Shown piece after piece: positions 1-64,000 of a DNA stretch of 64,000 nucleotides (positions are counted from its first letter, which is position 1; every line of letters starts with the position of its first letter). The notes below the pieces were generated by a model. It was given only the letters and a program-made list of their open reading frames with translations, was not told where the DNA came from and made no database searches. The DNA comes from an uncultured Desulfobacteraceae bacterium (lineage in GTDB: Bacteria > Desulfobacterota > Desulfobacteria > Desulfobacterales > JALSRD01). The position numbers and the translations under genes are program-made. Location of the stretch: NCBI GenBank assembly GCA_964442705.1, contig CAYUAQ010000002.1, forward strand, positions 5,959 to 69,958, given 5' to 3'.

Positions 1-79
1 TCCGCCTCACCTCCTTGGGTGCTGAAATCGAAGAAAACCTTGCCGACAGCCGAAAGACGGCGTCATCCCGGCAGCCGCA

Positions 80-616
80 TCACTGGATGTCGCACTGGCC
101 CGAGGCGCCGTGAAAGCCAAGCTCCCAACCGATGCCGTCGATAAACTCGAACAGGGTGTAAACCGTTTCAAATTCAAACACATCCACCGAATCTCCGAAC
201 ACCACGTGTCTCAGCGGGCCCAGCCGCACGGACATATCCAGCAGGTGTGCTATACCAACGGCTTTCAGTTCGATGCCACTGTCCTCCGGTGCGCCCTTAA
301 AGGAGGTGAAAATCTCCAACCGCGGCTTTCCGGGGTATCCGATCATCTCCACGGTTTTCGAGAGCACCAGCTTTTTCCACCCGTCGCAGACGCAGCCGGC
401 GGCGGGGCTGCGGCGGTATTGGCGCAGGCATTCGGGAAAAAAGGGGTTCAGCCGACGTAGATCCGGGTGGGCCTCTATCAGGCGAAAGAAGCTCCTCAGG
501 GTGTAGCCCGACTCCAGCGAAACAGCCCGGCCGAGACAGGCCAGCGGGTCTTCTCCCGCCCTACCGGTGGCGGCTTGAATCGACCCGTTGCACGTTAAAA
601 TGATTTCGTCAGACAT
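80..616 (-). CDS. hypothetical protein, co-directional tail gene of the hmc operon
   Basis: 178-aa ORF starting 55 nt downstream of the hmcF stop on the same strand. Composition looks like a globular protein and I recognise no motif. Overlapping plus-strand ORFs are Arg/Gly/Pro-rich antisense artefacts. Confidence 0.5.
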   Translation of the reverse strand: MSDEIILTCNGSIQAATGRAGEDPLACLGRAVSLESGYTLRSFFRLIEAHPDLRRLNPFFPECLRQYRRSPAAGCVCDGWKKLVLSKTVEMIGYPGKPRLEIFTSFKGAPEDSGIELKAVGIAHLLDMSVRLGPLRHVVFGDSVDVFEFETVYTLFEFIDGIGWELGFHGASGQCDIQ

Positions 617-670
617 GCCGATTTTCCACTGAAGTGGTCCTTCCCAGGCCGGTTAACAGAAACCCCTCCG

Positions 671-2053
671 CTATGGCGGTGGTTTCAGATGATCCGGAAC
701 CACCACCATGCTCAGCAGAAGCGGCTTGAGGAAGGTCCAGCGTATGCCCACCTTGTAGATCTCTTCCATGTCCCGGATCGCATCCCAGCAGTTGTGACAG
801 GGCGCCACCACCAGCCGCGCGCCGGTGGCCAGAATCTGATCCCGCTTGACTATCAGGCCCACGTTGCGCTGCGGCCGGTAGCGGCCGATGCCGTTCAACC
901 CGCCGCCGCCCCCGCAGCAGAAGTTGTGTTCGCGGCAGGGCGTCATCTCCCGGAAGTCTTCGGCGACGTAACTCATGATTTCCCTGGCCACATCCCCCAG
1001 CCCGCCGTTTCGGATGTAGTTGCAGGAATCCTGGTAGGTCACCGGCTCCTTGATCTTCTTGGCAGGGTCGATTTTCAGCTTGCCGGTGCGCAGCGCTTCG
1101 GCCACCCACTCGACGTAGTGGATGCTCTCCACCGGTGTCTGGCCGCTTTTGATGCCCGCCCAGTAAGGGCCCTCGATGACCGTCGCCCGGTAGGCGTGCC
1201 CGCATTCGGTCACCACCATCCTCTTGGGTTTGAGCCGGTCCATGGCGGCATAGACATTTTCCACCTGCATCTTGCAGGCGGCCCAGTCGCCGGCGAACAT
1301 GGCCAGGCTGGTTTCCTCCCAGCCCTCGCTGGGGACCGTCCAGTTCTCCCCGGCCAGGTGGAACAGGATGGCCGCTTCGGCCAGGTCCTCGGGGTAGTGT
1401 TTGGGCTCACGCGCGTTGACCGTGTACATGATGTCGGCGTTCTGCCGGTCCACCGGTATGGTCAGGCCGGGCCAGTCGTCCTCGTACTCCTCGGCCATCC
1501 ACTCGCAGGTTTCCACCCAGTCCTGGCTGGTCACATCCATCTGTGCCCGGTAGATGCGGTGCATGCCCGTGCCGATCTTGAGCTCCCAGGGTACGAACCC
1601 CTGGGAGAACAGAAGCCCCCTGAGATAGCCGAACATGATGCCCATGTCTATGCCGAATGGGCAGTAGAGGCCGCAGCGCGTACAGCAGCTGCACTTGGCA
1701 TAGGCCGTGTCCATGCACATCTGCATGAAAGTGTTGTCCACCTTTCCCCGGCGCCGCACCATTTCCCCCAAGGTGGACTGAATCTTGTAGGAGGGCACCT
1801 GCGTGGGATCTCGGTCATTGGCAAGGTAGTAAAAGCAACTTTCGGCGCACATGCCGCAGTGTGCGCAGATTTCCAGCCAGGTCCGGATGCGCGATCTGCA
1901 GGTCTTCTTGATAGTGGCCCACAGCGCATCGCTGTCGACTTCCAGTTCATTCATCTCCTGGTAGTACTGCTTGCCGCTTTTGTCGGCCAGCAGGGCCTGA
2001 AGATGCTCCTTGGTGTCGACGGTTTTCTTATTGCACAGTGTTCCTTCCGGCAT
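671..2053 (-). CDS. hmcF: HmcF, HdrD/DsrK-like cytoplasmic Fe-S (CCG-domain) oxidoreductase subunit
   Basis: 460 aa. Ferredoxin-type Cys clusters ([23 protein letters not shown]) are followed by Cys-rich CCG-type motifs ([16 protein letters not shown]). It is the last gene in the canonical hmcABCDEF order. Confidence 0.85.
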
Positions 2054-2103
2054 TGTTCCCTGTACTCCTGAAAGTTATTTGTGAAACTACCGCTGTCCGT
2101 CTG

Positions 2104-2781
2104 CTACCACGCCAGACCTTTGCCCTTCATGCCGCCGCGTTTGATGCCGTAGTCCATACCAATCTGTGCGCGAGACAGGAAAAACAGCACGAAATGCGAG
2201 AGCTTTGTGAGGGGAACGGCTATGAGCATCAGCTCACCCGTCAGTATATGTGCGATCAGCCAGAAATTATAGTTTCCCAGGTGGTGGTAGGCGAAAAAGC
2301 CGGTTACAAAGGGCGCCGCGGCGACGAAAATCAGGAGGATGTCATAGGGCTTGGTGAGGATTCTCACCTCCGCCAGTGCCAGCCGCCGCAGTACGAGAAT
2401 GACGGCACAGCATATGACCACGATGGTGAGGGCGTCTGAAACACCTTCCGGCATGCTCCACAGGGAAACTCCCCACCTCTCCTCGAGCAGCATATTATGG
2501 GCCAGCAGAAAAATCGGCGTAAGCAGCAGGCCCAGGTGAAAGGTGAATACCAGCACGGTGAATCCGGGATAAAAGCGCCAGCTGCGTGTGCCGAAAGGAA
2601 GCATCCAATAAAATATGGACCGCAGCGCACCCCGGATACCATGGAGAAGTTGTTCGCTGTAGGCCACCCGGTCCATCTGCCAGTCCAGTCCCCGTATGTA
2701 CCGGACAATCCGCACCAGCAGCCCTATGAAAAAGACGCCGAATGAGAGCCAGGCAAGAGGTCCGGTTACGAATTCATACAT
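2104..2781 (-). CDS. hmcE: HmcE, NarI/DsrM-like membrane b-type cytochrome subunit
   Basis: Polytopic hydrophobic protein with conserved His in the TM helices. The ATG at 2781 (MYEFVTGPLAWL...) is preceded by GAGGA; the track ORF extends to a TTG at 2799. Confidence 0.75.
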   Translation of the reverse strand: MYEFVTGPLAWLSFGVFFIGLLVRIVRYIRGLDWQMDRVAYSEQLLHGIRGALRSIFYWMLPFGTRSWRFYPGFTVLVFTFHLGLLLTPIFLLAHNMLLEERWGVSLWSMPEGVSDALTIVVICCAVILVLRRLALAEVRILTKPYDILLIFVAAAPFVTGFFAYHHLGNYNFWLIAHILTGELMLIAVPLTKLSHFVLFFLSRAQIGMDYGIKRGGMKGKGLAW

Positions 2782-2815
2782 GCCGTTATCCTCGCTCAAA
2801 TGAGTTGTAAAAGGG

Positions 2816-2947
2816 TCAGTCCCCGTCCCGGCCGGTCAGGAAAAGCCAGTAACCGCAGATGCCGATCAGCGATGCCACGACCAGCAGGTAGGTCACGGAC
2901 TCGGTGTGCAGCATGAACTGATGCAGCGTGTAAAATCCATTTTCCAT
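2816..2947 (-). CDS. hmcD: HmcD-like small single-TM membrane protein
   Basis: Not in the supplied ORF track; found by translating the 176-nt gap between hmcC and hmcE. ATG at 2947, TGA at 2816-2818, 43 aa: MENGFYTLHQFMLHTESVTYLLVVASLIGICGYWLFLTGRDGD. Size, one TM helix and position fit HmcD. Confidence 0.55.
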   Translation of the reverse strand: MENGFYTLHQFMLHTESVTYLLVVASLIGICGYWLFLTGRDGD

Positions 2948-2975
2948 ATCAACCCCCCCGGCACCGGTTCGCAGA

Positions 2976-4151
2976 TCAATGCGTGTCGGCGTAGTCCGGA
3001 TGCTCGTAAAAGATGGGCATGCGCGTTACGATGAACCTGAAAGCGATCAGGCCAATGGTTACCAGAAACAGTGATATGGCGATCTCCATCCAGTGCGGCA
3101 CGTACCGCTCGCTGGAAGGTAAGTGCCAGTTGAACGCAATCACCGACACGTTGAGCCGATTCAAAACGACTCCCATGACCGTCCACAGGGATGTCCAGCG
3201 GATCAGGCCTAGATTCTTTTCGCGAACGCCGATGGCATAGGAAAAAGCGGGCAGCGCCACGAATCCGACGATCTCCACCAGGTACCAGGCACCGTAGCCC
3301 GTGGCCAGCAGATGCCATCCGTTGGACGAGGCGATGCCGATCAGCTTGATGATAAAGTAGCCGGCCAGCGCAAAAGAGGCGGCTTTTCCGAAGCCCAGGG
3401 TGACCTGTGGATTTTCCTGCAGATGGGCTGCATCCATCTTGTCTTTGAAATAGCGGTGGGAAAGCGTGCTCTCGAAAATTACCATGGATAGCCCGGCGAT
3501 GATGCTGGAGACAAAGAAATAGATCGGAATGTAGCTGGAGTACCACAGCGGATGCAGCTTGGAGGGGGCGATTAAAAACAGCGCCCCCAGCGAAGACTGG
3601 TGCAGCGTGGAGAGCACCACACCGAAAATGGTCAGCACCAGCGTCAATCGAACCACCAGTTTGCGCACCCTGGTGAATCCCAGCCACTCCAGTGCTGCCG
3701 GTGAATACTCCAGGAAAAGCACGCTGAGATAAAGGGCCACACAGGCGGCCACTTCAAACAGCAGCGACGTGGTGCCCTGCTGAACGAAAAAAGGATACGG
3801 TAGCCGCCAGGGCCGGCCGACATCGTAGTTCAGCGCCAGCACCACCAGCGCGTATCCCAGAAAACCGGTGAGCACCGCCGGTCTCACGGCCGAATGGTAT
3901 TTCTTCATACCGAAGATATACACCGCCGCCGATGTGACATAGCCGCCGGCCGCCAGCGCGACGCCCACCAGCAGGTCGAAGCCGATCCAGATGCCCCAGG
4001 GGTTGTAATCCGACAGGTTGGTAACCGCCCCCAGCCCCTTGGTGAAACGCAGAACGGTAATCACCAGCCCAATGACCACAATGATCCCGGCAACCACGTT
4101 AAAAGGCGAAAACAAGGGTTTGCCTGCCGCCGTTTTCAGCTCAGCCATCAA
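2976..4151 (-). CDS. hmcC: HmcC, NrfD/PsrC-like integral membrane quinone-interacting subunit
   Basis: 391 aa, about 10 hydrophobic helices. ATGA start/stop overlap with hmcB. Position in the operon fits. Confidence 0.85.
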
Positions 4152-5224
4152 CCGTCCTCCCGATCCTGCGACCCCGCGGATTCGTCATCCAGCTTGCGAG
4201 CCTCTTCAAGCGCTTTTTCCACTTCCCTCTTTACCGCGTCCTGCTTTTCTTTCTCAGCCTTGGCAAGCGCTTCGGAGAGCTTGGCCTGGGCTTTCTCGGA
4301 AGCGGCCTCGAAGGCTTCATCCAACGCCGCCTGCTTTTCTTGGGCGGCGATCTTGTCCCTGCGCCGGTTTATGGCATAGATGCCGGTCAGCAGCACCGGC
4401 CACAGCCCCACCACCATGGGCACTGCCCCCAGGGCGCCGGCCGTCAGCTGGGGCGCCGGTGTGTTGCCCAGATCCTCGCGCATCCCCAGGCTGCTGAAGG
4501 CGACACCGGAAAGGTACAGCCAGCTGGTGCCCCCCATTTCCTGTTCACCGTAAATGTGATCGACGTATTTACCGGGATGCTTGGCCATGCGCTGCCGGGC
4601 GATTTTGATCAAATCTTCGCGCCGACCGAAGGTAAGCGCCTCCACCGGACAGGCCTGAACGCAGCCCGGCAGCAGCCCCTTGGTGATGCGCGGGTGGCAC
4701 AGGGTGCATTTTCTGACCCGCGGCGTCAGGGCGTTGTCGTACTCATAAGCCGGGATCTCAAAGGGACAGGCGATCAGGCAGTATCGGCATCCCACGCACA
4801 CCGACGCATCGTAGACCACAGCACCGGTTTCGGTCTTAGTGAAGGCCCGCACGAAGCACACCGACGCACAGGCTGGTTCCAGACAGTGATTGCACTGGAT
4901 TTTACGGTATACCGGACTGCCGGCGTGCCCCGCACCGTCGTACCGGTTGACCACCGTGTAAGCAGCGGCATCGGTTCTGCGTTGGCGGTCCAGCACCGAC
5001 AGGTCGTCAAAGGGTTGCTGCGGTGCGGGCAGATCGTTTACGCGGTTGCATGCGGCTTCACAGCGGCGGCATCCTAGGCACAGGACATTGTCGAAAAGAA
5101 CGCCCAGGCTGTCGGGGTACCCGCTGAAATGGGTGTTGGTGGTTGCGCCGGCGGTGGCCGCCAGTGTGGAGGTGGCGCCCGCTGCGCCTAACCATCCAAG
5201 AAACTGTCTGCGAGATATGAACAT
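4148..5224 (-). CDS. hmcB: HmcB, periplasmic 4x[4Fe-4S] ferredoxin-like subunit with C-terminal anchor
   Basis: Twin-arginine signal ([17 protein letters not shown]). Four CxxCxxCxxxC(P)-type clusters, one C-terminal TM helix and a Lys/Glu-rich cytoplasmic tail. Confidence 0.85.
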
Positions 5225-5245
5225 GGCAACGTACCTCGACCAGGG

Positions 5246-6862
5246 TTAAGATGCGGTTCTTTTCTTGTGACAGGCGGTACAGTCCCGGGATGCGGGCTTT
5301 TCGATCCCCATGGCCTTGTGGCATGTCATGCACTGCTGATGATAGGCCCCCATGAGTCCCGGCTTCAGGGGGTCATCCCCCTTGCCGAAGGGCTTGCCGT
5401 GGCAGCTCTTGCAGGCCGGAGGTTTCTGCTGCGCAGGACTGTTATGATGACATCCCTGGCATAGCGTGGCTGCGTCGGGGTGGAAATACCCGGCCAAGCG
5501 GCTGGCGGCCACATCCTTCCTCAGTGCGTGGACGATTTTGCGGTGGGGAAGTTCGACCGCCTGGTACTCTTCGGTCAATCCCGCTATGGTTACCTTCTCC
5601 GGAATCTGATCATCGGAGATTGCTTCCGGGAACATTTCTTTTACGGCCTTCAGCAGCCGGACGGCCTTCGAGAGCGTGGCGGACACCGTGGACTGATCGC
5701 CCGGCAGGGGACCCTTATGACATTTGACGCAGGCAGCCGCATCCTGCGACACCGGCGCAATGGGGGCCGTATGACAGCCGGCACAGCTTCCGGCTGCCTG
5801 GGCGGCGGCGTGGCACCCCCGGCAGCTGCGCCGGGATTTCAGCTGGTGCATGACCGTTTCCAGTTTGATCTGCTGCCCCTTCCGGCTTCCGCCGACCGTG
5901 TGGCAGCTGGCGCAGGAGGCCAGATCCTCATGGTGGCATACCCGGCAGCTCTGGGCGGACTTCTCGTGGGCTTCGTGGTCAAACGGCACCATCCGCATGC
6001 CCGCGCGCTGCCCCTGTTGCGGGGACTGGTCAGCCGCGACCTTGACAAACACCGCATCCGGCTGACCCATTTTCATGCGCGGCACCGGGCCGATCTTTTC
6101 GATGGCGGCCTGCCGCTCGGCACTGTGGCAGCCGACACACGCCTGCGGCCCGGCAGCCATCTTCTTGGCCACCCGCTGCTGATGACAGCCGATACAGGCC
6201 AGGTGAAAGGCCTGCTGCGCGGAAATGCGATTTTCCTGCTTTTCTTTTTTGTGGCAGTAGCGGCAGGTGCCCTCCCGTCCCTTGACGTAAACCAGCTTCT
6301 TGGTCTTTTCGTCATACGCGTGGTGGCATTGCTGACATTTATTGTCCAGCGCTTTGGCGTGCCGGTAATGCAGGGACCTATCGAACCCGAAGGGCTGCCA
6401 GGAGGAAACCACGGTTGGTTGCGGCGTGTGGCACTTCCCGCAGACCACCGGACCGCTTTTTTCGCCGGCCGAGCGCGTCTGCCGGTGGCAGCGGATGCAG
6501 TTGTTGTGGTAGGTATCCATGACGGCCTGGCGGCTCTCGTCTCCAAGCCGCTTGAATTTCGTCGAGAGGCCGTTTTTATCCTGCTCGTGGCAGGTGCGAC
6601 AGCCGCGGTTTTGCTTGCCAAGGGCGGTGGTGTGGAGGCTGTGGAGAAAGGTGACCGGCGGCCTTTCCAGTTTTCGGAACACTTTCATCCCGTCGATGGT
6701 CACAATGTCCGCACGTGCGCCGACACCTTCGACGGCCTTGTCGGGCATCAAGACGGCTCCCAGCCATCCCGCCGTCAAAAAGACGGCCGCACCCGCCAGG
6801 ATGACCATAGTGAGGAAAATTCCGGCCCGACTCCGAAAAAACCTGCCTGTCTGCATATCCAC
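5246..6862 (-). CDS. hmcA: HmcA, high-molecular-weight 16-heme cytochrome c
   Basis: 538 aa with an N-terminal signal/anchor. I count 16 CxxCH motifs: CRTCH, CIRCH, CGKCH, CQQCH, CRYCH, CIGCH, CVGCH, CRVCH, CASCH, CRGCH, CAGCH, CVKCH, CQGCH, CKSCH, CMTCH, CTACH. Confidence 0.92.
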   Translation of the reverse strand: MDMQTGRFFRSRAGIFLTMVILAGAAVFLTAGWLGAVLMPDKAVEGVGARADIVTIDGMKVFRKLERPPVTFLHSLHTTALGKQNRGCRTCHEQDKNGLSTKFKRLGDESRQAVMDTYHNNCIRCHRQTRSAGEKSGPVVCGKCHTPQPTVVSSWQPFGFDRSLHYRHAKALDNKCQQCHHAYDEKTKKLVYVKGREGTCRYCHKKEKQENRISAQQAFHLACIGCHQQRVAKKMAAGPQACVGCHSAERQAAIEKIGPVPRMKMGQPDAVFVKVAADQSPQQGQRAGMRMVPFDHEAHEKSAQSCRVCHHEDLASCASCHTVGGSRKGQQIKLETVMHQLKSRRSCRGCHAAAQAAGSCAGCHTAPIAPVSQDAAACVKCHKGPLPGDQSTVSATLSKAVRLLKAVKEMFPEAISDDQIPEKVTIAGLTEEYQAVELPHRKIVHALRKDVAASRLAGYFHPDAATLCQGCHHNSPAQQKPPACKSCHGKPFGKGDDPLKPGLMGAYHQQCMTCHKAMGIEKPASRDCTACHKKRTAS

Positions 6863-6915
6863 TCCCTCACGTGTTGAATAGGTTGGCGTCTATCCACAGA
6901 CGGTAACTGCGTCAT

Positions 6916-7398
6916 TTACGAAGACGCTGCGGGATGATCCTTTCCGATAGCTTTGATTGCGTTCATACCCGGCTCCAGCAGACGCTTTTCGTTGTTCAGC
7001 AGATCCTGAAGCGTGGTTCGGTCGTAAATGTCGGCGACGGCATCTCTGACCTCTTGCCACATGGGCATGAAAGCGCAGTTGCCTGTAAAGGGGCAGGCGT
7101 CTTTGCTCTCGCAGTGATCGCATTTTATGCCGCCCAGATCTCCCTGGAGAAACCTGAGAATCTCACCGACGGTAATCTGATCCGGCGGTTTCACCAGATA
7201 ATAGCCGCCGTAAAACCCCCTTTTGGAATCGATGATGCCGCTGCCCTTCAGTTGGTGCAGGATAACCTCGAGAAAACGAATGGGGATGGCCTGTACGCTG
7301 GCGATCTTGGATATCTTAACGGGGCCCTGCCCCTTTTTTTTCGCGAGCTCGAAAAGCGCCCGAATGGCGTACTGGCTCTTTTTGCGGGTTAACAACAT
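6916..7398 (-). CDS. Rrf2-family transcriptional regulator (Cys-containing, possibly Fe-S)
   Basis: N-terminal wHTH typical of Rrf2/IscR (LTRKKSQYAIRALFELAK...PVKISKIASVQAIPIRFLEVILHQLK). C-terminal Cys cluster (CDHCESKDACPFTGNC). Start taken at MLLTRK (7398); the ORF extends to 7425. Lies 53 nt upstream of hmcA. Confidence 0.85.
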   Translation of the reverse strand: MLLTRKKSQYAIRALFELAKKKGQGPVKISKIASVQAIPIRFLEVILHQLKGSGIIDSKRGFYGGYYLVKPPDQITVGEILRFLQGDLGGIKCDHCESKDACPFTGNCAFMPMWQEVRDAVADIYDRTTLQDLLNNEKRLLEPGMNAIKAIGKDHPAASS

Positions 7399-7453
7399 GA
7401 ATCCGGAACTGCCGCCTTTCCTCACGTAGGGAAGTGGGGTATCTCATTTACAG

Positions 7454-7484
7454 GGGCTCGAAAAAGATCTTCTTTTGCGAGCCC
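7454..7484. other. hairpin (GGGCTCG...CGAGCCC) in the rrf2 leader / divergent intergenic region
   Basis: Perfect 7-bp arms at 7454-7460 and 7478-7484. The loop is itself partly self-complementary (AAAAAGATCTTCTTTT). No U-tract on either strand, so it is not a classic terminator. Confidence 0.3.
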
Positions 7485-7487
7485 GTC

Positions 7488-7512
7488 AATCTTGACTATT
7501 TTAGTCAGGTTG
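7488..7512. promoter_or_regulatory. candidate Rrf2/IscR-type operator (GACT-N5-AGTC core)
   Basis: TCTTGACTATTTTAGTCAGGT: the core GACT-ATTTT-AGTC (7494-7506) fits the GACTRwwwYAGTC core of the IscR type-1 site as I recall it. A second related inverted repeat, TCTTGA-N9-TCAAGA, lies at 7515-7535. Confidence 0.4.
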
Positions 7513-7521
7513 TTTCTTGAT

Positions 7522-7551
7522 CTAATAAGTCAAGATACCGAGGTTTGTCAA
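7522..7551 (-). promoter_or_regulatory. candidate sigma-70-type promoter of rrf2-hmc
   Basis: On the minus strand: TTGACA (7551-7546), 18 nt, TATTAG (7527-7522). It overlaps the second inverted repeat and sits just upstream of the GACT/AGTC operator, an autorepression-like layout. Confidence 0.35.
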
Positions 7552-7769
7552 ATATTTTTTTACCCCCCCCCTGCATCGCCGTCGGCAACTCCGGCATGCC
7601 TGGGGCACAGATAGTCATGAATTTTCTGGGAAATGACAATCGGGGTTGACAACTCCTGGTGATTATGATCGATTTTCCCTTTTTAAAGCTAAACCGTCAG
7701 CCGGTTGCGCTGAACGTGGTCCGTTCACCGACAACTTGCAGTCGTTGAAACCCTGAAATCGTTGATCCC

Positions 7770-8987
7770 ATGAAATCCCTTTATGTCATTTCTGCCGTAG
7801 GCAGAGATAAACCCGGTCTGGTCTATTCCGTAACCCGTGTCCTGGCCCAAGCCGGCATAAACATCGTCGACATCGATGCCCGCTCGGTGCGGGGACACTT
7901 TTCCATGTTCCTGGTGGTCGATCTGGCGCCGTCGAACTGCTCCTACGAAGAAATGGAGCGGCGGCTGGCGCCGGTTCACAAGGAATTCGACCTGGGTCTG
8001 CGCACGGAGCCCTATGAGGCCGGCCGTCGCAAGGCTCATAAACGCCTGATGGTGTTGACGGTCATGGGTGCCGACCGGCCCGGCATCGTGGCCGAGGTTT
8101 CCGGCATATGCGCCCGGCACAGCGTCAACATCGAATCGGTAAAAATGATCGCCCGGGGGGAATACATTGCCAGTGAATTTTCGGTGGACACCTCCGATCT
8201 CGAAGACGTGTCCATGTTCCGCAGGGTAATGTATGAATTTTCAAGCCGCACCGGCCTGGATGTATCGCTGCGCGATGATGATATATTCCAAAAGCCCAAA
8301 CGTGTGGTCGTATTTGACTGCGACAGCACCCTCATCCGCGCCGAAGTCATCGACGAGCTTGCCAAGGTTGCCGGGGTCGGTGATCATGTACGGCGGGTGA
8401 CTGCCAGGGCCATGAACGGCGAAATCGATTTCAACCAGGCCGTCCGCGAGCGGGTGACCCTGTTGAAGGGGCTGACGATCAAGCAGTTGGAGATGCTCAC
8501 CAAATCCATCGAACTGACCGAGGGAACCGAGGAGTTGATCTCGGCACTGCACTTCATGGGGTATAAGGTCGGGGTCATCTCCGGCGGGTTTACGTTTTTT
8601 ACGGACTACCTGAAAAAGCACCTCAATCTGGACTATGTTTACGCCAATGAACTGGAAATCGAAAACGGCGTCACCACAGGCAAAATAAAGGGCAAGATCA
8701 TCGACGCCCGCCGCAAGGGGGAGATTATCCAGGAAATCGCCAAGCATGAAAACATCTCAGCCGACCAGATCGTCGCCATCGGAGACGGTGCCAATGACTG
8801 CTTCATGCTGCAAAACGCCGGACTTGCCATTGCCTTCTGCCCCAAGGAGATTCTCAAGGAATACAGTGACGGCATGATCACCCATGACAACATCGCCGGT
8901 CTGCTGTACTTCATGGGTGTCCCCGATAGCGACCAGGAAAGAATCAAAAAAGTCAACGGCAAGACCGGTCACAAAGATAAATCCTGA
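7770..8987 (+). CDS. serB: phosphoserine phosphatase SerB with two N-terminal ACT domains
   Basis: 405 aa. ACT-like repeats (VISAVGRDKPGLVYSVTRVLAQAGINI; LTVMGADRPGIVAEVSGICARHSVNI). HAD motif I VVVFDCDSTLI and motif IV GDGANDC. Confidence 0.9.
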   Translation: MKSLYVISAVGRDKPGLVYSVTRVLAQAGINIVDIDARSVRGHFSMFLVVDLAPSNCSYEEMERRLAPVHKEFDLGLRTEPYEAGRRKAHKRLMVLTVMGADRPGIVAEVSGICARHSVNIESVKMIARGEYIASEFSVDTSDLEDVSMFRRVMYEFSSRTGLDVSLRDDDIFQKPKRVVVFDCDSTLIRAEVIDELAKVAGVGDHVRRVTARAMNGEIDFNQAVRERVTLLKGLTIKQLEMLTKSIELTEGTEELISALHFMGYKVGVISGGFTFFTDYLKKHLNLDYVYANELEIENGVTTGKIKGKIIDARRKGEIIQEIAKHENISADQIVAIGDGANDCFMLQNAGLAIAFCPKEILKEYSDGMITHDNIAGLLYFMGVPDSDQERIKKVNGKTGHKDKS

Positions 8988-9022
8988 GCCGGCGTGCCGC
9001 CCCTCGTACCTCTTGCACATCG

Positions 9023-10150
9023 TCAGGCCGGCAGGCGGATCGTAAAACGGGTTCCCACTCCCTTGCGCGAATCGACCCAAAGACGCCCGCCGTGCCCATC
9101 GACGATCTTCTTGGTGAGCATCAGCCCCAGACCGGTTCCGCGACTGCCCTTGGTGGTAAAAAACATCTGAAACAGTTTTGCGCGGGTTTTTTCATCCATC
9201 CCGCAGCCGGTATCGGCCACCGTGTAGGTGACGCCCCGGTCCCCGGTTTTTTCCGTGTGAATAGCCACCTTCCTTGGCCGCCCGTCTTCGGCTTCCAAAG
9301 TGCAGGCGTCGATGGCGTTGGTCACCAGATTGAGCAGGCAGCGGTATATGCCTTCGGGATCCATCATCACCGGTTGGAGGGTGTCGTCCAGCCGTGCCTC
9401 CAGCATCACCCCCGCCTCCCGGGCCCTGGGCTGCATCAGCTGGAGGACCTCCCGGGCCGGCAGGTTGGGATCACACCGGCGACGGCGGATTTCGGCTGGT
9501 TTGGCGTAGTCGAGAAGATCCATGGAGAGCCGCGTGATCTTTTCGACATTGCCGCGCACCAGGTGCCAACCCTCGTCGAGCAGCTGCCGGTCGGCCAGCC
9601 TGATGCCCTGCTCCAGGACGAAGGTGCCCCCCTTGAGGCCGCTGGCGATGTTTTTGATGGCATGTGCCAGTCCTGCGGCGGTCTCCCCCACCGCCGCCAA
9701 CCGCTGGGCCTCGAGGAGCCGGGCGGTTTTCTCTTCCACCAGCTGTTCCAGCTTCTCGGTGTAGGTCCTGAGCTGGCGTTTGAGTTCGATTCTTTCACGG
9801 GCCCTTTTCAGGGCGACTTCCAGGGCCTCCTCGTTGATGGGCTTGGTGATGAAATCCGTGGCTTCGAACTTCAGGCTTTTGATGGCCAGGTCGATGTCGC
9901 CGTGGCCGGTGATCATGATCACTTCCGTATCCGGCCGGAGATCCTTGATCGCCCGCAGCAGGTCGATACCGTCCATACCGGGCATCTTGATGTCGGTGAT
10001 CACGATGGGCGGCTGCATGTCGTCAAAAAGGCGCAGCGCCTGCTCACCGCTCTGGGCCGTGAAAACGTCGTAGCCGCTGTCCTTCAGTGAGATTCCCAGC
10101 ACCTTGCAGATACCGGCTTCGTCGTCAACCAGCAGGATCTTCGTTTTCAT
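9023..10150 (-). CDS. hybrid response-regulator receiver / histidine kinase
   Basis: 375 aa. REC domain (KILLVDDE...TDIKMPGMDG...KP), coiled coil, H-box-like GLAHAIKN, then HATPase_c (DTGCGM...GTGLGL). ATGA overlap with the upstream kinase gene. Confidence 0.85.
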   Translation of the reverse strand: MKTKILLVDDEAGICKVLGISLKDSGYDVFTAQSGEQALRLFDDMQPPIVITDIKMPGMDGIDLLRAIKDLRPDTEVIMITGHGDIDLAIKSLKFEATDFITKPINEEALEVALKRARERIELKRQLRTYTEKLEQLVEEKTARLLEAQRLAAVGETAAGLAHAIKNIASGLKGGTFVLEQGIRLADRQLLDEGWHLVRGNVEKITRLSMDLLDYAKPAEIRRRRCDPNLPAREVLQLMQPRAREAGVMLEARLDDTLQPVMMDPEGIYRCLLNLVTNAIDACTLEAEDGRPRKVAIHTEKTGDRGVTYTVADTGCGMDEKTRAKLFQMFFTTKGSRGTGLGLMLTKKIVDGHGGRLWVDSRKGVGTRFTIRLPA

Positions 10151-12423
10151 GCCCCCTCCCCCGCGGCCGGAAAGTCCAGCACGAAGCAGGTGCCTTTCCC
10201 CTGCCGGGGCGTGGCGTGGATGTCTCCCCCGTAGTCCTTGACGATACCGTAGCTGATGGACAGTCCCAGGCCGGTCCCCTTGCCCACCTTCTTGGTGGTG
10301 AAAAACGGTTCGAATATTCTGTCGATGATTTCTTGCGGGATTCCCGTGCCGGTGTCACACACCTCCACGTGCACCCGGCCGGCCTCCGGGCGTGCCTTGA
10401 GGGTGATACGCTTGTCGGGACGGCTGTGGCCGTCGCTGCGCCAGCGCTCTTCTATGGCATCGCGGGCGTTGATGAGCAGATTGATGAACACCTGCTCCAA
10501 ACGTCCGGGATCCGCCATGATGGCCGGCAGGTCCTCCTGCACCCGCCAGGCCACCTCGATTCCCCGGACTTTCAGCTGCTGACTGAAAATGTCAAAGGCG
10601 CTTTTAAGTACCTTGCGAATGTCCACCTTCTGTACCGCCAGTTCGGACTTGCGGCCGAACTCGCGCATGTGGTTGATGATTTTGGAGGCCCGATCCACAT
10701 GGCTGTCGATCTCACGGGACATCTCCAAGAGGATATCGTCGTCTATGGTCTCTCCCCGGCGCACCTTTTTCATGAAGAAGCTGCTGGCCGTCTTGATCAC
10801 GGCCAACGGCTGGTTCAGCTCGTGGGCCACCCCCGTGGCCATCTCGCCCAGGGTGGCCATCTTGCTGGCCTGAATGAGCTGCTGTTCGGTCTCCAGCCGC
10901 TTGGTGATGTCACTGGTGGTCACCAGCAGCACTTTGCGTCCGGGATACTCCGAGGGCGACAGCCGGATATTGACGAAAAGCGGCTTCCGCTTTTTGCCCA
11001 GATGAACGGCCTGGTTGATCAGGCTTTCCCGGCGCACCTTGGCTGAGTAGACTTCCCGCTCTTCGGGCTTGAAAAGCTCTAAAAAGCTGCGTCCCAGAAG
11101 ATCCTCGCGCCGGTATCCGTACACCGGCAGTACACTGTCGTTGCAGTCCAGAACTTCTAGGCTGTCGACGTCCAGCACGAATACCGGGTTGGGGATATTG
11201 TTGAAAATGGCGTGGTATTTTTTCTCGGATTCGTGCAGTTTTTCCTCCAGCTGTTTACGTTCGGTGATATCCAGGCTCATCTCCATGGCGGCCACGATCT
11301 CGCCCCGGGAATTTTTTACGGGCGTGGTGCGGACGATCCAATGTTTGCGGACGCCATCTTTGTCCACAGCACTCTCTTCACTCATGTGCGAGCGGCCGTC
11401 CGCAAAGGTCTGCTCCACCGGACAGACCACGCATTTCTCACTGCGCCCCTTGTAGGCCCGGTAACAGAAATCGCCGGGCCGGGGGCTGAACTTCTCTTCA
11501 AACTCCCGGTTGTACTGCAGCAGGCGGAAATCGGTGTCCTGTACGGTGATGATGCAGGGCACGCTTTCGAAAAGCTGCTGGTATTCATCGCGCTGTTTGT
11601 TGAGTTCGGCCTGTTTTTCACCGATTTCCTTGCCCATGTGGTTGATGGCCCGGGCCAGCTGCCCCATTTCGTCGTTCTGCCGGACCTCCACCTCGGAGAA
11701 ATAGTCCCCTCTGGCGATGCGACGTGTTCCTTCGATCAGCCGCCTGATGGGCCGATTGACAAACCGCAGCACAAACATATGGATAAAGCCGCAGGTGACC
11801 AGAAACACAACCACCGCCAACAGAATCATGCCTTGTTCGGACTGGATCACGGTGCGATCCGTTTTCTCCAGAGAAACGACCACATCCAGGGCGCCGAGCA
11901 CCTGTTTATCGGCCGGATGGACATGGCAGACGTCGGTGGCGCAGGACTTCTCGTTGTATATGGGACTGATGATGCCCAGCAGCCGGTATCCCCGGGAGGA
12001 CGCAAAGATGCGTGTCCGCTGGGACAGATCAATGCGGGTCAGCGGCGGGTCGGCCTGGTGGCAGATATCACAGGCTTCGGCCTTGATGTTGGTCTGCGTG
12101 TTCATCTCCGTCTTGCGGTTGGAATATTTAATGCGCCCCTGTTTGTTGTAAATGCGGATGGTTTCGATCTCCTCCAGCTTGCTGATGTTCTGGATGATCT
12201 GGTTGATGTCGTCCCTGGAGTTCAGCATCATGGCGTAGTGGGTGCCCAACCGGATGGTGCTGGTCAGTCGGTCGGTACTGGCCACGATCTCACTCATCAC
12301 CTTCTGCTTCTGATAGCGGATAGCGAAGTAGGCCCACGCGGAAATGGAAATCAGCAGAATGACCCCTACGGCCACAATCAGCTTGTAGACCAGGCTGCTG
12401 TATAGGTTCCTGAGACGCTCCAT
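10147..12423 (-). CDS. membrane sensor histidine kinase (periplasmic loop with CxxCH, HAMP, 2 PAS, HisKA, HATPase_c)
   Basis: Start taken at MERLRNLY (12423); the ORF extends to 12489. Two TM helices flank a loop of about 160 aa containing CDICH and CATDVCH. HAMP ([12 protein letters not shown]), PAS regions, H-box VAHELNQPL, and C-terminal DTGTGI...GTGLGL. Confidence 0.88.
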
Positions 12424-12730
12424 GGGTTTTCTCCCTTGAAATATGGACGAACCGCGGATATGACGGCCACAAGGGGGCGCTATTGACAAACGGTTGTGCG
12501 TTTTTTACGGGCAGGCACCCGTAAAATATCCCATATCCACCGTCAGGTCAACTCGCGGTCTTCAGTAACACCGAAAAACAGGCGGCCGTAATCTCTCCGG
12601 GCGTGAAGGCCGTCGGTATCGATGGAAATGCTCATGGGCTCCGACGATATTTTATGGTAGCATGCCGTTGGGCAAGCTTGTTTCCCTGACACTGACACCG
12701 TACGGCCAATAATTTTACTAGGACAGTGCC

Positions 12731-13654
12731 TTGCTGCATATCATCAACACCATCGTTCCTGTTTTTGCGGTCATTCTGCTGGGCCTCGTGATCCGAAGCA
12801 CAGGTTACCTGCCCCAGGACATCATCGGGCCGCTCAACCGTCTGGTTTTCTACATCGCCATCCCGGCCATGATATTCAGGGCCCTGGCCAAAGCCTCCTT
12901 TTCCGCCCACTTCGATCCCTACCTGCTGGCCGGAACACTGGCGCCGGTATTGGTGGTGTTTGTTCTGTCGGTCGGTTTGGCGAGATTCACATCCATCCCC
13001 CGGCAACGGCGAGGCACCTTCGTGCAGAGTTGTTTTCACGGCAACCTGGGGTACATCGGCTTCGCGGTGGTCTTTTACCTGTTGGGTGAGACCGGATTCA
13101 CTTCCGCCAGCATCCTGGTGGGTTTCCTCATGCTGTTGCAGAATATCCTGTCCGTTTTAGCACTGCAACTGTTCTCCCCCGAGTCGCCCCGCGGCCGGAG
13201 ACTGCTTCTTGTGGCCAAAAAGATCGTTGTAAACCCGGTTATCCTGTCTGCCATGGCGGGCATTGCCTACTCCCTTGCGGATCTTTCCCTGCCCGTCATC
13301 GCCCACCGAATCCTGGTCATTTTGAGCGGCATGGCGCTGCCGCTTGCGCTGCTGGTCATCGGGGCGTCCCTGTCGCCGGCATTGATCCGCACCAACCTGA
13401 AATACGCAATCTTGAGCGGTGTGGTCAAACTGCTGGTGCTGCCGGCCGCGGGGCTTGCCTTCTACTATGGCGTCGGGCTCACGGCCGACCGCTTTCTCCC
13501 CGGACTCATCCTGCTGGCCTCCCCCACCGCCACCATCACCTATGTCATGGCTGCCGAAATGAACGGATCGGTGGAGTTGGCCTCGGCCGCCATTTCCCTG
13601 AACACCCTGCTGTCGGCGCTGACCTTCCTCCTGTGGCTGGGGCTGCCGCATTAA
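12731..13654 (+). CDS. AEC (auxin efflux carrier) family transporter
   Basis: 307 aa, about 10 TM. N-terminus (M)LHIINTIVPVFAVILLGLVIR is typical of the AEC/Mdc-type family. TTG start in the track. Confidence 0.75.
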   Translation: MLHIINTIVPVFAVILLGLVIRSTGYLPQDIIGPLNRLVFYIAIPAMIFRALAKASFSAHFDPYLLAGTLAPVLVVFVLSVGLARFTSIPRQRRGTFVQSCFHGNLGYIGFAVVFYLLGETGFTSASILVGFLMLLQNILSVLALQLFSPESPRGRRLLLVAKKIVVNPVILSAMAGIAYSLADLSLPVIAHRILVILSGMALPLALLVIGASLSPALIRTNLKYAILSGVVKLLVLPAAGLAFYYGVGLTADRFLPGLILLASPTATITYVMAAEMNGSVELASAAISLNTLLSALTFLLWLGLPH

Positions 13655-13798
13655 AGGTTTAAGCCGTCACTGTCGATAACAGATGCAGTCGAAAAAAACC
13701 CCGGCCACCCTCGAATGGGCTGCCACTGCCAACCCCTAAGAAAGCGCCGGGGGGCGGTCAGGCGCCGGGAACGGGTGCCAACAGCGCGATAACTTGAA

Positions 13799-16090
13799 AT
13801 GTTGTGCCACACGAATCGGATGTCAACGAGAAAACCACCAGATAAGTTCCTCGATTTCATCGTCAGGCTGCAGGCCGCCATTCGGACCATGCACTTGTAT
13901 CCTTCTTCGAGTCCCCTGGTTTCCTCCTCCATCGATGCGCTGCTGGCCGAAATCGATGCCGTTTTAAAAAATCGCGACACCTTCCTGCTGGCCGAGTCGG
14001 AAAACAGCCTCCTTTTTAGCGGCACAGCGCTGAATAAAAAAGACCAAGCCAGAGACCAAGCAGTGGCGCTGCTGCAACTCTTCAGGACTTTGGGCATCAA
14101 AAGTCTTTCATTTTCCAGGGGACTGGCTGCCGAGGAACTGAGGCGACTGGTCGAACTGCTGAGCACCGATCCCCGGGAACTGTCGGGTGAAGGTCTTCAA
14201 AAACTGCTTTCCCAGCAGCCGCTGCCCCACATCGAGATCAACCAGAAGGTTTTCGTGGCGGTGGACAAGGACAGCCAGATTCTGCCCAGTCTCCAGATCA
14301 AGGACGAGGATATTGTCCGCTATTTCACGGGAGACGAAGTTCCCCGGGAGGAGGCCCTGGAAAAGATGCGCTCCATGGCCGAAAACCCCCGCTGGATCGC
14401 CGATGTCTTTGCATCGGGTCTGGAACGTATCACCGCCCGCCTCGGGCCGGCACCCAATACCCGTCTTTCGGCCTCGGTGGGACGGCTGCTCGAATCCATG
14501 GATCGCGTGGTTGACCGCGACAATTGGGCACAGATCACCGAACAGCTGGCTGACAGGGTGTCACGGCTGGAGCTTGAGGCCATCGTCGCCGTGGCCGTAC
14601 AAAACGCCGGGACGCACTTGGGAGATGCCTTTTTCAAAAGCCTGGCCGATCACCTTGACAATGATAAATTTCAGGCCCTGACCGCCCGGCTGGAAGCACT
14701 CACGGCCGCAAACAGTTCATCGGACGACTCCGCACAGCCTGAAAACCCGGAGATCACCACGGTCCTCCGGCACCTCATGGGCTCGGACAAGGGCCACCGG
14801 CTGAAGAAAAGCAAGGCCCGGCAAGCCTCGCATCAGGCTGCGCAGCCACACTACACAGAAGGGTTCAAGGCCAAACTTTCAAGAATCCTGAAAGGCGATT
14901 TTTCCCCCCTGGCCGACGAGGGCACCGCCGACACGCTGGCGAAGCTGATCCCCACGCTGATTGAAAAAAAGAAATATAAAGGCGCAATGCAGATCGTGGA
15001 TGCCCTGGTTCACGGACTGGAAAGAGCGCCTGCGGAAATGCATCCCATCGTGGTCAAATGCCTCCATGAAATCATGGACAGGCCGGCATCGCACACAGAT
15101 TTTTCCATCACCGGAGCAGTAACCCAGCGCCTGGGCGGGTGGCTGAAAGACCAGAAAAAAGCGACACCGGCTCTCCAGGCGGTTTGCAGCCGCCTGGCCG
15201 ATGATGCCCGCGGCATGATCCTGTCCCAAAACTACGGGGAGGCCCTCCCCGTTGCCGAAGGGCTCGCGGCGTGCGCCGAAAACCAGCGGGCCGAGGCGGC
15301 TATGCGCGCCTGCGGCCGCCGGGCCCTGTTGCAACTGGCCGCCTGCGAGGTCCAGGACCGGCTGCTGGCCGAGGTCGATTCCAACACAAAGGGCTGCCGG
15401 GAACAGGCCGCCAGGATCCTGACCTGCCTGGGGCCCCAGTGTATCGAAAAGCTGCTCCGCACCCTTCGCAACAGCCGAACCGGGCAGGAGAGGTTGCGGC
15501 TTCTCAAGCTGATCACCGAAATCGGCAGCCGGGCCGCGCCCGCTGTCCGCCGGGCCATGGGAGCAGACCAGCCCTGGTATTTTCTGCGCAACCTGGTCCG
15601 CCTGCTGGGGGAAATCGGCGACGAGGCCGACATCGACCTCATTGCCCCGCTGTTGGACCACGAGGAATTCCGTGTACAGTGGCAGGCCCTGAACAGTATC
15701 TATCAAATCGGGGGCGACCGGCGTGGCGAACTACTCCTGCAACGGCTGACCACAGAAGAAGATCGCCTGAAGATCCACATCGTCACCATGCTGGGGGAAT
15801 TGCGTCGGCGTGAAGCCGTACCAGCCCTGGTAAACCTGCTCGAAAAAAAATCCCTTATGAACAGCGGCGAGAAGGTGCAGTTGCAGAAAAAAGCCTGCAG
15901 CGCGCTGGCGAAAATCGGATCCCCTCTGGCCATTCCGGTTCTTTCGGAAATCGCCAGAGGAGGCAAACTGACGCGCATGCGTCCCTACCACCCCAGCGTA
16001 AGAGAGGCGGCCCGCCGCTCACTGCATCAGTTGCAGATGTCGTGCACTTCCCCCTCCTCATCGCCGGTGTGCAAGCCGCCATCTCTATAA
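13799..16090 (+). CDS. HEAT-repeat domain protein
   Basis: 763 aa, alpha-helical. C-terminal PBS-lyase-type HEAT repeats (EAVPALVNLLEKK..., ALAKIGSPLAIPVLSEIAR). Alternative ATG at 13820. Confidence 0.7.
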   Translation: MLCHTNRMSTRKPPDKFLDFIVRLQAAIRTMHLYPSSSPLVSSSIDALLAEIDAVLKNRDTFLLAESENSLLFSGTALNKKDQARDQAVALLQLFRTLGIKSLSFSRGLAAEELRRLVELLSTDPRELSGEGLQKLLSQQPLPHIEINQKVFVAVDKDSQILPSLQIKDEDIVRYFTGDEVPREEALEKMRSMAENPRWIADVFASGLERITARLGPAPNTRLSASVGRLLESMDRVVDRDNWAQITEQLADRVSRLELEAIVAVAVQNAGTHLGDAFFKSLADHLDNDKFQALTARLEALTAANSSSDDSAQPENPEITTVLRHLMGSDKGHRLKKSKARQASHQAAQPHYTEGFKAKLSRILKGDFSPLADEGTADTLAKLIPTLIEKKKYKGAMQIVDALVHGLERAPAEMHPIVVKCLHEIMDRPASHTDFSITGAVTQRLGGWLKDQKKATPALQAVCSRLADDARGMILSQNYGEALPVAEGLAACAENQRAEAAMRACGRRALLQLAACEVQDRLLAEVDSNTKGCREQAARILTCLGPQCIEKLLRTLRNSRTGQERLRLLKLITEIGSRAAPAVRRAMGADQPWYFLRNLVRLLGEIGDEADIDLIAPLLDHEEFRVQWQALNSIYQIGGDRRGELLLQRLTTEEDRLKIHIVTMLGELRRREAVPALVNLLEKKSLMNSGEKVQLQKKACSALAKIGSPLAIPVLSEIARGGKLTRMRPYHPSVREAARRSLHQLQMSCTSPSSSPVCKPPSL

Positions 16091-17422
16091 CCTGCCCTGC
16101 TCTTTCAGTCCGTGCTTCTTCATTTTGTAGCGCAGAACGCGTTCGCTGATGCCCAGGGAACGGGCCGCCCGTGTCTGAACCCAGCCGTATTTTTCCAGCG
16201 CATCGATGAGCATCTCGCGCTCGACCGTCTCCAGTCGCTCGGCCAGGCTGCCGTCGCCGGCCCCCTGGTAAAAACGCACTTCGGGCGGCAGGTCTGCCGC
16301 CCGGATCACGTTTGTCCGACAGAGCGTCACGGTGCGTTGAACGATGTGTTCCAGTTCCCGCACGTTGCCGGGAAAGGCGTATTTGACCAGGACGGCCATG
16401 GCCTCGGCGTCGAAGGTCTTACGTTCCGCCGCATGCCGCGACAGGAAGTAGTCCACCAGCTCTGGGATGTCTTCCCTGCGGCTGCGCAGCGGCGGGATCT
16501 CGATTTCGAGAACCCTGATGCGGTAGTAGAGGTCTTCCCGGAAAGTCCCCTCGCTGACCATCTTTTTCAGATCCCGGCTGGTGGCCGCCAGCACGCGCAC
16601 ATCCACCGCAACCGCCCTTTCGCTGCCCACCGGGGTTATCTCCTTTTCCTGCAAGGCGCGGAGCAGCTTGGCCTGCAGGGTCAGGGGAAGTTCGCCGATC
16701 TCGTCCAGGAACAGGCTCCCGCCGCCAGCCAGCTCGAAACGCCCCCGCCGTTTGGACACCGCGCCGGTAAAAGCGCCCTTTTCATGGCCGAACAACTCGG
16801 ATTCGAAAAGCGTCTCGGGTATGGCGGCGCAGTTGACTTCGGTAAAGGGTCCATGCGCGCGCGGGCTCATCAGGTGGATCAGCCGGGCGATCAGCTCCTT
16901 GCCGGTCCCGGTTTCTCCCCGGATCAAGGTGCTCCACTCGGTGGGGGCCACACGCTGCACCAGCGACAGGACCTCTTTCAGGGCCGCACTGCCTCCCACC
17001 ACCCTGATGGGCAGGCCACCGGTGTCCATGGCCTCGGCGACATCGGCGGCCTCCTCCTCGATGGCCAGCGCCTGCTCGATCATGCGAATTTTGTCCAGCA
17101 GCTCCCTGAGATCGACGGGTTTTTCCAGGAAGTCGTCGGCGCCCAGCTTCATCACCCGCACGGCGGTATCGACCGATCCGTAGGCCGTGATCACGACGCT
17201 GCGCACCAATGGGTTGATAGCCTTCATGCGCGCCAGCACCTCGTCACCGGGCAGGTCCGGCATGCGGTGATCCAGCAGCACCAGTGCAAAGGGCTGACGC
17301 TCGAACAGTTTCAAGGCCTCCCGGCCGCCCGCGGCCGTGGCCACTTCGTACCCGCTGTTTTGCAGAAAACCCCGCAGCAGGTCGCGCTGCAGGCTTTCAT
17401 CGTCGACAACCAGAATCTTCAT
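16085..17422 (-). CDS. sigma-54-dependent response regulator (NtrC/ZraR/AtoC family)
   Basis: Start at MKILVVDDE (17422). REC domain, AAA+ with Walker A GETGTGKE and the GAFTGA loop (EKGAFTGA), and a C-terminal Fis-type HTH (AARSLGISERVLRYKMKK). Confidence 0.92.
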   Translation of the reverse strand: MKILVVDDESLQRDLLRGFLQNSGYEVATAAGGREALKLFERQPFALVLLDHRMPDLPGDEVLARMKAINPLVRSVVITAYGSVDTAVRVMKLGADDFLEKPVDLRELLDKIRMIEQALAIEEEAADVAEAMDTGGLPIRVVGGSAALKEVLSLVQRVAPTEWSTLIRGETGTGKELIARLIHLMSPRAHGPFTEVNCAAIPETLFESELFGHEKGAFTGAVSKRRGRFELAGGGSLFLDEIGELPLTLQAKLLRALQEKEITPVGSERAVAVDVRVLAATSRDLKKMVSEGTFREDLYYRIRVLEIEIPPLRSRREDIPELVDYFLSRHAAERKTFDAEAMAVLVKYAFPGNVRELEHIVQRTVTLCRTNVIRAADLPPEVRFYQGAGDGSLAERLETVEREMLIDALEKYGWVQTRAARSLGISERVLRYKMKKHGLKEQGRL

Positions 17423-17426
17423 GGTT

Positions 17427-19064
17427 TCAGTCTCTTCTGGAATGCGGTATAGAGCCTGCACGGCCAGCGCCCTCACCAGCAGGCAGCCGCACCTCGATGC
17501 GCAGCACGGCTTCACGGGGAACGCCGATATCCACCCGGCCGCCATGGGCACACACAATACGGGTCACCAGGGCCAGGCCCAGCCCCGTCCCGTGCATCTT
17601 GGTCGTAAAATACGGCTCCAGCATGCGGGCGGCTTCGCGAGAATCCAGAGAAAAACCGCTGTTCTCCACACTTATGACCATCTCCCCTTTGTCCCGGTAC
17701 AGCTCAATGTCGATAAAGCCGCCCTGGGGCTGGGCTTCTACGGCATTTTTAACCAGATTTTCAACCGCCTGGGACAAAAGCTGGGCATCGGCGGAAACGC
17801 TGCCGCTGACCCGTGGCGTAAACGAGCACCGAATGCCTGTGCGTTCGCACACCTGCCGGTAGGGATCCACGATACCCCGGATCAGCGCCGCCATGTCGAC
17901 CTGTTCCCGCCGAGGCTGCAAGGGTTGGGCGTACCGTTTCAGGCCGGTGACGATGCCGTCGGTGCGCGATACGGCCCCCAGCAGGTTGCCCACCAGCTCA
18001 CGGTGCGGTCGGGAAAGCTCGCCGGCCTCCATCTGCAGACGCTGCAATCCCATGCTGATGGCGTTGAGCGGATTTCTGATTTCATGGGCGATGGTAGCCG
18101 ATGCCCGCCCCAGGGCCGCATCCTCACGCTCCTGCGCCAGACGTTTCTCCAGGCGGCGGACCTTTTCCAGATAGGTATCCTGGTAACGGTAGAGAATCCA
18201 GGATACCAGTGCCCCGGACACTGCGATCAGGGCGCTGAAAACAAAAAATTCCATCCACAGCTGGCGCAGGCGTTTGAAAAAATGGGCCGCTTCCACACCG
18301 ACCACCAACAGCCGGCCGTCATCCATGATCAGGCGGGCGCGGGCAAACTGATGACCGTCGCGGTTGATGAGCTCAACGTCAAAGGCTGCCTGGTCCCCGC
18401 TTTTCAGCCCGGCGGCGGGCTCGACGCGCACATAATCTATGCCGGGAAGCAGGGACAGTTCTTTGAGCAGCCGCGGCAGGCCGGTTTCCTCGCGCAGCTG
18501 TTCGATGCGCCGGGCCGTGTACCCCAGAACAATGACCCCGGGTTCCTCGACCCGCGGATGGACAAGGTAATAAAGCGCACCGGTTTGGAAGTGCCCCAGG
18601 CTGCGCTTGCGCAGATCCACCGCAATTGTCTCCGGCAGCCATCCTGGCGGCCCCTCGGTCGGCTTTTCACCGGTCCTTATGATACGGATACCGGCGAGTC
18701 CGGTCTCCAGAACATACGCCTGCAGCTCCGCTGCTGTAAACGGTCTGACGGCATCCAGGTAGTCGATGAAACGGGCCGAATCGCCCAGGAAAATTTCGAT
18801 GACCTCCTCGATGGATTTCTGGGCCAGCAAGGTATTGCGGGCGTTTAAGCGGATTACCCCGGCCAGCATGCCGGCATGGTCGCGCACATGTTTGCTGAAG
18901 GTGTTCTGGGCGTACCTGATCTGCCAGAAAAAATACCCCAGTATGAGCAGGATCAGAATCCCCACCGCCAGCAGATTCACCAGCCAGCGGGGCCTGGGAT
19001 AGTTGGCGGCATCATTGCTGTAACCATTTTGGCGGGATGTCACCGCGTCTCGGGCCTGGCGCAT
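17427..19064 (-). CDS. membrane sensor histidine kinase, partner of the sigma-54 activator
   Basis: 545 aa. Two TM helices around a periplasmic loop, H-box IAHEIRNPLNAI, HATPase_c (NSGFSL...GTGLGL). Its stop is 4 nt before the regulator start. Confidence 0.88.
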   Translation of the reverse strand: MRQARDAVTSRQNGYSNDAANYPRPRWLVNLLAVGILILLILGYFFWQIRYAQNTFSKHVRDHAGMLAGVIRLNARNTLLAQKSIEEVIEIFLGDSARFIDYLDAVRPFTAAELQAYVLETGLAGIRIIRTGEKPTEGPPGWLPETIAVDLRKRSLGHFQTGALYYLVHPRVEEPGVIVLGYTARRIEQLREETGLPRLLKELSLLPGIDYVRVEPAAGLKSGDQAAFDVELINRDGHQFARARLIMDDGRLLVVGVEAAHFFKRLRQLWMEFFVFSALIAVSGALVSWILYRYQDTYLEKVRRLEKRLAQEREDAALGRASATIAHEIRNPLNAISMGLQRLQMEAGELSRPHRELVGNLLGAVSRTDGIVTGLKRYAQPLQPRREQVDMAALIRGIVDPYRQVCERTGIRCSFTPRVSGSVSADAQLLSQAVENLVKNAVEAQPQGGFIDIELYRDKGEMVISVENSGFSLDSREAARMLEPYFTTKMHGTGLGLALVTRIVCAHGGRVDIGVPREAVLRIEVRLPAGEGAGRAGSIPHSRRD

Positions 19065-19495
19065 GAATGTTCCCCGTTTTTCGAGACCGGAGGAGGGCCT
19101 TTACCCTTGCCCCTAGCCTTCCGGCCCATGCCGAGCCGTTGCCGGACGCCCGTCGGGTCGTATTGCCAGGACCGCCGGCCGGCCCCCCGGATGAAATCTG
19201 CGTTGAAAACGCCGGGGTTCCCCTTGCTGTACCGACCCCACAGCCGTACGACGGTCCCCTCGGCAACGCAGCGCGGCAGTTTCGTGTCGTGGAAATTCAC
19301 GGTCAATTCTTTTCCCGGTACAACATCTCCGGCGTCATCACTTTCCACATGCCCGTGGCCCATCGGCCTGGCGCGTACGACCATCTCCCGCCCCTGCCGG
19401 TCGATGGACACTACCCGGCCCCACAGCGCCTCCATGGCGGCGGCCTCGCCGACAGCCGCCAAGCTGATGAGTATGCTCAGTATTACCACTCGCAT
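19040..19495 (-). CDS. small secreted protein, unknown function
   Basis: 151 aa. Signal peptide MRVVILSILISLAAVGEAAA, a His-rich patch (PMGHGHVESDD) and a basic Gly/Lys C-terminus. GGGAGAGAAC RBS. Its 3' end overlaps the kinase start by 25 nt. Confidence 0.6.
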   Translation of the reverse strand: MRVVILSILISLAAVGEAAAMEALWGRVVSIDRQGREMVVRARPMGHGHVESDDAGDVVPGKELTVNFHDTKLPRCVAEGTVVRLWGRYSKGNPGVFNADFIRGAGRRSWQYDPTGVRQRLGMGRKARGKGKGPPPVSKNGEHSCARPETR

Positions 19496-19579
19496 GTTCT
19501 CTCCCTACCACGGCAATCCATGGATAGACAACATTCCTGAAGGCAGATCCTTGAAAAATGCAGCTGTTGCAAACACATT

Positions 19580-19609
19580 CGGCAGCCTCTCCAGAGAAAA
19601 AGGCTGCCG
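19580..19609 (-). terminator. candidate terminator hairpin after the DUF2202 gene
   Basis: Perfect 8-bp stem CGGCAGCC/GGCTGCCG with a 14-nt loop. On the minus strand it is followed by AAUGUGUUUG, a weak U-tract. Confidence 0.35.
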
Positions 19610-19661
19610 AATGTCCGCTTTGAAATTTTTAGGGCCGATCGGTGTGCCACCGCCCGCATCA

Positions 19662-20168
19662 TCAGAACCGGCGGCCTTTTCCTCTTTTGCCGTGCTTTTT
19701 TGAAGCGCCTTTTTTCAGGGGATTGCCATCGGCATCCACGGCACCCTTTTCCCGCAGAGAGTCCAGAATCCGCTGGATCTCCTCCTGGCTCAGGTACTGC
19801 GCCTCGTATTCGGCGTCCATGGCCGCAAGCTGCCAGCAGAAGGCTCTCAGGTGATTGCGAGAACCCTTCATCAGGTTCTGAAAGACCGTGCGGACATCCT
19901 GGTTGTCAACTTCCTGGTTTTCAGGTTCGCCGATGGCCGTTTTGAGATCGGAGATGTCCAGGTCTTCGATGGTAGCCCCGACTTTCAGCGCGTCCACCTG
20001 GGATTTTTTTCCCTCGGCGACCAACTGCTCGTAGAGTACCTGAAAATCTTCCGTGGTGAAGGCGCCCACCTTATCGCTTACCACGGGATCCGTCAGGCTG
20101 TATTTGTCGATCAGGCCCTTGACGGCGTTCATGTGTTTCTGTTCTGCGCGGGATATTTTCTTAAACAC
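19662..20168 (-). CDS. DUF2202 (ferritin-like) domain protein, N-terminally truncated fragment
   Basis: 168 aa with a GTG start in the track. It begins inside the domain at FKKISRAEQKHMNAV (ExxH helix) and has the later GSRNHLRAF helix. The usual first helix (REEEKLARDVY-type) and the signal peptide are missing. Confidence 0.65.
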   Translation of the reverse strand: MFKKISRAEQKHMNAVKGLIDKYSLTDPVVSDKVGAFTTEDFQVLYEQLVAEGKKSQVDALKVGATIEDLDISDLKTAIGEPENQEVDNQDVRTVFQNLMKGSRNHLRAFCWQLAAMDAEYEAQYLSQEEIQRILDSLREKGAVDADGNPLKKGASKKHGKRGKGRRF

Positions 20169-20194
20169 CCGGTTGTGCCACGTGTCATATTACA

Positions 20195-20497
20195 TTACAG
20201 GACACACTCGCCGGTGCCCGGGCCATTGCCACTGCCGTCCACGGGCCCATCTCCGGTGCCCGTACCGTCTCCGGGACCATGGCCATGGCCGCCGTTGCCG
20301 CTGCCGTCTGCGGGTCCAACACCACCGTTGCCGTTGCCGTCTCCAGGCCCGTTGCCGTTGTGGGCGACGACCAGCTGATCGGGAGCAAAATTATCCGCAA
20401 CCGCACTCCAGGCCGGCACACTCAGAAGTCCAACCACCATCTTTAGCGGCACTGGAGATGATCGGCCTCCAGCACCTTCATTGGGTTCTCCAAACAT
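20195..20497 (-). CDS. secreted Gly/His/Asp-rich peptide, probable detached N-terminus of the DUF2202 gene
   Basis: 100 aa. Signal-like LKMVVGLLSVPAWSAVA, then GNGPGDGNGNGGVGPADGSGNGGHGHGPGDGTGTGDGPVDGSGNGPGTGECVL. It ends 26 nt before, and in a different frame from, the DUF2202 fragment. Confidence 0.45.
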   Translation of the reverse strand: MFGEPNEGAGGRSSPVPLKMVVGLLSVPAWSAVADNFAPDQLVVAHNGNGPGDGNGNGGVGPADGSGNGGHGHGPGDGTGTGDGPVDGSGNGPGTGECVL

Positions 20498-20502
20498 TGT
20501 CG

Positions 20503-20850
20503 CTAATTCGCGCGTCGGCCGCCCCGTCGGCCACGACCCCGGCCGGTTCCGTCACAGGTTCCTTTTCCAGGGCTATCTGACCTGCCGTATCGATACCCCT
20601 GCCCTTCAGCCGGTGCATTTGCCGGGCGACCGCGGTAGCGCGCCGCCTCTTCGGGCGCCATGGATCGAACCCGCTTCTGCCATTCCTGCCGGAAAGCCTG
20701 TCTTTCCTGGTCGGTGGCACTTCCCATGGTTCCGCGCAGGGCGCTGAGCTCCTCGTTGCTCATGGCGGCATAGTCGGCCGCGAACGCCGGCAGGCCCAGC
20801 ATTCCTGCGACCAGCAGTGCAACGAGCGTTGTGGATATGGTCTTTTTCAT
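20503..20850 (-). CDS. small secreted protein (DUF1104-like helical region, Arg/Gly-rich tail)
   Basis: 115 aa. Signal peptide MKKTISTTLVALLVAGMLGLPAFA, then MSNEELSALRGTM...ERQAFRQEWQKRVRSMAPEE. First gene after the sigma-54-like promoter. Confidence 0.6.
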   Translation of the reverse strand: MKKTISTTLVALLVAGMLGLPAFAADYAAMSNEELSALRGTMGSATDQERQAFRQEWQKRVRSMAPEEAARYRGRPANAPAEGQGYRYGRSDSPGKGTCDGTGRGRGRRGGRRAN

Positions 20851-20917
20851 GGTCCGGCTCCTCTCCCTTGAAATATAGATGGCTGTATGGTTACGACCAA
20901 TTCATCCTGTGCTCATA

Positions 20918-20932
20918 TCAAGAGGCGTGCCA
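20918..20932 (-). promoter_or_regulatory. candidate sigma-54 (-24/-12) promoter
   Basis: Minus strand reads TGGCAC-GCCTC-TTGAT. The -24 box is perfect and the GG-N10 spacing is correct, but the -12 element is TTGA rather than TTGC. It lies about 70-80 nt upstream of the 20850 start. Confidence 0.35.
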
Positions 20933-21004
20933 AATTGTTTTTGTCTATATTTCGGATAGTTGTATATTTTTCAAGTACGGACCCAGCGGCAATCGATGTT
21001 TTTC

Positions 21005-21022
21005 TTCGACGATTTTGTCGAA
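21005..21022. promoter_or_regulatory. candidate enhancer (UAS) palindrome for the NtrC-type activator
   Basis: TTCGAC-GATTTT-GTCGAA, perfect 6-bp arms, about 75-90 nt upstream of the sigma-54-like box. The half-site ATTTTGTCGA recurs at 21082-21091. Confidence 0.3.
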
Positions 21023-21302
21023 TTTCTGGCGTGAGTGTGCTCCTAAAACGCACGGCGGGCATAAAGGTTACAGTTTTTTAAATTTTGTCGAGATCTCCGG
21101 AAATGACGCTTCCCTGCACGGCCTTGAGAACGGTCTTTACAGCCCATGGCAAAATTGATACATCACCACCATTAAAAGACGCCCAAAACAGGCCGGCCGT
21201 TAATTGGCGGCGCCTGATGCGCATTCGGTTTACTGCCGTCCGCCGCGGCGCAAAACCATAGGTTCCGACAGCTGTCCAGCAGCAGCAGACGCGGAAGGGG
21301 AA

Positions 21303-22661
21303 ATGACGATGGCCGACTTTCTGGAGTTTGTAAAAAGCAGGGATCCCTACGAGAGAGAGTTCCACCAGGCTGTGCAGGGCGTGCTCGGCAGCGTCCGGCC
21401 CCTTTTGGACCAGAACCACGCCTACCTTCAGGCCGGCATTCTTGAGCGCATCACCGAACCGGAGCGCGTCATCACATTCCGGGTACCCTGGATGGACGGC
21501 CGGGGGCGGGTGTGCGTCAACCGCGGCTACATGGTGGAGATGAACAACGCCGTGGGGCCTTTCAAGGGGGGGCTGCGCTTTCACCCTTCCGTCAACCAAA
21601 GCATCCTCAAGTTCCTGGCCTTCGAGCAGGTCTTTAAAAACGCGCTCACCACCCTGCCCATGGGGGGTGCCGCCGGTGGTTCCGATTTCGACCCCAAGGG
21701 CAAATCAGACGCCGAGGTGATGGAGTTCTGCCAGAGTTTCATGAAAGAGCTCTTCCGCCACATCGGCCCCTGCACCGACATTCCCGGAAGCGACATCGGC
21801 GTCGGCACCCGGGAGATCGGCTATCTTTTCGGGATGTACCGCAAGCTGAAAAACGAGTTCACCGGGGCGCTCACCGGCAAGGGTATCGGCTGGGGCGGAA
21901 GCCTCTTCCGGCAGGAGGCCGCCGGTTACGGAGCCGTCTACTTTGCCGCCGAAATGATGAAAGAGCGCTGGAGCCTATCCCTGCAGGGCAGAACCTGCCT
22001 GGTTTCCGGATCGGGAAAAGTGGCTCTCTCGACTGCCGAGAAACTCATCGACCTGGGTGCCAAAGTCCTCACCCTGTCGGATTCCACGGGCTATATTTAT
22101 GACGACGACGGGATAAACCGTGAAAAGCTGGAGTTCGTCAAACGGCTGAAAAACATCCGGCGGGGGCGTATCGAGGAGTACACCGAAAAGTATCCGTCCG
22201 CCGAATACCGCTCACTTCACGAAGCCATGGAACATAATCCTCTCTGGCGGCATCGGGCCGAATGCGCCTTTCCCGCCGCTACCCAGAACGAGATCAACCT
22301 GAAAGACGCCTACCATCTGATCAACAACAACGTGCGGCTCATCTGCGAATGCGCCAACATGCCCTGCACCACCGAAGCGGTGGAAATTTTCCAGAAAAAA
22401 AACATTCTGTACGCCCCCGGCAAGGCGGCCAACGCCGGCGGCGCGGCCGTATCGGGCCTGGAGATGACCCAGAACAGCACCCATCTTCCCTGGAGCCTGG
22501 AAGAGCTGGACAGCCGGCTTGAGATGATCATGAAGAACATCCACACCACCTGCCTGGAGGCCGCCGAACGATATGGGTGCCCGGGGAATTACGCCGTCGG
22601 CGCCAACATTGCCGGTTTCAGCAAAGTGGCCGAGGCCATGCTGGACCAGGGACTGCTCTGA
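21303..22661 (+). CDS. gdhA: NADP-specific glutamate dehydrogenase
   Basis: Start at MTMADFLEF (21303, GGAAGGGGA RBS). Motifs: KGGLRFHPSV, LPMGGAAGGSDFDPKGKS, GSGKVA dinucleotide fold. Confidence 0.92.
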   Translation: MTMADFLEFVKSRDPYEREFHQAVQGVLGSVRPLLDQNHAYLQAGILERITEPERVITFRVPWMDGRGRVCVNRGYMVEMNNAVGPFKGGLRFHPSVNQSILKFLAFEQVFKNALTTLPMGGAAGGSDFDPKGKSDAEVMEFCQSFMKELFRHIGPCTDIPGSDIGVGTREIGYLFGMYRKLKNEFTGALTGKGIGWGGSLFRQEAAGYGAVYFAAEMMKERWSLSLQGRTCLVSGSGKVALSTAEKLIDLGAKVLTLSDSTGYIYDDDGINREKLEFVKRLKNIRRGRIEEYTEKYPSAEYRSLHEAMEHNPLWRHRAECAFPAATQNEINLKDAYHLINNNVRLICECANMPCTTEAVEIFQKKNILYAPGKAANAGGAAVSGLEMTQNSTHLPWSLEELDSRLEMIMKNIHTTCLEAAERYGCPGNYAVGANIAGFSKVAEAMLDQGLL

Positions 22662-22695
22662 AAAATCGCCTCAACCCCAGTGGGGAGATGCACCC

Positions 22696-23169
22696 ATGGA
22701 AGAAAAGCAATTGCTGGAAGGCAAAAGGCTTCTCATTGTTGATGACGAAGCGGATGTCCTGGAAGTACTTGAAGAGTTGCTCGATATGTGCAGGATCACC
22801 AAAGCGTCCAGTTTCGAAGAGGCCCGGGATCTGCTGGAAAATCAGTACTTCGACATGGCCATACTGGATATCATGGGAGTCAAGGGTTATGAGCTGCTGG
22901 AAATCTGCAACCGCAAACGGGTCATACCCGTTATGCTGACCGCCTATGCCATGACTCCTGAAGACATCAAAAGATCCTATGAAAACGGTGCGGCATCATT
23001 TGTACCCAAGGAAAAAATGGCCGACATCACGATCTATCTGACCGACATTTACGAGGCCAGGGAAAAAGGTAAGAACCTCTGGTGGCGGTGGTTCGATCGC
23101 CTGGCGGACTACTGTGAAAGAAAATTCGGGCCCGACTGGCAGAAGGAGCACGGATTCAAAGTGAGGTAG
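22696..23169 (+). CDS. CheY-like single-domain response regulator with short C-terminal extension
   Basis: Start at MEEKQLLEGKRLLIVDDE (22696). REC motifs: DD, D in AILDIMG, T in LTAY, K in VPKE. Confidence 0.8.
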   Translation: MEEKQLLEGKRLLIVDDEADVLEVLEELLDMCRITKASSFEEARDLLENQYFDMAILDIMGVKGYELLEICNRKRVIPVMLTAYAMTPEDIKRSYENGAASFVPKEKMADITIYLTDIYEAREKGKNLWWRWFDRLADYCERKFGPDWQKEHGFKVR

Positions 23170-23174
23170 CGCGA

Positions 23175-24476
23175 TTACAGCATTTTTTGAGGAAGCCACA
23201 GTGCCAGCTGGGGAAACAGCATGGTCAGCAGCAGTACAATCAGCTGCATGGCCACGAAGGGGGGAACCGACCGCCAGATATCTTTGGTGTGAATCTCCGG
23301 CGGGGCAACGCCCTTCATCAGAATCAGGGCCCAGCCGAAGGGCGGCGTCAGGTAGGCCACCTGCATGTTGAGGATGAAAATAATGGCAAACCAGGTGGGA
23401 TCGAAGTGCAGGGTCACGGCAATGGGGATGAAAATGGGCGCGCAGATGGTCAGCACGGCGTAATCGTCCATGAACATGCCAAATACCAGCAGAATGAGCT
23501 GCATGGCGCCCAGAATGAGCCAGCGGTTGACGGCCAGCCCTTCAATCAACTCCATCACCATACCCTGTGCACCGGCACTGGTGTACACCACGCCGAAAAA
23601 GGTGGCCGTCACCAGAATCCACAGGGCCATGCCGCTGATCTTCATGGTTTCCAGGCACGAGTCGGTGACCACTTTCCAGTTCAGCCGGCCGTAGATGATG
23701 CAGATCACGAAGGAGCCGAAGGCCCCCACGCCGGCGGCTTCGGTGGGCGTGGCCACGCCGAAAAAGATGGAGCCCAGCACCAGCACCACCAGCAGGGCCG
23801 GCAGCACGATATCCTTCAGCGACACGAGCCTGGCTTGCCAGGTGGTTTCCCGCTCGGTTCTAGGCGCCAAGTCAGGCTGCAGATAGCAGCGCACCAGGAT
23901 GTAGATCATGTACAGCGTGGCGGTGATGAATCCGGGAATGGCGCCGCCGAAGAAAATCTTGCCGATGGAGATACGCGAGATATAGGCAAATATGATCATG
24001 ATGATGCTGGGCGGTATGATTTCGCCCAGCACCCCGCCGGCCATCACACTACCAAGGGCCAGTGATTTGTTGTAGCGGTGCTTCAACATGGCGGGAACCG
24101 CGATGAGCCCCATGGTGAGGATGCCGGGTCCGAATCCGCCGCACATGGCCAAAGCGACACACACGCCCACGGACACGATGGCCAGCCCGCCTCTGATGCC
24201 CGAAAGCCAGATATTGAGGGCCTTGAACAGGCGGTCGGATATGCCGGAGTGAATCAGGAAGTTGCCCATGAGCAGAAACAGGGGGATGGTGATGAGCCCC
24301 TGATCCGTGATCTGCCGGTAGGTGGTCGTGGCGATGATGTACAGGCCGTTGGCGCCGTCCAGCAGAAACGTCACCGCCACGCTGATGGCGCCCAGGGCGA
24401 AAACCACCGGTACCCCCATGGCCAGGAAGAAAAGCAGCCCGCCGAACAAAAGGGCTGTCGCCGCTTCAATGCTCAT
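23175..24476 (-). CDS. TRAP transporter large permease (DctM family)
   Basis: 433 aa, about 12 TM, with typical DctM N- and C-termini. Adjacent to DctQ/DctP-type genes. Confidence 0.88.
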   Translation of the reverse strand: MSIEAATALLFGGLLFFLAMGVPVVFALGAISVAVTFLLDGANGLYIIATTTYRQITDQGLITIPLFLLMGNFLIHSGISDRLFKALNIWLSGIRGGLAIVSVGVCVALAMCGGFGPGILTMGLIAVPAMLKHRYNKSLALGSVMAGGVLGEIIPPSIIMIIFAYISRISIGKIFFGGAIPGFITATLYMIYILVRCYLQPDLAPRTERETTWQARLVSLKDIVLPALLVVLVLGSIFFGVATPTEAAGVGAFGSFVICIIYGRLNWKVVTDSCLETMKISGMALWILVTATFFGVVYTSAGAQGMVMELIEGLAVNRWLILGAMQLILLVFGMFMDDYAVLTICAPIFIPIAVTLHFDPTWFAIIFILNMQVAYLTPPFGWALILMKGVAPPEIHTKDIWRSVPPFVAMQLIVLLLTMLFPQLALWLPQKML

Positions 24477-24495
24477 CTGGGTTCATCCTCGCTCA

Positions 24496-24984
24496 TCAGT
24501 CATCCCGGCGCAGGAAGCGGGAGACCCCTTCCAGCAGGAAAAGAAAGACCACCACCGGTATCAGCAGTTTGAACGGATACAGGGGAATGCGGAAGGCCCC
24601 CGGTGCTTTCTCTTTCATCATCAGAGAGTTCCATCCCATCCAGGACGACTGCCAGACGAGCACGCCCAGGAAGACAAGCAGCGCCACCAGGGCGATCAAG
24701 CGGGCCGTCTTTTTGAGTCGCGGCGGGAAATGGTCGTAGAATATCTCGATGCGGATGTGTTCGCCCCGGTATAGCGTGTATACGCCCGCGAACAGGATAA
24801 AAACACCGAAGAGGATCCGGTTCAGCATCCAGCCCCACATCAGCGGGTGGTTGAAGACGTATCGGGCAACCACATCGAGGGCGGTGATGGCCATGATGAC
24901 GAATATGAGGTAGCATACGATGCGGCCGGATCGGTCGGAAACCGAGTCGACAATATCAAAAAACCGGTTTAAAGCACGATTCAT
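24496..24984 (-). CDS. TRAP transporter small permease (DctQ family)
   Basis: Start at MNRALNRFFD (24984). About 160 aa, 4 TM helices. Confidence 0.8.
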   Translation of the reverse strand: MNRALNRFFDIVDSVSDRSGRIVCYLIFVIMAITALDVVARYVFNHPLMWGWMLNRILFGVFILFAGVYTLYRGEHIRIEIFYDHFPPRLKKTARLIALVALLVFLGVLVWQSSWMGWNSLMMKEKAPGAFRIPLYPFKLLIPVVVFLFLLEGVSRFLRRDD

Positions 24985-25102
24985 CTTGATCGTCCCAGTG
25001 GCTAGGCCACGTGAGGGCGGGAAAAAACCAGGAGGGTGCCTGCGCACCCTCCTCGCAACTTCCCGCTGATTTTCCTGGCAGAAAAAAGGCGGCCGCGGGA
25101 GG

Positions 25103-26161
25103 CTACTTCAAGGTCTTTCGCCACGCCTTGAGCATCTTGATACCCTCGGCGGCCGCAGCGTCACGAGCAGCGATCTTGTTCCACAGCTTGTAGGCCGCCG
25201 CCTCGTGCTTCTTGTCGCAGGCAGCGTCAATGGGGCTGTTGATGACCTTGCCCTCCTTGACCAGCTTGTCCACCTTATTCATCTCGCCGGCATACACCTT
25301 GTTCAGGGCATGGTAATAGTCCTCGGCCGCACCGGCCAAGGCTTTCTGCAGTTCGGGCGGCAGCGACTTCCAGGTCTCCATGTTGACCAGAATATGGCCC
25401 GGCACCACGTCGTTCTGCCCGCCGATGATGCGGTAGGGGGCAACCTCCTGCCACTTGAGGCCCGTGATGGCGCTGACATCCCACTGGGAGGCGTCGATGG
25501 TGCCCAGTTTCAAGCCCATGTATGCGTCCATGCCGCTGATATAGGTACCATGGGCGCCGAGCATGTTGTAGTAATCCGCCCAGGAACCCTCCACGCGTAT
25601 TTTCATGCCTTTGAGATCATCACAGGTCTTGACCGCTTTGGTAGACATGGTGAACAGGGGGCCGTAGGAGTGCATGTCCAGCCAGTAGAGCCCCTGCTTG
25701 CCGTATTCCCGGCGCAGCAGATCCGCAAAACCGGTATTGAAGAAAAAACCCCGAACCGTGTCGCCAGCCTTGAAAACATCGGGATGTCCGGGAAGGTTGT
25801 AGGCATAGGGCAGGCCGAATTCCACCTCACCCACGGGCACGATCCCACCCCACATGGCGGCAACCGCATGCAGCATGGTCAGGGTCCCCTTTTTGGTGGC
25901 CTCGAAGAGCTGCTCGGCCGGCACCAGTTCTGGATCGGCGAAAACCTGAATTTTGATCCGTCCCTTGCTCCTCTTGTCCGCCGACTTGGCGAATTCCTTG
26001 AGCAGTTCCATGGACACATCACCCCGCGGATAGGCGGACTGGATCTTCATGCGATAGACTTTTTCGCCGGCCTGGGCGTCGGCGCCACCGAACATCAGGG
26101 GAATCACGAAGAGGATCATCGTGACGATGGAAATCAGAATCAAAACGCGTTTTGCTTTCAT
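25103..26161 (-). CDS. TRAP transporter substrate-binding protein (DctP family)
   Basis: Start at MKAKRVLILIS (26161) with a GGGAGGAAGG RBS. Signal peptide, and DctP-like body (KIQSAYPRGD..., MKIRVEGSW...). Confidence 0.85.
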   Translation of the reverse strand: MKAKRVLILISIVTMILFVIPLMFGGADAQAGEKVYRMKIQSAYPRGDVSMELLKEFAKSADKRSKGRIKIQVFADPELVPAEQLFEATKKGTLTMLHAVAAMWGGIVPVGEVEFGLPYAYNLPGHPDVFKAGDTVRGFFFNTGFADLLRREYGKQGLYWLDMHSYGPLFTMSTKAVKTCDDLKGMKIRVEGSWADYYNMLGAHGTYISGMDAYMGLKLGTIDASQWDVSAITGLKWQEVAPYRIIGGQNDVVPGHILVNMETWKSLPPELQKALAGAAEDYYHALNKVYAGEMNKVDKLVKEGKVINSPIDAACDKKHEAAAYKLWNKIAARDAAAAEGIKMLKAWRKTLK

Positions 26162-26338
26162 CGGCCTTCCTCCCTTCTGGTTGATACGTTCCATGTAAAA
26201 AAAGAACAGCGATCCTCCTTGAATATCACCTCCCTGCAGGACGAAAACACCCGTGGGGCCAGGGTTGGAAAACCCGGATGCACGGCTGGAAAAGGGCGGC
26301 CGGTATGCGCCCGATGACGATCTGCGGAGAATGAATCA

Positions 26339-26367
26339 TATTTAGTAAAGACCGCCCGGTCTGTCAA
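26339..26367 (-). promoter_or_regulatory. candidate sigma-70-type promoter of the TRAP operon
   Basis: Minus strand: TTGACA (26367-26362), 17 nt (contains the inverted repeat GACCG-GG-CGGTC), TAAATA (26344-26339). It would leave a leader of about 170 nt. Confidence 0.35.
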
Positions 26368-26469
26368 CCCGCACATCCCCGTCGTTATCAGAGCAATCGC
26401 AGGCAGCATGACCCGCCGGTGCGACCAGGCATCGCCTGCGCTGCGGGAGCCCCGGCGGGAATGCAACCT

Positions 26470-26886
26470 TCACCTCCTGCCGACCAGATAGGACCCCAGG
26501 ATCGCCTCGGCCTCGATCTCGACCAGGTGCTCCGGTCTCGCCAGGGCCTTGACTTCGGCCATGGCGATGACCGGCCGGATGTCCCTGAACCACTCCGAGT
26601 ACGCCTTCAGGTACTCCCGGCCGCGGCTGATGTCGGTGACATAAAAGCGCACCCGCACGACATTGGACATACGCGCACCGGCCTGCTGCAGGACGTCTTC
26701 GATCTTCTGGAGGATGATTTTCGTCTGCAGGTAGGCATCCCCCGGGGCCTCCACCTCGCCCCTGGCGTTGGTGGTCGTCGTGCCGCCCACCAGGACCATA
26801 TTGCCGACCCGCACCGCCCGGCTGTAACCGGCCTTGTCCTCGAAGGGCGCTCCGGATGAATAATTTTTCCGCTTCAACAATTCCAT
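26470..26886 (-). CDS. RidA/YjgF-family reactive imine/enamine deaminase-like protein
   Basis: 138 aa. YSRAVRVGNMVLVGGTT..., ...NVVRVRFYVTD..., ...LVEIEAEA are typical of the YjgF/RidA fold. Confidence 0.8.
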   Translation of the reverse strand: MELLKRKNYSSGAPFEDKAGYSRAVRVGNMVLVGGTTTTNARGEVEAPGDAYLQTKIILQKIEDVLQQAGARMSNVVRVRFYVTDISRGREYLKAYSEWFRDIRPVIAMAEVKALARPEHLVEIEAEAILGSYLVGRR

Positions 26887-26979
26887 GGATGGCTTCCACT
26901 TTCTCTCAATGCGTTTTGCAGAAATCCCGGCGGCGCCTGCTGCCGTGCGGCCATGCCGGCGCGAAACCGTTCCCCGGCG

Positions 26980-27708
26980 TCACGCGCGGTCGTCGAGCTG
27001 CGCAAATTCCTTCACCATGTTGTCGAGCAACCCGGCGGCCAGGTCATAAGGGTCCGGCAGCCGGGCGGTCTGCTCCAGCACGTTGCGGACCCCGGCCACG
27101 AAGGGGCCCGTTTTCCACTCGTGCCCGAATTCTTCGGCAAACCGGCGCACCATGTCCCGGGTGTATTCCGGGTGAAACTGCAGGCCGACCACCGGTCTGC
27201 CCGCCAGGACAAAGGCCTGGTTGGGGGTGGGCGGACTGCTGGCCAGCCGCACACCCCCGGGCGGCAGCGAAAAATGGTCCGCGTGCCAGTGGAAGGTCAC
27301 AAAGGGGTCGGCAACATCGCGAAACAGGAAAGAGCGGCGGCCCTCATCCGTCAAGTGCACGGGATACCACCCGATCTCCTCCTGTTCGCTGGGAAAAACC
27401 CGTCCCCCCAGGATCTCGGCCAGCAGCTGGGCACCGAAGCAGACGCCCAGCACGATCTTTCCGCGATCCACCACTTCGGCAATGAACCGCTTTTCGTCCG
27501 TCAGCCAGGGATGGGCAGCTTCTTCCCAGACATGGGGAGCGCCCCCCATGACCATCAGCCAGTCGAAATCGTCCGGCTGCGGCAGGGCCTGGCCGCTGCA
27601 CAGGTATGTCTGCGCGAGGGAGTGCCCCCTCTCCCGTGCCCAACGTGTGATGTGGGTCCGGGAAAAATCCAGCGAGTCGTGCTCCAGCAGGTGAATTCTC
27701 ATGGTCAC
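26980..27708 (-). CDS. class I glutamine amidotransferase-like protein (possible gamma-glutamyl amide hydrolase)
   Basis: 242 aa. Nucleophile elbow VLGVCFGAQLLA and His/Glu in LQFHPE. Starts 12 nt after the AldDH stop. Confidence 0.8.
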   Translation of the reverse strand: MTMRIHLLEHDSLDFSRTHITRWARERGHSLAQTYLCSGQALPQPDDFDWLMVMGGAPHVWEEAAHPWLTDEKRFIAEVVDRGKIVLGVCFGAQLLAEILGGRVFPSEQEEIGWYPVHLTDEGRRSFLFRDVADPFVTFHWHADHFSLPPGGVRLASSPPTPNQAFVLAGRPVVGLQFHPEYTRDMVRRFAEEFGHEWKTGPFVAGVRNVLEQTARLPDPYDLAAGLLDNMVKEFAQLDDRA

Positions 27709-27720
27709 TGATTCCGCGGC

Positions 27721-29193
27721 TCACGGCCGGCTGCCGTATCGGTAGCGCAGGTCGTCGGTCATCACGCAGCGGCGGATGCGGGTAAACGAGCGCGGCCGGG
27801 TGTGGCCCTCGCCGTTGGTGGCGATGTGGAAAGAGACGTAGCCCTCCCCGGTGACGCCCACCCCGCCCAGGCCGCAGGCCCCGTTCTTTACGAAGGAGGC
27901 GCAGTCGGCGCGGCTGGCCATTTTCTGGATGTTCACCAAGCTGCTGGAGTGGATCGCCATGGTGTGTCCGAATCCCTGTTCGGCCGCCAGGGCCCGTTCG
28001 ATGGCCTGGTCCACGTCGAGGCAGCGCACCAGCGGCAGTATTGGCATGATCTGTTCGGTCCACACCAGGGGGTGGTCGGCATCGGTTTCCAGGATGACGA
28101 TCTGTACCTCGGGCCCCACCTCCAGGCCGATGGATTTCAGGATGAAGGCCGGTGACTTTCCGATGTAGTCCATGTTGATCACGCCGGGCGTGCCCGGCTC
28201 CCCGACTTCCTTGAAGATGTGCTTGAGCAGTGCTTCCCCCTGGGCCGCGTCGATCTCGTAGGCGCCATGCTCTTTCAGTTTGCGCTTCAACGGCTCCGCC
28301 ACCGCTTCGACCACGAAGATCTCCTTCTCGCTGGCGCAGGCGATGCAGTTGGAGAAGCCGGCACCCTGCACGATGCAGCTTGCGGCGCGGTCCAAGTCGG
28401 CGGTTTCGTCCACCACCACCGGCGGGTTGCCCGGACCGCCGGCGATGACCCGTTTGCCCGTCCGGGTGGCGAAATCCACCACCCCGTGACCGCCGGTGAC
28501 GGCGATCATGCCGATGTCGGGGTGGGTCATGAGATGCTGGGCCGAGGGCACCGAGGGCTCTTCCAGGCAGCACAGGCAGTTGGCCGGTCCGCCGGCTGCC
28601 GTGACGGCGGCGTTGAGGTCGCGGATCACCCGCGCCGACACCTCTTTAGTCCTGGGGTGGGGGTTGACCACCACGGTGTTGCCGCCGGCGAGCATCATGA
28701 CGGCGTTGAAGAGAATGCTGGGCGCCGCGTTGGTGACCGGGTGCACCGAGGCGATCACCCCCACCGGCAGCCGCTCGATGATGGTGACCCCCTTGTCGCC
28801 GGCGTAGACCTCGGGCGCCAGGTCCTCCATGCCCATGACCTCGCAGGCGGAGGTGTTCTTGCCCACGTTGTCCCCGGCCTTGCCGAGCCCGGTCTCTTCG
28901 AACTCCATGTTCCCGTAAATTTTGGCGTTTGCCCGTCCGGTCTCGCGAATGGCGTCAATCAGTCGCCCGCGCACCGCCAGCTGCAGGGCCACCAGTTTTT
29001 GCTGCGCCTGGCGGGCCGCCTGGATGCAGGCATCCATGTCCTGGAAAACACCGTCGGTGACGGTGCCTGTGGCGTCATCGCCGCCGGTTTCGCGTGTTTC
29101 GGCTGCGGGCGCAGGGTCGTTCTGCTCCTCCCGGGCGAGCCTGTCCACGACGGTTTCCACGATGCGTTCGATGAGTTTCTCGTCGAGTTTCAT
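27721..29193 (-). CDS. CoA-acylating aldehyde dehydrogenase (PduP/EutE type) with N-terminal encapsulation-peptide-like helix
   Basis: 490 aa. N-terminal amphipathic helix DEKLIERIVETVVDRLA plus a Pro/Ala/Gly/Asp linker. Catalytic-Cys region FSNCIACASEKE. C-terminus ...RSFTRIRRCVM, as in BMC aldehyde dehydrogenases. Confidence 0.9.
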   Translation of the reverse strand: MKLDEKLIERIVETVVDRLAREEQNDPAPAAETRETGGDDATGTVTDGVFQDMDACIQAARQAQQKLVALQLAVRGRLIDAIRETGRANAKIYGNMEFEETGLGKAGDNVGKNTSACEVMGMEDLAPEVYAGDKGVTIIERLPVGVIASVHPVTNAAPSILFNAVMMLAGGNTVVVNPHPRTKEVSARVIRDLNAAVTAAGGPANCLCCLEEPSVPSAQHLMTHPDIGMIAVTGGHGVVDFATRTGKRVIAGGPGNPPVVVDETADLDRAASCIVQGAGFSNCIACASEKEIFVVEAVAEPLKRKLKEHGAYEIDAAQGEALLKHIFKEVGEPGTPGVINMDYIGKSPAFILKSIGLEVGPEVQIVILETDADHPLVWTEQIMPILPLVRCLDVDQAIERALAAEQGFGHTMAIHSSSLVNIQKMASRADCASFVKNGACGLGGVGVTGEGYVSFHIATNGEGHTRPRSFTRIRRCVMTDDLRYRYGSRP

Positions 29194-29233
29194 GTCGGTT
29201 CTCTTTTGGTTTGCGGGTCGACCGGAAGCCTTC

Positions 29234-30199
29234 TCACGAACGGCGGTCCTCCTTCTGCGGCCACAGCGAGGTGATCTGCGGCGCGTCCGTGCGATAGGTC
29301 AGCCGCTGGTCGACATCGTCTTCGCGGTAGAATTCGTTGGCCTTCTCCACACCCCGGTCGAACTTGGACATGCAGCGCATGGCCTTGTGGTTGTCGAGAA
29401 AGGCGATCTCGTGCACCAGCGCCCCCAGAAAAACGATGATGTGGCCGAAGGGGTCCACGAAGGACACCCCCTCGATGTCGATGATCACGTACTGGTCCGA
29501 AAGCGTGACGATGGGCGACCGCGGGGTGTCGCTGATCCCGATGGTCCGCACGCCGCACTGCTTGGCGTATTTCATCATCTCGATGGTACGCCGTGGGTAG
29601 CGCGGAAACGCCAGGACCACCATCAGGGTGTTGGGGGGCCCCTCGTTCAGGGCGTCGGTCAGTTCCCAGGAGAGGCTGGTGTCGACGGTCACGTCTTCGC
29701 GCACTTTTTTCAGCAGGTATCCGAAATGGTAGGCCAGTGTGGCCGAGGCCCGGTAGCCGACCACGTACACCCGCTCGGCGTCGAAAATCGTGCGGGCGAT
29801 CTTCCTGAACTCCTCTTCCGTAATCGAGGCCAGCATGTTCTGCAGGTTGGCGATGGCGTTCCGGCAGTAGCGCTGGATGGTGCTCCCCTCGTCGGAAACC
29901 GGGCGCGTGTGGGTCAGGCGCTCGGAACTGGTCAGTTCGGTGTGCAGCAGGGCCTTCATGTAGTGCAGAAAGTCGGCGTAGCCGGAAAATCCCAGGTCCA
30001 CGCTGAAACGGATGATGGTCGGTTCGCTGACGCCGCACTTTTCGGCGATCTCCCGTGCCGTCATCAGAAAGATGTTCTTGTAGTCACGCATGATCATGTC
30101 CGCCACCCGTCGCTTCTTGGGAGACAGGCGCGGATAGACTTGAATGATCCTGTCGAACAGGTCTTTCTTGGCTGACTTTATCTCTTCGCCCCGGGGCAT
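29234..30199 (-). CDS. RpiR/MurR-family transcriptional regulator (HTH_6 + SIS)
   Basis: 321 aa. HTH LMTAREIAEKCGVSEPTIIRFSVDLGFSGYADF, then a SIS-type sugar-isomerase-like fold (RVYVVGYRASATLA...). Confidence 0.85.
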   Translation of the reverse strand: MPRGEEIKSAKKDLFDRIIQVYPRLSPKKRRVADMIMRDYKNIFLMTAREIAEKCGVSEPTIIRFSVDLGFSGYADFLHYMKALLHTELTSSERLTHTRPVSDEGSTIQRYCRNAIANLQNMLASITEEEFRKIARTIFDAERVYVVGYRASATLAYHFGYLLKKVREDVTVDTSLSWELTDALNEGPPNTLMVVLAFPRYPRRTIEMMKYAKQCGVRTIGISDTPRSPIVTLSDQYVIIDIEGVSFVDPFGHIIVFLGALVHEIAFLDNHKAMRCMSKFDRGVEKANEFYREDDVDQRLTYRTDAPQITSLWPQKEDRRS

Positions 30200-30202
30200 T
30201 GG

Positions 30203-30820
30203 TCAATGATTCCTTCCATCCAGGGAAGCCAGTGCGGTTTCGGCCGCCTCCCTGGCGGCCTGGATGTCCGAGGTGGAACCGGCCAGGTAGACCCGGCCGC
30301 TGGCACCGTAGACACTGACATGGTTGATGGTGATGCCGGCGGCTTTTTCCGCCTCGTTGGCCGCGTACCCGGCATAGCCGGCCGGCACGACCTCCAGGAT
30401 GTAGAGCGTGTCGTCGCTCAGCGACAGGCTGGCCGCCCGGAAGCGGTTGACGATCTGGCTCATGTAAGGGTTCAGCCGCTCGATGACCTCCGAGGACAGA
30501 ATCTTTGGCCGCAGCCGGTCGGCCTCACTGCAGCCCAGGTAGTCCAGCACCACCTCGCCCGCCAGCCGCACGTCGTCCGGGTCGTCGGCGTGCACTTCCA
30601 GCATGCCGTAGCTGCGCTCCACCACCAGCGCGCCGGGGCGCACGTTGGCCCTTTTCATGACCGTGTCGGTGATGGTGTTGATCTCCATGCCGGGCGCGAT
30701 TTCCAGGAACAGGGCCGCCTGGCCCGTGACGGGGTAGTACCCGCGGGAAGCCGAACCGATATAGGCCACCATCTGTTTCTGGAGCTGGTCGATGAAGGCG
30801 AAGGCTCTCAGGTCGATCAT
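30203..30820 (-). CDS. BMC-T shell protein, CcmP/CsoS1D-like tandem permuted BMC domains
   Basis: 205 aa. LRAFAFIDQLQKQMVAYIGSASRGY...LEIAPGMEINTITD...VVERSYGMLEVH... and LEVVPAGYAGYAANEAEKAAGITINHV...GRVYLAG; this matches the CcmP-type pattern. Confidence 0.85.
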   Translation of the reverse strand: MIDLRAFAFIDQLQKQMVAYIGSASRGYYPVTGQAALFLEIAPGMEINTITDTVMKRANVRPGALVVERSYGMLEVHADDPDDVRLAGEVVLDYLGCSEADRLRPKILSSEVIERLNPYMSQIVNRFRAASLSLSDDTLYILEVVPAGYAGYAANEAEKAAGITINHVSVYGASGRVYLAGSTSDIQAAREAAETALASLDGRNH

Positions 30821-30899
30821 GGGTCACCCGTGTGTTGCGTTGGCACCGATTTCCGCAGGCCGGGCCTCCGGCGCATCGGCGGTTGTCGTTGGGGCACGC

Positions 30900-32105
30900 T
30901 CATATGCTCTTGAGCCACTCGCGCCTGTTGGGGCACACGGCCGTGACGGTGGTGCAGGCGGCGTTGCCGTCGCAGGCGCACTCGTGCTCGGCGTCTTGGT
31001 AGAAGCGCCCGTAGCAGAAATCGTGAATGGGCAGCGAGGTCTGGCAGTCCAGGATCAGCTCGCCGATCAGCCGGCCGATGACAGGCGCCAGGCCGAAACC
31101 GTGGCCGCAGAAACCCGTCACGAACACGAACCCGGGCACCTCCGAGGTGAGCCCCAGCACCGGGATGCCGTCCGAGGTCTGGGCGATGAGGCCCGACCAC
31201 ATGCGGATCACGTTGAGGTTCCTGAGCACCGGGAAATAATCGATGACCATCCGCGAAATGGCCGGCCCGATGTGGTGAAACAGCGGTTTGCCCCGGCGGT
31301 AGATGAACTGCTCGGTGCCCACGAAACCGCCCCAGAAGAAGGGTCCGTGCACCGTCTGCCGGCCGTAGAACAGCCCCCTGGCGTGCCCCACCATCTGCGC
31401 GAAGAGCGGCGGGTAGGGCTCGGTGATCATGGCCTCGGAAAAAATAGGGCGCATGGGAAAATCCAGCCCCACCATGTTGGCGATGCGCCGGCCGGCCACC
31501 CCGGCGGCGTTGACCACCACTTCGGTTTCAAAAACGTGTTTGTCGGTCACCACCGCGCTCACGCGTCCCTTGCGCAGCCGGATGCGGTGCACCTCCTCCT
31601 GGGTGTAGAAGCGCGCCCCCAGGCTCTTGGCCTTCTTGAAGTAGCCGTAAGTCACCAGGAAGGGATTGACGTGGCCATCCGTGGGACAGAAGCTGGCGCC
31701 CACGACCTTTTCTCCCACGTAGGGGTTGATCTCCAGCACCTGGCGGCGGTCGAGCATCTCCAGCTCCAGGCCCGCTTTCTTCTGGTTCTCCACCGCGTTT
31801 CGCATCAGATCCAGCTCTTCCTCGCAGGTGCACAGCCGCAGGTTTCCCTGGCGCACGTACTCCACGTCCATGCCCAATTCCTCGTGCAGCTGGCCGTACA
31901 TGCGGATGCTCTCCATGGCCAGCGGCATTTCCTTGAGGTTGCGGGCGGACTGGCGCACACCGCCGCCGGTGCTGCCGGATGCCTCGCCGCCGATGTCGGA
32001 CTTTTCGATAACCACCGGCTTCAATCCGGCCTTGGCCAGGTTGTAGGCGATGGCGCATCCCATGACGCCGCCGCCGATGATGACCGTGTCGGCTTTCTCG
32101 GTCAT
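30900..32105 (-). CDS. FAD-dependent amine/amino-acid dehydrogenase, DAO family (SoxB/HcnC/OoxB-like catalytic subunit)
   Basis: Start at MTEKADTVIIGGGVMGCAIAYNLA (32105, GGAGG RBS); the 88-aa upstream extension of the track ORF is rejected. 401 aa with a Cys-rich C-terminal tail. Confidence 0.85.
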   Translation of the reverse strand: MTEKADTVIIGGGVMGCAIAYNLAKAGLKPVVIEKSDIGGEASGSTGGGVRQSARNLKEMPLAMESIRMYGQLHEELGMDVEYVRQGNLRLCTCEEELDLMRNAVENQKKAGLELEMLDRRQVLEINPYVGEKVVGASFCPTDGHVNPFLVTYGYFKKAKSLGARFYTQEEVHRIRLRKGRVSAVVTDKHVFETEVVVNAAGVAGRRIANMVGLDFPMRPIFSEAMITEPYPPLFAQMVGHARGLFYGRQTVHGPFFWGGFVGTEQFIYRRGKPLFHHIGPAISRMVIDYFPVLRNLNVIRMWSGLIAQTSDGIPVLGLTSEVPGFVFVTGFCGHGFGLAPVIGRLIGELILDCQTSLPIHDFCYGRFYQDAEHECACDGNAACTTVTAVCPNRREWLKSI

Positions 32106-32131
32106 TGGACCTCCTGTGTTCGTAGGCTCTC

Positions 32132-32797
32132 TCAGCTGTTGGCAAAAACCTGCAGGCGAATGGGCCGCACCGGACCCCGGGCGGTGGTGGGGTCGATGTC
32201 TCCGGGTGCCAAGCCCAACTCCTCGGTCAGGATGCGCGCCACCAGCGTCTGGCAGGTCTGCCCCTGGCACAGCCCCATGCCGGCCCGGGTGATGCGCTTG
32301 ATGCCGTTTAACGTATGCATGCCGTTGCGGATGGCTTCCTTGATCTCCCCCTTGGTGATCTCCTCGCATCGGCAGATGACCAGGTCGTCGTCAGGGTCGC
32401 GGGTCTGCCCGCCGGTATCGGCCCCATCCGATGCGGCCGCCGGCGCCGCCGGGGTCGGTTCCCCCTTGAGCTGCCGGAAGCGCCGGATGACGCGCTCAAC
32501 GATCTCATCGAGCTGCGCCTCGGTAAACCCGTCTGCAGCATCCGCCGCGTCCCCGCCGGATGGCTTCTCCGGCGTTTCCGGCTCTTTGGAGTCCGTCGCC
32601 GGATCGGCGGACTCTTCCTCCGGCGAAGGGGCAGGAACGCTTTTCCCCGAGGCCACCGTTTTGACGCGAATGCCGTGCTCCCGAATCAGATCGGCGGCCG
32701 CCGAAGAGATACGGGCCCCCCCGGGGACTTCGATTTCCTTCTGTCCGGACCTCACCAGGTGCCGGACTTGCTCGGCGAATATGAAAACAGGTGCCAT
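32132..32797 (-). CDS. BFD-like [2Fe-2S] protein with N-terminal EutQ-N-like motif and internal encapsulation-peptide-like helix
   Basis: 221 aa. C-terminal ICRCEEITKGEI...GMGLCQGQTC (BFD-type). The central helix EAQLDEIVERVIRRFRQL is flanked by low-complexity Pro/Ala/Glu/Asp linkers. Confidence 0.75.
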   Translation of the reverse strand: MAPVFIFAEQVRHLVRSGQKEIEVPGGARISSAAADLIREHGIRVKTVASGKSVPAPSPEEESADPATDSKEPETPEKPSGGDAADAADGFTEAQLDEIVERVIRRFRQLKGEPTPAAPAAASDGADTGGQTRDPDDDLVICRCEEITKGEIKEAIRNGMHTLNGIKRITRAGMGLCQGQTCQTLVARILTEELGLAPGDIDPTTARGPVRPIRLQVFANS

Positions 32798-32836
32798 GCG
32801 GATACTCCCATTCTGCCGCGTGCTTGCTTCGCGCGG

Positions 32837-33217
32837 TTACTTTCCGGACTTCTTCGAACGCCGCGCCGACGGCCTGGCCTTTTTCGCTCGTGCGCCGGCC
32901 CCTGCGCCCCGGGCCTTGCGGTTTCCGGCGGGCGCCGCAGCCTCGGCCGGCTGCCCAACGGCGGCATCGATGTCGTCGGAAGGCCGCGGGATCACGTGCA
33001 CCGACACCACCTGTCCGACGCGCTCGCAGGCGGCGCTGCCGGCGTCGACGGCGGCCTTGACGGCCCCCACATCGCCGCTCACCATGACGGCCACCAGGCC
33101 GCCCTTGACCTTCTGTCGCCCCAGAAATTTCACCCGGGCGGCCTTCACCATGGCGTCCGCCGCCTCGATGGCGCCCACCAGTCCGTGGGTCTCGATCATT
33201 CCCAGTGCCTGCTGCAT
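32837..33217 (-). CDS. BMC-H shell protein (PduA/EutM type) with polybasic C-terminal extension
   Basis: 126 aa. [29 protein letters not shown]...VSVHVIPRP canonical BMC domain, plus a tail ending [28 protein letters not shown]. Confidence 0.92.
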
Positions 33218-33293
33218 GCTTTCCTCCCCTGCTGTTTCATGAAATCCGCCGGCCCGTGGCTGTCCTTATCCGTTGGCGTGCACCCCCGTGTGC

Positions 33294-33911
33294 TCATGGC
33301 TTGCGCCCCTCGAGGGCCTTCAGGGTTTCGTCGATCTTGCGGGCCGCGGCCTCGATCTCCGATTCGCTGCCCGCCAGGTAGATGCGCCCGGCGGCACCGA
33401 AGAAACGAATGTCCACCAGCCGCACGTCGCAGTGCTTTTCGGCCTCGTTGGCCGCGATGGACGAGTAGGCCGCCGGTGTAACCTCCAGCAGATAGACGTC
33501 GTCCCCGCCCAGGATCAGCATGCCCTTGCTGTTGCGGTTGATGATGACGGCCTGGTAGGGGTCGATCTTGTGAATCACGCTGGACGACAGGATGCTGGGC
33601 GCCAGGCGGTCCTGCTCGCGCAGCCCGAGTTCCTCCAGAATCATCTGCCCGGCGTGCAGCACGTCCTCGCGCTCGAAAGAGTGGATCTCCATCATGCCAT
33701 AGCGCCGCTCGACGATCATTTCTCCGGGCTTGCAGTTGGTGACCTTCAGGGAAATGTCGGCCAGGCGGTTGATCTCCACCCCCGGCAGTACTTCCACGAA
33801 AAGCGACGCCATGCCCTCCACGGACAGGAATCCCCGGCACGAGCTGGCAAACAAGGATGCGAACTGCGGCTGCATGCGGTCCAGATGACAAAAGGCTCTC
33901 AGTTCGGCCAT
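33294..33911 (-). CDS. BMC-T shell protein, CcmP/CsoS1D-like (second copy)
   Basis: 205 aa, paralogous to 30203-30820. LRAFCHLDRMQPQFASLFASSCRGF...VEVLPGVEINRLAD...LEVTPAAYSSIAANEAEKHCDVRLVDI...GRIYLAG. Confidence 0.85.
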   Translation of the reverse strand: MAELRAFCHLDRMQPQFASLFASSCRGFLSVEGMASLFVEVLPGVEINRLADISLKVTNCKPGEMIVERRYGMMEIHSFEREDVLHAGQMILEELGLREQDRLAPSILSSSVIHKIDPYQAVIINRNSKGMLILGGDDVYLLEVTPAAYSSIAANEAEKHCDVRLVDIRFFGAAGRIYLAGSESEIEAAARKIDETLKALEGRKP

Positions 33912-34010
33912 ACTATGATCTCCAGACGTTTGGACGATTGTGAACGTGAACCCGAAAAGTCTGCCTCCGGTTCCACGAAAATGTTATTGAAAAACATGCC
34001 ATTTCCGGCT

Positions 34011-34865
34011 TCATTGCTCCGGCACATCCGCCGGAACGATCCGCACGCCGTACTCCCTGGCCAGGTCGCGCGCCAGCGGTGTGACGATGCCGCCGGCGGA
34101 CAGGGTCAGGCGGTCTGCGCCGGCCTCCCTGGCCTGACGGATATCCTGGGTCGAAATCAAGCGGCGGCCCGTTTCGCCTCTCTCCGGTCCGCCGGGGCCT
34201 TCGTCGGCCAAACCTGCCCGACCGGTGCTGCGGGCCAGCTTCTCGAAATGCTCGGCCAGTCGTTCCGTCTCGCACAGCTGCATGCCGAAGCGCTCCAGTT
34301 TTTCCAGCACGCGCTGCATCTCGCGGGCCATGGCCGGGTTGGCCATCCTGTCCAGCAGCGTGAATCCGTCGTTGGCGGCCAGCACCGGCTTGTTGGCCGC
34401 AAGGGCCGAGAGCACCAGGGCGCTGCCCTGATCGTCGGCCGCCATTTGCGCCACGCGCACCGCCGTCTGAAAGCAGAAGGTCGGCAGCACCAGCACGTCC
34501 GCACGCTCGAGCACCTTCTCGATGCCATCGGGTCCGACGGTGTCCAGGATGCACCGGCTGCCCGCTTTTTCCCGCACGTCACTTCCGCAGACCCATTGGC
34601 GCGCGGCATCCACGGTAAAGACGCCGGCGCGGCCGGCCAGAGTCTCGATGCGGCGCACCTGTGCCAGGGCCGCTTCCAGCCGCCGCACACCGGGGTGAAA
34701 GACGCACAGGACCGTCGGTCCGGTCTTGTTTCGGTGCGGCGCGCGTTTTTCAGCGGGCGGCTTCACCAGCCCCTCCTCCCTGAGAATTTCCAATACCAGC
34801 CGACGGATGCGTTGCCGCCGGTCGGAAAATGCTTTTCCCTGCTGCTGTGTCACTTCGTCTTCCAC
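34011..34865 (-). CDS. BMC-associated protein of unknown function (N-terminal EP-like helix, Rossmann/flavoprotein-like middle, C-terminal EutQ-N-like motif)
   Basis: 284 aa. N-terminus RQRIRRLVLEILREEGL plus a Pro/Lys linker. Middle ADVLVLPTFCFQTAVRVAQMAADDQGSALVLSALAANKPVLAAN resembles the flavoprotein (CoaC-like) fold. C-terminus LISTQDIRQAREAGADRLTLSAGGIVTPLARDLAREYGVRIV. Confidence 0.55.
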   Translation of the reverse strand: MEDEVTQQQGKAFSDRRQRIRRLVLEILREEGLVKPPAEKRAPHRNKTGPTVLCVFHPGVRRLEAALAQVRRIETLAGRAGVFTVDAARQWVCGSDVREKAGSRCILDTVGPDGIEKVLERADVLVLPTFCFQTAVRVAQMAADDQGSALVLSALAANKPVLAANDGFTLLDRMANPAMAREMQRVLEKLERFGMQLCETERLAEHFEKLARSTGRAGLADEGPGGPERGETGRRLISTQDIRQAREAGADRLTLSAGGIVTPLARDLAREYGVRIVPADVPEQ

Positions 34866-34911
34866 TGTCTTTGCGGCGGCTTCCTGTCGGCCGCAGCGTT
34901 TTTCCGATCCG

Positions 34912-35733
34912 CTAGCGCTTGTCCAGGCAGGACAACGCGATTCCCAGCGGCGTGGTGAACTGCGGAAAAGGCGGCCGGAAAGTCTCCATTCCCAACGCCT
35001 TCTGAACGATGTCGCAAAACCCCTCCAGTTCGCAGGTGCCGCCTACCAGGCAGACGCGGTTGAGCCCCTCGAAGGGCTGCAGGCATCTTTCCACGATGGC
35101 GGCGATCTTTTCGATCACCGGCCGCACCATCGAAAGTACTTCCCGGCTCATGGCCGGGTCGGTCTTGATCTTTTCGGCCGCCTCGTAGTCGATGCCGCGG
35201 TTGCCGGCCACCACCAGGGTCAGGTGCACGCCGCCGGTGGCCTCGTCGTCGGTGAAGACCACGCCTCCCCCCTGGATCACGGCGATGCCGGTGGTGCCGC
35301 CGCCCACGTCGACGATGGCGCCATTGCCGATGCCCAGCACCCGGTTGGCGGCCGTGGGTTCGTCGGGGACGCTCAGTACTTCCAGTCCTGCGCCTTCGAG
35401 AATGTAGCGCGTGGCGTCCACGTTGGCGTCCTCGGTGCGCGGCGGATAGGAGGTGGCGCCCTGTTCGACGGGCAGCGGGCTGGCGCTGCGCATCTCCTCG
35501 ATCATCTCTCCAACCATCTGCCGCGCCCCGGCAAAATCGACGATCAGCCCGCTGCGCACCACTTCCGCCCGCCGCATGCGCGCGGCCCGCGGCCTTCCCT
35601 GCTCGTCGACGATGATCACGATGGCCTTGTAGGTCCCCAGGTCCACGCCCGCATACAGCCGTTCGGCCCCCGCGAAATCCCAGCGCTGCGGGCGATTGAC
35701 CAGGCGTGACAGCGCTTTGCCCGCATCGCTCAT
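34912..35733 (-). CDS. eutJ: EutJ-like actin/Hsp70-fold ATPase
   Basis: 273 aa. Phosphate-1 YAGVDLGTYKAIV and phosphate-2 IVDVGGGTTGIAV, with the size and layout of EutJ. ATGA overlap with the next gene. Confidence 0.8.
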   Translation of the reverse strand: MSDAGKALSRLVNRPQRWDFAGAERLYAGVDLGTYKAIVIIVDEQGRPRAARMRRAEVVRSGLIVDFAGARQMVGEMIEEMRSASPLPVEQGATSYPPRTEDANVDATRYILEGAGLEVLSVPDEPTAANRVLGIGNGAIVDVGGGTTGIAVIQGGGVVFTDDEATGGVHLTLVVAGNRGIDYEAAEKIKTDPAMSREVLSMVRPVIEKIAAIVERCLQPFEGLNRVCLVGGTCELEGFCDIVQKALGMETFRPPFPQFTTPLGIALSCLDKR

Positions 35734-36281
35734 AGGATGCTCCGCCCCAGCTGCGGGCTGGGATAGGGAATGACGGTGTGGCTCAGAACCAGGCCGCTGC
35801 CCTTGAGGGTGTCGATGCCGGCCTCCACGGCCGCGTGGATGGACGACACGTCGCCCGTCAGGGTGAGAAACGATTTTCCCCCCAGCCCGGTGGCGCAGCG
35901 GATCTCGATGATCTCGACATCCGCGGCCTTGACCGCGGCGTCGGCCGCCGTGATGGCCGAGGCCACCGAGAAGGTCTCGATGACGGCCAGGGAATCGATG
36001 GCCCGGATGCGGGTGGTGGCCGTCAGGGCCGGGAACACCGAGGCGTGCACGTTGGGGATGACGAAGTCGTCCACCAAAAATTCCCCGGCCGCCTCGCGGC
36101 CGACATCCGCGGCGCGCTCCACCGAGTCCACATCGCCGGACACCAGCACCATGAACTTGCCGGCACAGATGGGCTGTGCCATGACAAGGTCCACATCGGC
36201 GGATTTGAGCATTTCGTCCGCACTTTCCACGCCGCGGGCGACGCTGTTGAGCTCGATCATGGCGATGGCTTTCAGTTCCAT
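35730..36281 (-). CDS. BMC-T shell protein, PduT-like tandem BMC domains
   Basis: Start at MELKAIAMIELNSVARGVESADEMLK (36281, GGGGA RBS), 183 aa. Second domain LAVIETFSVASAITAADAAVKAADV. Cys in AQPICAGKF sits where PduT ligates its pore [4Fe-4S] cluster. Confidence 0.85.
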   Translation of the reverse strand: MELKAIAMIELNSVARGVESADEMLKSADVDLVMAQPICAGKFMVLVSGDVDSVERAADVGREAAGEFLVDDFVIPNVHASVFPALTATTRIRAIDSLAVIETFSVASAITAADAAVKAADVEIIEIRCATGLGGKSFLTLTGDVSSIHAAVEAGIDTLKGSGLVLSHTVIPYPSPQLGRSIL

Positions 36282-36366
36282 ATTCAATCCCCGCGTTTGC
36301 GCTTGCGGTTCAGGCGCCCTTGATATCCCGGCGCCGGGACGTCTCCGGAAAAGGCGCTGTTTCTTC

Positions 36367-37698
36367 TCAACGACGGATGACAATATCAGGCCCCACCGAC
36401 ACGACCTCACCGTCGATGCTGGCGTGTACCCGCGCCCCCAGGGCGCCCTCGGGAATCTCGCCGACGAGATCCCCCTCCCGGACGCGGTCCCCGGCGCGCA
36501 CCACGGGCACGGCCGGTTTTCCCAGGTGCTGCTGCAGCGGAATGCGGACCTCGGCAATGTCGGCCGCCCCCTCTTGAAACGGCGGGTGCACATCGTAGCG
36601 CGCCACCTGCAGCCGCTCCATCAGGCGCCGGACCGGCACCTTGCGCGTTTCCAGGAACATCGAAGCCCGGTAGGTCTCGCGGCTGGGTTCACGTTTGACG
36701 CCTTCTTTAAGCAGTTTCTGTTTTACGGCCGCGTTGATTTCCCGCGGCGACAGCATCATGGGGCAGGCAAACTTCTCGCAGATGCCGCACTCGCAGCAGA
36801 TCAGGGCGTCCTCGAGTACTTCCCCCTCCATGCCCGGCGTGTAGGCCAGGTGCCGCATGATGCGGTGCGGCTCCAGCCGGTGGCCGATCAGGTAGCGCGG
36901 GCACAGGTCCGTACAGCGCGAGCACTGGGTACAGGCGGACTTGGCGATCATGCGCATCTGGGTGAGGCTGCGCTGCTTGCCCTGCAGGACATTGTGGCCG
37001 GCCGGCAGCACGATGACCCCGCTGGTGGTCTTGGTGACCGGCGCGCTCTCGTCTTCCAGCACGCGGCCCATCATGGGCCCGCCCGAGACGACGCCGTAAT
37101 CGGAGACCGTCGCCCCCCCGGCCAGGGCGATGACGTCGCGCACCGGCGTGCCGACGGGCAGCCGACAGACCATGGGCTGCCGCACTTCGCCGCACACCGT
37201 CAGATAGCGGTGGGTGACCGGTCGGCCGGCCATGGCGCGCGCGATGTTGAGCAGCGACTCCACGTTGCTGACCACGGTCTGCACGTGCAGCGGGATGCCG
37301 CCCTCGGGGACGATTTTGCCCGTCACCTCGTGCACCAGTATGAACTCGTCCCCGGCCGGGTAGAAGTCTTCCAGTTCGAACACGTCGACCCGCTCCCCGC
37401 AGCCCCGGGCGGAAACCGCCTCGCGCAGCGCCGACACGGCCTGCGGGTGCTTGGACTTCAGGCAGAGCGTGCCGCGGGGGGCATCGGTGCAGTCCATGAC
37501 CGTCAACAGGCCGTCCACGATGGTGGGCGCCTCCCCGGTCATCAGGTGCGGGTCACCGGCCAGCAGCGGTTCGCAGGAGGCGCCGTTGGCCAGCACCCGC
37601 TGCGCCTCGAACTGCAGCTTGACGTGCGTCGGGAACCCGGCGCCACCGGCGCCGACCACGCCCGCCGCCCGCACCTTGTCGACGATATCGGCTCTCAT
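36367..37698 (-). CDS. PduS/RnfC-like Fe-S flavoprotein (electron transfer)
   Basis: 443 aa. AGVVGAGGAGFPTHVKL, two ferredoxin motifs (CTQCSRCTDLCP; CCECGICEKFACP) and a C-terminal barrel-sandwich-like segment. Confidence 0.85.
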   Translation of the reverse strand: MRADIVDKVRAAGVVGAGGAGFPTHVKLQFEAQRVLANGASCEPLLAGDPHLMTGEAPTIVDGLLTVMDCTDAPRGTLCLKSKHPQAVSALREAVSARGCGERVDVFELEDFYPAGDEFILVHEVTGKIVPEGGIPLHVQTVVSNVESLLNIARAMAGRPVTHRYLTVCGEVRQPMVCRLPVGTPVRDVIALAGGATVSDYGVVSGGPMMGRVLEDESAPVTKTTSGVIVLPAGHNVLQGKQRSLTQMRMIAKSACTQCSRCTDLCPRYLIGHRLEPHRIMRHLAYTPGMEGEVLEDALICCECGICEKFACPMMLSPREINAAVKQKLLKEGVKREPSRETYRASMFLETRKVPVRRLMERLQVARYDVHPPFQEGAADIAEVRIPLQQHLGKPAVPVVRAGDRVREGDLVGEIPEGALGARVHASIDGEVVSVGPDIVIRR

Positions 37699-37988
37699 TT
37701 AGGCTTTCCGCCGGCCGCGTCGTCCATTTCCAGGTTGTCGACAATCCCGACCACCACGGCGTCCACGGGCACCGGTTCGTCGCGTCCGAAGGACTGCATG
37801 GCCGGCGTTCCCTGGGTGACGATCACCAGTTCCCCGAAGCCGGCACCCACCTCGTCGGCGGCGATCAGCACGCCGCCCTCGGGTTTCATGTTCCCGCCCA
37901 GCGGCTGAATGAACAGCAGTCTCAGCGCCGCTATGGCGTCCTTTTTCTTGCTGGACCACACGTTTCCGATCACTTTGGCTAATAACAT
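37695..37988 (-). CDS. BMC-P pentameric vertex protein (EutN/PduN/CcmL family)
   Basis: 97 aa. MLLAKVIGNVWSSKK...IAADEVGAGFGELVIVTQGTPA...VDAVVVGIVD. Confidence 0.88.
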   Translation of the reverse strand: MLLAKVIGNVWSSKKKDAIAALRLLFIQPLGGNMKPEGGVLIAADEVGAGFGELVIVTQGTPAMQSFGRDEPVPVDAVVVGIVDNLEMDDAAGGKPK

Positions 37989-38037
37989 CCTGGTTGTCCT
38001 CCGGCCCTGGCAGGCTTACCGGTTTGTCCCCGAAAAA

Positions 38038-38349
38038 TCATTTCAGATCCTCCGAGGCCTCGATGGCCGCGATGCTGGCCTTGACATCGGCGATGTCGCC
38101 GAAGACGCCGATCATGGTGATGTGCTGGGGGCACAGTCCCCGCAGGTCGAAAACGCGGACATCGGCGGCCTTCTCGGCCACGTCGGCGGCCGCGATCATG
38201 TCCACCAGCTTCCCCTGCACGAGCCCCACGGCCGTGAAGGGGATCTCCGCCTCGGCGAACACCTTCTTGCCGGCCGCCCCGGCCCGCTGCCGGAGCATCT
38301 CGAAGACCCCCGGCGCGGGGTGGGATATGATGCGCGTGTTGAATGCCAT
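38038..38349 (-). CDS. circularly permuted BMC-H shell protein (EutS/PduU-like)
   Basis: Start at MAFNTRIISHPAPGV (38349, AGGGGG RBS), 103 aa. AVGLVQGKLVDMIAAADVAEKAADVRVFDLRG...IGVFGDIADVKASIAAI parallels the EutS/PduU order of elements. Confidence 0.75.
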   Translation of the reverse strand: MAFNTRIISHPAPGVFEMLRQRAGAAGKKVFAEAEIPFTAVGLVQGKLVDMIAAADVAEKAADVRVFDLRGLCPQHITMIGVFGDIADVKASIAAIEASEDLK

Positions 38350-38362
38350 TTTAAACCCCCTG

Positions 38363-38408
38363 GCGACACCCGGAAAACGCCCCGCCTGGAGCGCTGCTCC
38401 GGTGTCGC
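38363..38408 (-). other. nested intercistronic hairpin upstream of the EutS-like gene
   Basis: Outer 8-bp stem GCGACACC/GGTGTCGC (38363-38370 / 38401-38408) encloses an inner GGAGC-GCT-GCTCC hairpin (38388-38400). It ends about 13 nt from the RBS, inside a 195-nt GC-rich gap. Confidence 0.3.
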
Positions 38409-38544
38409 GGGTTGCTTCAGAAAGCACCCTGCCCGGTCTTGACGGGCCCGCCGCTGCGCTTCACCGGCCGTCTCGCGGCAACGCCGCGGAACACACCGGC
38501 ACCGGGCGCATGCGCGGTGGCAGAGGGCGCTCCGGGCCGGCCGC

Positions 38545-38823
38545 TCAATCGGCCTTGGGAATCGTGAATTCGATGTCGGCGTGCGGTCTGGGTATGACGT
38601 GCACCGAAACGAGTTCGCCGACGCGCTCGGCCGCGGCGCCGCCGGCATCCGTGGCCGCCTTCACGGCCCCCACGTCGCCGCGCACGAACACGGCCACCAG
38701 GCCGCCGCCCACGAACTCGCGGCCCACGAACTTCACCTTGGCTGCCTTGACCATCGCGTCGGCCGCCTCGATGGCGCCCACCAGGCCTCTGGTTTCAATC
38801 ATACCCAATGCTTGCTCGGCCAT
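38545..38823 (-). CDS. BMC-H shell protein (PduA/EutM type)
   Basis: 92 aa. [34 protein letters not shown]...[10 protein letters not shown]. Confidence 0.93.
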
Positions 38824-38902
38824 TGTCTCTTCCTCCTGTTGTCGGGTTTGAATATTCAGTAAACACGGAACGAATCATGCCGGCGCCCGAAGCGGCGCCA
38901 CT

Positions 38903-39430
38903 TCATCCGGCCGCCGCCGGCGGCCGGCCGTTTTTCAAACGAATGGCACGGGCCTGCATGGACCAATCCAGCGGCACCTCGATGGTCACCGTGGCGGTCT
39001 GGTCCATTTTTTTTCCCTGCCGCACCGCCGCCACACGGGCGTCGCCCAGTTCCCGCCCGGACCGGTCCAGGGCCGTGACAACGTCACCCTCCTCCGGCAG
39101 GGGCAGGTACTCGTAAGGCATCATCACGCTGGCGCGGCCGTCGCCGGGACCCTCGTCGACCAGGAAAATGGCCTGTCCCGGACAGATGTACACGCAGGTC
39201 CGGCAGGCTACGCACTTTTCGCCGTCCAAGTGCGGGATGCCGGTGATGTCGTCGCCCACGACGATGGCGCCGAACTTGCAGCTGGTTTCACACGGGTTGC
39301 AGGGAATGTCCTGCAGGCACTCGATGCAGGCCACCGGTCCCTTGCGGCGGCGTTCGGCTGAGGGCACTCCCGGCGCCTCCAGGAGTTCTTCTTCGGAAAG
39401 GTAGCCCGTAACAGCGGAATCATGCCCCAT
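38903..39430 (-). CDS. ferredoxin-like Fe-S subunit of the amine dehydrogenase complex
   Basis: 175 aa. Cys motifs CIECLQDIPCNPCETSC and CVACRTCVYICP. Overlaps the upstream subunit gene by 11 nt. Confidence 0.7.
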   Translation of the reverse strand: MGHDSAVTGYLSEEELLEAPGVPSAERRRKGPVACIECLQDIPCNPCETSCKFGAIVVGDDITGIPHLDGEKCVACRTCVYICPGQAIFLVDEGPGDGRASVMMPYEYLPLPEEGDVVTALDRSGRELGDARVAAVRQGKKMDQTATVTIEVPLDWSMQARAIRLKNGRPPAAAG

Positions 39431-40523
39431 CTGACTGCCCTTTCATTATGGCGTTGAGGTACTGCTTGGCCTTGCCGCGCCGCTCGCCGTGGCTGCCGCT
39501 GCGCAGCCCCTGGATGCTCTTGTACTGCCGGCCGCGCTGCTCGAGAAAGGACTTCTTGTCGAGGTAGCCCAGGCTGTGGGCGATGGCCAGCCCGGCGATG
39601 CGGCCCTCGATGATGGCGGTGCTGGCCTCCTCGATGCCGGAGATATCGCCGGCGACAAAAATACCCTCGATGGAGGTCTCCATGTTCATGTCATGGGCCG
39701 GTATGCGGCCGCCCAGGGCCGGCACGTGGGCCATGCGGCAGCCGGCCATGCGCAGCAGCTGGGTCATGGGGTTGAGACCTACGGCGATGCAGATGGTGTC
39801 GACCTCGAAATGCTTCTCGGTACCGGCGACAGGTTTCCAGGCCTCGTCCACCTGGACCACCGTGGCGCCCTCCACGCGGTCCGTCCCGTGGGCCGCCTTG
39901 ATGGTGTGCGACATCAGGAAGGGCACCCCCACGCGGGCAATCTTGGCGGCGTGCACGGCATAGGCGCCGATGCGGGGCGCCGCGTCGATGACCGCCGCCA
40001 CGCGGCAGCCAGCCTGCAGCATCTGGTAGCTCACGATGACACCCACGTTGCCCGAACCGATCATGAGGATGTCATTACCCGGCCGGATGCCGTGGATATT
40101 GGCCATGGTCTGTGCCGCGCCAGCGCCGATGACCCCGGGCAGGGTCCAGCCCGGGAAAGGGATCATGTTCTCGGAGGCGCCGGTGGCCACCAGGGTCTTT
40201 TCGCCGCGCACCTGCTCGATGCGGTCACCGATCATGACGTTCATGGCGTGGTTTTCGTAGATGCCCAGTACGACCGAATTGAGGGAGACCTCGACACCCC
40301 GTTCGCGGGCCTCGGCCAGCAGCATGCCGCCGATGTTGAACCCGCGCTCGCGGGCGTGGTGCTCCTGGGATCCGAAGAACTTGTGGATCTGCTTGAACAG
40401 CTGACCGCCCGGGCGTTCGTTTTCGTCGAACACGATCGCCTGCACCCCGTGGCGGGCGGCTTCCACGGCAGCGGCCAGCCCGGCCGGCCCGGCCCCTACG
40501 CATATCATTTCATATCGGCGCAT
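39420..40523 (-). CDS. FAD/NAD(P)-binding pyridine-nucleotide-disulfide-oxidoreductase-like subunit (HcnB/OoxA/SoxA-core-like)
   Basis: 367 aa. Two dinucleotide folds (ICVGAGPAGLAAA; MIGSGNVGVIV) and FVAGDISG near the C-terminus. No folate/GcvT-like domain. Confidence 0.8.
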   Translation of the reverse strand: MRRYEMICVGAGPAGLAAAVEAARHGVQAIVFDENERPGGQLFKQIHKFFGSQEHHARERGFNIGGMLLAEARERGVEVSLNSVVLGIYENHAMNVMIGDRIEQVRGEKTLVATGASENMIPFPGWTLPGVIGAGAAQTMANIHGIRPGNDILMIGSGNVGVIVSYQMLQAGCRVAAVIDAAPRIGAYAVHAAKIARVGVPFLMSHTIKAAHGTDRVEGATVVQVDEAWKPVAGTEKHFEVDTICIAVGLNPMTQLLRMAGCRMAHVPALGGRIPAHDMNMETSIEGIFVAGDISGIEEASTAIIEGRIAGLAIAHSLGYLDKKSFLEQRGRQYKSIQGLRSGSHGERRGKAKQYLNAIMKGQSDGA

Positions 40524-40526
40524 GAA

Positions 40527-40844
40527 TCACTCCCTGGTCTTTGGGGGGCCCTTACCTCTCTGGGTTTCCACCACCATGCCGGCCCGGAGGGGCTCGACGC
40601 AGGTGCGGATGTTGGGCTGTCCGTTGACCACCATGATGCAGTCGGTGCAGCGGCCGATGGCGCAGAACATGCCGCGCGGTTCGTTGCGCCGGGCCGTGTA
40701 ACGGTGAACCATGACACCGTTGCTGTGCAGGGCCACGGCGATGGGTTCGCCTTCGTACCCCTCCATGGTCCTGCCGTCGTAAGTGAACTCCACCCGCGGC
40801 CCCTTTTCAAACTGTCCGAGTATGGGATGCGCTTCGATTCTCAT
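40527..40844 (-). CDS. small [2Fe-2S] subunit (HcnA / SoxA-N-terminal-like, Fer2_4 type)
   Basis: 105 aa. FTYDGRTMEGYEGEPIAVALHSNGV...FCAIGRCTDCIMVVNGQPNIRTC. Confidence 0.8.
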   Translation of the reverse strand: MRIEAHPILGQFEKGPRVEFTYDGRTMEGYEGEPIAVALHSNGVMVHRYTARRNEPRGMFCAIGRCTDCIMVVNGQPNIRTCVEPLRAGMVVETQRGKGPPKTRE

Positions 40845-40889
40845 GGCTGCATTCCTGCCGCTGATAATCCCGAAGAAAAAGTCGCCTGA

Positions 40890-42185
40890 CTAGTAAAACC
40901 CGAAGGGTTCGCCGAAGGTGAAATTGGACCCGATCAGCGGGATGCCGGTCATGGCACAGATCTCCAAGGTCAGCGAACGCAAATCCTCGCGCTCCAGGCT
41001 GGTCAGCTTGGTCTTGCCGGCGGCCTTGGCCAGGATGACGGCCTCGTTGGTCATGGCCTGGATGTAGTTGGCCACCTGCCGGGCGGCGCGGTCCACGTCC
41101 AGGCGAAGTCGCTCTTCGGGATCCTGGGTGCCGATGCCGAAGGCGCAGCGCCCCTCGTGGCAGCGCAGGCAGACCACGCACCCCATGGCGATCATGGCGC
41201 CGGTGCCGATGGCCACCGCATCGGCCCCCAGTGCCAGGGCCTTGGCCACGTCGGCCCCGTCCTTGATGCCGCCCGAGACGATCAGGCTGACCTCTTCCTT
41301 GACACCCATGTCCTCCAGGGAGCGCACGGCCTGCACCAGGGCCGGCAGCGTGGGAATGCCCAGGTGGTTGGAGGCCACCACCGGCGCCGCGCCGGTGCCG
41401 CCCTCGGCGCCGTCGATGACGATGCCGTCCACCCCGGCCTTGACCGCGATCTTGACGTCTTCCCAGACGCGGCCGGCGGCGATCTTGATGAAAATGGGAA
41501 TCTCACCGTCGGTGACGTCCCGCAGTTCCTCCATCTTGAGGCACAGGTCGTCGGCCCCGAAGATGTCGCCGTGGCGGGGATGGCTGTGCAGGTCGATGCC
41601 CTCGGGCAGCTGCCGGAATTCGGCGATCTCCTTGGTGATCTTGCTGGCCATCAGGTGCCCCGAGAGGCCCGGCTTGGCGCCGATGCCCACGATGATCTCC
41701 AGGGCGTCGGTGGCCTCGATGTTGCGCAGCGTGAAGCCTATGCGGCTGGGCAGGATCTGCACCACCTGCTTGTAGGAGTTGGCGCGCTCCTCGGGCAGCA
41801 GGCCGCCCTCGCCGTTGTTGATGGAGGTGCCCACGATGTCCGTGGCCTTGGCCAGGGCGATCTTGGCCTCCTTGCTCAGGGCGCCGTAAGACATGCCCGA
41901 GATCATGATGGGGGTTTCGATGACCAGGGGCTTCTTGGCGAAACGGGCGCCCAGCACCGTGCGAGTCTGGCAGTCCTCGCGGTAAGTGTCGATGGACATG
42001 CGCGTGAGCTGCGACGGCAGGAAGGTCAGGTCGTCAAAGTGCGGCAGCTTGCGCGGGGTGCCGCATCCCCGGATGCGGTGCTTGCCCGCGCTGGCCTTGT
42101 ACTTGATCTCCGATATGGTCTCCGCCGACCACACGCCCCGCTGGACATCCTTGGCTCTGGGGGTCTTCTTCTCTTCTGCGGCCAT
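40890..42185 (-). CDS. glutamate-synthase FMN-domain-like protein (MgsC/GlxD-like)
   Basis: 431 aa. ISGMSYGALS, DGAEGGTGAAP, GGIKDGADVAKALALGADAV, Cys cluster CVVCLRCHEGRC. ATGA overlap with the upstream gene. Confidence 0.85.
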   Translation of the reverse strand: MAAEEKKTPRAKDVQRGVWSAETISEIKYKASAGKHRIRGCGTPRKLPHFDDLTFLPSQLTRMSIDTYREDCQTRTVLGARFAKKPLVIETPIMISGMSYGALSKEAKIALAKATDIVGTSINNGEGGLLPEERANSYKQVVQILPSRIGFTLRNIEATDALEIIVGIGAKPGLSGHLMASKITKEIAEFRQLPEGIDLHSHPRHGDIFGADDLCLKMEELRDVTDGEIPIFIKIAAGRVWEDVKIAVKAGVDGIVIDGAEGGTGAAPVVASNHLGIPTLPALVQAVRSLEDMGVKEEVSLIVSGGIKDGADVAKALALGADAVAIGTGAMIAMGCVVCLRCHEGRCAFGIGTQDPEERLRLDVDRAARQVANYIQAMTNEAVILAKAAGKTKLTSLEREDLRSLTLEICAMTGIPLIGSNFTFGEPFGFY

Positions 42186-42886
42186 TATCCCTGTGCCCTT
42201 CGTTTGTGGGTTGGTTTGAAAAGAACGTACTCGTGACGCCCATAGACCTTGGGTACGATGGTGTGGAAATCCTCCACGCCGTGTTCGACGCCGTATTTCG
42301 CGAACAGGGCTTCCAGTGCGCTTTTTTCGCTATCCTCGACGGGGATCAGGCGCACGTTGCCACCCAGTTTTTTCTCGGCCGCCGCGTCCATCACGTGGAT
42401 GCGGCCATTGTACATAGACTCGCCGATGCCCTCGCCCACGCTTCCCAGGATCACGATGCGCCCGCCCAGGGTCATCTTGCCGGCCCAACGCCCCACGTCG
42501 CCGCACACGATGAGCGTGCCGCCCTTCATGCCCCAGCCCGCCCGGCTGCCGGAGTTTCCCCGGATCACGATGGTGCCGCCCACCATGGAGGGCGCCGCGT
42601 TGCTGCCGGTGTTCATCTCCACGATGATCTCGCCGGCCGACATGTTGTCGCCGGTGTACCAGCCGGTGTTGCCCTCGACCACGATGGCGGGCCCCTCCAG
42701 GAATCCGCCCGTGTAGAAGCCCGTGCTGCCGTGCACGGTGATTTTCCCTTCCCCCTTCAGGGCGGTGGCGAAGTTGTGGATGGAGTGGGGGTTGTCGACT
42801 TCGATCTGGGCCTCTGTCTTGATCAGCTCCCGCAGCCGGCGATTGACTTCCCGGGAGCTCATGCCTGCTATGTCTAAACGGACCAT
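42185..42886 (-). CDS. GXGXG-motif protein (glutamate synthase C-terminal-domain-like; MgsB/GlxC-like)
   Basis: Start at MVRLDIAGMSSREVNRRL (42886). Repeated beta-helix motifs (HGSTGFYTGGFLEG, EGNTGWYTGDNMSAG, RGNSGSRAGWGMKGG). Confidence 0.85.
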   Translation of the reverse strand: MVRLDIAGMSSREVNRRLRELIKTEAQIEVDNPHSIHNFATALKGEGKITVHGSTGFYTGGFLEGPAIVVEGNTGWYTGDNMSAGEIIVEMNTGSNAAPSMVGGTIVIRGNSGSRAGWGMKGGTLIVCGDVGRWAGKMTLGGRIVILGSVGEGIGESMYNGRIHVMDAAAEKKLGGNVRLIPVEDSEKSALEALFAKYGVEHGVEDFHTIVPKVYGRHEYVLFKPTHKRRAQG

Positions 42887-43773
42887 ACCCGTACTCCTCC
42901 TGGATCCATCTCCGTGGCATAGACGTCGGAGACGATGGGGGTTAAACAAATCTGTTCCGATCCCAGCAGTACCGTTCCGTCGCCCTTTTCGAAGAACAGT
43001 ACGGGCTTGATGCCCAGCCGGTCCCGCAGGGCGCCGATTTTGTCGGCGGTGGAGGCCAGGATGGTGAACACGCCGTCGAAGGTTTCCAGTCCCTGGTGAA
43101 GGGCCGCCTCCAGGTCCAGTCCCTTCTCCTTCATCTGGTGGGCCAGGAAGTGAACCGCCATCTCGGAGTCGTTGTTGGTCTTGAAGCGCACGCCCCAGCT
43201 CTCCATACGGCGGCGCATGTTGAAGTAGTTGGTGAACTGGCCGTTATGCACGATGGCCAGCTCGGGGTAGAGGTAGGAGACGAAGGGGTGCGCGAAATTG
43301 ATGTTCTCCACACTCTCGGTGGCCAGGCGCACGTGGCCGATGCCGTGGGTGCCCAGGGTGGGCGGAATGTGGTGCTGCTCCTGCAGCTCGGCGGCCGACC
43401 CCTCGTCCTTGTATACCTTGATGCGGCGGCCCAGGGAGTGCACGCAAAGTTCCGGGTGGTCGTCGATGGCCCGGTGCAGGTCGGCCATGCGGGCGTCATC
43501 CATGTCCACGCAAGCCTCGTAGAAGGTGAAAACCCCCCGTCCCTGGTAGCAGCGCTCTTCGGAGATGCGCCCGTAGGCGCCGATGACCTGCTCCAGCTTT
43601 TCACGGTGCTCTGGTGCCGTCAGCGATACCCGCAGGTCGACGGTGTCCCGGTTTTCGTAGACCGCGATCCCCGTGGCGTCCCGGCCGCGGTGGATGAGTT
43701 CCTTGAGCATGCTGATCAGATCGTTTCCCAGCGTGGGGGAATCCTTGGCAATCAGCCCGGCGATACCGCACAT
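42874..43773 (-). CDS. class II (Ntn) glutamine amidotransferase-like protein (MgsA/GlxB-like)
   Basis: 299 aa. Met-Cys N-terminus MCGIAGLIAK (Cys nucleophile after Met removal). GHVRLAT, HNGQFTNY. Confidence 0.85.
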   Translation of the reverse strand: MCGIAGLIAKDSPTLGNDLISMLKELIHRGRDATGIAVYENRDTVDLRVSLTAPEHREKLEQVIGAYGRISEERCYQGRGVFTFYEACVDMDDARMADLHRAIDDHPELCVHSLGRRIKVYKDEGSAAELQEQHHIPPTLGTHGIGHVRLATESVENINFAHPFVSYLYPELAIVHNGQFTNYFNMRRRMESWGVRFKTNNDSEMAVHFLAHQMKEKGLDLEAALHQGLETFDGVFTILASTADKIGALRDRLGIKPVLFFEKGDGTVLLGSEQICLTPIVSDVYATEMDPGGVRVWSV

Positions 43774-43854
43774 GGTGGGCCTCCCGTATCGGCTTGAAAT
43801 GGCTCCGGGCGTCTGCGATCGCCCCCGGAGCAGTGATTTGTTTTCCGCCGCGCC

Positions 43855-45195
43855 TTAAAGGTGGTAGGCGTACTCGTTGAACTCCCAGTCGGTGACGGCG
43901 GTGCGGAAGCGCTCCACCTCGTGCTCCTTGAGCGCCACGAAGGCCTGCACCAGTTCCGGCCCCAGGGCCTCGCACAGGACCTTGTCGGCCTTGAAATCCG
44001 CCAGGGCGTCCTGCAACCAGAAGGTGACGGTCTCCAGGGTGCCGGGTTCGGCCCCGTAGACATCGTCCGGAGCCGGCTCGCCAGGCTCGATCTTGTTCTC
44101 GATGCCGTCCAGGCCGGCCGCCAGCACCGCCGCCAGCACCAGGTAGGGGTTGGCCGAGGCGCAGGGGCCGCGGTTTTCCACCCGCGTGGCCGATCCGCGC
44201 TCGTCGGGCACCCGGCAGTAGACGGTGCGGTTGTCCCAGCCCCAGGCGAGGTAGAAGGGGCAGAAGGCCCCCAGCACGAAGCGCCGGTAGGAGTTGATGG
44301 TGGGCGCCAGGATGGCGGACATCCCCTTGGCGTGTGCCATCTGGCCGCCCAGGAAGTACCGCAGCAGATCGGACACGCCGTGGTCGCCGGACGGGTCGTC
44401 GAAGAGGTTGCGGCCCGAGTCGGGGTCGAACAGCGAGGCGTGGATGTGGTAGCCGCTGCCGCCGTTGTCGCCCTTGGGCCGTCCCATGAAGGTCAGCAGC
44501 AGGTCGTGCATGGCGGCCACCTCCTTGGACACGTACTTGAAGGTGAAGGTCTGGTCCGCCATTTTCAGGGCGCTGTCGTACTTCCAGTTGATCTCGAACT
44601 GCCCGGGGAAAAATTCGTGGTTGAGGTAGATGATGTCCAGCCCCAGTTCGATGAACAGGTTCTGGAACTCGCGCAGCAGGCCCTTGGGGTCGACCACCGG
44701 GTTGACCTGGTAGACGCAGGAGGGGCTGGCGTTGTATGGCTGCCCGTCGGCATCGCCGCCCTGGTGGAAGAGGAAAAACTCCAGCTCCGAGGCCACCATG
44801 GGTTTGAGGTTCAGGTCTTCGTAGCGCTGGATGATGCGCTGCAGGACGTTGCGCGGGTCAACCCCCAGGGGTTTGCCGTCGGGCCCGTAGGCGTTACCGA
44901 TGAAACGCGCCGTGCCCTCCATGTAAGGCAGCACGGCGAAGGTGTCCGGGTCGGGCTTGATGGTCATGTCGCGCCACTGGATTTCATCTCCCAAGCCGGT
45001 GCCCATGGCCACATCGTTGGCGAAATCGACGGCATAGGTGGCCGTCACGTGGTTGCAGCCCTCCTCCAGCACTTGCTCCAGGCGCCGCGCCGGCACCAGC
45101 TTGCTGCGGCAGATGCCGTACAGATCCGGGAAGTCGATGCGCAGCGAATCGATGTTGGCGGCCTCTATCTGGGCCTTGATTTCCTGTAAGTCCAC
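43855..45195 (-). CDS. glutamine-synthetase-family ligase (GmaS/GlnT/PuuA-like gamma-glutamyl-amine synthetase candidate)
   Basis: 446 aa, GTG start with a GGAAGGGGG RBS. GS motifs SELEFFLF, NHEFFPGQFEINW, GSGYHIHASL, PTINSYRR, RVENRGPCASANPYL. First gene of the BMC operon. Confidence 0.85.
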   Translation of the reverse strand: MDLQEIKAQIEAANIDSLRIDFPDLYGICRSKLVPARRLEQVLEEGCNHVTATYAVDFANDVAMGTGLGDEIQWRDMTIKPDPDTFAVLPYMEGTARFIGNAYGPDGKPLGVDPRNVLQRIIQRYEDLNLKPMVASELEFFLFHQGGDADGQPYNASPSCVYQVNPVVDPKGLLREFQNLFIELGLDIIYLNHEFFPGQFEINWKYDSALKMADQTFTFKYVSKEVAAMHDLLLTFMGRPKGDNGGSGYHIHASLFDPDSGRNLFDDPSGDHGVSDLLRYFLGGQMAHAKGMSAILAPTINSYRRFVLGAFCPFYLAWGWDNRTVYCRVPDERGSATRVENRGPCASANPYLVLAAVLAAGLDGIENKIEPGEPAPDDVYGAEPGTLETVTFWLQDALADFKADKVLCEALGPELVQAFVALKEHEVERFRTAVTDWEFNEYAYHL

Positions 45196-45258
45196 GTTGC
45201 CCCCTTCCTTTAGTCAGGATTGAAACACACCGTTTATATAATGTTTTCAAATAATAAC

Positions 45259-45281
45259 ATGAAATGTAACTTAAATTTCAT
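45259..45281. promoter_or_regulatory. inverted repeat (ATGAAAT-N9-ATTTCAT) in the BMC operon leader, candidate operator
   Basis: Perfect 7-bp arms in the AT-rich 250-nt region upstream of the GS-like gene, just downstream of the candidate -10 box. Confidence 0.3.
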
Positions 45282-45296
45282 TTTTAACTATGGATT

Positions 45297-45325
45297 GTAA
45301 TAAACGATACAAAAGAGCATGTCAA
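45297..45325 (-). promoter_or_regulatory. candidate sigma-70-type promoter of the BMC super-operon
   Basis: Minus strand: TTGACA (45325-45320), 17 nt, TATTAC (45302-45297). About 100 nt upstream of the GTG start. Confidence 0.4.
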
Positions 45326-45446
45326 GCCTGTCTTTGAAAAAATTAGGGGATTCGGCGGCGAAAGACCCAGCCGTTACGAGGGGACTTCGTGCTTTTCAGG
45401 GAAAAGGGTTGTGAACGGTACAACCTGAAGCGCCCGGTTTCACCGG

Positions 45447-45890
45447 CTATCTCTCCAGATGGATGCAGTGGGCCAGGCAGACGTTGTCGGCGCAGGCCGG
45501 CAGCAGCCCCCGGTCGATGCGGTGATGGCAGAGGTTGCATTTCCAGGCAACCCCGGCCTCGTCATCCAGACCGATGGCATCGTAGGGGCAGGCCTCCAGG
45601 CAGGCGCCGCAGCCCGTGCACTGGTCGCGGTCCAGGATCACGATGCCGTCGGACCGGACCGTGATGGCCTCCACCGGGCAGGCGTCGGCGCAGGGGGGAT
45701 CTTCACAGTGCCGGCAGACGGTGACGCCGAAGATCACCTGCATGCGGCCGTCGATTTCGCGGGGAGCGTCTTCGTGAATGCGAATGAGCTTTACCCCGGT
45801 CGGCGCCCGGTTCTCCTGCTTGCAGGCCACCTCGCAGGTCTTGCACCCCCAGCAATAGAACGCCTCGATGAACAGAGACGGTTTTTGCAT
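45447..45890 (-). CDS. 4x[4Fe-4S] ferredoxin-like beta subunit of a molybdo/tungstopterin oxidoreductase
   Basis: Start at MQKPSLFIEAF (45890; start and upstream stop share one nt). Motifs CWGCKTCEVAC, CRHCEDPPCADACP, CTGCGACLEACP, CNLCHHR...C. Confidence 0.85.
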   Translation of the reverse strand: MQKPSLFIEAFYCWGCKTCEVACKQENRAPTGVKLIRIHEDAPREIDGRMQVIFGVTVCRHCEDPPCADACPVEAITVRSDGIVILDRDQCTGCGACLEACPYDAIGLDDEAGVAWKCNLCHHRIDRGLLPACADNVCLAHCIHLER

Positions 45891-48049
45891 CACGATGCCC
45901 CCTTTCCGGGTTCCGGTGCAATGCGGCACAGCAGTGTGCGCACGCTGGTGGCCCCCATGGCCGGGTCGCAGCTGTCATAGGCGTTGTCGGTGAGCAGGTT
46001 GATGTTGGACTCCGCCCACCCGTGGCCCGGATCTCTCTTCTCCGGAAACCACCAGGCGTGCTGCGCGGAGACGATGCGCGGGTCCATGCCGGCGAAAAGC
46101 CGCGCCCGCTGTCGCACCCGGCCCCGCGGCGATTCGATGGCCACCCAGTCCCCCTCGCGGATGCCCTCCCGCCGGGCGGTTTCCGGGTGGATCTGGACTT
46201 CCGGGTCGGGGTGCAGCTCGCGCAGCCAGGGTACCTGCCGGTTCTCGGTGTGAAAGAACCCGGGCTGGCGTGCACCGGTGATCAGGATGTAGGGGTAGTC
46301 TTTAAAGAGCTCCGGCGTGCTGACCGGGCTCTCGGGCGGTTCGCGATAGGTGGGCAGCGGATCGCAGCCCCACTTTTCCAGCATCGTGGAGTACAGCTCG
46401 AATTTGCCGGTGGGGGTGGAAAAGCCGCGGGTCTTGTACTTCTGGTATTCGATCTCCCCGCGCACGTAGTCCATTTGCTTGAACTCCTGCCAGGTGATGC
46501 CCATAGGTTCCAGGATCCAGTCCAGGGCCTGTTCGAAGTCGTCCCACCAGTGCTCTCCCTGCCCCACCCGGTGGGCCAGGTCGTTTAGCATCTCGTGGTC
46601 CGAGCGGCACTCGCCCACTTCGATGACCTTGCGGCGCGGCAGCAGGTAGCCGTGCCGCTTCCAGAAGTCCCCGATGTAGTCCATCTCCAACCAGGTGGCG
46701 GCCGGCAGTACGATGTCGGCCATCTCGGCCGTGGGCGTGATGAAAAAGTCGCTCACCGCCATGAAGTCCACCCGCTCCAGGGCCCGGTAGACCTCGCGAG
46801 CGTTGGCGCGCGTGAGCAGTGGGTTGGAGCTGATGAAAAACAGCATTTTGACGGGATAGGGCTCTTCTTTCAGGATGGCGTCCCACACGCACTTGGGGTT
46901 GATGATGGCAAAATTGCCGGCCAGCCGGAAACGGTCCCCGCCCAGACGCTTGCGGCGCTGGTTTGCGGGCAGGTCCCTGTGCGCGCCGAACTGCCCCACG
47001 TTGCGGATCCTGGGGGTGCGGAAGAGCACCTGACCGCCGGGGACGTCGATGTTGCCGGTGAGGCCCATCAGAAACATCAGCAGGCGGTCGTTGTCGGCGC
47101 AGTTGACCTGCTGCTCGATGGCCACGCCCCACTGGATAGCCGCCGGCTTGGTGGCGGCGAAGAGCCGCGCCGCCTGCCGGATCTTCTCGGCCGGCACCCA
47201 GGTGATCTCTTCCACCTTCTCCGGCGGATACGCTTGCACCCGCCGGCAGAAAGGCTCCCAGCCGTGCACGTGGTTCTCGACGAACGCACGGTCATAAAGC
47301 TTTTCGGTCACGATCACGTGCAGCATGCCGTAGGCCAGGGCGGCGTCAGTGCCGGGGCGCAGGGGCAACCAGATGTCGGCCCGCGAGGCGATGCGCGTCA
47401 GCCGCGGGTCCACCGCGATGAGCTTGGCGCCCCGGTTCAGGCTCACCGAGAAGGGTTCGCCCTTGTAGCAGTCCGGGTTGCTGATCACCAGGTTGTTGCC
47501 CCACACCATGATGCAGCGCGGGTGGTTCTCGTAGTCCACGATGGGGTTGGTGCCGCAGGTGAGGATGCTGGTGGCGATGCGCGGCCCGTAGCAGAAGTGG
47601 CCGGCCGTGAGCACGTTGGGGGTCCCCAGGTAGTTGGCGAAGCGGTAGATGACGGCCTCGTTCTCGCGGCCGGTGCCGTACCCCATGACGATGGATTCGG
47701 CGCCGAAGTCGGCCTTGTAGCGCAGCATGCGCTCGGCGATGGTGTCCAGGGCCTGATCCCAGCTGATGCGCTCCCAGCGGCCGCTGCCCTTGGGGCCGAT
47801 GCGCCGCACCGGGTGGGTCAGCCGGTCCGGGTGGTAGGCCAGCTGGGCCGAGGCCAGCCCCTTGCTGCACAGGGTGCCGTGGTTGATGGGACAGTCCGGG
47901 TCGCCGGCGATCTTCTCCACCCGTCCCTTGCGGGTGTAGACCAGTATGCCGCACCCGCCGTGGCACATCCTGCAGTGACTCCTGACAACGGAATCATAGC
48001 CGTAGGCCTTCATTTCCCCGGCAATGTTGGAATACGCGAAGTCAGTCAT
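45890..48049 (-). CDS. molybdopterin/tungstopterin oxidoreductase catalytic subunit (DMSO-reductase superfamily), cytoplasmic
   Basis: N-terminal [4Fe-4S] motif HCRMCHGGCG...C. Typical MopB body and C-terminal barrel. No twin-arginine signal and no in-frame TGA. Start taken at MTDFAYSN (48049, AGAAGGAAAA RBS); the ORF extends to 48082. Confidence 0.85.
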   Translation of the reverse strand: MTDFAYSNIAGEMKAYGYDSVVRSHCRMCHGGCGILVYTRKGRVEKIAGDPDCPINHGTLCSKGLASAQLAYHPDRLTHPVRRIGPKGSGRWERISWDQALDTIAERMLRYKADFGAESIVMGYGTGRENEAVIYRFANYLGTPNVLTAGHFCYGPRIATSILTCGTNPIVDYENHPRCIMVWGNNLVISNPDCYKGEPFSVSLNRGAKLIAVDPRLTRIASRADIWLPLRPGTDAALAYGMLHVIVTEKLYDRAFVENHVHGWEPFCRRVQAYPPEKVEEITWVPAEKIRQAARLFAATKPAAIQWGVAIEQQVNCADNDRLLMFLMGLTGNIDVPGGQVLFRTPRIRNVGQFGAHRDLPANQRRKRLGGDRFRLAGNFAIINPKCVWDAILKEEPYPVKMLFFISSNPLLTRANAREVYRALERVDFMAVSDFFITPTAEMADIVLPAATWLEMDYIGDFWKRHGYLLPRRKVIEVGECRSDHEMLNDLAHRVGQGEHWWDDFEQALDWILEPMGITWQEFKQMDYVRGEIEYQKYKTRGFSTPTGKFELYSTMLEKWGCDPLPTYREPPESPVSTPELFKDYPYILITGARQPGFFHTENRQVPWLRELHPDPEVQIHPETARREGIREGDWVAIESPRGRVRQRARLFAGMDPRIVSAQHAWWFPEKRDPGHGWAESNINLLTDNAYDSCDPAMGATSVRTLLCRIAPEPGKGAS

Positions 48050-48068
48050 TCTGTATTTTCCTTCTTGC

Positions 48069-48887
48069 TTAAAGCTCTTCAAACCAATCGATCTGCGCGC
48101 CTAGCCTCACGGAAATTTTCCTGGCGACGCGCGCCACATTGCGGCCATGTTTCGGCATCATGGTATCGGGAAAAGTGCCAATGACGATCAAGCAGCCCAC
48201 CATTCTGTCCCCGGCGCCAAAAACAGGAGCGCTCACGGCGTTAATCCCGGGCTGCAATCCCCCCTTGTCCTGGGCAAAACCGAATCTTCGGCACTCGGCA
48301 AGTTCTTCTTCCAGAAGTCTTTCATCCATAGCCGACGGATCGCCAAAAAAATAAAGCTTGTCTCTGCCCAGGATTCTTTTTCGATCATTTTCAGGCATAA
48401 AGGCCACAATAGCCTTTCCGTGGGCACCGGAGGTGATATGGAATCTGTGGCCTATCCGAATGGTGACGCCGACGGTCAGGTCGGCTTCATGCTTGGCGAC
48501 AATAAAGACCTGTTCGGCGCTGATCCAACCAAAAAGGGCCGTGCTGGAAGTAGCATCCGAAAGGTCTGCGAGAAAAGGCGATACGATTTGCTTCAGATCA
48601 AGATTATCCAGAACGTTGCGGGCCAGAAATACAAGGCCTACTCCCAGGGAGTAAGTTTTCGTCCGGAGGTCTTTTTCGACAAAACCAAATTGCCCCAATG
48701 TATTTAGAATGGAATAGCCCTTGCTCTTATGAATGCCCACCTGCTCGCAAATTTGCGTAAGGGTCAATCTGGCGTTGGGACTTCTTGCCAAGCAGACGAG
48801 GATCCTCGACGCCTGCTCCACAGCAGGAACCAGGGGTTTGTAGGCGGACCTGGCTTCGTGGGGATTCTCAGGGTTTCGGTTGTTCAT
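48069..48887 (-). CDS. IclR-family transcriptional regulator
   Basis: 272 aa. wHTH LTLTQICEQVGIHKSKGYSILNTL plus an IclR effector domain (GHRFHITSGAHGKAIVAF). Confidence 0.88.
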   Translation of the reverse strand: MNNRNPENPHEARSAYKPLVPAVEQASRILVCLARSPNARLTLTQICEQVGIHKSKGYSILNTLGQFGFVEKDLRTKTYSLGVGLVFLARNVLDNLDLKQIVSPFLADLSDATSSTALFGWISAEQVFIVAKHEADLTVGVTIRIGHRFHITSGAHGKAIVAFMPENDRKRILGRDKLYFFGDPSAMDERLLEEELAECRRFGFAQDKGGLQPGINAVSAPVFGAGDRMVGCLIVIGTFPDTMMPKHGRNVARVARKISVRLGAQIDWFEEL

Positions 48888-48936
48888 CTTTGTTCAATCA
48901 AATCCTCGATTGTAAAGTTCTATTCACAGAACTTTT

Positions 48937-48950
48937 TTCTATATATAGAA
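48937..48950. promoter_or_regulatory. 14-bp perfect palindrome TTCTATATATAGAA, candidate IclR operator/promoter element
   Basis: 50-63 nt upstream of the IclR start. An adjacent inverted repeat AGTTCT-N6-AGAACT lies at 48916-48933. Confidence 0.3.
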
Positions 48951-49266
48951 ATACCGGGTTGCAATTGTCAAGGAAAATGTTACCGGCGACATAATCGACG
49001 GCCTGTTCCGGGGCCGTTCTGGAATCTCGCGCAACGCGCTTGCCAGGTTTGCGCGGTTGAGTAAAGCCTCAAGAGAACGTGAACGGTTTCGGGAAGTTCG
49101 CTGGGCGGCGGTTATGCAGCGGTTTAGTTTAATGGTTCAAGTTGGTTTTTAAAGCGGCGCACCGATGGTAGCAGGAGAAACGACGTCACCAACAGAAACC
49201 CTTATCCGCAGTGCTGCCATTAACTTGCTGCCGATGAGGGGGTATCCGAACACCCGTTCCGGCGGA

Positions 49267-50706
49267 TCAATCCTTGTCGAGGTCGGCGACTACGCACAGT
49301 GCGGAGGCGCCCTGATAGGGACGGACGTCCTGCACCTTCGTCACCTCGGAAGGTCCCGGCGCAGCGGCACCGGGCACACGAAAGCGCTTGACGTCGATAC
49401 GTTCGATGGGCTTTCCAACGGGGGCATCCAATTGCGGCACCCACTCGTAGGGCACACGGTAGGCACGGTAAACCATGTTGATGTTCATCAGTTTCCCCCA
49501 ATAGGGGCTGATGTATTCCCACACCAGGTCATGATCCGGTGTGACTTCGATGATCCGCCCGCCGGAGCCCTCCACGATTAGCGTATTGCCATTGGGCAAC
49601 CGCTGGGCAGAGCTGATGAAGGGGCTGTAGAAGCGGTTGGCGTCCACCGGCATCAGGTAGCCGGCTTCAACGGGGGTGTACTGCCAGACAATCTTCAATG
49701 TCGTGGGGTCGAGTTCGAGGACCCTTGAATAGTCGCGCAGAGCGTTCTTGATGCCGGTGGGCGCACCCGGATTGGGTGATCCATAACCGGCCCAGCCGCC
49801 GTTGTCGAAGACGAGAATATTGCCCTCCCCCGGCAGCCCCTTGGGTATCATATGGACATGGTGTTGGCCGATGATCCAACCGAGTCGCTTTTCTTCAGGA
49901 GAAGTGTCGTAGTAAGGCCCCAGGCGCCAAACAATCCGCCCGGAACGCTTGTCGATGATGGCCATGATGTTGGTTTCGCGCCCGGACCAAATGATGTTGT
50001 CGGGGTGAAACCGCTCGTCACCGGCATCGTACCATTTGTTGGGCCCCAGCAGGGATATGGAATTGATGTGCATCCAGTCGCCCATACCGCCCCCGGTGGG
50101 GCGGAAATTGGGATCACGGCATAAAATATTGCGTGCGTCCTCACGGAATCCCATCTCCTGAAAGTGTTCGTTGCACACCCATTCCCATATAATTTCCCCA
50201 TCCCAGTTGACTTCGATGATGACATCGTCGAGCAGGCGTTTGCCGCTGATTTCGGGATTGAGCACGTTTTGGTGGCACAAGATAATCGTGTTGCCGCGGT
50301 TGGTCAGAGGATCCATGCCCGGCACGAAATAACCCACCGGATTGCCTTCGCGCTGGTAATCATGATGGGCCCGCGCCATCCATTGAGGCTCCTCTCCCGG
50401 ATCTTCCACGTATTCGTATTCATTAAACTTCCAAACGACGTTGCCCTCCCAGTCCACCTGAATGACATCCACGTGATCCTGCATGCCGAAGGCGTGGTTG
50501 CGTTCACCACTGCTGCCCATTACATAGCCGCCGGGCAGCAGTTTGTTGGGAAAGCCGTGCAGCCCCTGCCACAGCTTGACCTCTGAACCGTTCATATCGA
50601 TGAGCAGCGCTCCCAGCTCCCGCGCCTGAAACAGGGTGTAGCCGTTCCAGCACCTGTCAGGGTCGTATAGCGTGGCACCGGTAGGATAGATGCTGGGATA
50701 TGTCAT
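49267..50706 (-). CDS. arylsulfotransferase (ASST)-family beta-propeller-like protein, no signal peptide
   Basis: 479 aa. Recurrent W/H-rich blade motifs (VVWKF, IIWEW, IVWRLGP, IVWQY, LVWEY; HHDYQ, QHHVHMIP) as in ASST-type propellers. The N-terminus MTYPSIYPTG is not secretory. Confidence 0.6.
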   Translation of the reverse strand: MTYPSIYPTGATLYDPDRCWNGYTLFQARELGALLIDMNGSEVKLWQGLHGFPNKLLPGGYVMGSSGERNHAFGMQDHVDVIQVDWEGNVVWKFNEYEYVEDPGEEPQWMARAHHDYQREGNPVGYFVPGMDPLTNRGNTIILCHQNVLNPEISGKRLLDDVIIEVNWDGEIIWEWVCNEHFQEMGFREDARNILCRDPNFRPTGGGMGDWMHINSISLLGPNKWYDAGDERFHPDNIIWSGRETNIMAIIDKRSGRIVWRLGPYYDTSPEEKRLGWIIGQHHVHMIPKGLPGEGNILVFDNGGWAGYGSPNPGAPTGIKNALRDYSRVLELDPTTLKIVWQYTPVEAGYLMPVDANRFYSPFISSAQRLPNGNTLIVEGSGGRIIEVTPDHDLVWEYISPYWGKLMNINMVYRAYRVPYEWVPQLDAPVGKPIERIDVKRFRVPGAAAPGPSEVTKVQDVRPYQGASALCVVADLDKD

Positions 50707-50781
50707 GGCGGACCTCCTGTCGAAATATGATGAACCCGCGAAACCCCCGATTTTTCCGGGCAGGCCTGATAAAAACGGGAG

Positions 50782-51618
50782 CTAGGCTTTTTCGATTTCG
50801 GTTTTAACCTGGTAACGTCGGGCACGGGTGCGGTAGGCGAAAAGCCGGGGCGCCGGCAACGATGGCCCCTTCCCTGCCATAGGGTCTGCGTCGCTTCGAT
50901 CTTCAAATTTAATGACATAGGGATGCGTCTTGCGGCCGGTCGCCCGGGCCAGCCAGGCAGCGGCCCCGCCGACTTCTTCAGGTGTAAGATATGACCGGCT
51001 CCCATTTTCCCCTGCAATCTGCGCAATGGGGGTTTCGACGCGGTATTCATCCAGGCCGGTCAGGAGCGTCATGGTTTCTTCCACCTGCCGCGTGTCGATT
51101 TCCCGCTCCAGGATGCGTGCATAAAGATCCTGCGGTCCCAGCAGGCTCAGGACCGCCCGATCCACCAGGCGCTCGTGGATCAGTTTTTTCAGCTGGTCCG
51201 GGTGGCGGCCATCGGTCTGCACCACCAAAGTCAGGCCGTTTTTTTTCATAAATCTCAACACAGGCAACAGCTCTTCAAAAGCGCTCTGGTCCCCCCGGGA
51301 AAGGTGGATGCCCTGCACCCACCAATCTCGCGAAGCGTCCTCCTGCACAAATCCCGCCAGAGCATCACCGCCCTGAATCCACGCCAGCACGGATCCGACC
51401 CCCTGGATGACCCGGCCTTCGGAAAAACAGATGGGAAAAGAAATACCATCCGGCCCGCGCAGGAGGGATCGGTGGTGCCGGCGATAAAACTGCTGAAAGC
51501 GTTTTTTGCCCCCTGCTTTAATGTCTTGCTCCTCATGGGAAATGCCCCGTTCCTCCATGAATTTCTTGACAATTTTGCAACGGGCACATCCTGTAGCGGT
51601 AAACAGCGTTATCGCCAT
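50782..51618 (-). CDS. glutaredoxin-like domain fused to a radical-SAM-activase-like C-terminal region lacking the CxxxCxxC motif
   Basis: 278 aa. N-terminus ITLFTATGCARCKIVKKFMEERGI (CxxC thioredoxin fold). The remainder (LPVLRFMKKNGLTLVVQTDG...VLSLLGP...) resembles the barrel half of activating enzymes. Confidence 0.5.
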   Translation of the reverse strand: MAITLFTATGCARCKIVKKFMEERGISHEEQDIKAGGKKRFQQFYRRHHRSLLRGPDGISFPICFSEGRVIQGVGSVLAWIQGGDALAGFVQEDASRDWWVQGIHLSRGDQSAFEELLPVLRFMKKNGLTLVVQTDGRHPDQLKKLIHERLVDRAVLSLLGPQDLYARILEREIDTRQVEETMTLLTGLDEYRVETPIAQIAGENGSRSYLTPEEVGGAAAWLARATGRKTHPYVIKFEDRSDADPMAGKGPSLPAPRLFAYRTRARRYQVKTEIEKA

Positions 51619-51675
51619 GGCGCTGTCGTCCTTTCATTAAACCGGTATAGGTGCGTCACCAAGATAGCGCACGTA

Positions 51676-52434
51676 TCATCCACTGGCGGCGGCATTGCGG
51701 AGAGACAGCTTCAGAAAAACATCTTCCAGCGCTTTCATCTGGGAGCCGATTTTTTCGATATGCATCCGCATGATGTCCGCCGCACGATCGGGATCGTGGT
51801 CGGCAACCGCTCGAAAAATGTTCCGGTGCTCGTCAGGATCATGCAGCACTTCGTGCTCCCTTTTAACGGTCAGGATGAATTCAACGGTAACATCCATGAT
51901 GACGTCTTCGATGATGGCAAAGAAAAGGTTATAAGAAGCCTGCCCCAAAAGCCGATGGAAAAGGGCATTGTTTTTCACGGTCGCCGCAAATTGTGTCGCC
52001 GGATCCATTTCTTCTGAAAATTTCAGGCACTGCGCAATCTTCTCCAGATCGTCCGGCTGGGCACGCAACGCTGCGGATCGGGCGATGGCGGGATCGACCA
52101 GCATCCTGACTTCCGTCAACTGTTCTACAGACACCTGTCTGAGGATAAGCAAGTCTTTCAGGTTGTCTTTAAGAACGCGAGAGTTGATGCCGGAAACGAA
52201 CGCTCCGCCGGTGGCCCCCTGGCGGATGGTCAGCAGACCCGTAATTTCCAGATAACGGATGGCTTCTCGTACCACCGGCCGGCTGACGCCGAAAATACGG
52301 GTCAGTTCGTTCTCCGAAGGCAGTCGTTCGCCGATGGGGTATACTCCCGAAAAAATCGCCCGTTTGAGGGACTGGGCCACTTCCTCGAACAATCTTTTTC
52401 TTTGCAGTCGCTTAAACGGCTCTACTTTTGCCAT
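51676..52434 (-). CDS. GntR/FadR-family transcriptional regulator
   Basis: Start at MAKVEPFKRLQ (52434). wHTH LPSENELTRIFGVSRPVVREAIRYLEITGLL plus an FCD-type helical domain. Confidence 0.88.
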   Translation of the reverse strand: MAKVEPFKRLQRKRLFEEVAQSLKRAIFSGVYPIGERLPSENELTRIFGVSRPVVREAIRYLEITGLLTIRQGATGGAFVSGINSRVLKDNLKDLLILRQVSVEQLTEVRMLVDPAIARSAALRAQPDDLEKIAQCLKFSEEMDPATQFAATVKNNALFHRLLGQASYNLFFAIIEDVIMDVTVEFILTVKREHEVLHDPDEHRNIFRAVADHDPDRAADIMRMHIEKIGSQMKALEDVFLKLSLRNAAASG

Positions 52435-52460
52435 GGGTTTCCGATTTTCGTTTTTTTTTC

Positions 52461-52498
52461 TTGACAAGTTTAAAAATGTAATGTTTATTGTTTTACAT
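52461..52498. promoter_or_regulatory. divergent promoter/operator region (TTGACA box and ATGTAA-N11-TTACAT inverted repeat)
   Basis: TTGACA at 52461-52466. Inverted repeat at 52476-52481 / 52493-52498, between the GntR gene and tctC. Confidence 0.3.
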
Positions 52499-52625
52499 AT
52501 AACCAATGGCCCGCTTCCTGTCAACCGCAAATCTGGGAAATCCGTTTCTACTTTTTTTTGGCTTTTGGTCTACGCTGCCCTTTCCCCGGCAGGAGGTGAC
52601 CAGGCCCTCTCCTAGGAGGTGTCAA

Positions 52626-53582
52626 ATGAAACGCGTGGTATTTCTCGTAATGTCGGTCTTTTTGGTTCTCGGCCCTGTCTTCTCGGCACCCGTGTTGGCG
52701 AAATGGCCTCAGAAGCCCATCCTCGTCACAATTCCCTGGCGGCCGACCAACGATTCCTCCACCATCGTCGCCAATGTTCTGGCGCCGGTGATGTCCAAGG
52801 ACTTGGGCGTGCCGGTAAAAATCGTCAACAAAGCCGGCGGCCGGGGAACCATTGGAACCAATTTCGTGGCCCGCAGCAAACCCGACGGCTATACCATCGC
52901 GCTGTCCTCCATCGGCCCCATGATGACACAGCCCATACGAGGAGTAACCCCCTATAAAATTGAAGACTTCGATGTCATCGGACTGGTCTGGGCAGCTCCT
53001 TTCACGCTGGCCGCCCGCGGGGATGCGCCTTACGGCAATCTAAGGGAACTGGCTGCTTATGGGAAAACACACCCGCTGAAATTGGGCCATTATGGTCTAG
53101 GGGCAGTCCCCACACTGATCGCCATGGGCGTCGCCACCCACGGGGGCTTCAAATGGAAAGAGACCGCATTCGACGATGTCAACGCCCTGCTGCTCACATC
53201 GGGCGACATGGACGTCATCACCGCGACCATGCCGGCGCTGGTGGATTACTACAAAACCAAGGAAGTAAAAATCCTGGCCGTGATGAACCCCACCCATTAC
53301 GCGTTGTGTCCAGAGGTCAAGACCGTGTCCGAGCAGGGATTCGGGGAGGACTACTTCGTGTGGTTCGGGCTTTTTACGCCCAAGGGCGTACCGGCCGATG
53401 TACGCCAGAAAATTGAGGCCAGCTGGTTCAAGGCCATGGATAATCCGAAAGTCAAGAAAGTCATCGCCAATACCGGCGTGATTCCCCTGAAAATCGACTC
53501 CCGGAAAGCCGCCGCCCAGATTGCCAAAGAAAGGACCCACTTTTCCAAACTCATGAAAGACCTGGGTATCATCAAGAAATAA
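52626..53582 (+). CDS. tctC: tripartite tricarboxylate transporter substrate-binding protein (TctC/Bug family)
   Basis: Start at MKRVVFLVMSVF (52626, TAGGAGG RBS). Signal peptide. WPQKPILVTIPW..., KIVNKAGGRGTIGTNFVARSKPDGYTI. Confidence 0.88.
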   Translation: MKRVVFLVMSVFLVLGPVFSAPVLAKWPQKPILVTIPWRPTNDSSTIVANVLAPVMSKDLGVPVKIVNKAGGRGTIGTNFVARSKPDGYTIALSSIGPMMTQPIRGVTPYKIEDFDVIGLVWAAPFTLAARGDAPYGNLRELAAYGKTHPLKLGHYGLGAVPTLIAMGVATHGGFKWKETAFDDVNALLLTSGDMDVITATMPALVDYYKTKEVKILAVMNPTHYALCPEVKTVSEQGFGEDYFVWFGLFTPKGVPADVRQKIEASWFKAMDNPKVKKVIANTGVIPLKIDSRKAAAQIAKERTHFSKLMKDLGIIKK

Positions 53583-53685
53583 GGATGCCGCTTTCTTCTG
53601 CGGTCGTACTCGGGTTGACCGGATGCAGCACATTCGGTTGCCGGTATTGACCTGGTGACCGAACGTCTGCATCGCAGGAATCGTT

Positions 53686-54204
53686 ATGGACAAGCATCGA
53701 CCAAAGACCGTGGGGGCCGATCCGGACAGTAACCTCCACGATCTGCTGTCCGTATTGCTCGGTTTTTTCGGCTTCATCCTCCTGGTGACGCTGGATTGGC
53801 ACATCCAGCCGCCGGCCGTCGACTATCCCTTCTACAAAGGGCCCAAAATATTCCCTTTGCTGGTATTGAGCATGATGACCGTCTCGGCGCTGCCGTCATT
53901 GTATTGCCTGCTGCGGTCCTTCCGGCAGCGCCGTTGGCGACTGGATGGCTACGGCCTGCCCGCCAAACCGGTTGTCGTAACCGTTTTGCTGGTGCTGTTC
54001 TTCCTGTTCGGTATCGCCTGGGTGGGAATTGAACTGTCCGCTTTTGCCTTCATGTCGCTGTCCTTTCTAGTGGTGGGATATCGTCGGCTCACCGTTACGG
54101 CTCTCTATCCCCTGCTCTACACCGCCTTTATCGTTCTTCTCTTTAAGCATATCCTCAAGGTGTGGTTCCCCGCCCCCTTGTTATTATCGCTGTTCGGATC
54201 CTGA
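53686..54204 (+). CDS. tctB: tripartite tricarboxylate transporter small membrane protein (TctB family)
   Basis: 172 aa, 4 TM, located between tctC and tctA. Confidence 0.7.
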   Translation: MDKHRPKTVGADPDSNLHDLLSVLLGFFGFILLVTLDWHIQPPAVDYPFYKGPKIFPLLVLSMMTVSALPSLYCLLRSFRQRRWRLDGYGLPAKPVVVTVLLVLFFLFGIAWVGIELSAFAFMSLSFLVVGYRRLTVTALYPLLYTAFIVLLFKHILKVWFPAPLLLSLFGS

Positions 54205-54207
54205 ATC

Positions 54208-55701
54208 ATGTTGGACCTCTTATCCCAGGCCGTGGCCGCTACCATGACCTTGAGCAACCTGGCCGCCTTGAGTGCCGGCGGTATCATGGGGATTATCGTG
54301 GGCATCATCCCGGGCATCGGTCCCATGGTGGGCATGGTGGTCATTCTACCCTTTACCTATTCCCTGCCTCCTAATCTGGCACTGTCGGTGCTGCTGGGCA
54401 TCTTCTGCGGAGGGTACTTCGGTGGCGGCATACCGGCCATCCTGTTGCGCACGCCCGGGGTGCCCTCCTCCATGATCACCTGCCTGGACGGATATCCCCT
54501 GACCCAGCGGGGCGAAGCGCAACTGGCCCTGTCGGCCGCCATCGTGGGTTCGTTTGTCGGCGGTATCATCAGTGTGGTCATGCTGATGATCATGGCACCG
54601 GCCCTGTCCCGCATTGCCACCCACTTTACCTCTCCCGAATACTGTATGGTCGCGGTTTTCGGGCTGGCCGTCGTGCTGGCCATGAACCGCCGAGATATCG
54701 CCCGCGGGGCCCTGCTCACCGCCTTGGGACTGTGGTTCTCCACGGTGGGCATCGATCCGGCGACCCTGGTACCGCGTTTCACCTTCGGGTCGGTGGAAAT
54801 GCAAAGCGGCCTGGGCGTGGCCCCCATGTGCCTGGGCTTTTTCGGCATCGGCCAGTCGCTGCTGCTGCTGGAGCGCCAGATCCTGACCTCCGATACGTTG
54901 TCGCTTTCCCGCAGGGCGCTTGATTTCAGCAAGATATTCGCTGTCCTCAAATACCGCATGACCCTGATCAAATCCGGAATTATCGGTACCCTGGTGGGTC
55001 TGATACCGGGAACCGGTTCCATTACGGCCTCGTTTTTTTCCTATTACGAAGCCAAACGTTCCTCCAGCCATCCCGAGGCCTTCGGCCGGGGCACGCCCGA
55101 GGGATGCCTGGCCTCTGAAGCGGGCAACAACGCCGTCCCCGCCGGCGCCATGATCCCTTTGCTCACCCTGGGTATCCCCGGCGATCCCATCTCGGCCCTG
55201 CTGCTGGGCATCTTTACCGTCAATGGCATTTTCCCCGGACCGCTGTTGCTGGCCAAAGAACCGGTGCTGATCTACAACATCTACTTCAGCCTGATTCTCA
55301 TCAACATCGTGGCCTTTGTGACGCTGGCCCTTTTTCTCCGGCCCTTTGCCACCATCATTCGACTGCCGTCTTCGATCATCGCCATCAGCGTGATGGTTAT
55401 CTCGCTGCTGGGGATTTACTCCATGAACCTGAACGTCTTTGAAATGGGGGTGGCCATCGCCATGGGTGTTGTGGGATATACTTTCTTGCGCATGGAATGG
55501 CCCATCGTGCCCTGGGTGTTGGGATTCGTCCTGGGCCCCATCATCGAACAGCGTCTGCGCGAATCACTGAGCATCTCCGGCGGCAACCCCATGATTTTCC
55601 TGACGCGTCCCATTTCCCTTTCATTGGTCCTGGCCTGTATCCTGGTCTTGGTCATTGCCTTTTCGAACAAACGGAAGGAAATCGCCGACAAGGAGAAATA
55701 A
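54208..55701 (+). CDS. tctA: tripartite tricarboxylate transporter large permease (TctA family)
   Basis: 497 aa polytopic. GIIVGIIPGIGPMVGMVVILP and LVGLIPGTGSITASFFSY motifs. Confidence 0.88.
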   Translation: MLDLLSQAVAATMTLSNLAALSAGGIMGIIVGIIPGIGPMVGMVVILPFTYSLPPNLALSVLLGIFCGGYFGGGIPAILLRTPGVPSSMITCLDGYPLTQRGEAQLALSAAIVGSFVGGIISVVMLMIMAPALSRIATHFTSPEYCMVAVFGLAVVLAMNRRDIARGALLTALGLWFSTVGIDPATLVPRFTFGSVEMQSGLGVAPMCLGFFGIGQSLLLLERQILTSDTLSLSRRALDFSKIFAVLKYRMTLIKSGIIGTLVGLIPGTGSITASFFSYYEAKRSSSHPEAFGRGTPEGCLASEAGNNAVPAGAMIPLLTLGIPGDPISALLLGIFTVNGIFPGPLLLAKEPVLIYNIYFSLILINIVAFVTLALFLRPFATIIRLPSSIIAISVMVISLLGIYSMNLNVFEMGVAIAMGVVGYTFLRMEWPIVPWVLGFVLGPIIEQRLRESLSISGGNPMIFLTRPISLSLVLACILVLVIAFSNKRKEIADKEK

Positions 55702-55883
55702 CACCCATCAAATATTTAGGAAGGCCAACGAGGCACCAGCCGGTCCACTTCGAGGGGAGTTCGAAAGAATTCCAAGGTGTTGCGGAACTGCCTCCATGAG
55801 GCGCTTCCGAAAGCGCGTATTGCGGATCGAAGAAGGCACATTTTGCATACCCACCCCGAGAATCTTGGAAAGGAATACTACTC

Positions 55884-57233
55884 ATGACGGCGATCCATCT
55901 TGTATCTGAAATACCGGGCCCCAACAGCCGAACGCTGATCACGCGACGGGAGAAGGCAACGGTCAGCGGCATGGCCCTGCTGACGCCGGTGGTCATCGAT
56001 CAGGCCGAAGGCGCCGTCGTCACCGATGTCGACGGCAACACGCTGCTGGATTTCGCCGGCGGGATCGGCGCATTGGCCACCGGCCATTGCCCGGAGAGAG
56101 TCGTCGCGGCCATTCGGAACCAGACCGGCAAATTGATTCACACCTGTGCCTTGGTGGCCTCCTATGAACCGTTCATCGAGGTCGTGGAACTGCTCAACCG
56201 GCTGGCGACGGGCAAAGGGCCGAAACGCAGCGCCCTGCTCAACAGCGGCGCCGAAGCCGTGGAGGCGGCGGTCAAGATCGCCCGCTGCCATACCGGTCGG
56301 CCAGCCATTGTGGTTTTCGAAGGCGCCTACCACGGACGCACCAACCTGACCCTTGCCATGACCAGCAAATACGCCCGTTTCAAGAAAGGATTCGGTCCTT
56401 TCGCACCGGAAATCTACCGTCTGCCTTTTCCGAACCTCTACCGACGGCCTCCGGAGATGAGCGAGGAGGGCTACCTGGATTTCTGCCTCCAGCAGCTCGA
56501 TCACGCCATGGTGGCCCAGGTGGACCCTTCGGACGTGGCCGCCATGGTCATCGAACCCGTCCAGGGTGAGGGCGGCTACATCCCCACGCCGCCTACCTTC
56601 TTGCGCCACATCCGCAAGCTCTGCGATACCCATGGCATGCTGATGATCGCCGACGAGATCCAGTGCGGTTTCGGGCGTACCGGCAAGCTGTTCGCCATGG
56701 AGCACTATGGCATCGTGCCGGATTTGATCGTCACCGGCAAATCCATCGCCGCGGGCATGCCGCTGGCCGCCGTCACGGGCCCGGAGGAAATCATGACCTC
56801 CCCGAACCCCGGCGGTATCGGCGGCACATACAGCGGCAACCCCCTGGCCTGTGTTGCGGCCGTCGAAAACATCAGGATGATATCCGACCCCGCTTTTCTG
56901 CAACACGCCCGCAGTGTCGGCGAACATATTCGTAAGCGGCTGCTGCGTCTGCAACAGGAGATGCCCCTGATCGGTGATGTGCGCGGCCTGGGCGCCATGC
57001 TGGCCATGGAGCTGGTAAAGGATCCGGTCCGCAAAACCCCGGCTGTCGAGGAGGTCAATCGCTTCCGTCAGGAGGCCCTGCAACGCGGACTGATCACCCT
57101 GCCGGCCGGGCTGTATTTCAACTGTGTACGTTTTCTCCCGCCGCTGACCATCACCCAGGCGCAACTGGATGAAGGCTTGGACGTGGTCGAAGCGGCGCTC
57201 AAAGCGGTCACCCGGACAACGACCGGCGGCTGA
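55884..57233 (+). CDS. class III PLP aminotransferase (GabT / omega-aminotransferase-like)
   Basis: 449 aa. LLDFAGGIGALATGHCP, NSGAEAVEAAVKIAR, EPVQGEGGY, ADEIQCGFGRTGKLFA, PLP-Lys region VTGKSIAAG. Confidence 0.88.
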   Translation: MTAIHLVSEIPGPNSRTLITRREKATVSGMALLTPVVIDQAEGAVVTDVDGNTLLDFAGGIGALATGHCPERVVAAIRNQTGKLIHTCALVASYEPFIEVVELLNRLATGKGPKRSALLNSGAEAVEAAVKIARCHTGRPAIVVFEGAYHGRTNLTLAMTSKYARFKKGFGPFAPEIYRLPFPNLYRRPPEMSEEGYLDFCLQQLDHAMVAQVDPSDVAAMVIEPVQGEGGYIPTPPTFLRHIRKLCDTHGMLMIADEIQCGFGRTGKLFAMEHYGIVPDLIVTGKSIAAGMPLAAVTGPEEIMTSPNPGGIGGTYSGNPLACVAAVENIRMISDPAFLQHARSVGEHIRKRLLRLQQEMPLIGDVRGLGAMLAMELVKDPVRKTPAVEEVNRFRQEALQRGLITLPAGLYFNCVRFLPPLTITQAQLDEGLDVVEAALKAVTRTTTGG

Positions 57234-57258
57234 GAAGCCGGTTTCACGCGGGCATGCA

Positions 57259-58632
57259 ATGGACAAAACATATGCGATGAATCTGGGACGTCTCATGCAA
57301 CGGGAACTGGATCGGTTCGACCAGAGGCATCCCAAGTCCAAGGGATTTTATGAAAAGGGGAAACGGGCCTATTTGTACGGCGCCCCCCTGCACTGGATGC
57401 AGAACTGGCCGGGTGGTTGTCCGCTGTATGTCAGTCGGGCGCGGGGGGCTCACCTGACGGACGTCGACGGCAACGATTACCTGGACCTGTGCCTGGGAGA
57501 CAGCGGGGCCATGTTCGGCCACGGCAACCCCCACGTCGCCCGGGCCATCTCCGAGCAGGCAGGGAAGGGCCTGACAATGATGCTGCCCACCCCGGACAGC
57601 GTCGTGGTCGGAGAAACGCTCAAGCAGCGATTCGGCTTATCCTACTGGCAGTTGGCCACCTCGGCCACGGATGCCAACCGGTTCGCCATTCGACTCTCGC
57701 GTATGATCACCGGCCGCGATAAAATCCTGGTCTTCAATGGAAACTACCATGGATCGGTGGACGAAACCCAGGTAGAACTGGACGACCAGGGCCGCATGGT
57801 ACCCCGATTCGGGGTTCATCCCAACGCCGTGGACCACTCGCGCACCACCCGCCTGGTGGAGTTCAACGACGTTGCGGCCCTGGCCGGGGCCCTCGTCCAC
57901 GGGGATGTCGCCTGTGTCCTAGCCGAGCCCGTGATGACCAACATCGGCATGGTGCCGGCCCGGCCCGGATACCACGAAGCGCTCCGCCGTTTGACCCGTG
58001 AAAGCGGCACCGTGCTGATCATCGACGAGACCCACACCATTTCCACCGGACCGGGCGGCTATACCCGGGCTTTCGGCCTCGAACCCGATATCTTTGTGCT
58101 GGGAAAAGCCATCGGCGGAGGAATGCCCTGCGCCGTCTACGGGGTTTCTGACGAGATAGCCGACCGCATCTGGCGGGTACGGCCCCATATCCGCCCGGGA
58201 AAGGACAGAAACATGCACAGCGGATTCGGCGGCACGCTGGCAGGCAATGCCCTGACCCTGGCCGCCATCCGCGCGGTCCTGGAGCATGTCATGACCGACG
58301 AAGCTTACAGTCGCATGATCGCGTCGGCCCACAGGCTGGAAGAAGGCGTCAGCCGGGTCATCCAGGCCTATGGCCTACCCTGGCATGTCACCCGCATCGG
58401 TGCCAGGGCCGAGTACATGTTCAGCCCATCTACGCCGCTAAACGGCGGCCAGGCCCGCAGCGGCCGCAACGGTCCGTTGGAGGCCTTCATGCATCTTTTT
58501 TTCTTAAACCGCGGGATCCTGCTGACACCTTTTCACAACATGGTGTTGGTGTGCCCCGAGGTTTCCGAAAGGGATATCGAACATCACAACCAGGTCTTCG
58601 AAGCCTGTGTCAAACGACTGCTTGCAGGGTAA
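57259..58632 (+). CDS. class III PLP aminotransferase / aminomutase-like (GSA-aminomutase-related)
   Basis: Start at MDKTYAMNLG (57259). YLDLCLGDSGAMFGH, IIDETHT, PLP-Lys region VLGKAIGGGMP. Confidence 0.8.
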   Translation: MDKTYAMNLGRLMQRELDRFDQRHPKSKGFYEKGKRAYLYGAPLHWMQNWPGGCPLYVSRARGAHLTDVDGNDYLDLCLGDSGAMFGHGNPHVARAISEQAGKGLTMMLPTPDSVVVGETLKQRFGLSYWQLATSATDANRFAIRLSRMITGRDKILVFNGNYHGSVDETQVELDDQGRMVPRFGVHPNAVDHSRTTRLVEFNDVAALAGALVHGDVACVLAEPVMTNIGMVPARPGYHEALRRLTRESGTVLIIDETHTISTGPGGYTRAFGLEPDIFVLGKAIGGGMPCAVYGVSDEIADRIWRVRPHIRPGKDRNMHSGFGGTLAGNALTLAAIRAVLEHVMTDEAYSRMIASAHRLEEGVSRVIQAYGLPWHVTRIGARAEYMFSPSTPLNGGQARSGRNGPLEAFMHLFFLNRGILLTPFHNMVLVCPEVSERDIEHHNQVFEACVKRLLAG

Positions 58633-58701
58633 ATCCCCTGCCGGGACCGCTGCGCAAGTGGTCGGCGCAGCCGAACATCATCTATTCGTCAGGGTGGAGA
58701 A

Positions 58702-59511
58702 ATGAACCGTGTGGACGACAAGATCATTCTGATTACCGGTGCCGGCCGCGGCATCGGCGCGGCCACGGCGGAAATCATGTCCCGGGCCGGCGGCACCGTC
58801 ATCGTTACAGACGTGCAAAGCGGCCCAGGCGAAGAAGTGGCCCGTCGCATCACCTCCTCTGGAGGTCGATCCGAATTTCGACAACTAGACGTAACGCGCG
58901 AACGGGACTGGCGGGAAACCGCCCGGTGGATCGGCGACGCCTTTGGCGGCCTGGACGTGCTGGTGAACAACGCCGGCGTCGCCTTCGTCAAGCCGCTGGA
59001 AGAGACCACGCTCGATGCGTTTCGGCGGGTGATGGACATCAATGTCAATGGCGTCTTTCTGGGAATCAAGTACTGCCTTCCCATCATGAAAGACCGGGCC
59101 CGGGCCAATGTGGCCGGGGGAGCGATTGTCAACGTCTCGTCGGTGGTGGGCATCCGGGGCATCGCGGACGGCATGGCTTACGGCACGTCTAAGGGGGCGG
59201 TGCGTCAGCTGACCAAATGCGCCGCCCTGGAATTCGCCCGCAATGGGTACAACATCCGGGTCAACTCGGTCCATCCGGCCATGACCGACACCCCCATGGT
59301 GGACGAGGAGGTGATGGCCTGGGCGCAAAGGGGGAGCCTCGGTACCCACTGCAGCAAAGAAGTCCGCAAGCTGATCGGCGAACGCCTGCCCATGGGCCGC
59401 ATGGCACGCCCCGAGGAAATCGCCAAGGCCATCTTGTACCTGGCATCCAATGACAGTTCCTTCTGCACGGGGATCGAGCTGCCCGTCGACGGTGGCAGGC
59501 TGGCCCAATGA
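58702..59511 (+). CDS. short-chain dehydrogenase/reductase (SDR)
   Basis: 269 aa. TGAGRGIG cofactor motif, NNAG, catalytic YGTSKGA. Confidence 0.88.
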   Translation: MNRVDDKIILITGAGRGIGAATAEIMSRAGGTVIVTDVQSGPGEEVARRITSSGGRSEFRQLDVTRERDWRETARWIGDAFGGLDVLVNNAGVAFVKPLEETTLDAFRRVMDINVNGVFLGIKYCLPIMKDRARANVAGGAIVNVSSVVGIRGIADGMAYGTSKGAVRQLTKCAALEFARNGYNIRVNSVHPAMTDTPMVDEEVMAWAQRGSLGTHCSKEVRKLIGERLPMGRMARPEEIAKAILYLASNDSSFCTGIELPVDGGRLAQ

Positions 59512-59539
59512 GCTTCAGTGCCCGGGAGAATCGACACCC

Positions 59540-60331
59540 ATGAAACCAGGCTTATCAGGCAAAGTGGTAATTGTGACCGGCTCCGGCCGGGGGATCGGCC
59601 GCAGCATCGCCCGGGTGTTTGCCGCCGAGGGCGCCCGTGTGGTGGTGGCCACCCGGTCGGCATCTTCAGGACAGAAAACAGCGGATGGCATCACCCAAAG
59701 GGGCCACGAGGCGTGGTTTTACCCCATCGATGTCAGCGACCCCGGCGCCGTGCAGGCCATGGTGGCGCGGACGGCTGCCCGTTACGGTCGCCTGGACATC
59801 GTGATTCACAATGCCGCCGTCTTCGACCGCTGCCCCGTTGAGAAGATGTCGCGGGCGCGCCTGGAGGCCATGATGTCGGTAAATCTCTACCCCTGCTACT
59901 ATCTCTGCGCCGCCGCCGTCCGCCACATGCGCCGGCAGGGCGGCGGACGGATACTGGTCACCTCGTCGGTTACCGGCCCACGCGTTGCCATGCCGGGCAT
60001 CTCTCATTATGCCGCCTCCAAAGGCGCCATCAACGCCTTCATCCGCAGCGCGGCCCTGGAATTCGCCCGGGACGGAATCACCGTCAACGGCGTGGAACCC
60101 GGCTATGTGGCCACCGAGGCCATGGACCAGCTGGATCGTAAACACGGTGCGGACCGGATCAGCCAATACATCCCGCTGGGACGTCTGGCAAAACCCGAAG
60201 AAATCGCCTACGCCATGCTGTTTCTCGCCTCCGACCGGGCACACTACATCACGGGGCAAACCATCGTGGTCGACGGCGGCGCCATCCTGCCCGAAAACCC
60301 GGTATTCATGGAAGATCACGAATACCCGTGA
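59540..60331 (+). CDS. short-chain dehydrogenase/reductase (SDR), second copy
   Basis: Start at MKPGLSGKVVIVTGSGRGIG (59540). HNAA, catalytic YAASKGA. Confidence 0.88.
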   Translation: MKPGLSGKVVIVTGSGRGIGRSIARVFAAEGARVVVATRSASSGQKTADGITQRGHEAWFYPIDVSDPGAVQAMVARTAARYGRLDIVIHNAAVFDRCPVEKMSRARLEAMMSVNLYPCYYLCAAAVRHMRRQGGGRILVTSSVTGPRVAMPGISHYAASKGAINAFIRSAALEFARDGITVNGVEPGYVATEAMDQLDRKHGADRISQYIPLGRLAKPEEIAYAMLFLASDRAHYITGQTIVVDGGAILPENPVFMEDHEYP

Positions 60332-60378
60332 TCGGACCGATCCCGTCAAGCCAACTGAAAGGAAGGAAAACGCCTGCC

Positions 60379-62100
60379 ATGAAGATCATCCGTGTCAACA
60401 TGACCGAAAAAAGCATCTCCGACGAAACCATGCCCCCCGAATATGCGCCGTGGGGGGGGCGGGGCCTCACGACGTCCGTCACGGAGCAGGAGATCCCCCC
60501 GACCTGCAACCCACTGGGTGCCGAAAACAAGCTTGTCCTGGCGCCGGGACTTTTGAGCGGAACGCTGATGGTCAACAGTAGCCGGCTGTCCATCGGAGCC
60601 AAGAGTCCGCTGACCGGCGGCATCAAGGAGAGCAATGCCGGCGGCAGTGCCGCAGCCTACCTGGGGCGTTTGGGCGTCGGAGCCGTGATCATCGAAGGCG
60701 CCTCCCGGGGATGGCACCTGCTGCGGATCGATGACCGGGGAGCAGCGGTATTGGAACCCGCGGATGACCTCAAAAGCGTGCGTACCTATGAACTGGCCCA
60801 CCGCCTGCTGGCGCGCTACGGTGCCCGCAGTGCGGTGCTGTGCATCGGCCCGGCCGGAGAGCAGCGGCTGCCCATCGCCTCGATCCAGGCCAGCGACCTG
60901 GACGGAAATCCCTGCCGCGCAGCCGGGCGCGGCGGACTCGGTGCGGTCATGGGCGCCAAGGGCCTGAAAGCCATCGTCGTCGAGGCCGTGTCCAAAAGCC
61001 GCCGGCCGGTGGCAGACCCTGCCGCCCTAAAAAAGGCTGCCCACACCTTTGCCACGGCGGTTCGTGAGGCCCCGTTCAGCGGCCAGGTGCTGCCCCGCTT
61101 CGGTACCGCCGCCCTGGTCGCCGGCGTGATCAGCCTGGGGGGCTTTCCGTGTTTCAATGCCACCCGTGGTGAAATGCCGGGATGGGAAAAACTCAGTGGC
61201 GAGGCCCTGGTCGAGCGCCTGCGTCAGCGGGGCGGACAGGCGCGCCACAAGGGCTGTGCGCAATGCATTATCGACTGTTCCAATCGGTACGTGGATGAAA
61301 AGGGAAACTACCTGACCGGTTCTCTGGAATATGAAACCATCTGGTCCATGGGCGGCATGACGGGCATCGATGATCTGGATACCATCGCCCGATTGGACTT
61401 TCTGTGCGACGACATTGGACTGGACACCATGAGTACCGGCGTAGCCCTGGCGGTGGCCATGGATGCCGGCCACCGTTCTTTTGGTGACGGTCCGGCAGCG
61501 GTGGCCATGGTGGAGGAAATTGCCGCCGGCACCGATTTCGGACAACTGCTGGGCAGCGGACCGGCCGCCGTGGCAAAGCACTTCGGGCATCACCGCGTGC
61601 CCGTTGTGAAAAACCAGAGCATTGCCGGCTACGACCCCCGTGCCATGCAAGGGATGGCCGTGACGTACGCAACCTCTCCCATGGGAGCCGACCACACGGC
61701 CGGCAACCTGATCGGGGCTTACCTGTCCGGCGCCATGGATCCCCTCGAAAAAAACGGTCAGATAGAGGCGTCACGCAACGCCCAGGTTACCGTGGCCGCC
61801 CTGGATGCGACGGGATTGTGTCTCTTTACCATCGCCGCCGTCAACAGTCCGCAGGGAGCCAAAGCGCTTTGTGATTCCTTAGCCGCTCTGACTGAAAAGC
61901 CCTTCACCTGGGAAGATTTTCTGTCCATGGGCCGGGAGATCATCCTGAGGGAACGCGAATTCAACCGTCTGGCTGGATTGATCGCCGACGATGACCGCCT
62001 GCCGCGCTTTTTCTATGACGAGCCTCTTCCTCCCAAGAGGACCGTGGTGCTCATTGATGATGACGAACTCCGAGGAGTGCTCGATCTGGCCGACGAATAG
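60379..62100 (+). CDS. aor: tungsten-type aldehyde:ferredoxin oxidoreductase (AOR family)
   Basis: Start at MKIIRVNMTEK (60379). GGRGLTTS..., DPLGAENKLVLAPGLLSGT, SPLTGG, GLDTMSTG are typical AOR N-terminal and catalytic-domain motifs. 573 aa. Confidence 0.88.
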   Translation: MKIIRVNMTEKSISDETMPPEYAPWGGRGLTTSVTEQEIPPTCNPLGAENKLVLAPGLLSGTLMVNSSRLSIGAKSPLTGGIKESNAGGSAAAYLGRLGVGAVIIEGASRGWHLLRIDDRGAAVLEPADDLKSVRTYELAHRLLARYGARSAVLCIGPAGEQRLPIASIQASDLDGNPCRAAGRGGLGAVMGAKGLKAIVVEAVSKSRRPVADPAALKKAAHTFATAVREAPFSGQVLPRFGTAALVAGVISLGGFPCFNATRGEMPGWEKLSGEALVERLRQRGGQARHKGCAQCIIDCSNRYVDEKGNYLTGSLEYETIWSMGGMTGIDDLDTIARLDFLCDDIGLDTMSTGVALAVAMDAGHRSFGDGPAAVAMVEEIAAGTDFGQLLGSGPAAVAKHFGHHRVPVVKNQSIAGYDPRAMQGMAVTYATSPMGADHTAGNLIGAYLSGAMDPLEKNGQIEASRNAQVTVAALDATGLCLFTIAAVNSPQGAKALCDSLAALTEKPFTWEDFLSMGREIILREREFNRLAGLIADDDRLPRFFYDEPLPPKRTVVLIDDDELRGVLDLADE

Positions 62101-62221
62101 GTGTCTGCTTGAAAACGGATTTCCCGGACTGATTGAGACCGGCCGCAACGCCATTGACGCCAGGATCAATCGGCGTGACAGCAAGTAGTTGGTACACCTT
62201 CTCTTTTCTCAACACCCGGCT

Positions 62222-63805
62222 TCAGAGGGGGTTCCCGTAGACCATCTCGCCGCCCACCACGGTCATGCAGACCGTGGCGTCCAGCCACCGCTCCGGCGGC
62301 AGGGAGAAGAGATCCTGCTCGAAAACCGTCAGGTCGGCCCTGCGGCCCGGCGCGATGAAACCGAGATCGTCATCCCGCCCCGACGTCCAAGCCGCCTGGC
62401 GCGAAAAACCGGCCAGGGACGTTTCCAGGGAGAGCCGCTGGTCCGGGAACCACCCGCCGGGGGGGGCGCCCCGCCGGTCCTGGCGGGTGACGGCGGCGTA
62501 TAGCCCGAACAGCGGGTTGATGGGCTCCACCGGCGTGTCGGATCCGAACTGCACCGGGATGCCGGCCTCTGTGATGGTCTTCCAGGCGTAGGCGTTGCGG
62601 CAGCGTTCAAGGCCCCACTTCTCTTGGGCCGGCTTCCAGTCGGTGTCCACGAAGACGGGCTGCACCGAGGCCGTGATCCCCAGGCGGCGCATGCGCGAAA
62701 GGTCCTCCGGCCGGAAGAGCTGCACGTGTTCGATGCGGTCGCGGTGCCGTCCCGGGAACCACTGCCGGACCGCCTCGACGGCATCCAGCACGTTGGTCAG
62801 GGCGGCGTCTCCGATGGCGTGCACGGCCACGTCCCAGCCGGCGCTATAGGCCGCCCGGATGTGCTCCCGCAGGGCCGCCGGTGCCAGCACCGCGATGCCC
62901 CGATTTTGTGGATTGTCGGCATAGGGTGCGTGCATCAGGGCCGTGGAGGCCCCCATGGAGCCGTCCGCAAACAGCTTGACGTGGCCAAACCACAGCCGGT
63001 CGCTGCCGATGCCCGGCACGATTTTTCGCTCTTTTGCCTCTGCCAGGTCCTCGGGGCGGATGAGGTGGTAGACACGCATTTTCAACCGCCCGCGGCGGTC
63101 CAGCCGATGGAGGACTTTCCAGTCGGCCAGCCACTCGCAGGTATGCACGCCGGTGACGCCCGCGGACAGGGCCGCCTCCTGGGCGGCCAGGGCGGCGTTC
63201 TCCAGTTCTTCTTGGGTGGGTTCGGGGATGTGGTCGCGGATGAGTTCGATGGCCTCCAGGATCAGGCCTGAGGGCTCCCCGTCGGCCAGCCGTTCGATGC
63301 GCCCCCCCTCGGGGTCCGGCGTGTCGCGTCCGATACCGGCCGCTTTCAGCGCCAGCGAGTTGACCCACACGCTGTGGCCGCAGGAGCGGATCATGGCGGC
63401 CGGGTTTTGTGGCGTGATGTCGTCCAGGTCGCCGCGGGTGGGCTGCCGGGGCCGCTCCCACTTGTGGTGGTCCCAGCCCCGGCCGATGAGCCATTTGCCC
63501 GGCGGCAGTTCCCCTGCTTTCCGACCAATGGCCTCGCGGCAGGCCTCCAGAGAGGGTAGGTCGCGCAGATTCACCCACTGGAAGGTGCGGCCCAGGCTGA
63601 GAAAGTGGGTGTGGCTGTCCACCAGGCCCGGTACGACCAACCGGCCCGGGAGCGATATTACTTCCCAGCTGTCGTCTATGGCCGCCCGGACGTCTTCGTC
63701 TGCGCCCACGGCGACAATGCGGCCGCCGTTCACGGCCAGGGCCTGGGCCCAGGGCCGAGCGGAATCGCCGGTGAATATGCGTGTGGAGAGAAATGCCGTT
63801 TTCAT
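62222..63805 (-). CDS. metal-dependent amidohydrolase (Amidohydro_3 / YtcJ-like)
   Basis: 527 aa. N-terminal beta-sandwich, then PGLVDSHTHF (HxH metal motif). Later HAIGD and FGSD motifs. Confidence 0.8.
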   Translation of the reverse strand: MKTAFLSTRIFTGDSARPWAQALAVNGGRIVAVGADEDVRAAIDDSWEVISLPGRLVVPGLVDSHTHFLSLGRTFQWVNLRDLPSLEACREAIGRKAGELPPGKWLIGRGWDHHKWERPRQPTRGDLDDITPQNPAAMIRSCGHSVWVNSLALKAAGIGRDTPDPEGGRIERLADGEPSGLILEAIELIRDHIPEPTQEELENAALAAQEAALSAGVTGVHTCEWLADWKVLHRLDRRGRLKMRVYHLIRPEDLAEAKERKIVPGIGSDRLWFGHVKLFADGSMGASTALMHAPYADNPQNRGIAVLAPAALREHIRAAYSAGWDVAVHAIGDAALTNVLDAVEAVRQWFPGRHRDRIEHVQLFRPEDLSRMRRLGITASVQPVFVDTDWKPAQEKWGLERCRNAYAWKTITEAGIPVQFGSDTPVEPINPLFGLYAAVTRQDRRGAPPGGWFPDQRLSLETSLAGFSRQAAWTSGRDDDLGFIAPGRRADLTVFEQDLFSLPPERWLDATVCMTVVGGEMVYGNPL

Positions 63806-63809
63806 GAAT

Positions 63810-64000
63810 TTACTTCCCCTGACGGGTGAGGTGTGGGTCGAGGATGTCCCGCAGGCCGTCCCCGAAGAGATTGAGCCCCATGACGGTGATGAAGATGGCC
63901 AGCCCCGGGAAGATGGAGATCCAGGGCGCCGTGAAGAGCTGCTCGCGGGCCGTGGCCAGCATGGCGCCCCAGCTGGGCGTTGGCGGCTGGGCGCCCAGTC
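63810..64000 (-). CDS. ABC transporter permease, DppC/OppC-type, 3' end only (partial at window edge)
   Basis: Minus-strand translation ends ...[55 protein letters not shown]-stop (TAA 63810-63812). This is the typical C-terminus of peptide/nickel ABC permeases. The stop lies 4 nt before the amidohydrolase start. Confidence 0.7.

Follow-up and report, generated by a model that had tools for sequence, protein, structure and literature searches.

The compartment type to which this locus corresponds is MIC6, a "metabolosome with incomplete core" catalogued from three loci of anaerobic Deltaproteobacteria, with function unknown; its entry lists a pfam04324 protein, and the catalogue text is silent on the seven-gene block that we find upstream of the shell genes (Sutter et al. 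2021, Supplementary Data 2, PMC8217296). A documented chemistry with which we compare it is the N-methylglutamate (NMG) pathway, in which GMAS, NMGS and NMG dehydrogenase act in turn to yield glutamate and formaldehyde (PMC6237917).

A MIC6 locus and its relatives

We analysed 64,000 nucleotides of DNA from an uncultured Desulfobacteraceae bacterium (the window). The 23 co-directional ORFs at 26470-45195, all on the minus strand (as is every feature of the locus described below) and spaced by -13 to +195 bp, are an operon for a protein-shelled organelle, a metabolosome-type BMC, in a sulfate-reducing bacterium. The same gene models appear in public gene calls made independently for contigs of related loci. 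An earlier note on this DNA had described a single-strand, 23-gene BMC locus with short gaps or overlaps; this was borne out (gaps of at most 195 bp), and 26470-45195 does hold the 23 genes, but it is not the limit of the system, to which a downstream TRAP transporter (23175-26161) also belongs.

All shell and enzyme features catalogued for MIC6 are present, the BFD/A3 protein at 32132-32797 corresponding to its pfam04324 protein. By gene content, then, the locus is MIC6, a catalogued but uncharacterised type, and because it is already catalogued its novelty is smaller than first thought. The view that its enzyme core is unlike that of any characterised BMC still stands: since MIC6 carries no assigned substrate, the locus does not match a characterised type that has one, and in the literature searched no paper connects this set of enzymes with MIC6 or with a BMC of any other kind. 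What is new here is the conserved upstream block, the ligase residues, the MgsABC-like set with its Fe-S motif, the split SoxA module and the TRAP link.

A PduS query retrieved 69 loci, 39 of them of this type. Chance is ruled out because the locus is colinear across dozens of genomes, and gene order in the related loci agrees with public gene calls. Of the 18 related loci with enough flank, 17 keep the block of seven genes colinear on the upstream side of the shell genes; where about 9 kb or more of upstream sequence was available (n = 18), the FMN subunit is in register in all 18 and the GS-like gene in 17. The earlier note had considered that the enzyme genes might occur without shell genes in all relatives; we find the two together in these relatives, a sample drawn with a shell-associated query and so placing shell-less relatives of the enzyme block outside it.

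Shell genes

The seven shell genes comprise two BMC-H, one GrpU-type permuted BMC-H, one PduT-type BMC-T, two CcmP/CsoS1D-type BMC-T and one BMC-P, and as ORFs they pass the BMC/EutN models. The PduA-type BMC-H (38545-38823, 92 aa; PF00936 E = 1.2e-27) is 88-100% identical across related loci, and the other BMC-H (32837-33217, 126 aa; E = 1.1e-27) has a Lys/Arg-rich C-terminal tail kept in most orthologues. The BMC-P pentamer (37695-37988, 97 aa) matches EutN_CcmL at E = 1.4e-25. In the PduT-type BMC-T (35730-36281, 183 aa) the tandem BMC domains match PF00936 in two stretches (E = 1.2e-45), and the pore Cys (PICAGK) is kept in orthologues.

The earlier counts and types hold for all of these except the permuted BMC-H (38038-38349, 103 aa; PF00936 E = 2.5e-8), which had been called EutS/PduU-like. 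We reject that label: its top PDB matches are the GrpU structures 4olo (1.2e-19) and 4olp, and alignment with them reveals the Fe-S pore motif RGLCPQ, with G-x-C-P-Q conserved.

Both double-permuted, CcmP/CsoS1D-type BMC-T proteins are 205 aa and score weakly against Pfam BMC. For the one at 33294-33911 the type comes from a PDB sequence search (HO-5816 208 bits, CcmP 188 bits, CsoS1D 152 bits). The second and distinct one (30203-30820, about 42-46% identical to the first) is typed by its cross-match to the first, which the PDB search covered, and by orthologue tags; public gene calls place PF27545 CsoS1D_N on orthologues at both positions.

Core and accessory proteins

The PduP/EutE-type aldehyde dehydrogenase, PduS-like protein and EutJ that the earlier note had named are confirmed, by model cut-offs for the first and last and by domains for the second. 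The CoA-acylating aldehyde dehydrogenase (27721-29193, 490 aa; NCBIfam PRK15398 519.7 bits, cut-off 403) begins with a conserved encapsulation peptide, M-K-LDEKLIxxIVExVVxRL, followed by a linker. The PduS-like NADH-binding Fe-S flavoprotein (36367-37698, 443 aa) carries Complex1_51K, SLBB, Fer4_17 and RnfC_N and scores 239 bits for the RnfC subfamily, and the EutJ-family actin-fold ATPase (34912-35733, 273 aa) reaches 300 bits against an NCBIfam cut-off of 182.

An accessory BMC protein of 284 aa (34011-34865) has no Pfam match and a weak match to TIGR02536 eut_hyp (52 bits). Its AlphaFold2 model (pLDDT 79.6) has a flavoprotein-like (HFCD-fold) core, for which Foldseek returns PPC decarboxylase, UbiX, EpiD and DmrB (for each target, E near 1e-4 and TM near 0.6). 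It begins with a conserved encapsulation-peptide-like helix, and its small C-terminal domain is common to the N-terminus of the BFD protein. From sequence we predict encapsulation signals on the aldehyde dehydrogenase, this flavoprotein-like protein, the BFD protein (N-terminal domain) and the DAO protein (C-terminal tail); inspection of the GS-like and Mgs-like proteins found none.

An RpiR/MurR-family regulator (29234-30199; Pfam HTH_6 and SIS) keeps its position in related loci. The class-I amidotransferase-like protein (26980-27702, 240 aa; GATase 1.1e-16, weak Peptidase_C26), possibly a gamma-glutamyl-amide hydrolase, is an accessory component, missing from locus L080 and went undetected in several others. 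A Rid-family (RidA-like) imine/enamine deaminase (26470-26886, 138 aa; Ribonuc_L-PSP 1.5e-25) lies downstream in all seven loci inspected (the window, L075 and L077-L081). We assign roles only loosely to these last two, and likewise to EutJ and to the flavoprotein-like protein.

The signature metabolosome enzymes had been reported missing, along with phosphotransacylase and alcohol dehydrogenase. Accordingly, no B12 lyase, glycyl-radical enzyme, aldolase, PduL/Pta or Fe/Zn alcohol dehydrogenase was found in 55 Pfam-scanned window ORFs, which took in every gene-sized candidate in the operon region and, on the flanks, most ORFs of at least 180 aa, overlapping alternative frames excepted. Elsewhere in the window, a separate plus-strand cluster (55.9-60.3 kb) encodes two short-chain dehydrogenases and two class-III aminotransferases.

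The upstream block

Pfam places in the operon each of the enzymes proposed instead: a GS-family ligase, a three-gene glutamate-synthase-like set and FAD/Fe-S genes resembling an amine dehydrogenase. The ligase (43855-45195, 446 aa) matches Gln-synt_C at 3.7e-103, its N-terminal domains falling below cut-off, and it scores under the cut-offs of the GlnA, type III GS and gamma-glutamylputrescine synthetase models. It has no FDGSS ammonium loop, a PuuA-like insertion taking its place, and Phe replaces the flap Glu (GYEAP in Bacillus GlnA) both here and in 16 of 16 aligned orthologues. The same position is aromatic elsewhere: Tyr in PuuA, Trp in GmaS, and Phe in the GS-family ligase of a Paracoccus cluster with RpiR, TRAP, aldehyde dehydrogenase and alcohol dehydrogenase genes. 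Because it lacks the residues that form the ammonia site in true glutamine synthetases, we predict a gamma-glutamyl-amine ligase rather than a glutamine synthetase. The protein is 32-35% identical to each of GlnA, GmaS, PuuA and the Paracoccus cluster ligase, and being about equidistant from the four it allows no specificity to be read from its sequence.

The genes of the split "glutamate synthase" follow the order of those for N-methylglutamate synthase MgsABC, and their products are homologous to it over their full length (30, 34 and 47% identity). The class-II (Ntn) amidotransferase subunit (42874-43773, 299 aa; GATase_6/7) is MgsA/GlxB-like, 30% identical to Paracoccus MgsA over its full length, and its N-terminus reads MCGIAG, which supplies the catalytic Cys1. 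The MgsB/GlxC-like GXGXG subunit (42185-42886; PF01493 3.2e-21) is 34% identical to Paracoccus GlxC and is 233 aa also in public gene calls. The MgsC/GlxD-like FMN subunit (40890-42185, 431 aa; Glu_synthase 6.8e-103) has its best plasmid homologues in glnT-mgsABC methylamine clusters; in the three inspected, mgdABCD is adjacent in two and C1/folate genes (dmm, purU or folD) are present in all.

A possible objection is that this FMN subunit belongs to a genuine glutamate synthase, for which the Fer2_4, Pyr_redox_2 and Fer4 proteins encoded directly after it could be the electron donor rather than part of a dehydrogenase. In one respect the subunit does resemble genuine glutamate synthase: the four-Cys Fe-S motif C-x2-C-x2-C-x4-C is present in it and in 18 of 18 orthologues, whereas all three proteobacterial MgsC proteins compared lack it and have a 16-residue insertion there. 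In overall identity it is closer to Paracoccus MgsC (47%) than to the FMN domain of E. coli GltB (36%).

A predicted flavin/Fe-S dehydrogenase

In this locus, the products of three genes match consecutive segments of the sarcosine oxidase alpha subunit, SoxA. The HcnA-like [2Fe-2S] protein (40527-40844, 105 aa; Fer2_4 5.7e-29) covers positions 10-99 of TIGR01372 soxA. The FAD/NAD(H)-binding oxidoreductase (39420-40523, 367 aa; Pyr_redox_2 1.5e-31, soxA model 131.9 bits) matches SoxA residues 171-503 and ends in a conserved tail; its best PDB match is the alpha subunit of heterotetrameric sarcosine oxidase. The third (32132-32797, 221 aa), with a [2Fe-2S] BFD (Fer2_BFD 2.4e-14) and a sarcosine-oxidase A3 domain (SO_alpha_A3 8.9e-12), matches soxA positions 523-596; in front of these lie an N-terminal domain of 48 aa, itself conserved, and a linker rich in Pro, Ala and Glu. 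A ferredoxin-like protein (38903-39430, 175 aa; Fer4 families) has two Cys clusters, whose motifs are kept in orthologues, and a C-terminal domain of unknown fold.

The DAO-family flavoprotein dehydrogenase (30900-32105, 401 aa; DAO 7.1e-73) best matches the Pyrococcus L-proline dehydrogenase beta subunit in the PDB (1y56_B, 2.4e-51), then glycine oxidases and SoxB. A C-terminal 4xCys extension, ECACxGNAACTTVTAVCPNKREWLKSI, is conserved, and homologues are 80-97% identical in all 120 database clusters among the matches listed. Judged by homology, the "amine dehydrogenase" of the earlier note is this DAO subunit plus a SoxA-like alpha subunit split into three genes, and we propose the DAO protein as the aldehyde-generating signature enzyme. 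Its substrate may be either a secondary amine or a free amino acid. Its identity to an MgdA/SoxB-type subunit is low (25%), as is that to PuuB (26%), which we count against the route proposed below. Pfam found no GCV_T (folate domain), SoxD or SoxG among the 23 operon proteins.

The TRAP transporter

DctP (25103-26161), DctQ (24496-24984) and DctM (23175-24476), assigned by Pfam, lie downstream in six of the seven inspected loci; in L044 the TRAP genes are inside the operon, between the RpiR and aldehyde dehydrogenase genes. DctP homologues are 70-96% identical (120 among the matches listed), and several come from contigs on which we had found this BMC type. The window DctP keeps the equivalent of Arg-147, which selects for ligands of the carboxylate type (PMC4646407). 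The transporter is probably a substrate importer travelling with the locus.

Proposed pathway

The strictly conserved enzymes suggest breakdown of an amine via glutamate-tagged intermediates to a toxic aldehyde kept inside the shell. More specifically, and giving it somewhat under an even chance, we propose that an anionic primary amine first receives a gamma-glutamyl group and then becomes an N-alkylglutamate, whose oxidation inside the BMC yields a free aldehyde that is turned into acyl-CoA. It would amount to an anaerobic relative of the NMG pathway, enclosed in a shell, and beyond family assignment we infer it from homology and synteny.

The TRAP system would import a primary amine bearing an acidic group, which the GS-family ligase, to judge from its active-site residues, would join to the gamma-carboxyl of glutamate at the expense of ATP. 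The Ntn-amidotransferase subunit of the MgsABC-like enzyme would split the gamma-glutamyl amide, and the FMN subunit would reductively couple the freed amine with 2-oxoglutarate to give N-alkylglutamate, as homology and motifs suggest; since this subunit, unlike proteobacterial NMG synthase, has a predicted Fe-S cluster, electron exchange with a partner is expected. The missing MIC6 signature reaction would then be oxidative C-N cleavage of the N-alkylglutamate: the DAO protein, the split SoxA-like pieces (Fer2_4, Pyr_redox_2, BFD/A3) and the ferredoxin would oxidise the N-alkyl C-N bond, and imine hydrolysis, possibly Rid-aided, would yield glutamate and aldehyde. With no folate-binding domain to receive it, the aldehyde would be released free, and for that reason a shell would be needed. 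The encapsulated dehydrogenase, given its type and peptide, would turn it into acyl-CoA and NADH. With no alcohol dehydrogenase, lumenal electrons (NADH, flavoprotein) may exit via PduS and the PduT and GrpU Fe-S pores, and the two CcmP-type gated trimers may pass the large metabolites, N-alkylglutamate and CoA esters. On balance, amine, 2-oxoglutarate, ATP and CoA would give acyl-CoA and glutamate, the amine nitrogen finishing in glutamate.

Some points count against this amine route. For a sulfate reducer, activation at the cost of ATP is expensive when many amines could be handled by a transaminase, and CoA recycling is left unexplained because there is no phosphotransacylase.

Probable operon start

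Read directly from the sequence, the probable operon start lies at 45257-45425. A terminator-like hairpin (45425-45407) stands 3' of the upstream Fer4_11 gene, and past it is a promoter-like site, TTGACA-17-TATTAC, at about 45322-45294; consensus scans of this region gave no score above chance. An AT-rich stretch at about 45279-45257 contains a 7-bp inverted repeat, ATGAAAT-N9-ATTTCAT, a candidate operator, and the ribosome-binding site AAGGAAGGGGG precedes the GTG start at 45195.

A metabolosome operon of the MIC6 type

The region 26470-45195 holds 23 ORFs, every one on the minus strand and with intergenic distances of -13 to +195 bp; gene lengths are the same in public gene calls on related contigs. 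With families assigned by Pfam and NCBIfam and listed in the order of transcription, the operon opens with a GS-family ligase (gene 1), a class-II amidotransferase (gene 2), a GXGXG protein (gene 3), a glutamate-synthase FMN domain (gene 4), a Fer2_4 [2Fe-2S] protein (gene 5), a Pyr_redox_2 flavoprotein (gene 6) and a ferredoxin (gene 7), which we call the upstream block. Shell genes begin with a BMC-H recognized by its Pfam BMC-domain hit (gene 8), a permuted BMC-H of the GrpU type (gene 9) and a BMC-P (gene 10; EutN_CcmL, PF03319, 1.4e-25); these are followed by a PduS-like flavoprotein (gene 11), a tandem-domain PduT-like BMC-T (gene 12), EutJ (gene 13) and a 284-aa protein without a Pfam match (gene 14; 34011-34865). 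The remainder comprises a 205-aa BMC-T known by its PDB sequence matches (gene 15; 33294-33911), a BMC-H with a basic tail (gene 16; 32837-33217), a Fer2_BFD plus SO_alpha_A3 protein, here the BFD protein (gene 17; 32132-32797; Fer2_BFD 2.4e-14), a DAO flavoprotein (gene 18; 30900-32105; DAO 7.1e-73), a second 205-aa BMC-T (gene 19), an RpiR regulator (gene 20), an acylating aldehyde dehydrogenase, AldDH (gene 21; 27721-29193; 519.7 bits to PRK15398 against a cut-off of 403), a class-I amidotransferase (gene 22) and a Rid-family protein (gene 23).

Pfam finds BMC domains (PF00936) at 1e-27, 1e-27, 2.5e-8 and 1.2e-45, and the clustering of BMC-H (PF00936) with BMC-P (PF03319) shell genes marks the region as a BMC locus. 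An acylating AldDH with an encapsulation peptide, that is, a conserved amphipathic N-terminal helix followed by a linker, further marks it as a metabolosome. Pfam BMC gives poor scores for both 205-aa BMC-T proteins; that at 33294-33911 matches the PDB sequences of HO-5816, CcmP and CsoS1D at 152-208 bits. The hexamer that the earlier note had described as permuted and EutS/PduU-like is indeed permuted but is of the GrpU type, since its PDB matches are the GrpU structures 4olo and 4olp and it keeps the G-x-C-P-Q Fe-S motif. Family assignments, PDB shell matches and public gene calls agree that the operon is real, and the enzymes that had been reported as missing are indeed missing among the ORFs scanned. 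Neither phosphotransacylase (PduL/Pta) nor alcohol dehydrogenase was found among the 55 ORFs Pfam-scanned across the window, which agrees with the "incomplete core" label discussed below. The second BMC-H (32837-33217) has a conserved Lys/Arg-rich C-terminal tail extending 25-40 residues past the BMC domain, also seen in the orthologues of related loci L006, L011, L012, L015, L017, L020, L021, L025, L031, L063 and L077; its gene is missing from some loci, for example L044, a Thermodesulfobacteriota MAG.

The interpretation of the region as a BMC operon was correct; the locus type, however, is already catalogued. MIC6 ("metabolosome with incomplete core") is represented in the BMC catalogue by 3 loci from anaerobic Deltaproteobacteria without an assigned function (Sutter et al. 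2021, Nat Commun 12:3809, Supplementary Data 2, PMC8217296). It is described as having an AldDh whose N-terminus bears an encapsulation peptide, a [2Fe-2S] protein of pfam04324, an oxidoreductase of pfam01266 whose C-terminal extension is BMC-specific, ~30 aa long and contains four Cys, a pair of BMC-H, a single BMC-P, two different BMC-T(dp) of the CcmP clade, a BMC-T(s) of the PduT type beside PduS, and a BMC-H(p) of the GrpU type (PMC8217296); the MIC6-specific HMMs of the catalogue are those for the DAO and BFD proteins only (HMM01266_1_mic6 and HMM04324_1_mic6). All of these features are present in the window, matched by feature description rather than by the shell colour-clades of the catalogue. 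The shell set (2 BMC-H, 1 BMC-P, 2 distinct BMC-T(dp), a PduT-type BMC-T(s) plus a BMC-H(p) of the GrpU type) is that of MIC6, and the pfam04324 protein is the Fer2_BFD protein at 32132-32797. The four-Cys tail of the DAO protein (...ECACDGNAACTTVTAVCPN...) is conserved in 17 aligned orthologues with complete C-termini, the DAO protein of L002 having been left out because it is cut by a contig end. Hosts agree as well: the nearest loci are in Desulfobacteraceae MAGs, with PduS identities of 96-98%, and other MIC6 hosts are Desulfobacterales, Syntrophobacteraceae and Thermodesulfobacteriota. Nothing in the comparison with the catalogue speaks against membership, and the window locus is almost certainly a MIC6 BMC locus. 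MIC2, the only catalogue type described with pfam00120, was ruled out, as it differs in hosts, in enzymes (malate/lactate dehydrogenase) and in having a minimal shell.

The catalogue text on MIC6 does not mention the GS-like, MgsABC-like and split-SoxA block described below, nor the TRAP transporter (PMC8217296), and our literature search for MIC6, or any BMC, tied to GS, glutamate synthase, sarcosine oxidase, N-methylglutamate or gamma-glutamyl enzymes returned nothing relevant. With the MIC6 type itself already catalogued, what is new here is the conserved upstream enzyme block and transporter, the reassignment of its "GS" and "GOGAT", and a testable pathway.

MIC6 loci and their conserved upstream block

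We searched one genome per GTDB species with the PduS-like protein as query, which yielded 69 loci, and compared 28 window proteins with these by TBLASTN; all 69 were retrieved by a shell-linked query, so that shell-less relatives of the enzyme block fall outside the sample. MIC6-type loci make up 39 of the 69, in 39 species-level genomes, and come from Desulfobacteraceae, Desulfosarcina, Desulfococcaceae, Desulfobacula, the Olavius Delta-1 symbiont, one Syntrophobacteraceae MAG and one Thermodesulfobacteriota MAG. The remaining 30 (from Maridesulfovibrio, Desulfopila, Mailhella and others) are of other BMC types and have in common only PduS, PduT, BMC-H and BMC-P. Where a MIC6 locus extends at least ~9 kb upstream of PduS, the FMN subunit is found in register (18/18) and so, with a single exception (17/18), is the GS-like gene, the exception being L019, which is truncated at both ends. 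Identities across MIC6 loci are 78-98% for the FMN subunit, 69-97% for DAO and 54-97% for the GS-like protein, which is high for a locus spanning several families. Homologues of the DAO protein occupy at least 120 database clusters, 80-97% identical among the matches listed, so that MIC6 must be far commoner than 3 loci.

The exceptional L019 is on a complete MAG chromosome (CP070746.1); its class-II amidotransferase has been shortened to 193 aa, and within 10 kb there is no gene for the GS-like protein, DAO, the second BMC-T, RpiR or AldDH. Decay, rearrangement or an assembly artefact could account for this. Some MIC6 loci have extra genes (L079, 15138-20761; L080, 15338-17884; L081, 14689-18548). 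Among the variable downstream genes are one for a second acylating AldDH (58% identical to the first and likewise equipped with an encapsulation peptide), one for an OYE-family flavoprotein and one for an Amidohydro_3 protein, and in L079 an oligopeptide-type ABC transporter replaces the TRAP transporter; these differences may reflect substrate variants.

The GS-like protein resembles gamma-glutamyl-amine ligases

We aligned the GS-like protein with Bacillus GlnA, GmaS/GlnT of Paracoccus and Cupriavidus, E. coli PuuA and the GS-family ligase of a Paracoccus plasmid RpiR/TRAP cluster. Two hallmarks of true GS, the FDGSS ammonium loop and the flap Glu (GYEAP), are absent from the window protein and from all 16 aligned MIC6 orthologues; the flap position is Phe throughout, and amine ligases likewise have an aromatic residue there (Tyr, Trp or Phe). 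The insertion in the GS-like protein resembles that of PuuA (ATYAVDFANDVAMGTGLGDE in the window and ASVFAMDILGNVVEEAGLGQE in PuuA) and is common to 16/16 aligned orthologues. We reject a true GS/GOGAT reading on these active-site residues, and the protein is probably a relative of the gamma-glutamyl-amine ligases rather than a glutamine synthetase.

Its identity to each reference is 32-35% (32% to GmaS), which makes it a group of its own whose substrate is not readable from sequence. It scores 320 to TIGR03105, below the cut-off of 470, and 268 to NF045547, far below the cut-off of 650. The loop is PuuA-like rather than GmaS-like, and the ammonia-site residues have been lost as in GmaS and PuuA. 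Among MIC6 loci L002-L063 the substrate-side loop occurs in three subtypes (CNHVTATYAVDFANDVAMG, LGFAQAIYAIHLANDVAAE and INCAKPTFSLDLNYNIPEG), while the other enzymes are 70-98% identical; amine specificity may differ between these loci.

An MgsABC-like trio and a split SoxA

Genes 2-4 are colinear with, and full-length homologous to, mgsA, mgsB and mgsC of the canonical Paracoccus alcaliphilus cluster (30, 34 and 47% protein identity), matching the three-subunit synthase of the NMG pathway (GATase class II, GXGXG and FMN). The FMN domain of E. coli GltB, by comparison, is 36% identical to the window subunit. The best plasmid homologues of the FMN subunit were in glnT-mgsABC methylamine clusters in all three cases inspected, beside mgdABCD in two, and with C1/folate genes (dmm, purU or folD) in all three. 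A GOGAT-type Fe-S motif is nevertheless present: C-x2-C-x2-C-x4-C in the window and 18/18 orthologues aligns with the 3Fe-4S motif of GltB (C-x5-C-x4-C), at a site where the three proteobacterial MgsC compared have a 16-residue insertion without Cys. The MIC6 synthase should therefore exchange electrons with a partner.

When laid along the sarcosine-oxidase alpha model TIGR01372, the Fer2_4 protein corresponds to residues 10-99, the Pyr_redox_2 protein to 171-503 and the BFD/A3 protein to 523-596. The "amine dehydrogenase" of the earlier note would accordingly be a DAO subunit together with a SoxA split over three genes. The folate-binding GCV_T half, SoxD and SoxG are absent from all 23 locus proteins, so that the MgdABCD set (folate-binding SoxA subunit, SoxD and SoxG) is not found. 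Pyr_redox_2 has the SoxA alpha subunit as its top match, and DAO the beta subunit of Pyrococcus L-proline dehydrogenase (1y56_B, 2.4e-51), followed by glycine oxidases and SoxB; the DAO scores to PuuB (81 bits) and SoxB (92 bits) do not discriminate. The best structural-sequence matches of both proteins are thus heteromeric flavin/Fe-S amino-acid dehydrogenases, a group including Pyrococcus L-proline dehydrogenase (PDB 1Y56), HcnABC, opine oxidases and heterotetrameric sarcosine oxidase, with which the window shares a DAO beta-type subunit and Pyr_redox_2, [2Fe-2S] and ferredoxin partners. Unlike in that group, the subunits are scattered over a BMC operon, the DAO has its BMC-specific four-Cys tail and the BFD/A3 piece has an added N-terminal domain; the identities are low (68-178 bits).

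These matches raise the possibility of a BMC for amino-acid dehydrogenation coupled to ordinary ammonia assimilation. Within the lumen the DAO protein would oxidise some free amino acid, producing for example glyoxylate from glycine, formaldehyde from sarcosine or glutamate semialdehyde from proline; the Rid protein would hydrolyse the imino acid, and the seven upstream genes would be GS plus an archaeal-type split GOGAT, with an NAD(P)H/Fe-S donor, capturing the released ammonia. Rid proteins do act on imino acids, and we take the Fer2_4, Pyr_redox_2/BFD and DAO architecture to be that of HcnABC and the archaeal proline dehydrogenases. The L-proline dehydrogenase and glycine oxidase matches of DAO and the GOGAT Fe-S motif of the FMN subunit also fit, and net stoichiometry would be the same as for the N-alkylglutamate route that we favour. 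The GS/GOGAT component is what makes this scenario quite improbable: it is weakened by the absence of the FDGSS loop and flap Glu from every orthologue, the FMN subunit is nearer MgsC than GltB, and its trio is colinear with mgsABC. There would moreover be no obvious rationale for a GS/GOGAT heading a catabolic BMC operon in 17/18 loci, and we know of no precedent for a dedicated one in that position.

A possible objection to any such joint reading is that the upstream block and the BMC genes are independent neighbors, with the MIC6 signature enzyme encoded elsewhere in the genome. The catalogue text does describe MIC6 without the upstream genes, and one complete-genome MAG (L019) has a truncated locus. 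We nonetheless regard this as highly improbable, given a fixed gene order with short gaps and overlaps that is colinear across Desulfobacterota families at 54-98% identity, and no convincing minus-strand terminator between the genes of the block. The SoxA-like alpha subunit is itself divided between the upstream block (Fer2_4 and Pyr_redox_2) and the shell-embedded BFD/A3-DAO pair, which ties the two halves of the operon together.

The ligase, DAO, AldDH and class-I amidotransferase together recall the PuuA-PuuB-PuuC-PuuD route of E. coli, and a shell-enclosed version of it deserves consideration. The gamma-glutamyl group would then be a protecting tag on one amino group of a bifunctional substrate; DAO would oxidise the distal amine or alcohol to a gamma-glutamyl aldehyde in the BMC, AldDH would form the CoA ester, the class-I amidotransferase-like protein would remove the tag, and the GOGAT-like set would serve in nitrogen recovery only. 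Each of the four protein families has a member here (a GS-like protein whose loop is PuuA-like, a DAO 26% identical to PuuB, an Aldedh and a class-I GATase with a weak Peptidase_C26 match), some loci add a second AldDH with an encapsulation peptide, and Phaeobacter has a documented operon for gamma-glutamyl ethanolamine that includes RpiR and TRAP genes (PMC10132767), the Paracoccus plasmid cluster being similar. Compared with PuuABCD, though, the counterparts are at the family level, the C26 match scoring 20.6 bits, under the cut-off and without a significant stretch, and MIC6 loci can do without the class-I amidotransferase, which is absent from L080 and undetected in several others. The Puu route makes no glutamine and would leave without a role the MgsABC-like trio, which is strictly conserved and has an active Ntn Cys1; the DAO partners are SoxA-, Hcn- and proline-dehydrogenase-like, typical of enzymes acting at an amino-acid alpha-nitrogen, and AldDH is of the acylating type, not PuuC-like. 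We judge a Puu-type route unlikely.

Encapsulation signals

Terminal extensions are conserved in several of the enzymes. AldDH begins with M-K-LDEKLIxxIVExVVxRL and the 284-aa flavoprotein-like protein with KEEIRKIVREVLKEKGLL, each followed by a linker; the BFD protein has a conserved 48-aa N-terminal domain, then a linker; the four-Cys tail of DAO ends in CPNKREWLKSI; and the C-terminal tail of Pyr_redox_2 is also conserved. In alignment with non-BMC homologues the GS-like protein shows no terminal extension, and the three Mgs-like subunits align end to end with their Paracoccus homologues. This pattern of termini would place the formation and consumption of the aldehyde inside the shell and the two activation steps in the cytosol.

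Three parts make up the 284-aa protein: an amphipathic helix at the N-terminus, conserved and joined to a linker, then a core, and last a small C-terminal domain whose motif recurs at the N-terminus of the BFD protein. Its core is predicted to adopt the HFCD flavoprotein fold of PPC decarboxylase, UbiX and DmrB (model pLDDT 79.6; Foldseek E ~1e-4), and there is a weak match to TIGR02536, a family of eut-locus proteins. We had considered it as the missing phosphotransacylase; the fold search returned the HFCD flavoprotein fold, not PduL.

Transporter, operon boundaries and the molybdoenzyme

DctP, DctQ and DctM genes follow the Rid gene after a gap of 308 bp. This TRAP transporter is downstream in 6/7 loci inspected, and in L044 (17874-20861) dctPQM lies inside the operon, between the RpiR and AldDH genes. 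There are at least 120 DctP homologues, 70-96% identical among the matches listed and several on contigs shown to carry MIC6; we saw no other genomic context for the binding protein among the top 120. Compared with SiaP, the binding protein keeps the equivalent of Arg-147 (MKIRV vs LKLRV), a residue that occurs in 96.8% of DctP-type binding proteins and selects carboxylate, more rarely sulfonate or phosphate, ligands (PMC4646407). The expected substrate would therefore be an amine also bearing an acidic group.

Because RpiR, TRAP and GS-like genes co-occur in the Paracoccus plasmid and in Phaeobacter, we considered an Eto-type ethanolamine TRAP transporter as the default and rejected it on the retained arginine, which the ethanolamine binder Csal_0678 lacks (PMC4646407). 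Also counted against ethanolamine are the 20% identity of the window binding protein to that of the Paracoccus plasmid RpiR/TRAP cluster and its scores of 61 bits to 4uab and 90 bits to a lactate binder. The plasmid in question, p3 of Paracoccus sp. TOH (L070), carries genes for RpiR, N-formylglutamate amidohydrolase, TRAP, a GS-family ligase, an aldehyde dehydrogenase and an Fe-alcohol dehydrogenase, a set matching the gamma-glutamyl ethanolamine operon of Phaeobacter and Chromohalobacter.

At the 5' boundary of the operon we find, in order, a terminator-like hairpin after the Fer4_11 gene, the promoter-like site TTGACA-17-TATTAC, an AT-rich stretch and the GTG start of the GS-like gene. Scans for sigma-70, sigma-54 and terminator signals were not above chance, and the intergenic gaps of the upstream block contain no convincing minus-strand terminator. 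Within the AT-rich leader, past the promoter-like site and ahead of the GS-like start, is a perfect 7-bp inverted repeat, ATGAAAT-N9-ATTTCAT (45257-45279, minus strand), a candidate operator for the operon-encoded RpiR regulator.

Directly upstream are a molybdopterin oxidoreductase (45447-48082, minus strand), cytoplasmic-looking and with no twin-arginine signal, and its Fer4_11 subunit; an IclR regulator gene follows at 48069-48887. The molybdoenzyme is adjacent also in four other loci (L009, L014, L020 and L032, at 77-82% identity). It scores 335 bits to PhsA and 320 bits to Fdh-alpha, both below the NCBIfam cut-off, and with the hairpin and promoter-like site intervening it looks like a separate transcription unit; on these grounds we rejected it as a formate dehydrogenase closing a C1 route.

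The same evidence bears on a special case of the N-alkylglutamate mechanism, a true methylamine NMG pathway in which monomethylamine would be converted to formaldehyde and then formyl-CoA, with the shell containing the formaldehyde. We think this very unlikely. Formaldehyde is a classic toxic intermediate, the nearest plasmid-collection homologues of the FMN subunit are in methylamine clusters, and the upstream molybdopterin oxidoreductase, here and in the four other loci, has formate-dehydrogenase-alpha-like similarity. This enzyme, however, is below every NCBIfam cut-off, with PhsA on top, and is set off from the operon; the carboxylate-selecting arginine would be needless for methylamine, the loop of the GS-like protein is large and PuuA-like rather than of the GmaS form, and the locus contains no C1/folate genes.

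A possible route from amine to acyl-CoA

The most economical reading is an NMG-type pathway adapted to anaerobiosis and to a larger substrate. From family assignments, active-site and cluster motifs, encapsulation signals and synteny we infer its substrates and products, the direction of electron flow, the allotment of redox subunits and the proteins encapsulated. An amine would be taken up by the TRAP transporter and gamma-glutamylated at the expense of ATP; the MgsABC-like synthase would cleave the amide and transfer the amine reductively onto 2-oxoglutarate, giving an N-alkylglutamate; and inside the BMC the flavin/Fe-S enzyme would oxidise the alkyl C-N bond to a free aldehyde and glutamate. 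Release of the aldehyde in free form would follow from the lack of a folate acceptor. AldDH would convert the aldehyde to acyl-CoA, electrons would leave via PduS and the Fe-S pores of PduT and GrpU in place of the missing alcohol dehydrogenase, and the CcmP-type trimers would pass bulky metabolites. In our judgement this N-alkylglutamate mechanism has close to an even chance of being right, and our confidence in any particular substrate is low.

Its logic of amine to gamma-glutamyl amide, N-alkylglutamate, and aldehyde plus glutamate would be that documented for the NMG pathway (GmaS, MgsABC and MgdABCD; PMC6237917), with which the window shares a GS-family ligase without the ammonia site, a GATase/GXGXG/FMN synthase whose three subunits are encoded in the same order, and a DAO/SoxB-type dehydrogenase with SoxA-like partners. 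It differs in its anaerobic host, in the four-Cys Fe-S motif absent from MgsC, in a SoxA held in three genes that has lost the folate (GCV_T) domain, in the lack of SoxD, SoxG, folD and purU, and in its extra ferredoxin and four-Cys modules. The aldehyde would pass to an acylating dehydrogenase in a shell and not to tetrahydrofolate, and the TRAP importer with its carboxylate-type binding site argues against methylamine. With PuuABCD (E. coli, putrescine) and the Eto-type systems (Chromohalobacter and Phaeobacter) the window has in common the GS-like ligase with a PuuA-like loop and aromatic flap residue, along with DAO-family, Aldedh and class-I amidotransferase-like proteins, and with the Eto-type operon also the RpiR and TRAP genes alongside (PMC10132767). 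Those systems, however, have no MgsABC-like enzyme, shell or Fe-S wiring, their AldDHs are non-acylating, and the ethanolamine binding protein lacks the Arg-147 equivalent that the window protein keeps (PMC4646407). The characterised metabolosomes PDU, EUT, GRM and RMM share with the window the predicted shell architecture, an acylating AldDH with an encapsulation peptide, the PduS/PduT pair and EutJ. The window lacks their phosphotransacylase and alcohol dehydrogenase, and its aldehyde generator is not a B12 lyase, glycyl-radical enzyme, aldolase or aminotransferase; as proposed, it would be a flavin dehydrogenase acting on a glutamate-tagged amine.

MIC6 has been an orphan BMC type, for which the 2021 catalogue named no aldehyde-generating enzyme. 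The conserved enzyme set replaces "function unknown" with a bench-testable hypothesis, an NMG-like route ending in a free aldehyde. More broadly, and with somewhat less than an even prospect, MIC6 may be a widespread organelle of marine and sediment sulfate reducers and the first BMC with a flavin/Fe-S amine dehydrogenase as aldehyde generator, fed with N-alkylglutamates through ATP-dependent gamma-glutamylation and a redox-wired relative of NMG synthase. It would allow anaerobic amine catabolism without B12 or a glycyl radical, with the shell as an electron-conducting barrier (PduS, PduT and GrpU), and such a shell would explain the missing phosphotransacylase/alcohol-dehydrogenase core. If this is true, BMC chemistry extends to flavin-dependent amine oxidation, the Fe-S shell components PduS, PduT and GrpU have a concrete role in electron export, and amine nitrogen and carbon have a new sink, both in anoxic sediments and in the symbiosis of the gutless worm Olavius, in which MIC6 is found.

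Neighboring genes

Facing the end of dctM is a convergent glutamate dehydrogenase gene (21204-22661, plus strand), which could complete the glutamate/2-oxoglutarate cycle of the pathway proposed here; the gene has no such neighboring position in L078, and the linkage is thus not conserved. The BMC operon and the upstream molybdoenzyme genes (26-48 kb) have a G+C content of 0.62-0.67, compared with 0.56-0.59 for the TRAP genes and 0.54-0.58 for the stretch at 48-56 kb, a difference that could be due to horizontal acquisition or to codon usage.

Farther out, a shell-free cluster on the plus strand (52506-62100) encodes TctC/TctA, two class-III aminotransferases, two short-chain dehydrogenases and a tungsten-type aldehyde:ferredoxin oxidoreductase, and looks like amine or aldehyde catabolism; an Amidohydro_3 gene follows on the minus strand (62222-63805). 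At the other end of the window, an Hmc-like redox complex (671-6862, minus strand), of a kind typical of sulfate reducers, comprises a multihaem class III cytochrome c, a Fer4_11 protein, an NrfD-like membrane protein and an Fe-S protein.

Follow-up and report, generated by a model that had tools for sequence, protein, structure and literature searches.

Candidate helper roles for a class I amidotransferase-fold hydrolase and an Arg105-less Rid protein at the tail of a MIC6 microcompartment operon

The tail of a MIC6 microcompartment operon in an uncultured Desulfobacteraceae bacterium encodes a hydrolase of class I glutamine-amidotransferase fold (GATase1) and a Rid/YjgF-family protein (Rid), which may best be explained as cytosolic helpers of an amine-degrading metabolosome and not as parts of a stand-alone Puu-type pathway, a reading to which we give a probability of about one half. 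A sequence-only reading of this DNA had proposed a Puu-like gamma-glutamyl cycle with RidA as an imine-detoxifying enzyme; a likely gamma-glutamyl hydrolase beside a GS-like ligase and a link between Rid and the dehydrogenase are supported by our analysis, but the Puu pathway and the identification as RidA are not.

Two genes at the tail of a MIC6 operon

In the window, that is, the whole stretch of 64,000 nucleotides analysed, two reverse-strand ORFs lie exactly where they had been placed, GATase1 12 nt after the aldehyde dehydrogenase (AldDH) gene and Rid 93 nt beyond the GATase1 stop. This part of the locus comprises:

29234–30199, minus strand: RpiR/SIS regulator within the operon (HTH_6 and SIS domains)
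27721–29193, minus strand: CoA-acylating AldDH of the PduP/EutE type (NF011927, 520 bits against a cut-off of 403)
26980–27702 (from ATG) or 26980–27708 (from GTG), minus strand: GATase1, free-standing hydrolase of class I glutamine-amidotransferase fold (PF00117)
26470–26886, minus strand: Rid/YjgF-family protein, 138 aa (PF01042)
25103–26194, minus strand: TRAP dctP (true start probably ATG 26161)
25030–25053, minus strand: first strong terminator-like hairpin downstream of AldDH, after dctP (10 pairs, then a T-run)
24496–25047, minus strand: TRAP dctQ
23175–24476, minus strand: TRAP dctM
21204–22661, plus strand: glutamate dehydrogenase (GDH)-family gene, convergent on the operon tail

The 12-nt spacing, counted from the AldDH stop at 27721, holds for a GTG start (242 aa); from ATG 27702 the GATase1 product has 240 aa and the gap to AldDH is 18 nt. 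The ATG is more likely to be the true start, because orthologues and PDB relatives begin with MRIH. Judged by sequence, both ORFs are genuine genes and chance ORFs are excluded: Pfam matches are clear (PF00117, E 1e-16 and 61.5 bits; PF01042, E 1.5e-25), and homologues of the two proteins number hundreds to thousands. Each is present in a single copy in the genome, and in relatives the gaps to upstream genes are short or overlapping. No terminator-like site was detected between AldDH, GATase1 and Rid in a terminator scan, counts in the promoter and terminator scans were at chance level, and spacer folding revealed no unusual structure (z about 0). Rid and dctP are separated by 275 nt, and the promoter scan picked up a TTGACA hexamer at 26367–26362 with no well-spaced −10 element flagged.

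The domain content of the locus, on which its assignment rests, matches the description of MIC6. As described (Sutter et al., 2021, supplement), this type has an AldDH with an N-terminal encapsulation peptide (EP), a pfam04324 protein and a pfam01266 DAO, together with a shell of two CcmP-like BMC-T proteins and PduT-type and GrpU-type proteins, and is found in anaerobic Deltaproteobacteria. Relatives of the present locus occur in Desulfobacterales MAGs, and GATase1 and Rid go with this type of locus in numerous genomes of sulfate reducers. To our knowledge, MIC6 is an orphan microcompartment type to which no function has been assigned, and a full-text literature search yielded no link of the GATase1 or Rid gene families to it.

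Upstream of the regulator, four further features are of importance here:

43855–45195, minus strand: GS-family ligase (Gln-synt_C, E 4e-103; 34% identity to PuuA, E 1e-61)
40890–43773, minus strand: MgsABC-like trio of a class II GATase (MCGIAG start), a GXGXG subunit and a glutamate-synthase FMN domain
32132–32797, minus strand: Fer2_BFD/SO_alpha_A3 subunit of a multi-subunit amine dehydrogenase (Pfam; MIC6 description, Sutter et al., 2021, supplement)
30900–32369, minus strand: DAO subunit of the same dehydrogenase (Pfam; MIC6 description, Sutter et al., 2021, supplement)

Besides BFD, the DAO subunit is accompanied in the locus by Fer2_4, Pyr_redox_2 and Fer4 subunits. The GS-like ligase matches the GmaS structure 9qur (3e-62) and is a distant relative of NpaA1 (162 bits), and its best PDB matches are real GS structures. 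It does not contain the DGSS ammonium-loop signature, and glutamine is therefore not an expected product of the locus; a true glutamine synthetase with GOGAT at the head of the locus was discarded as the main reading on the same ground and because curated GlnA cut-offs were not reached. The Mgs-like trio, with an intact Ntn-Cys amidohydrolase, was present in every locus whose upstream part was seen.

GATase1 resembles stand-alone glutamyl hydrolases

A Cys-His-Glu triad is common to the entire class I GATase superfamily. The triad previously noticed in GATase1 is confirmed as C88/H177/E179 (numbered from the ATG) within the motifs GVCFGAQ and QFHPE, and is invariant in 21–22 orthologues, as are the glutamate-site residues Q92 and Q162. 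Indeed, G86, C88, G90, A91 and Q92, as well as the whole of Q175-F-H177-P-E179, are invariant among orthologues, and both the G-x-C-x-G-x-Q nucleophile elbow and the H-P-E motif are present. The roles assigned to these residues follow the structures of the plant enzyme GGP1, which define the S1 glutamate site of the TM1158/MsGATase/GGP1 group (PMC12958103), a site identical for glutamine and gamma-glutamyl amides.

Among solved structures, GATase1 is related to 9xfs, 1o1y, 3l7n and 7d54 (E 1e-28 to 1e-22), proteins of 236–250 aa that align over almost their full length; like them it stands alone, with no synthase domain fused to it. These relatives include TM1158 of T. maritima (1O1Y), SMU.1228c of S. 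mutans (3L7N) and MsGATase of M. smegmatis (7D54), while Arabidopsis gamma-glutamyl peptidase GGP1 (9K7I) matches at E 6e-5. GATase1 has in common with these stand-alone GATases its length, its triad and the glutamate-binding Gln after the nucleophile, and GGP1 proves that gamma-glutamyl isopeptides can be hydrolysed in this group. By contrast, a single comparison of GATase1 with E. coli PuuD gave an alignment of 185 residues at 23% identity (19% gaps, E 0.004). Scored over the whole protein, Peptidase_C26 (PF07722) reached a marginal 20.6 bits (cut-off 20.5), and none of the individual stretches passed. Of the NCBIfam amidotransferase models (PRK07053 and others were tested), the best match was NF005458, at 146.7 bits and thus below its cut-off of 250, and no PuuD model was among the matches. 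On these profile and structure matches, GATase1 belongs to the stand-alone group of TM1158, MsGATase and plant GGP1 and not to the PuuD family. We know of no function for most bacterial stand-alone class I GATases, and none of TM1158, SMU.1228c, MsGATase and GGP1 is known to be associated with a microcompartment or with Rid.

GATase1 is attached to MIC6 loci at a variable position

All six GATase1 homologues sampled (57–83% identity) lie in or beside MIC6 loci. Of the 26 MIC6 loci whose sequence continues for at least 3 kb beyond AldDH, 16 have GATase1 in that downstream range, and in seven of ten further genomes an orthologue is located elsewhere, in one case divergently adjacent to a GS-like gene (L115) and in two directly after TRAP genes. 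Orthologues in four genomes are unlinked to the MIC6 locus and have inconsistent neighbours (TetR/GltD-like; CCG; MttB and saccharopine dehydrogenase; thioesterase and a PLP enzyme). Within loci, the adjoining gene varies among AldDH, Rid, OYE, TRAP, MoOx, GDH and GS-like; GATase1 directly follows AldDH here and in several relatives. It adjoins Rid in 17 of the 20 loci holding both genes, and both gene orders occur. About 30 non-MIC6 BMC loci collected with the same AldDH query contained no Rid, GATase1 or TRAP genes.

In two MIC6 genomes with long contigs and a retained GS-like gene, we found no GATase1 orthologue and no class I GATase near the locus; GATase1 is thus no obligatory pathway step. 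The same slot can be filled by other proteins. In G049, where the locus is split, the gene after Rid encodes a class I GATase with just 28% identity to GATase1; in L066, a sister BMC locus, the place between AldDH and MgsA is taken by a true Peptidase_C26 (208 bits, 31% identity to PuuD). A putative glutamate-releasing hydrolase of class I GATase fold recurs in BMC loci bearing Mgs-like genes in three non-orthologous versions. Since the trio co-occurs with such hydrolases in both MIC6 and L066 and is not replaced by them, treating GATase1 and the trio as alternatives, as the sequence-only reading did, is not warranted.

Rid lacks Arg105 and accompanies an amine dehydrogenase

Rid is the most constant gene of the MIC6 operon tail: it occurs in 25 of 26 MIC6 loci at 66–84% identity, a conservation equal to that of AldDH. 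Its product had been called RidA, which is right as to the Rid/YjgF family and wrong as to the subfamily. The RidA model TIGR00004 scored 61.1 bits, below its cut-off of 106.25, and Arg105 of E. coli RidA aligns with Ile107 (HMMER) or Ala110 (MAFFT), columns occupied respectively by I/T/L/V in 38 orthologues and by an invariant A in 21. Arg was never present at either column in the 38 orthologues, so that Rid is not a RidA. Other active-site residues are retained, Y21 (equivalent to Tyr17) in 35 of 38 orthologues and E123/E125 (equivalent to Glu120) invariantly, and a Y21-S22-R23 motif was noted as invariant. The best PDB match is 3i7t (E 1e-27), M. tuberculosis Rv2704, which shares the GYSRAV motif with MIC6 Rid and likewise lacks Arg105 (PMC5038272). 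From these features Rid falls in an Arg105-less, Rv2704-like clade of the Rid/YjgF family, outside the RidA subfamily. With Ile/Thr or Ala in place of Arg105, it also differs from members of the Arg-less Rid4–Rid7 subfamilies (Niehaus et al., 2015) that have Trp there; since the position holds Trp in Rid4 and Rid7 and is variable in Rid5 and Rid6, assignment to Rid4 or Rid7 is disfavoured.

Rv2704 has no known function or partner; for Rid of MIC6, by contrast, gene context points to a link with a flavin amine dehydrogenase. In the split locus G049, Rid stays with the BFD-DAO-RpiR block, and the RpiR/SIS gene with DAO, Rid and TRAP genes. Outside microcompartments, members of the same Rid clade occur as triple-domain fusions (P0245, P0252) adjoining genes for the Fer2_4, Pyr_redox_2 and BFD subunits of a dehydrogenase of this type, with no shell genes called in these loci (L123/L124, L164). 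A DAO subunit is also present in L123/L124; in L164 an Aldedh gene directly follows the Rid gene and the DAO gene is beyond the DNA covered. The triple-Rid fusions support a non-canonical, imine-related role of Rid, and the DAO and BFD subunits are its likely functional partners, to judge from gene context. A third Rid relative adjoins a gene of the PLP gamma-lyase family, and none of ten single-domain relatives from the same phylum (36–48% identity) was next to an amine-dehydrogenase gene or shared a MIC6 neighbourhood. The link to the dehydrogenase is therefore limited to MIC6 orthologues and triple-Rid fusions.

Clustering of Rid genes with those of DAO-family or FAD-dependent amine oxidases, as in the DauA/DguA systems, has been described (PMC4433059, PMC5619798). 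The RidA and Rid2 proteins beside amine oxidases keep Arg105 and hydrolyse 2-imino acids, unlike the MIC6 clade, in which Arg105 is missing. A caution attached to the Rid role is that Arg105 has so far proved necessary wherever imine-hydrolase activity was measured and that an Arg-less Rid7 was inactive (PMC4433059); another is that an imine formed inside the shell would be out of reach of a cytosolic Rid. Of the earlier suggestion that RidA quenches imine released by the flavoenzyme, the association with a DAO-type dehydrogenase, both in MIC6 and in non-BMC loci, thus holds good, and the absence of Arg105 speaks against the rest. We are aware of no activity for Arg-less Rid subfamilies since they were defined in 2015.

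The MIC6 locus is not a Puu pathway

Like the MIC6 locus, E. coli Puu combines a GS-family gamma-glutamyl ligase, a DAO flavoprotein, an AldDH and a Cys-His-Glu hydrolase of GATase1 fold; the parallel drawn between these four activities is real, but at the level of superfamilies. GATase1, DAO and AldDH are no more than 23%, 25% and 25% identical to PuuD, PuuB and PuuC, respectively. The PuuC model scored only 43 bits on AldDH, and in place of a PuuC-type non-acylating, NAD-dependent AldDH and a single-subunit PuuB oxidase the locus encodes a CoA-acylating AldDH and a DAO that is a subunit of an iron–sulfur flavoenzyme complex resembling HcnABC and opine oxidases. The MIC6 hydrolase is no Peptidase_C26 member and is dispensable in some genomes, and MIC6 adds the Mgs-like trio, shell proteins, Rid and a TRAP transporter. 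Taken together, these comparisons show that the locus does not encode a Puu pathway, and a second, competing pathway of this kind does not follow.

A strict linear scheme, with gamma-glutamylation, distal oxidation in the shell, conversion to the acid or acyl-CoA, obligatory deglutamylation by GATase1 and quenching of the imine by Rid, could draw on the presence of all four activities in the locus (the ligase at 34% identity to PuuA), on the position of GATase1 directly behind AldDH here and in several relatives and on the true Peptidase_C26 after AldDH in L066. We nonetheless regard it as improbable. Besides the low identities and the multi-subunit, HcnABC-like nature of the DAO enzyme, the acylating AldDH would yield a thioester and hence no PuuD-type substrate, the Mgs-like trio would be left without a role, the position of GATase1 is highly variable, and the orthologue was not found in two ligase-bearing MIC6 genomes. 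Neither GATase1 nor Rid carries a terminal extension of the encapsulation-peptide type, so that action of the tail proteins inside the shell, as implied when the oxidation step was placed there, is not indicated.

Two other systems resemble the locus in part. The N-methylglutamate pathway (GmaS, MgsABC, MgdABCD) likewise has a GS-like ligase and a GATase_2/GXGXG/FMN trio upstream of an amine dehydrogenase, but it has no class I GATase or Rid, and the MIC6 dehydrogenase is HcnABC-like, its aldehyde product is passed to an acylating AldDH, and the whole is tied to a shell. In the aniline and 1-naphthylamine pathways, a GS-like ligase (AtdA1/NpaA1) is accompanied by a free-standing GAT-like hydrolase that reverses ligation, as we propose for MIC6: AtdA2/NpaA2 hydrolyses gamma-glutamyl-arylamides and is a non-essential safety valve (PMC11335346). 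These pathways are aerobic, act on aromatic amines and involve no microcompartment, unlike MIC6. By analogy, the AtdA1–AtdA2 (NpaA1–NpaA2) pair is the closest functional parallel for a common yet dispensable partner.

Proposed roles and alternative explanations

In the preferred reading, GATase1 is likely to serve, as an accessory, as a gamma-glutamyl-amide hydrolase beside the GS-like ligase, in view of its invariant triad and glutamate site, its attachment to MIC6 and the filling of the same slot by non-orthologous hydrolases. Cys88 would attack the gamma-carbonyl of a gamma-glutamyl amide to release glutamate and amine, the substrate most probably being the gamma-glutamyl-amine of which the GS-like ligase is, from its sequence relationships, the likely producer, or else a later gamma-glutamyl intermediate. 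GATase1 would then serve as a valve for overflow or recycling alongside the Mgs-like trio, comparable to AtdA2/NpaA2 beside gamma-glutamylanilide synthetase, a role that would explain why it is common yet dispensable and not fixed in position. The missing DGSS loop of the GS-like ligase, its identity to PuuA and the recurrence of GDH genes by the tail also favour this reading. Rid would be the core partner of the HcnABC/opine-oxidase-like flavin iron–sulfur amine dehydrogenase and probably speeds conversion of its imine product, or of an enamine/imine by-product, to the carbonyl compound used by AldDH. Its active site would be remodelled for this, with no Arg105 and with an invariant Arg23 after the active-site Tyr.

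The description of MsGATase (7D54), the closest characterised sequence relative, as a glutaminase keeps alive a simpler view, possible though unlikely, in which GATase1 merely converts glutamine to glutamate and NH3, balancing nitrogen with the nearby GDH and handling no pathway intermediate, while the role of Rid has nothing to do with imines. An S1 site that does not discriminate between glutamine and gamma-glutamyl amides fits this view, as do the orthologues located away from the locus and the GDH genes, which recur beside the operon tail or GATase1 in relatives and in L023 overlap the GATase1 stop. It accounts poorly for a slot held by a PuuD-family Peptidase_C26 in L066 and another class I GATase in G049, for the orthologue divergently paired with a GS-like ligase gene and for a linkage confined to MIC6 and lacking in some 30 other BMC loci; moreover, with no ammonium loop in the ligase, glutamine synthesis by the locus is not expected.

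Another view makes GATase1 and Rid hitch-hikers without a BMC role that belong to the downstream TRAP transporter or to housekeeping. The absence of an encapsulation peptide from either protein, the 275-nt gap ahead of dctP and the unlinked orthologues in four genomes would suit it, but Rid is found in all but one of the 26 MIC6 loci and is missing from the other BMC loci, the genome holds one copy of each gene, the gaps to upstream genes in relatives are short or overlapping, and the TRAP genes themselves, downstream of Rid here, belong to the conserved locus (21 of the 26 MIC6 loci with enough downstream DNA), making this view very improbable. The least probable of all is that GATase1 acts as glutaminase subunit in an amidotransferase not yet recognised, whose synthase is, for example, a molybdopterin oxidoreductase, an Amidohydro_3 protein or Rid: class I GATases are usually paired with a synthase, GATase1 is next to Rid in 17 of 20 loci, and its gene shares 8 nt with that of a molybdopterin oxidoreductase in L024 and adjoins such a gene in L039 and L014; against this, no known synthase family is represented in the locus, the neighbour of GATase1 differs between loci, and the stand-alone group of ~240 aa includes a proven hydrolase, GGP1.

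The evidence argues for gamma-glutamyl and N-substituted-glutamate chemistry in one pathway, not two competing models, and suggests two enzyme pairs, the GS-like ligase with GATase1 and the HcnABC-like dehydrogenase with Rid. A bolder extension, which we consider unlikely on balance, is that the Arg105-less clade, with its GYSRAV motif and an Arg23 that binds substrate, might be a dedicated imine hydrolase/isomerase for HcnABC/opine-oxidase-type dehydrogenases acting on N-substituted amino acids, with the aldehyde handed to AldDH and, given the adjacency of the two genes in both orders, with Rid and GATase1 as a coupled pair in MIC6. If true, the imine-hydrolase/isomerase reading would provide the first function for Arg-less Rid subfamilies and establish what chemistry an orphan microcompartment carries out; were the roles confined to nitrogen housekeeping, the finding would be an ordinary one.

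Some minor observations may be added. No substrate could be called from the TRAP binding protein, because its best solved relative, a lactate-binding protein, scored just 90 bits. A sequence (H79) taken as a candidate AtdA2/TdnT in a plasmid tblastn search was rejected, its context consisting of PLP/tryptophan genes with no aniline cluster. A GATase paralogue in G001 that seemed to be a fusion, in an open frame of 687 aa, is actually a GATase gene in its own right, flanked by ECH and PrmA genes, with no relation to the MIC6 locus. Two points weigh against the preferred reading of GATase1: it is much less conserved than neighbouring genes (52–63% versus 70–89% identity), and the copy in the window forms a long branch that does not group with the relatives matching it in synteny.

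Organization of the GATase1 and Rid genes

The genes for the class I glutamine-amidotransferase-fold protein (GATase1) and the Rid/YjgF protein (Rid) lie in a ~22 kb microcompartment operon, all on one strand. It opens with a GS-like ligase, the GATase_2/GXGXG/FMN-domain proteins (Mgs-like trio) and the Fer2_4, Pyr_redox_2, Fer4, BFD and DAO genes of an HcnABC-like multi-subunit amine dehydrogenase, continues with seven shell genes, PduS-like and EutJ-like proteins and an RpiR regulator, and ends with an acylating AldDH, GATase1, Rid and a TRAP transporter. This gene content matches MIC6, an orphan microcompartment (BMC) locus type described from three loci with no function given, and without mention of GATase1, Rid, TRAP or GS-like genes (Sutter et al., 2021). 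The tail genes considered here are:

27721-29193, minus strand: acylating AldDH, 490 aa
26980-27708, minus strand: GATase1, GTG start, 242 aa, beginning 12 nt past the AldDH stop
26470-26886, minus strand: Rid, 138 aa, starting 93 nt past the end of GATase1

The gene order and spacing thus agree with the sequence-only reading, which placed a GATase1-fold gene 12 nt after AldDH and a Rid-family gene 93 nt further on. Because orthologues and solved relatives begin at an equivalent ATG, the true start of GATase1 is probably the ATG at 27702, two codons in, which would give 240 aa and an 18-nt gap.

A scan found no terminator-like sites between the AldDH, GATase1 and Rid genes, its overall yield being at chance level (7 sites versus 6.0 expected), and the 93-nt and 275-nt spacers were no more stably folded than shuffled sequence. 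A strong hairpin with a T-run, the first convincing one, occurs at 25053-25030 (minus), directly 3′ of dctP; such hairpins are common after TRAP binding-protein genes. In relatives, the corresponding gaps are 0–25 nt or the genes overlap. Given these short or overlapping gaps and the lack of an intervening terminator, AldDH, GATase1 and Rid are likely co-transcribed.

Translation of dctP probably begins at ATG 26161 (minus), with GGGAGGAAGG just before it, giving 352 aa as in relatives. Genes for a glutamate dehydrogenase-family protein (21204-22661, plus) and a single-domain response regulator (22573-23169, plus) converge on the end of the TRAP genes, and both families occur again at the MIC6 tails of L019, L023, L024, L050 and L135. 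At the operon head, 45890-48082 (minus) encodes a molybdopterin oxidoreductase of 730 aa that fits no particular subfamily (best models PhsA and Fdh-alpha, both under cut-off), whose orthologue is tail-located beside the GATase1 gene in L014, L039 and L044 (81–83% identical); in L024, a Pfam-level counterpart adjoins the GATase1 gene at the tail with an 8-nt overlap.

Both genes are linked to MIC6 loci

With AldDH as neutral anchor, 79 loci were fetched from species-representative genomes and the window's proteins mapped onto them. In the 26 MIC6-type loci whose DNA extends 3 kb or more past the last AldDH gene, Rid was present in 25 (66–84% identity to the window's), the TRAP binding protein in 21, GATase1 in 16 (52–63% identity) and a second AldDH paralogue in 10; none of the four was found in the ~30 other BMC loci recovered with the same query, with AldDH at most 49% identical. 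Moreover, all six GATase1 homologues sampled from a large protein collection (57–83% identity) lay in or beside MIC6 loci. Their position varied: after AldDH, after Rid with (near-)overlapping stop and start, after the TRAP genes by a molybdopterin oxidoreductase gene (8-nt overlap), or overlapping a glutamate dehydrogenase gene. GATase1 and Rid were adjacent in 17 of the 20 loci holding both, the two possible orders occurring nine and eight times.

We then followed up ten genomes without a GATase1 gene within 10 kb of AldDH. Seven hold an orthologue elsewhere: one divergent beside the GS-like gene at the locus head, two just past the TRAP genes and four unlinked, with inconsistent neighbours. 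Two long-contig genomes retain a GS-like gene (80% and 54% identity) but yielded neither a GATase1 orthologue nor any class I GATase near the locus.

GATase1 has an intact triad and the PuuD fold

GATase1 matched PF00117 (class I glutamine amidotransferase; E 1e-16), whereas its Peptidase_C26 score was marginal, and it reached no NCBIfam equivalog cut-off. The Cys-His-Glu triad noticed earlier, supplied by the nucleophile elbow GVCFGAQ and a QFHPE motif, was borne out by 21–22 orthologues from related loci, in which C88, H177 and E179 are invariant, as are Q92 and Q162. In the structure of plant GGP1, the glutamate moiety is held in part by Q104, which lies four residues past the nucleophile, and by the later Q156 (PMC12958103). 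Q92 is equally far from C88, and Q162, judged by its motif, may be the counterpart of Q156. The closest solved relatives are free-standing proteins of ~240 aa (9xfs, TM1158 (1O1Y), 3L7N and 7D54, the last an M. smegmatis ‘glutaminase’), followed by GMP-synthase glutaminase domains and, more distantly, GGP1. Relative to these, GATase1 has no terminal extension, and so nothing suggests an encapsulation peptide. Over a heavily gapped alignment GATase1 is 23% identical to E. coli PuuD (E 0.004) which, with the marginal Peptidase_C26 score, indicates that it has the fold and catalytic machinery of PuuD but lies outside its family.

GATase1 is only 53–57% identical to the copies in L028, L070 and L033, whose flanking genes are the window's closest relatives (AldDH 72–81%, Rid 83–84%), and it shares one long branch with a same-genus copy, suggesting that this gene alone evolved fast or was replaced.

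Different hydrolases occupy the same place beside Mgs-like genes

In the Desulfobacula-type MAG G049, the gene after the block BFD-DAO-CcmP-RpiR-Rid encodes another class I GATase, with 28% identity to the window's GATase1 (PF00117 70 bits, Peptidase_C26 47 bits); next comes a response regulator gene, with a TRAP dctM gene further downstream on the opposite strand. A sister microcompartment locus in a Thermodesulfobacteriota MAG (L066, 1-21416; AldDH 52% identical) has a true Peptidase_C26 gene between AldDH and MgsA (208 bits; 31% identical to PuuD). Where MIC6 has the DAO complex, L066 carries an octopine-dehydrogenase-family gene, and it further encodes the Mgs-like trio, a corrinoid protein that binds B12, two methyltransferases of the URO-D type and a PIG-L deacetylase; a search of the same genome at E 1e-60 gave no GS-like orthologue. 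Three unrelated glutamate-releasing cysteine hydrolases thus share one place in Mgs-carrying microcompartment loci, the strongest argument that the needed activity is gamma-glutamyl amide hydrolysis. Their recurrence beside Mgs-like genes also argues that the hydrolase acts alongside the Mgs-like trio, and so against the earlier proposal of a hydrolase route competing with it. Since the MgsA-like protein starts MCGIAG, its N-terminal nucleophile is intact, and the locus would therefore hold two different amidohydrolases for glutamyl amides.

The G049 MIC6 genes are on two contigs (L135, which is G049:C79, and L041), one with two AldDH genes besides the shell, Mgs and GS-like genes, and the other with BFD, DAO, CcmP, RpiR, Rid, the different GATase, response regulator and TRAP genes; either the locus is truly split or the assembly breaks there.

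Rid belongs to an Arg-less clade with some members tied to dehydrogenases

Rid is a Rid/YjgF-family protein (PF01042, E 1.5e-25), as first read, but its designation as RidA was not upheld, as it scores 61 bits against a RidA model cut-off of 106 and lacks Arg105. Opposite this catalytic Arg stands Ile107 in HMMER alignments to archaeal RidA proteins, or Ala110 in a MAFFT alignment with E. coli RidA; the former column is I/T/L/V among 38 MIC6 orthologues, the latter invariant Ala in a 21-row alignment, and neither ever contains Arg. Equivalents of Tyr17 and Glu120 are kept, and a GYSRAV motif, whose Arg (R23) replaces E. coli RidA Gln19, runs throughout the clade. The best solved relative, M. 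tuberculosis Rv2704 (3I7T; E 1e-27), also lacks Arg105 (PMC5038272). The Arg is needed for imine hydrolysis, the Arg-less subfamilies Rid4-7 being ‘mysterious’ and one Rid7 inactive (Niehaus et al., PMC4433059).

When 1.84 billion representatives were searched exhaustively, the closest non-MIC6 relatives were proteins with three tandem Rid domains, presumably single-chain pseudo-trimers (~380–420 aa), and one with six (803 aa) (P0244-P0253; loci L123, L124, L125, L164), every domain having a GYSRAV-type motif and no Arg105. Gene context was readable for three. P0245 directly follows Fer2_4 (65% identical to the window's), Pyr_redox_2/Fer4 (56% and 50%), BFD (45%), DAO (37%) and flavodoxin genes, is flanked by ornithine-cyclodeaminase/mu-crystallin genes and has no shell genes called nearby in the fetched DNA; P0252 lies in a shell-less locus with Fer2_4, Pyr_redox_2, BFD and OCD-family genes, an aldehyde dehydrogenase gene directly following; P0248 adjoins a Cys/Met-metabolism PLP enzyme gene. 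The clade is thus repeatedly tied to imine/enamine-releasing enzymes, twice to the MIC6 dehydrogenase family. This link does not extend to the whole Rid clade, as ten single-domain relatives (36–48% identity, same phylum) showed no such neighbourhood.

A second Rid paralogue (143 aa, 51–53% identical) sits between an OYE gene and dctP at L037 16527, L049 16423 and L051 8387, in loci also holding a second AldDH; a Rid and OYE tail follows the second AldDH in L021, L025 and L049.

A possible pathway and its alternatives

The GS-like ligase is 34% identical to PuuA (E 1e-61), has PDB matches to true glutamine synthetases, GmaS (9qur) and NpaA1, and reached no curated cut-off. It lacks DGSS, the ammonium-loop motif of glutamine synthetase (PROSITE GLNA_1), and an amine is therefore a likelier substrate than ammonia. 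We propose that this ligase would add a glutamate tag to an imported amine, that the Mgs-like trio and HcnABC-like dehydrogenase would convert the tagged amine to an aldehyde, and that the acylating AldDH would capture this as acyl-CoA. GATase1 would cleave either gamma-glutamyl amide that escapes the main route or a gamma-glutamyl compound formed later, giving glutamate back. Such a side role fits its frequent but non-universal presence, mobile position, faster divergence and recurrent glutamate dehydrogenase neighbour. We consider the glutamate return analogous to that by AtdA2/NpaA2, the non-essential hydrolase of aromatic-amine pathways (PMC11335346). Rid, in turn, would probably help the imine formed by the dehydrogenase to hydrolyse or tautomerise faster; the lack of Arg105 would be understandable for an imine whose carbon bears no carboxylate, as in an N-alkylidene amino acid.

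We give this combined reading, GATase1 as side hydrolase and Rid with an imine role in the MIC6 pathway, a probability of about 0.5. That GATase1 is a plain glutaminase, as its solved relative 7D54 is described, is unlikely, the same-slot hydrolases pointing to gamma-glutamyl amides. A strict Puu-like pathway is less probable still: the ligase resembles PuuA, but GATase1 falls outside the PuuD family, and the scheme gives no role to the Mgs-like trio.

The pairing of GS-like ligase and GATase1-fold hydrolase is already known from the Puu and Atd/Npa systems, as are Rid genes beside DAO-family enzymes. What is new is that both pairings occur within an orphan microcompartment locus, that three non-orthologous versions of the hydrolase recur beside Mgs-like genes, and that an Arg-less clade of Rid proteins, some of them triple-Rid single chains, is tied to HcnABC-like dehydrogenases.

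An Amidohydro_3 gene (~570 aa) recurs in the MIC6 tail (L023, L029, L031, L050, L052, L064), often with a Liv-type ABC transporter, OYE, Peptidase_M20 or cyclophilin-like gene, which could point to an amide or N-acyl compound as the true substrate. In the window's genome, its orthologue (82%) is on a separate 2-kb contig (C205), and a paralogue (30%) lies at 62237-63805 (minus).
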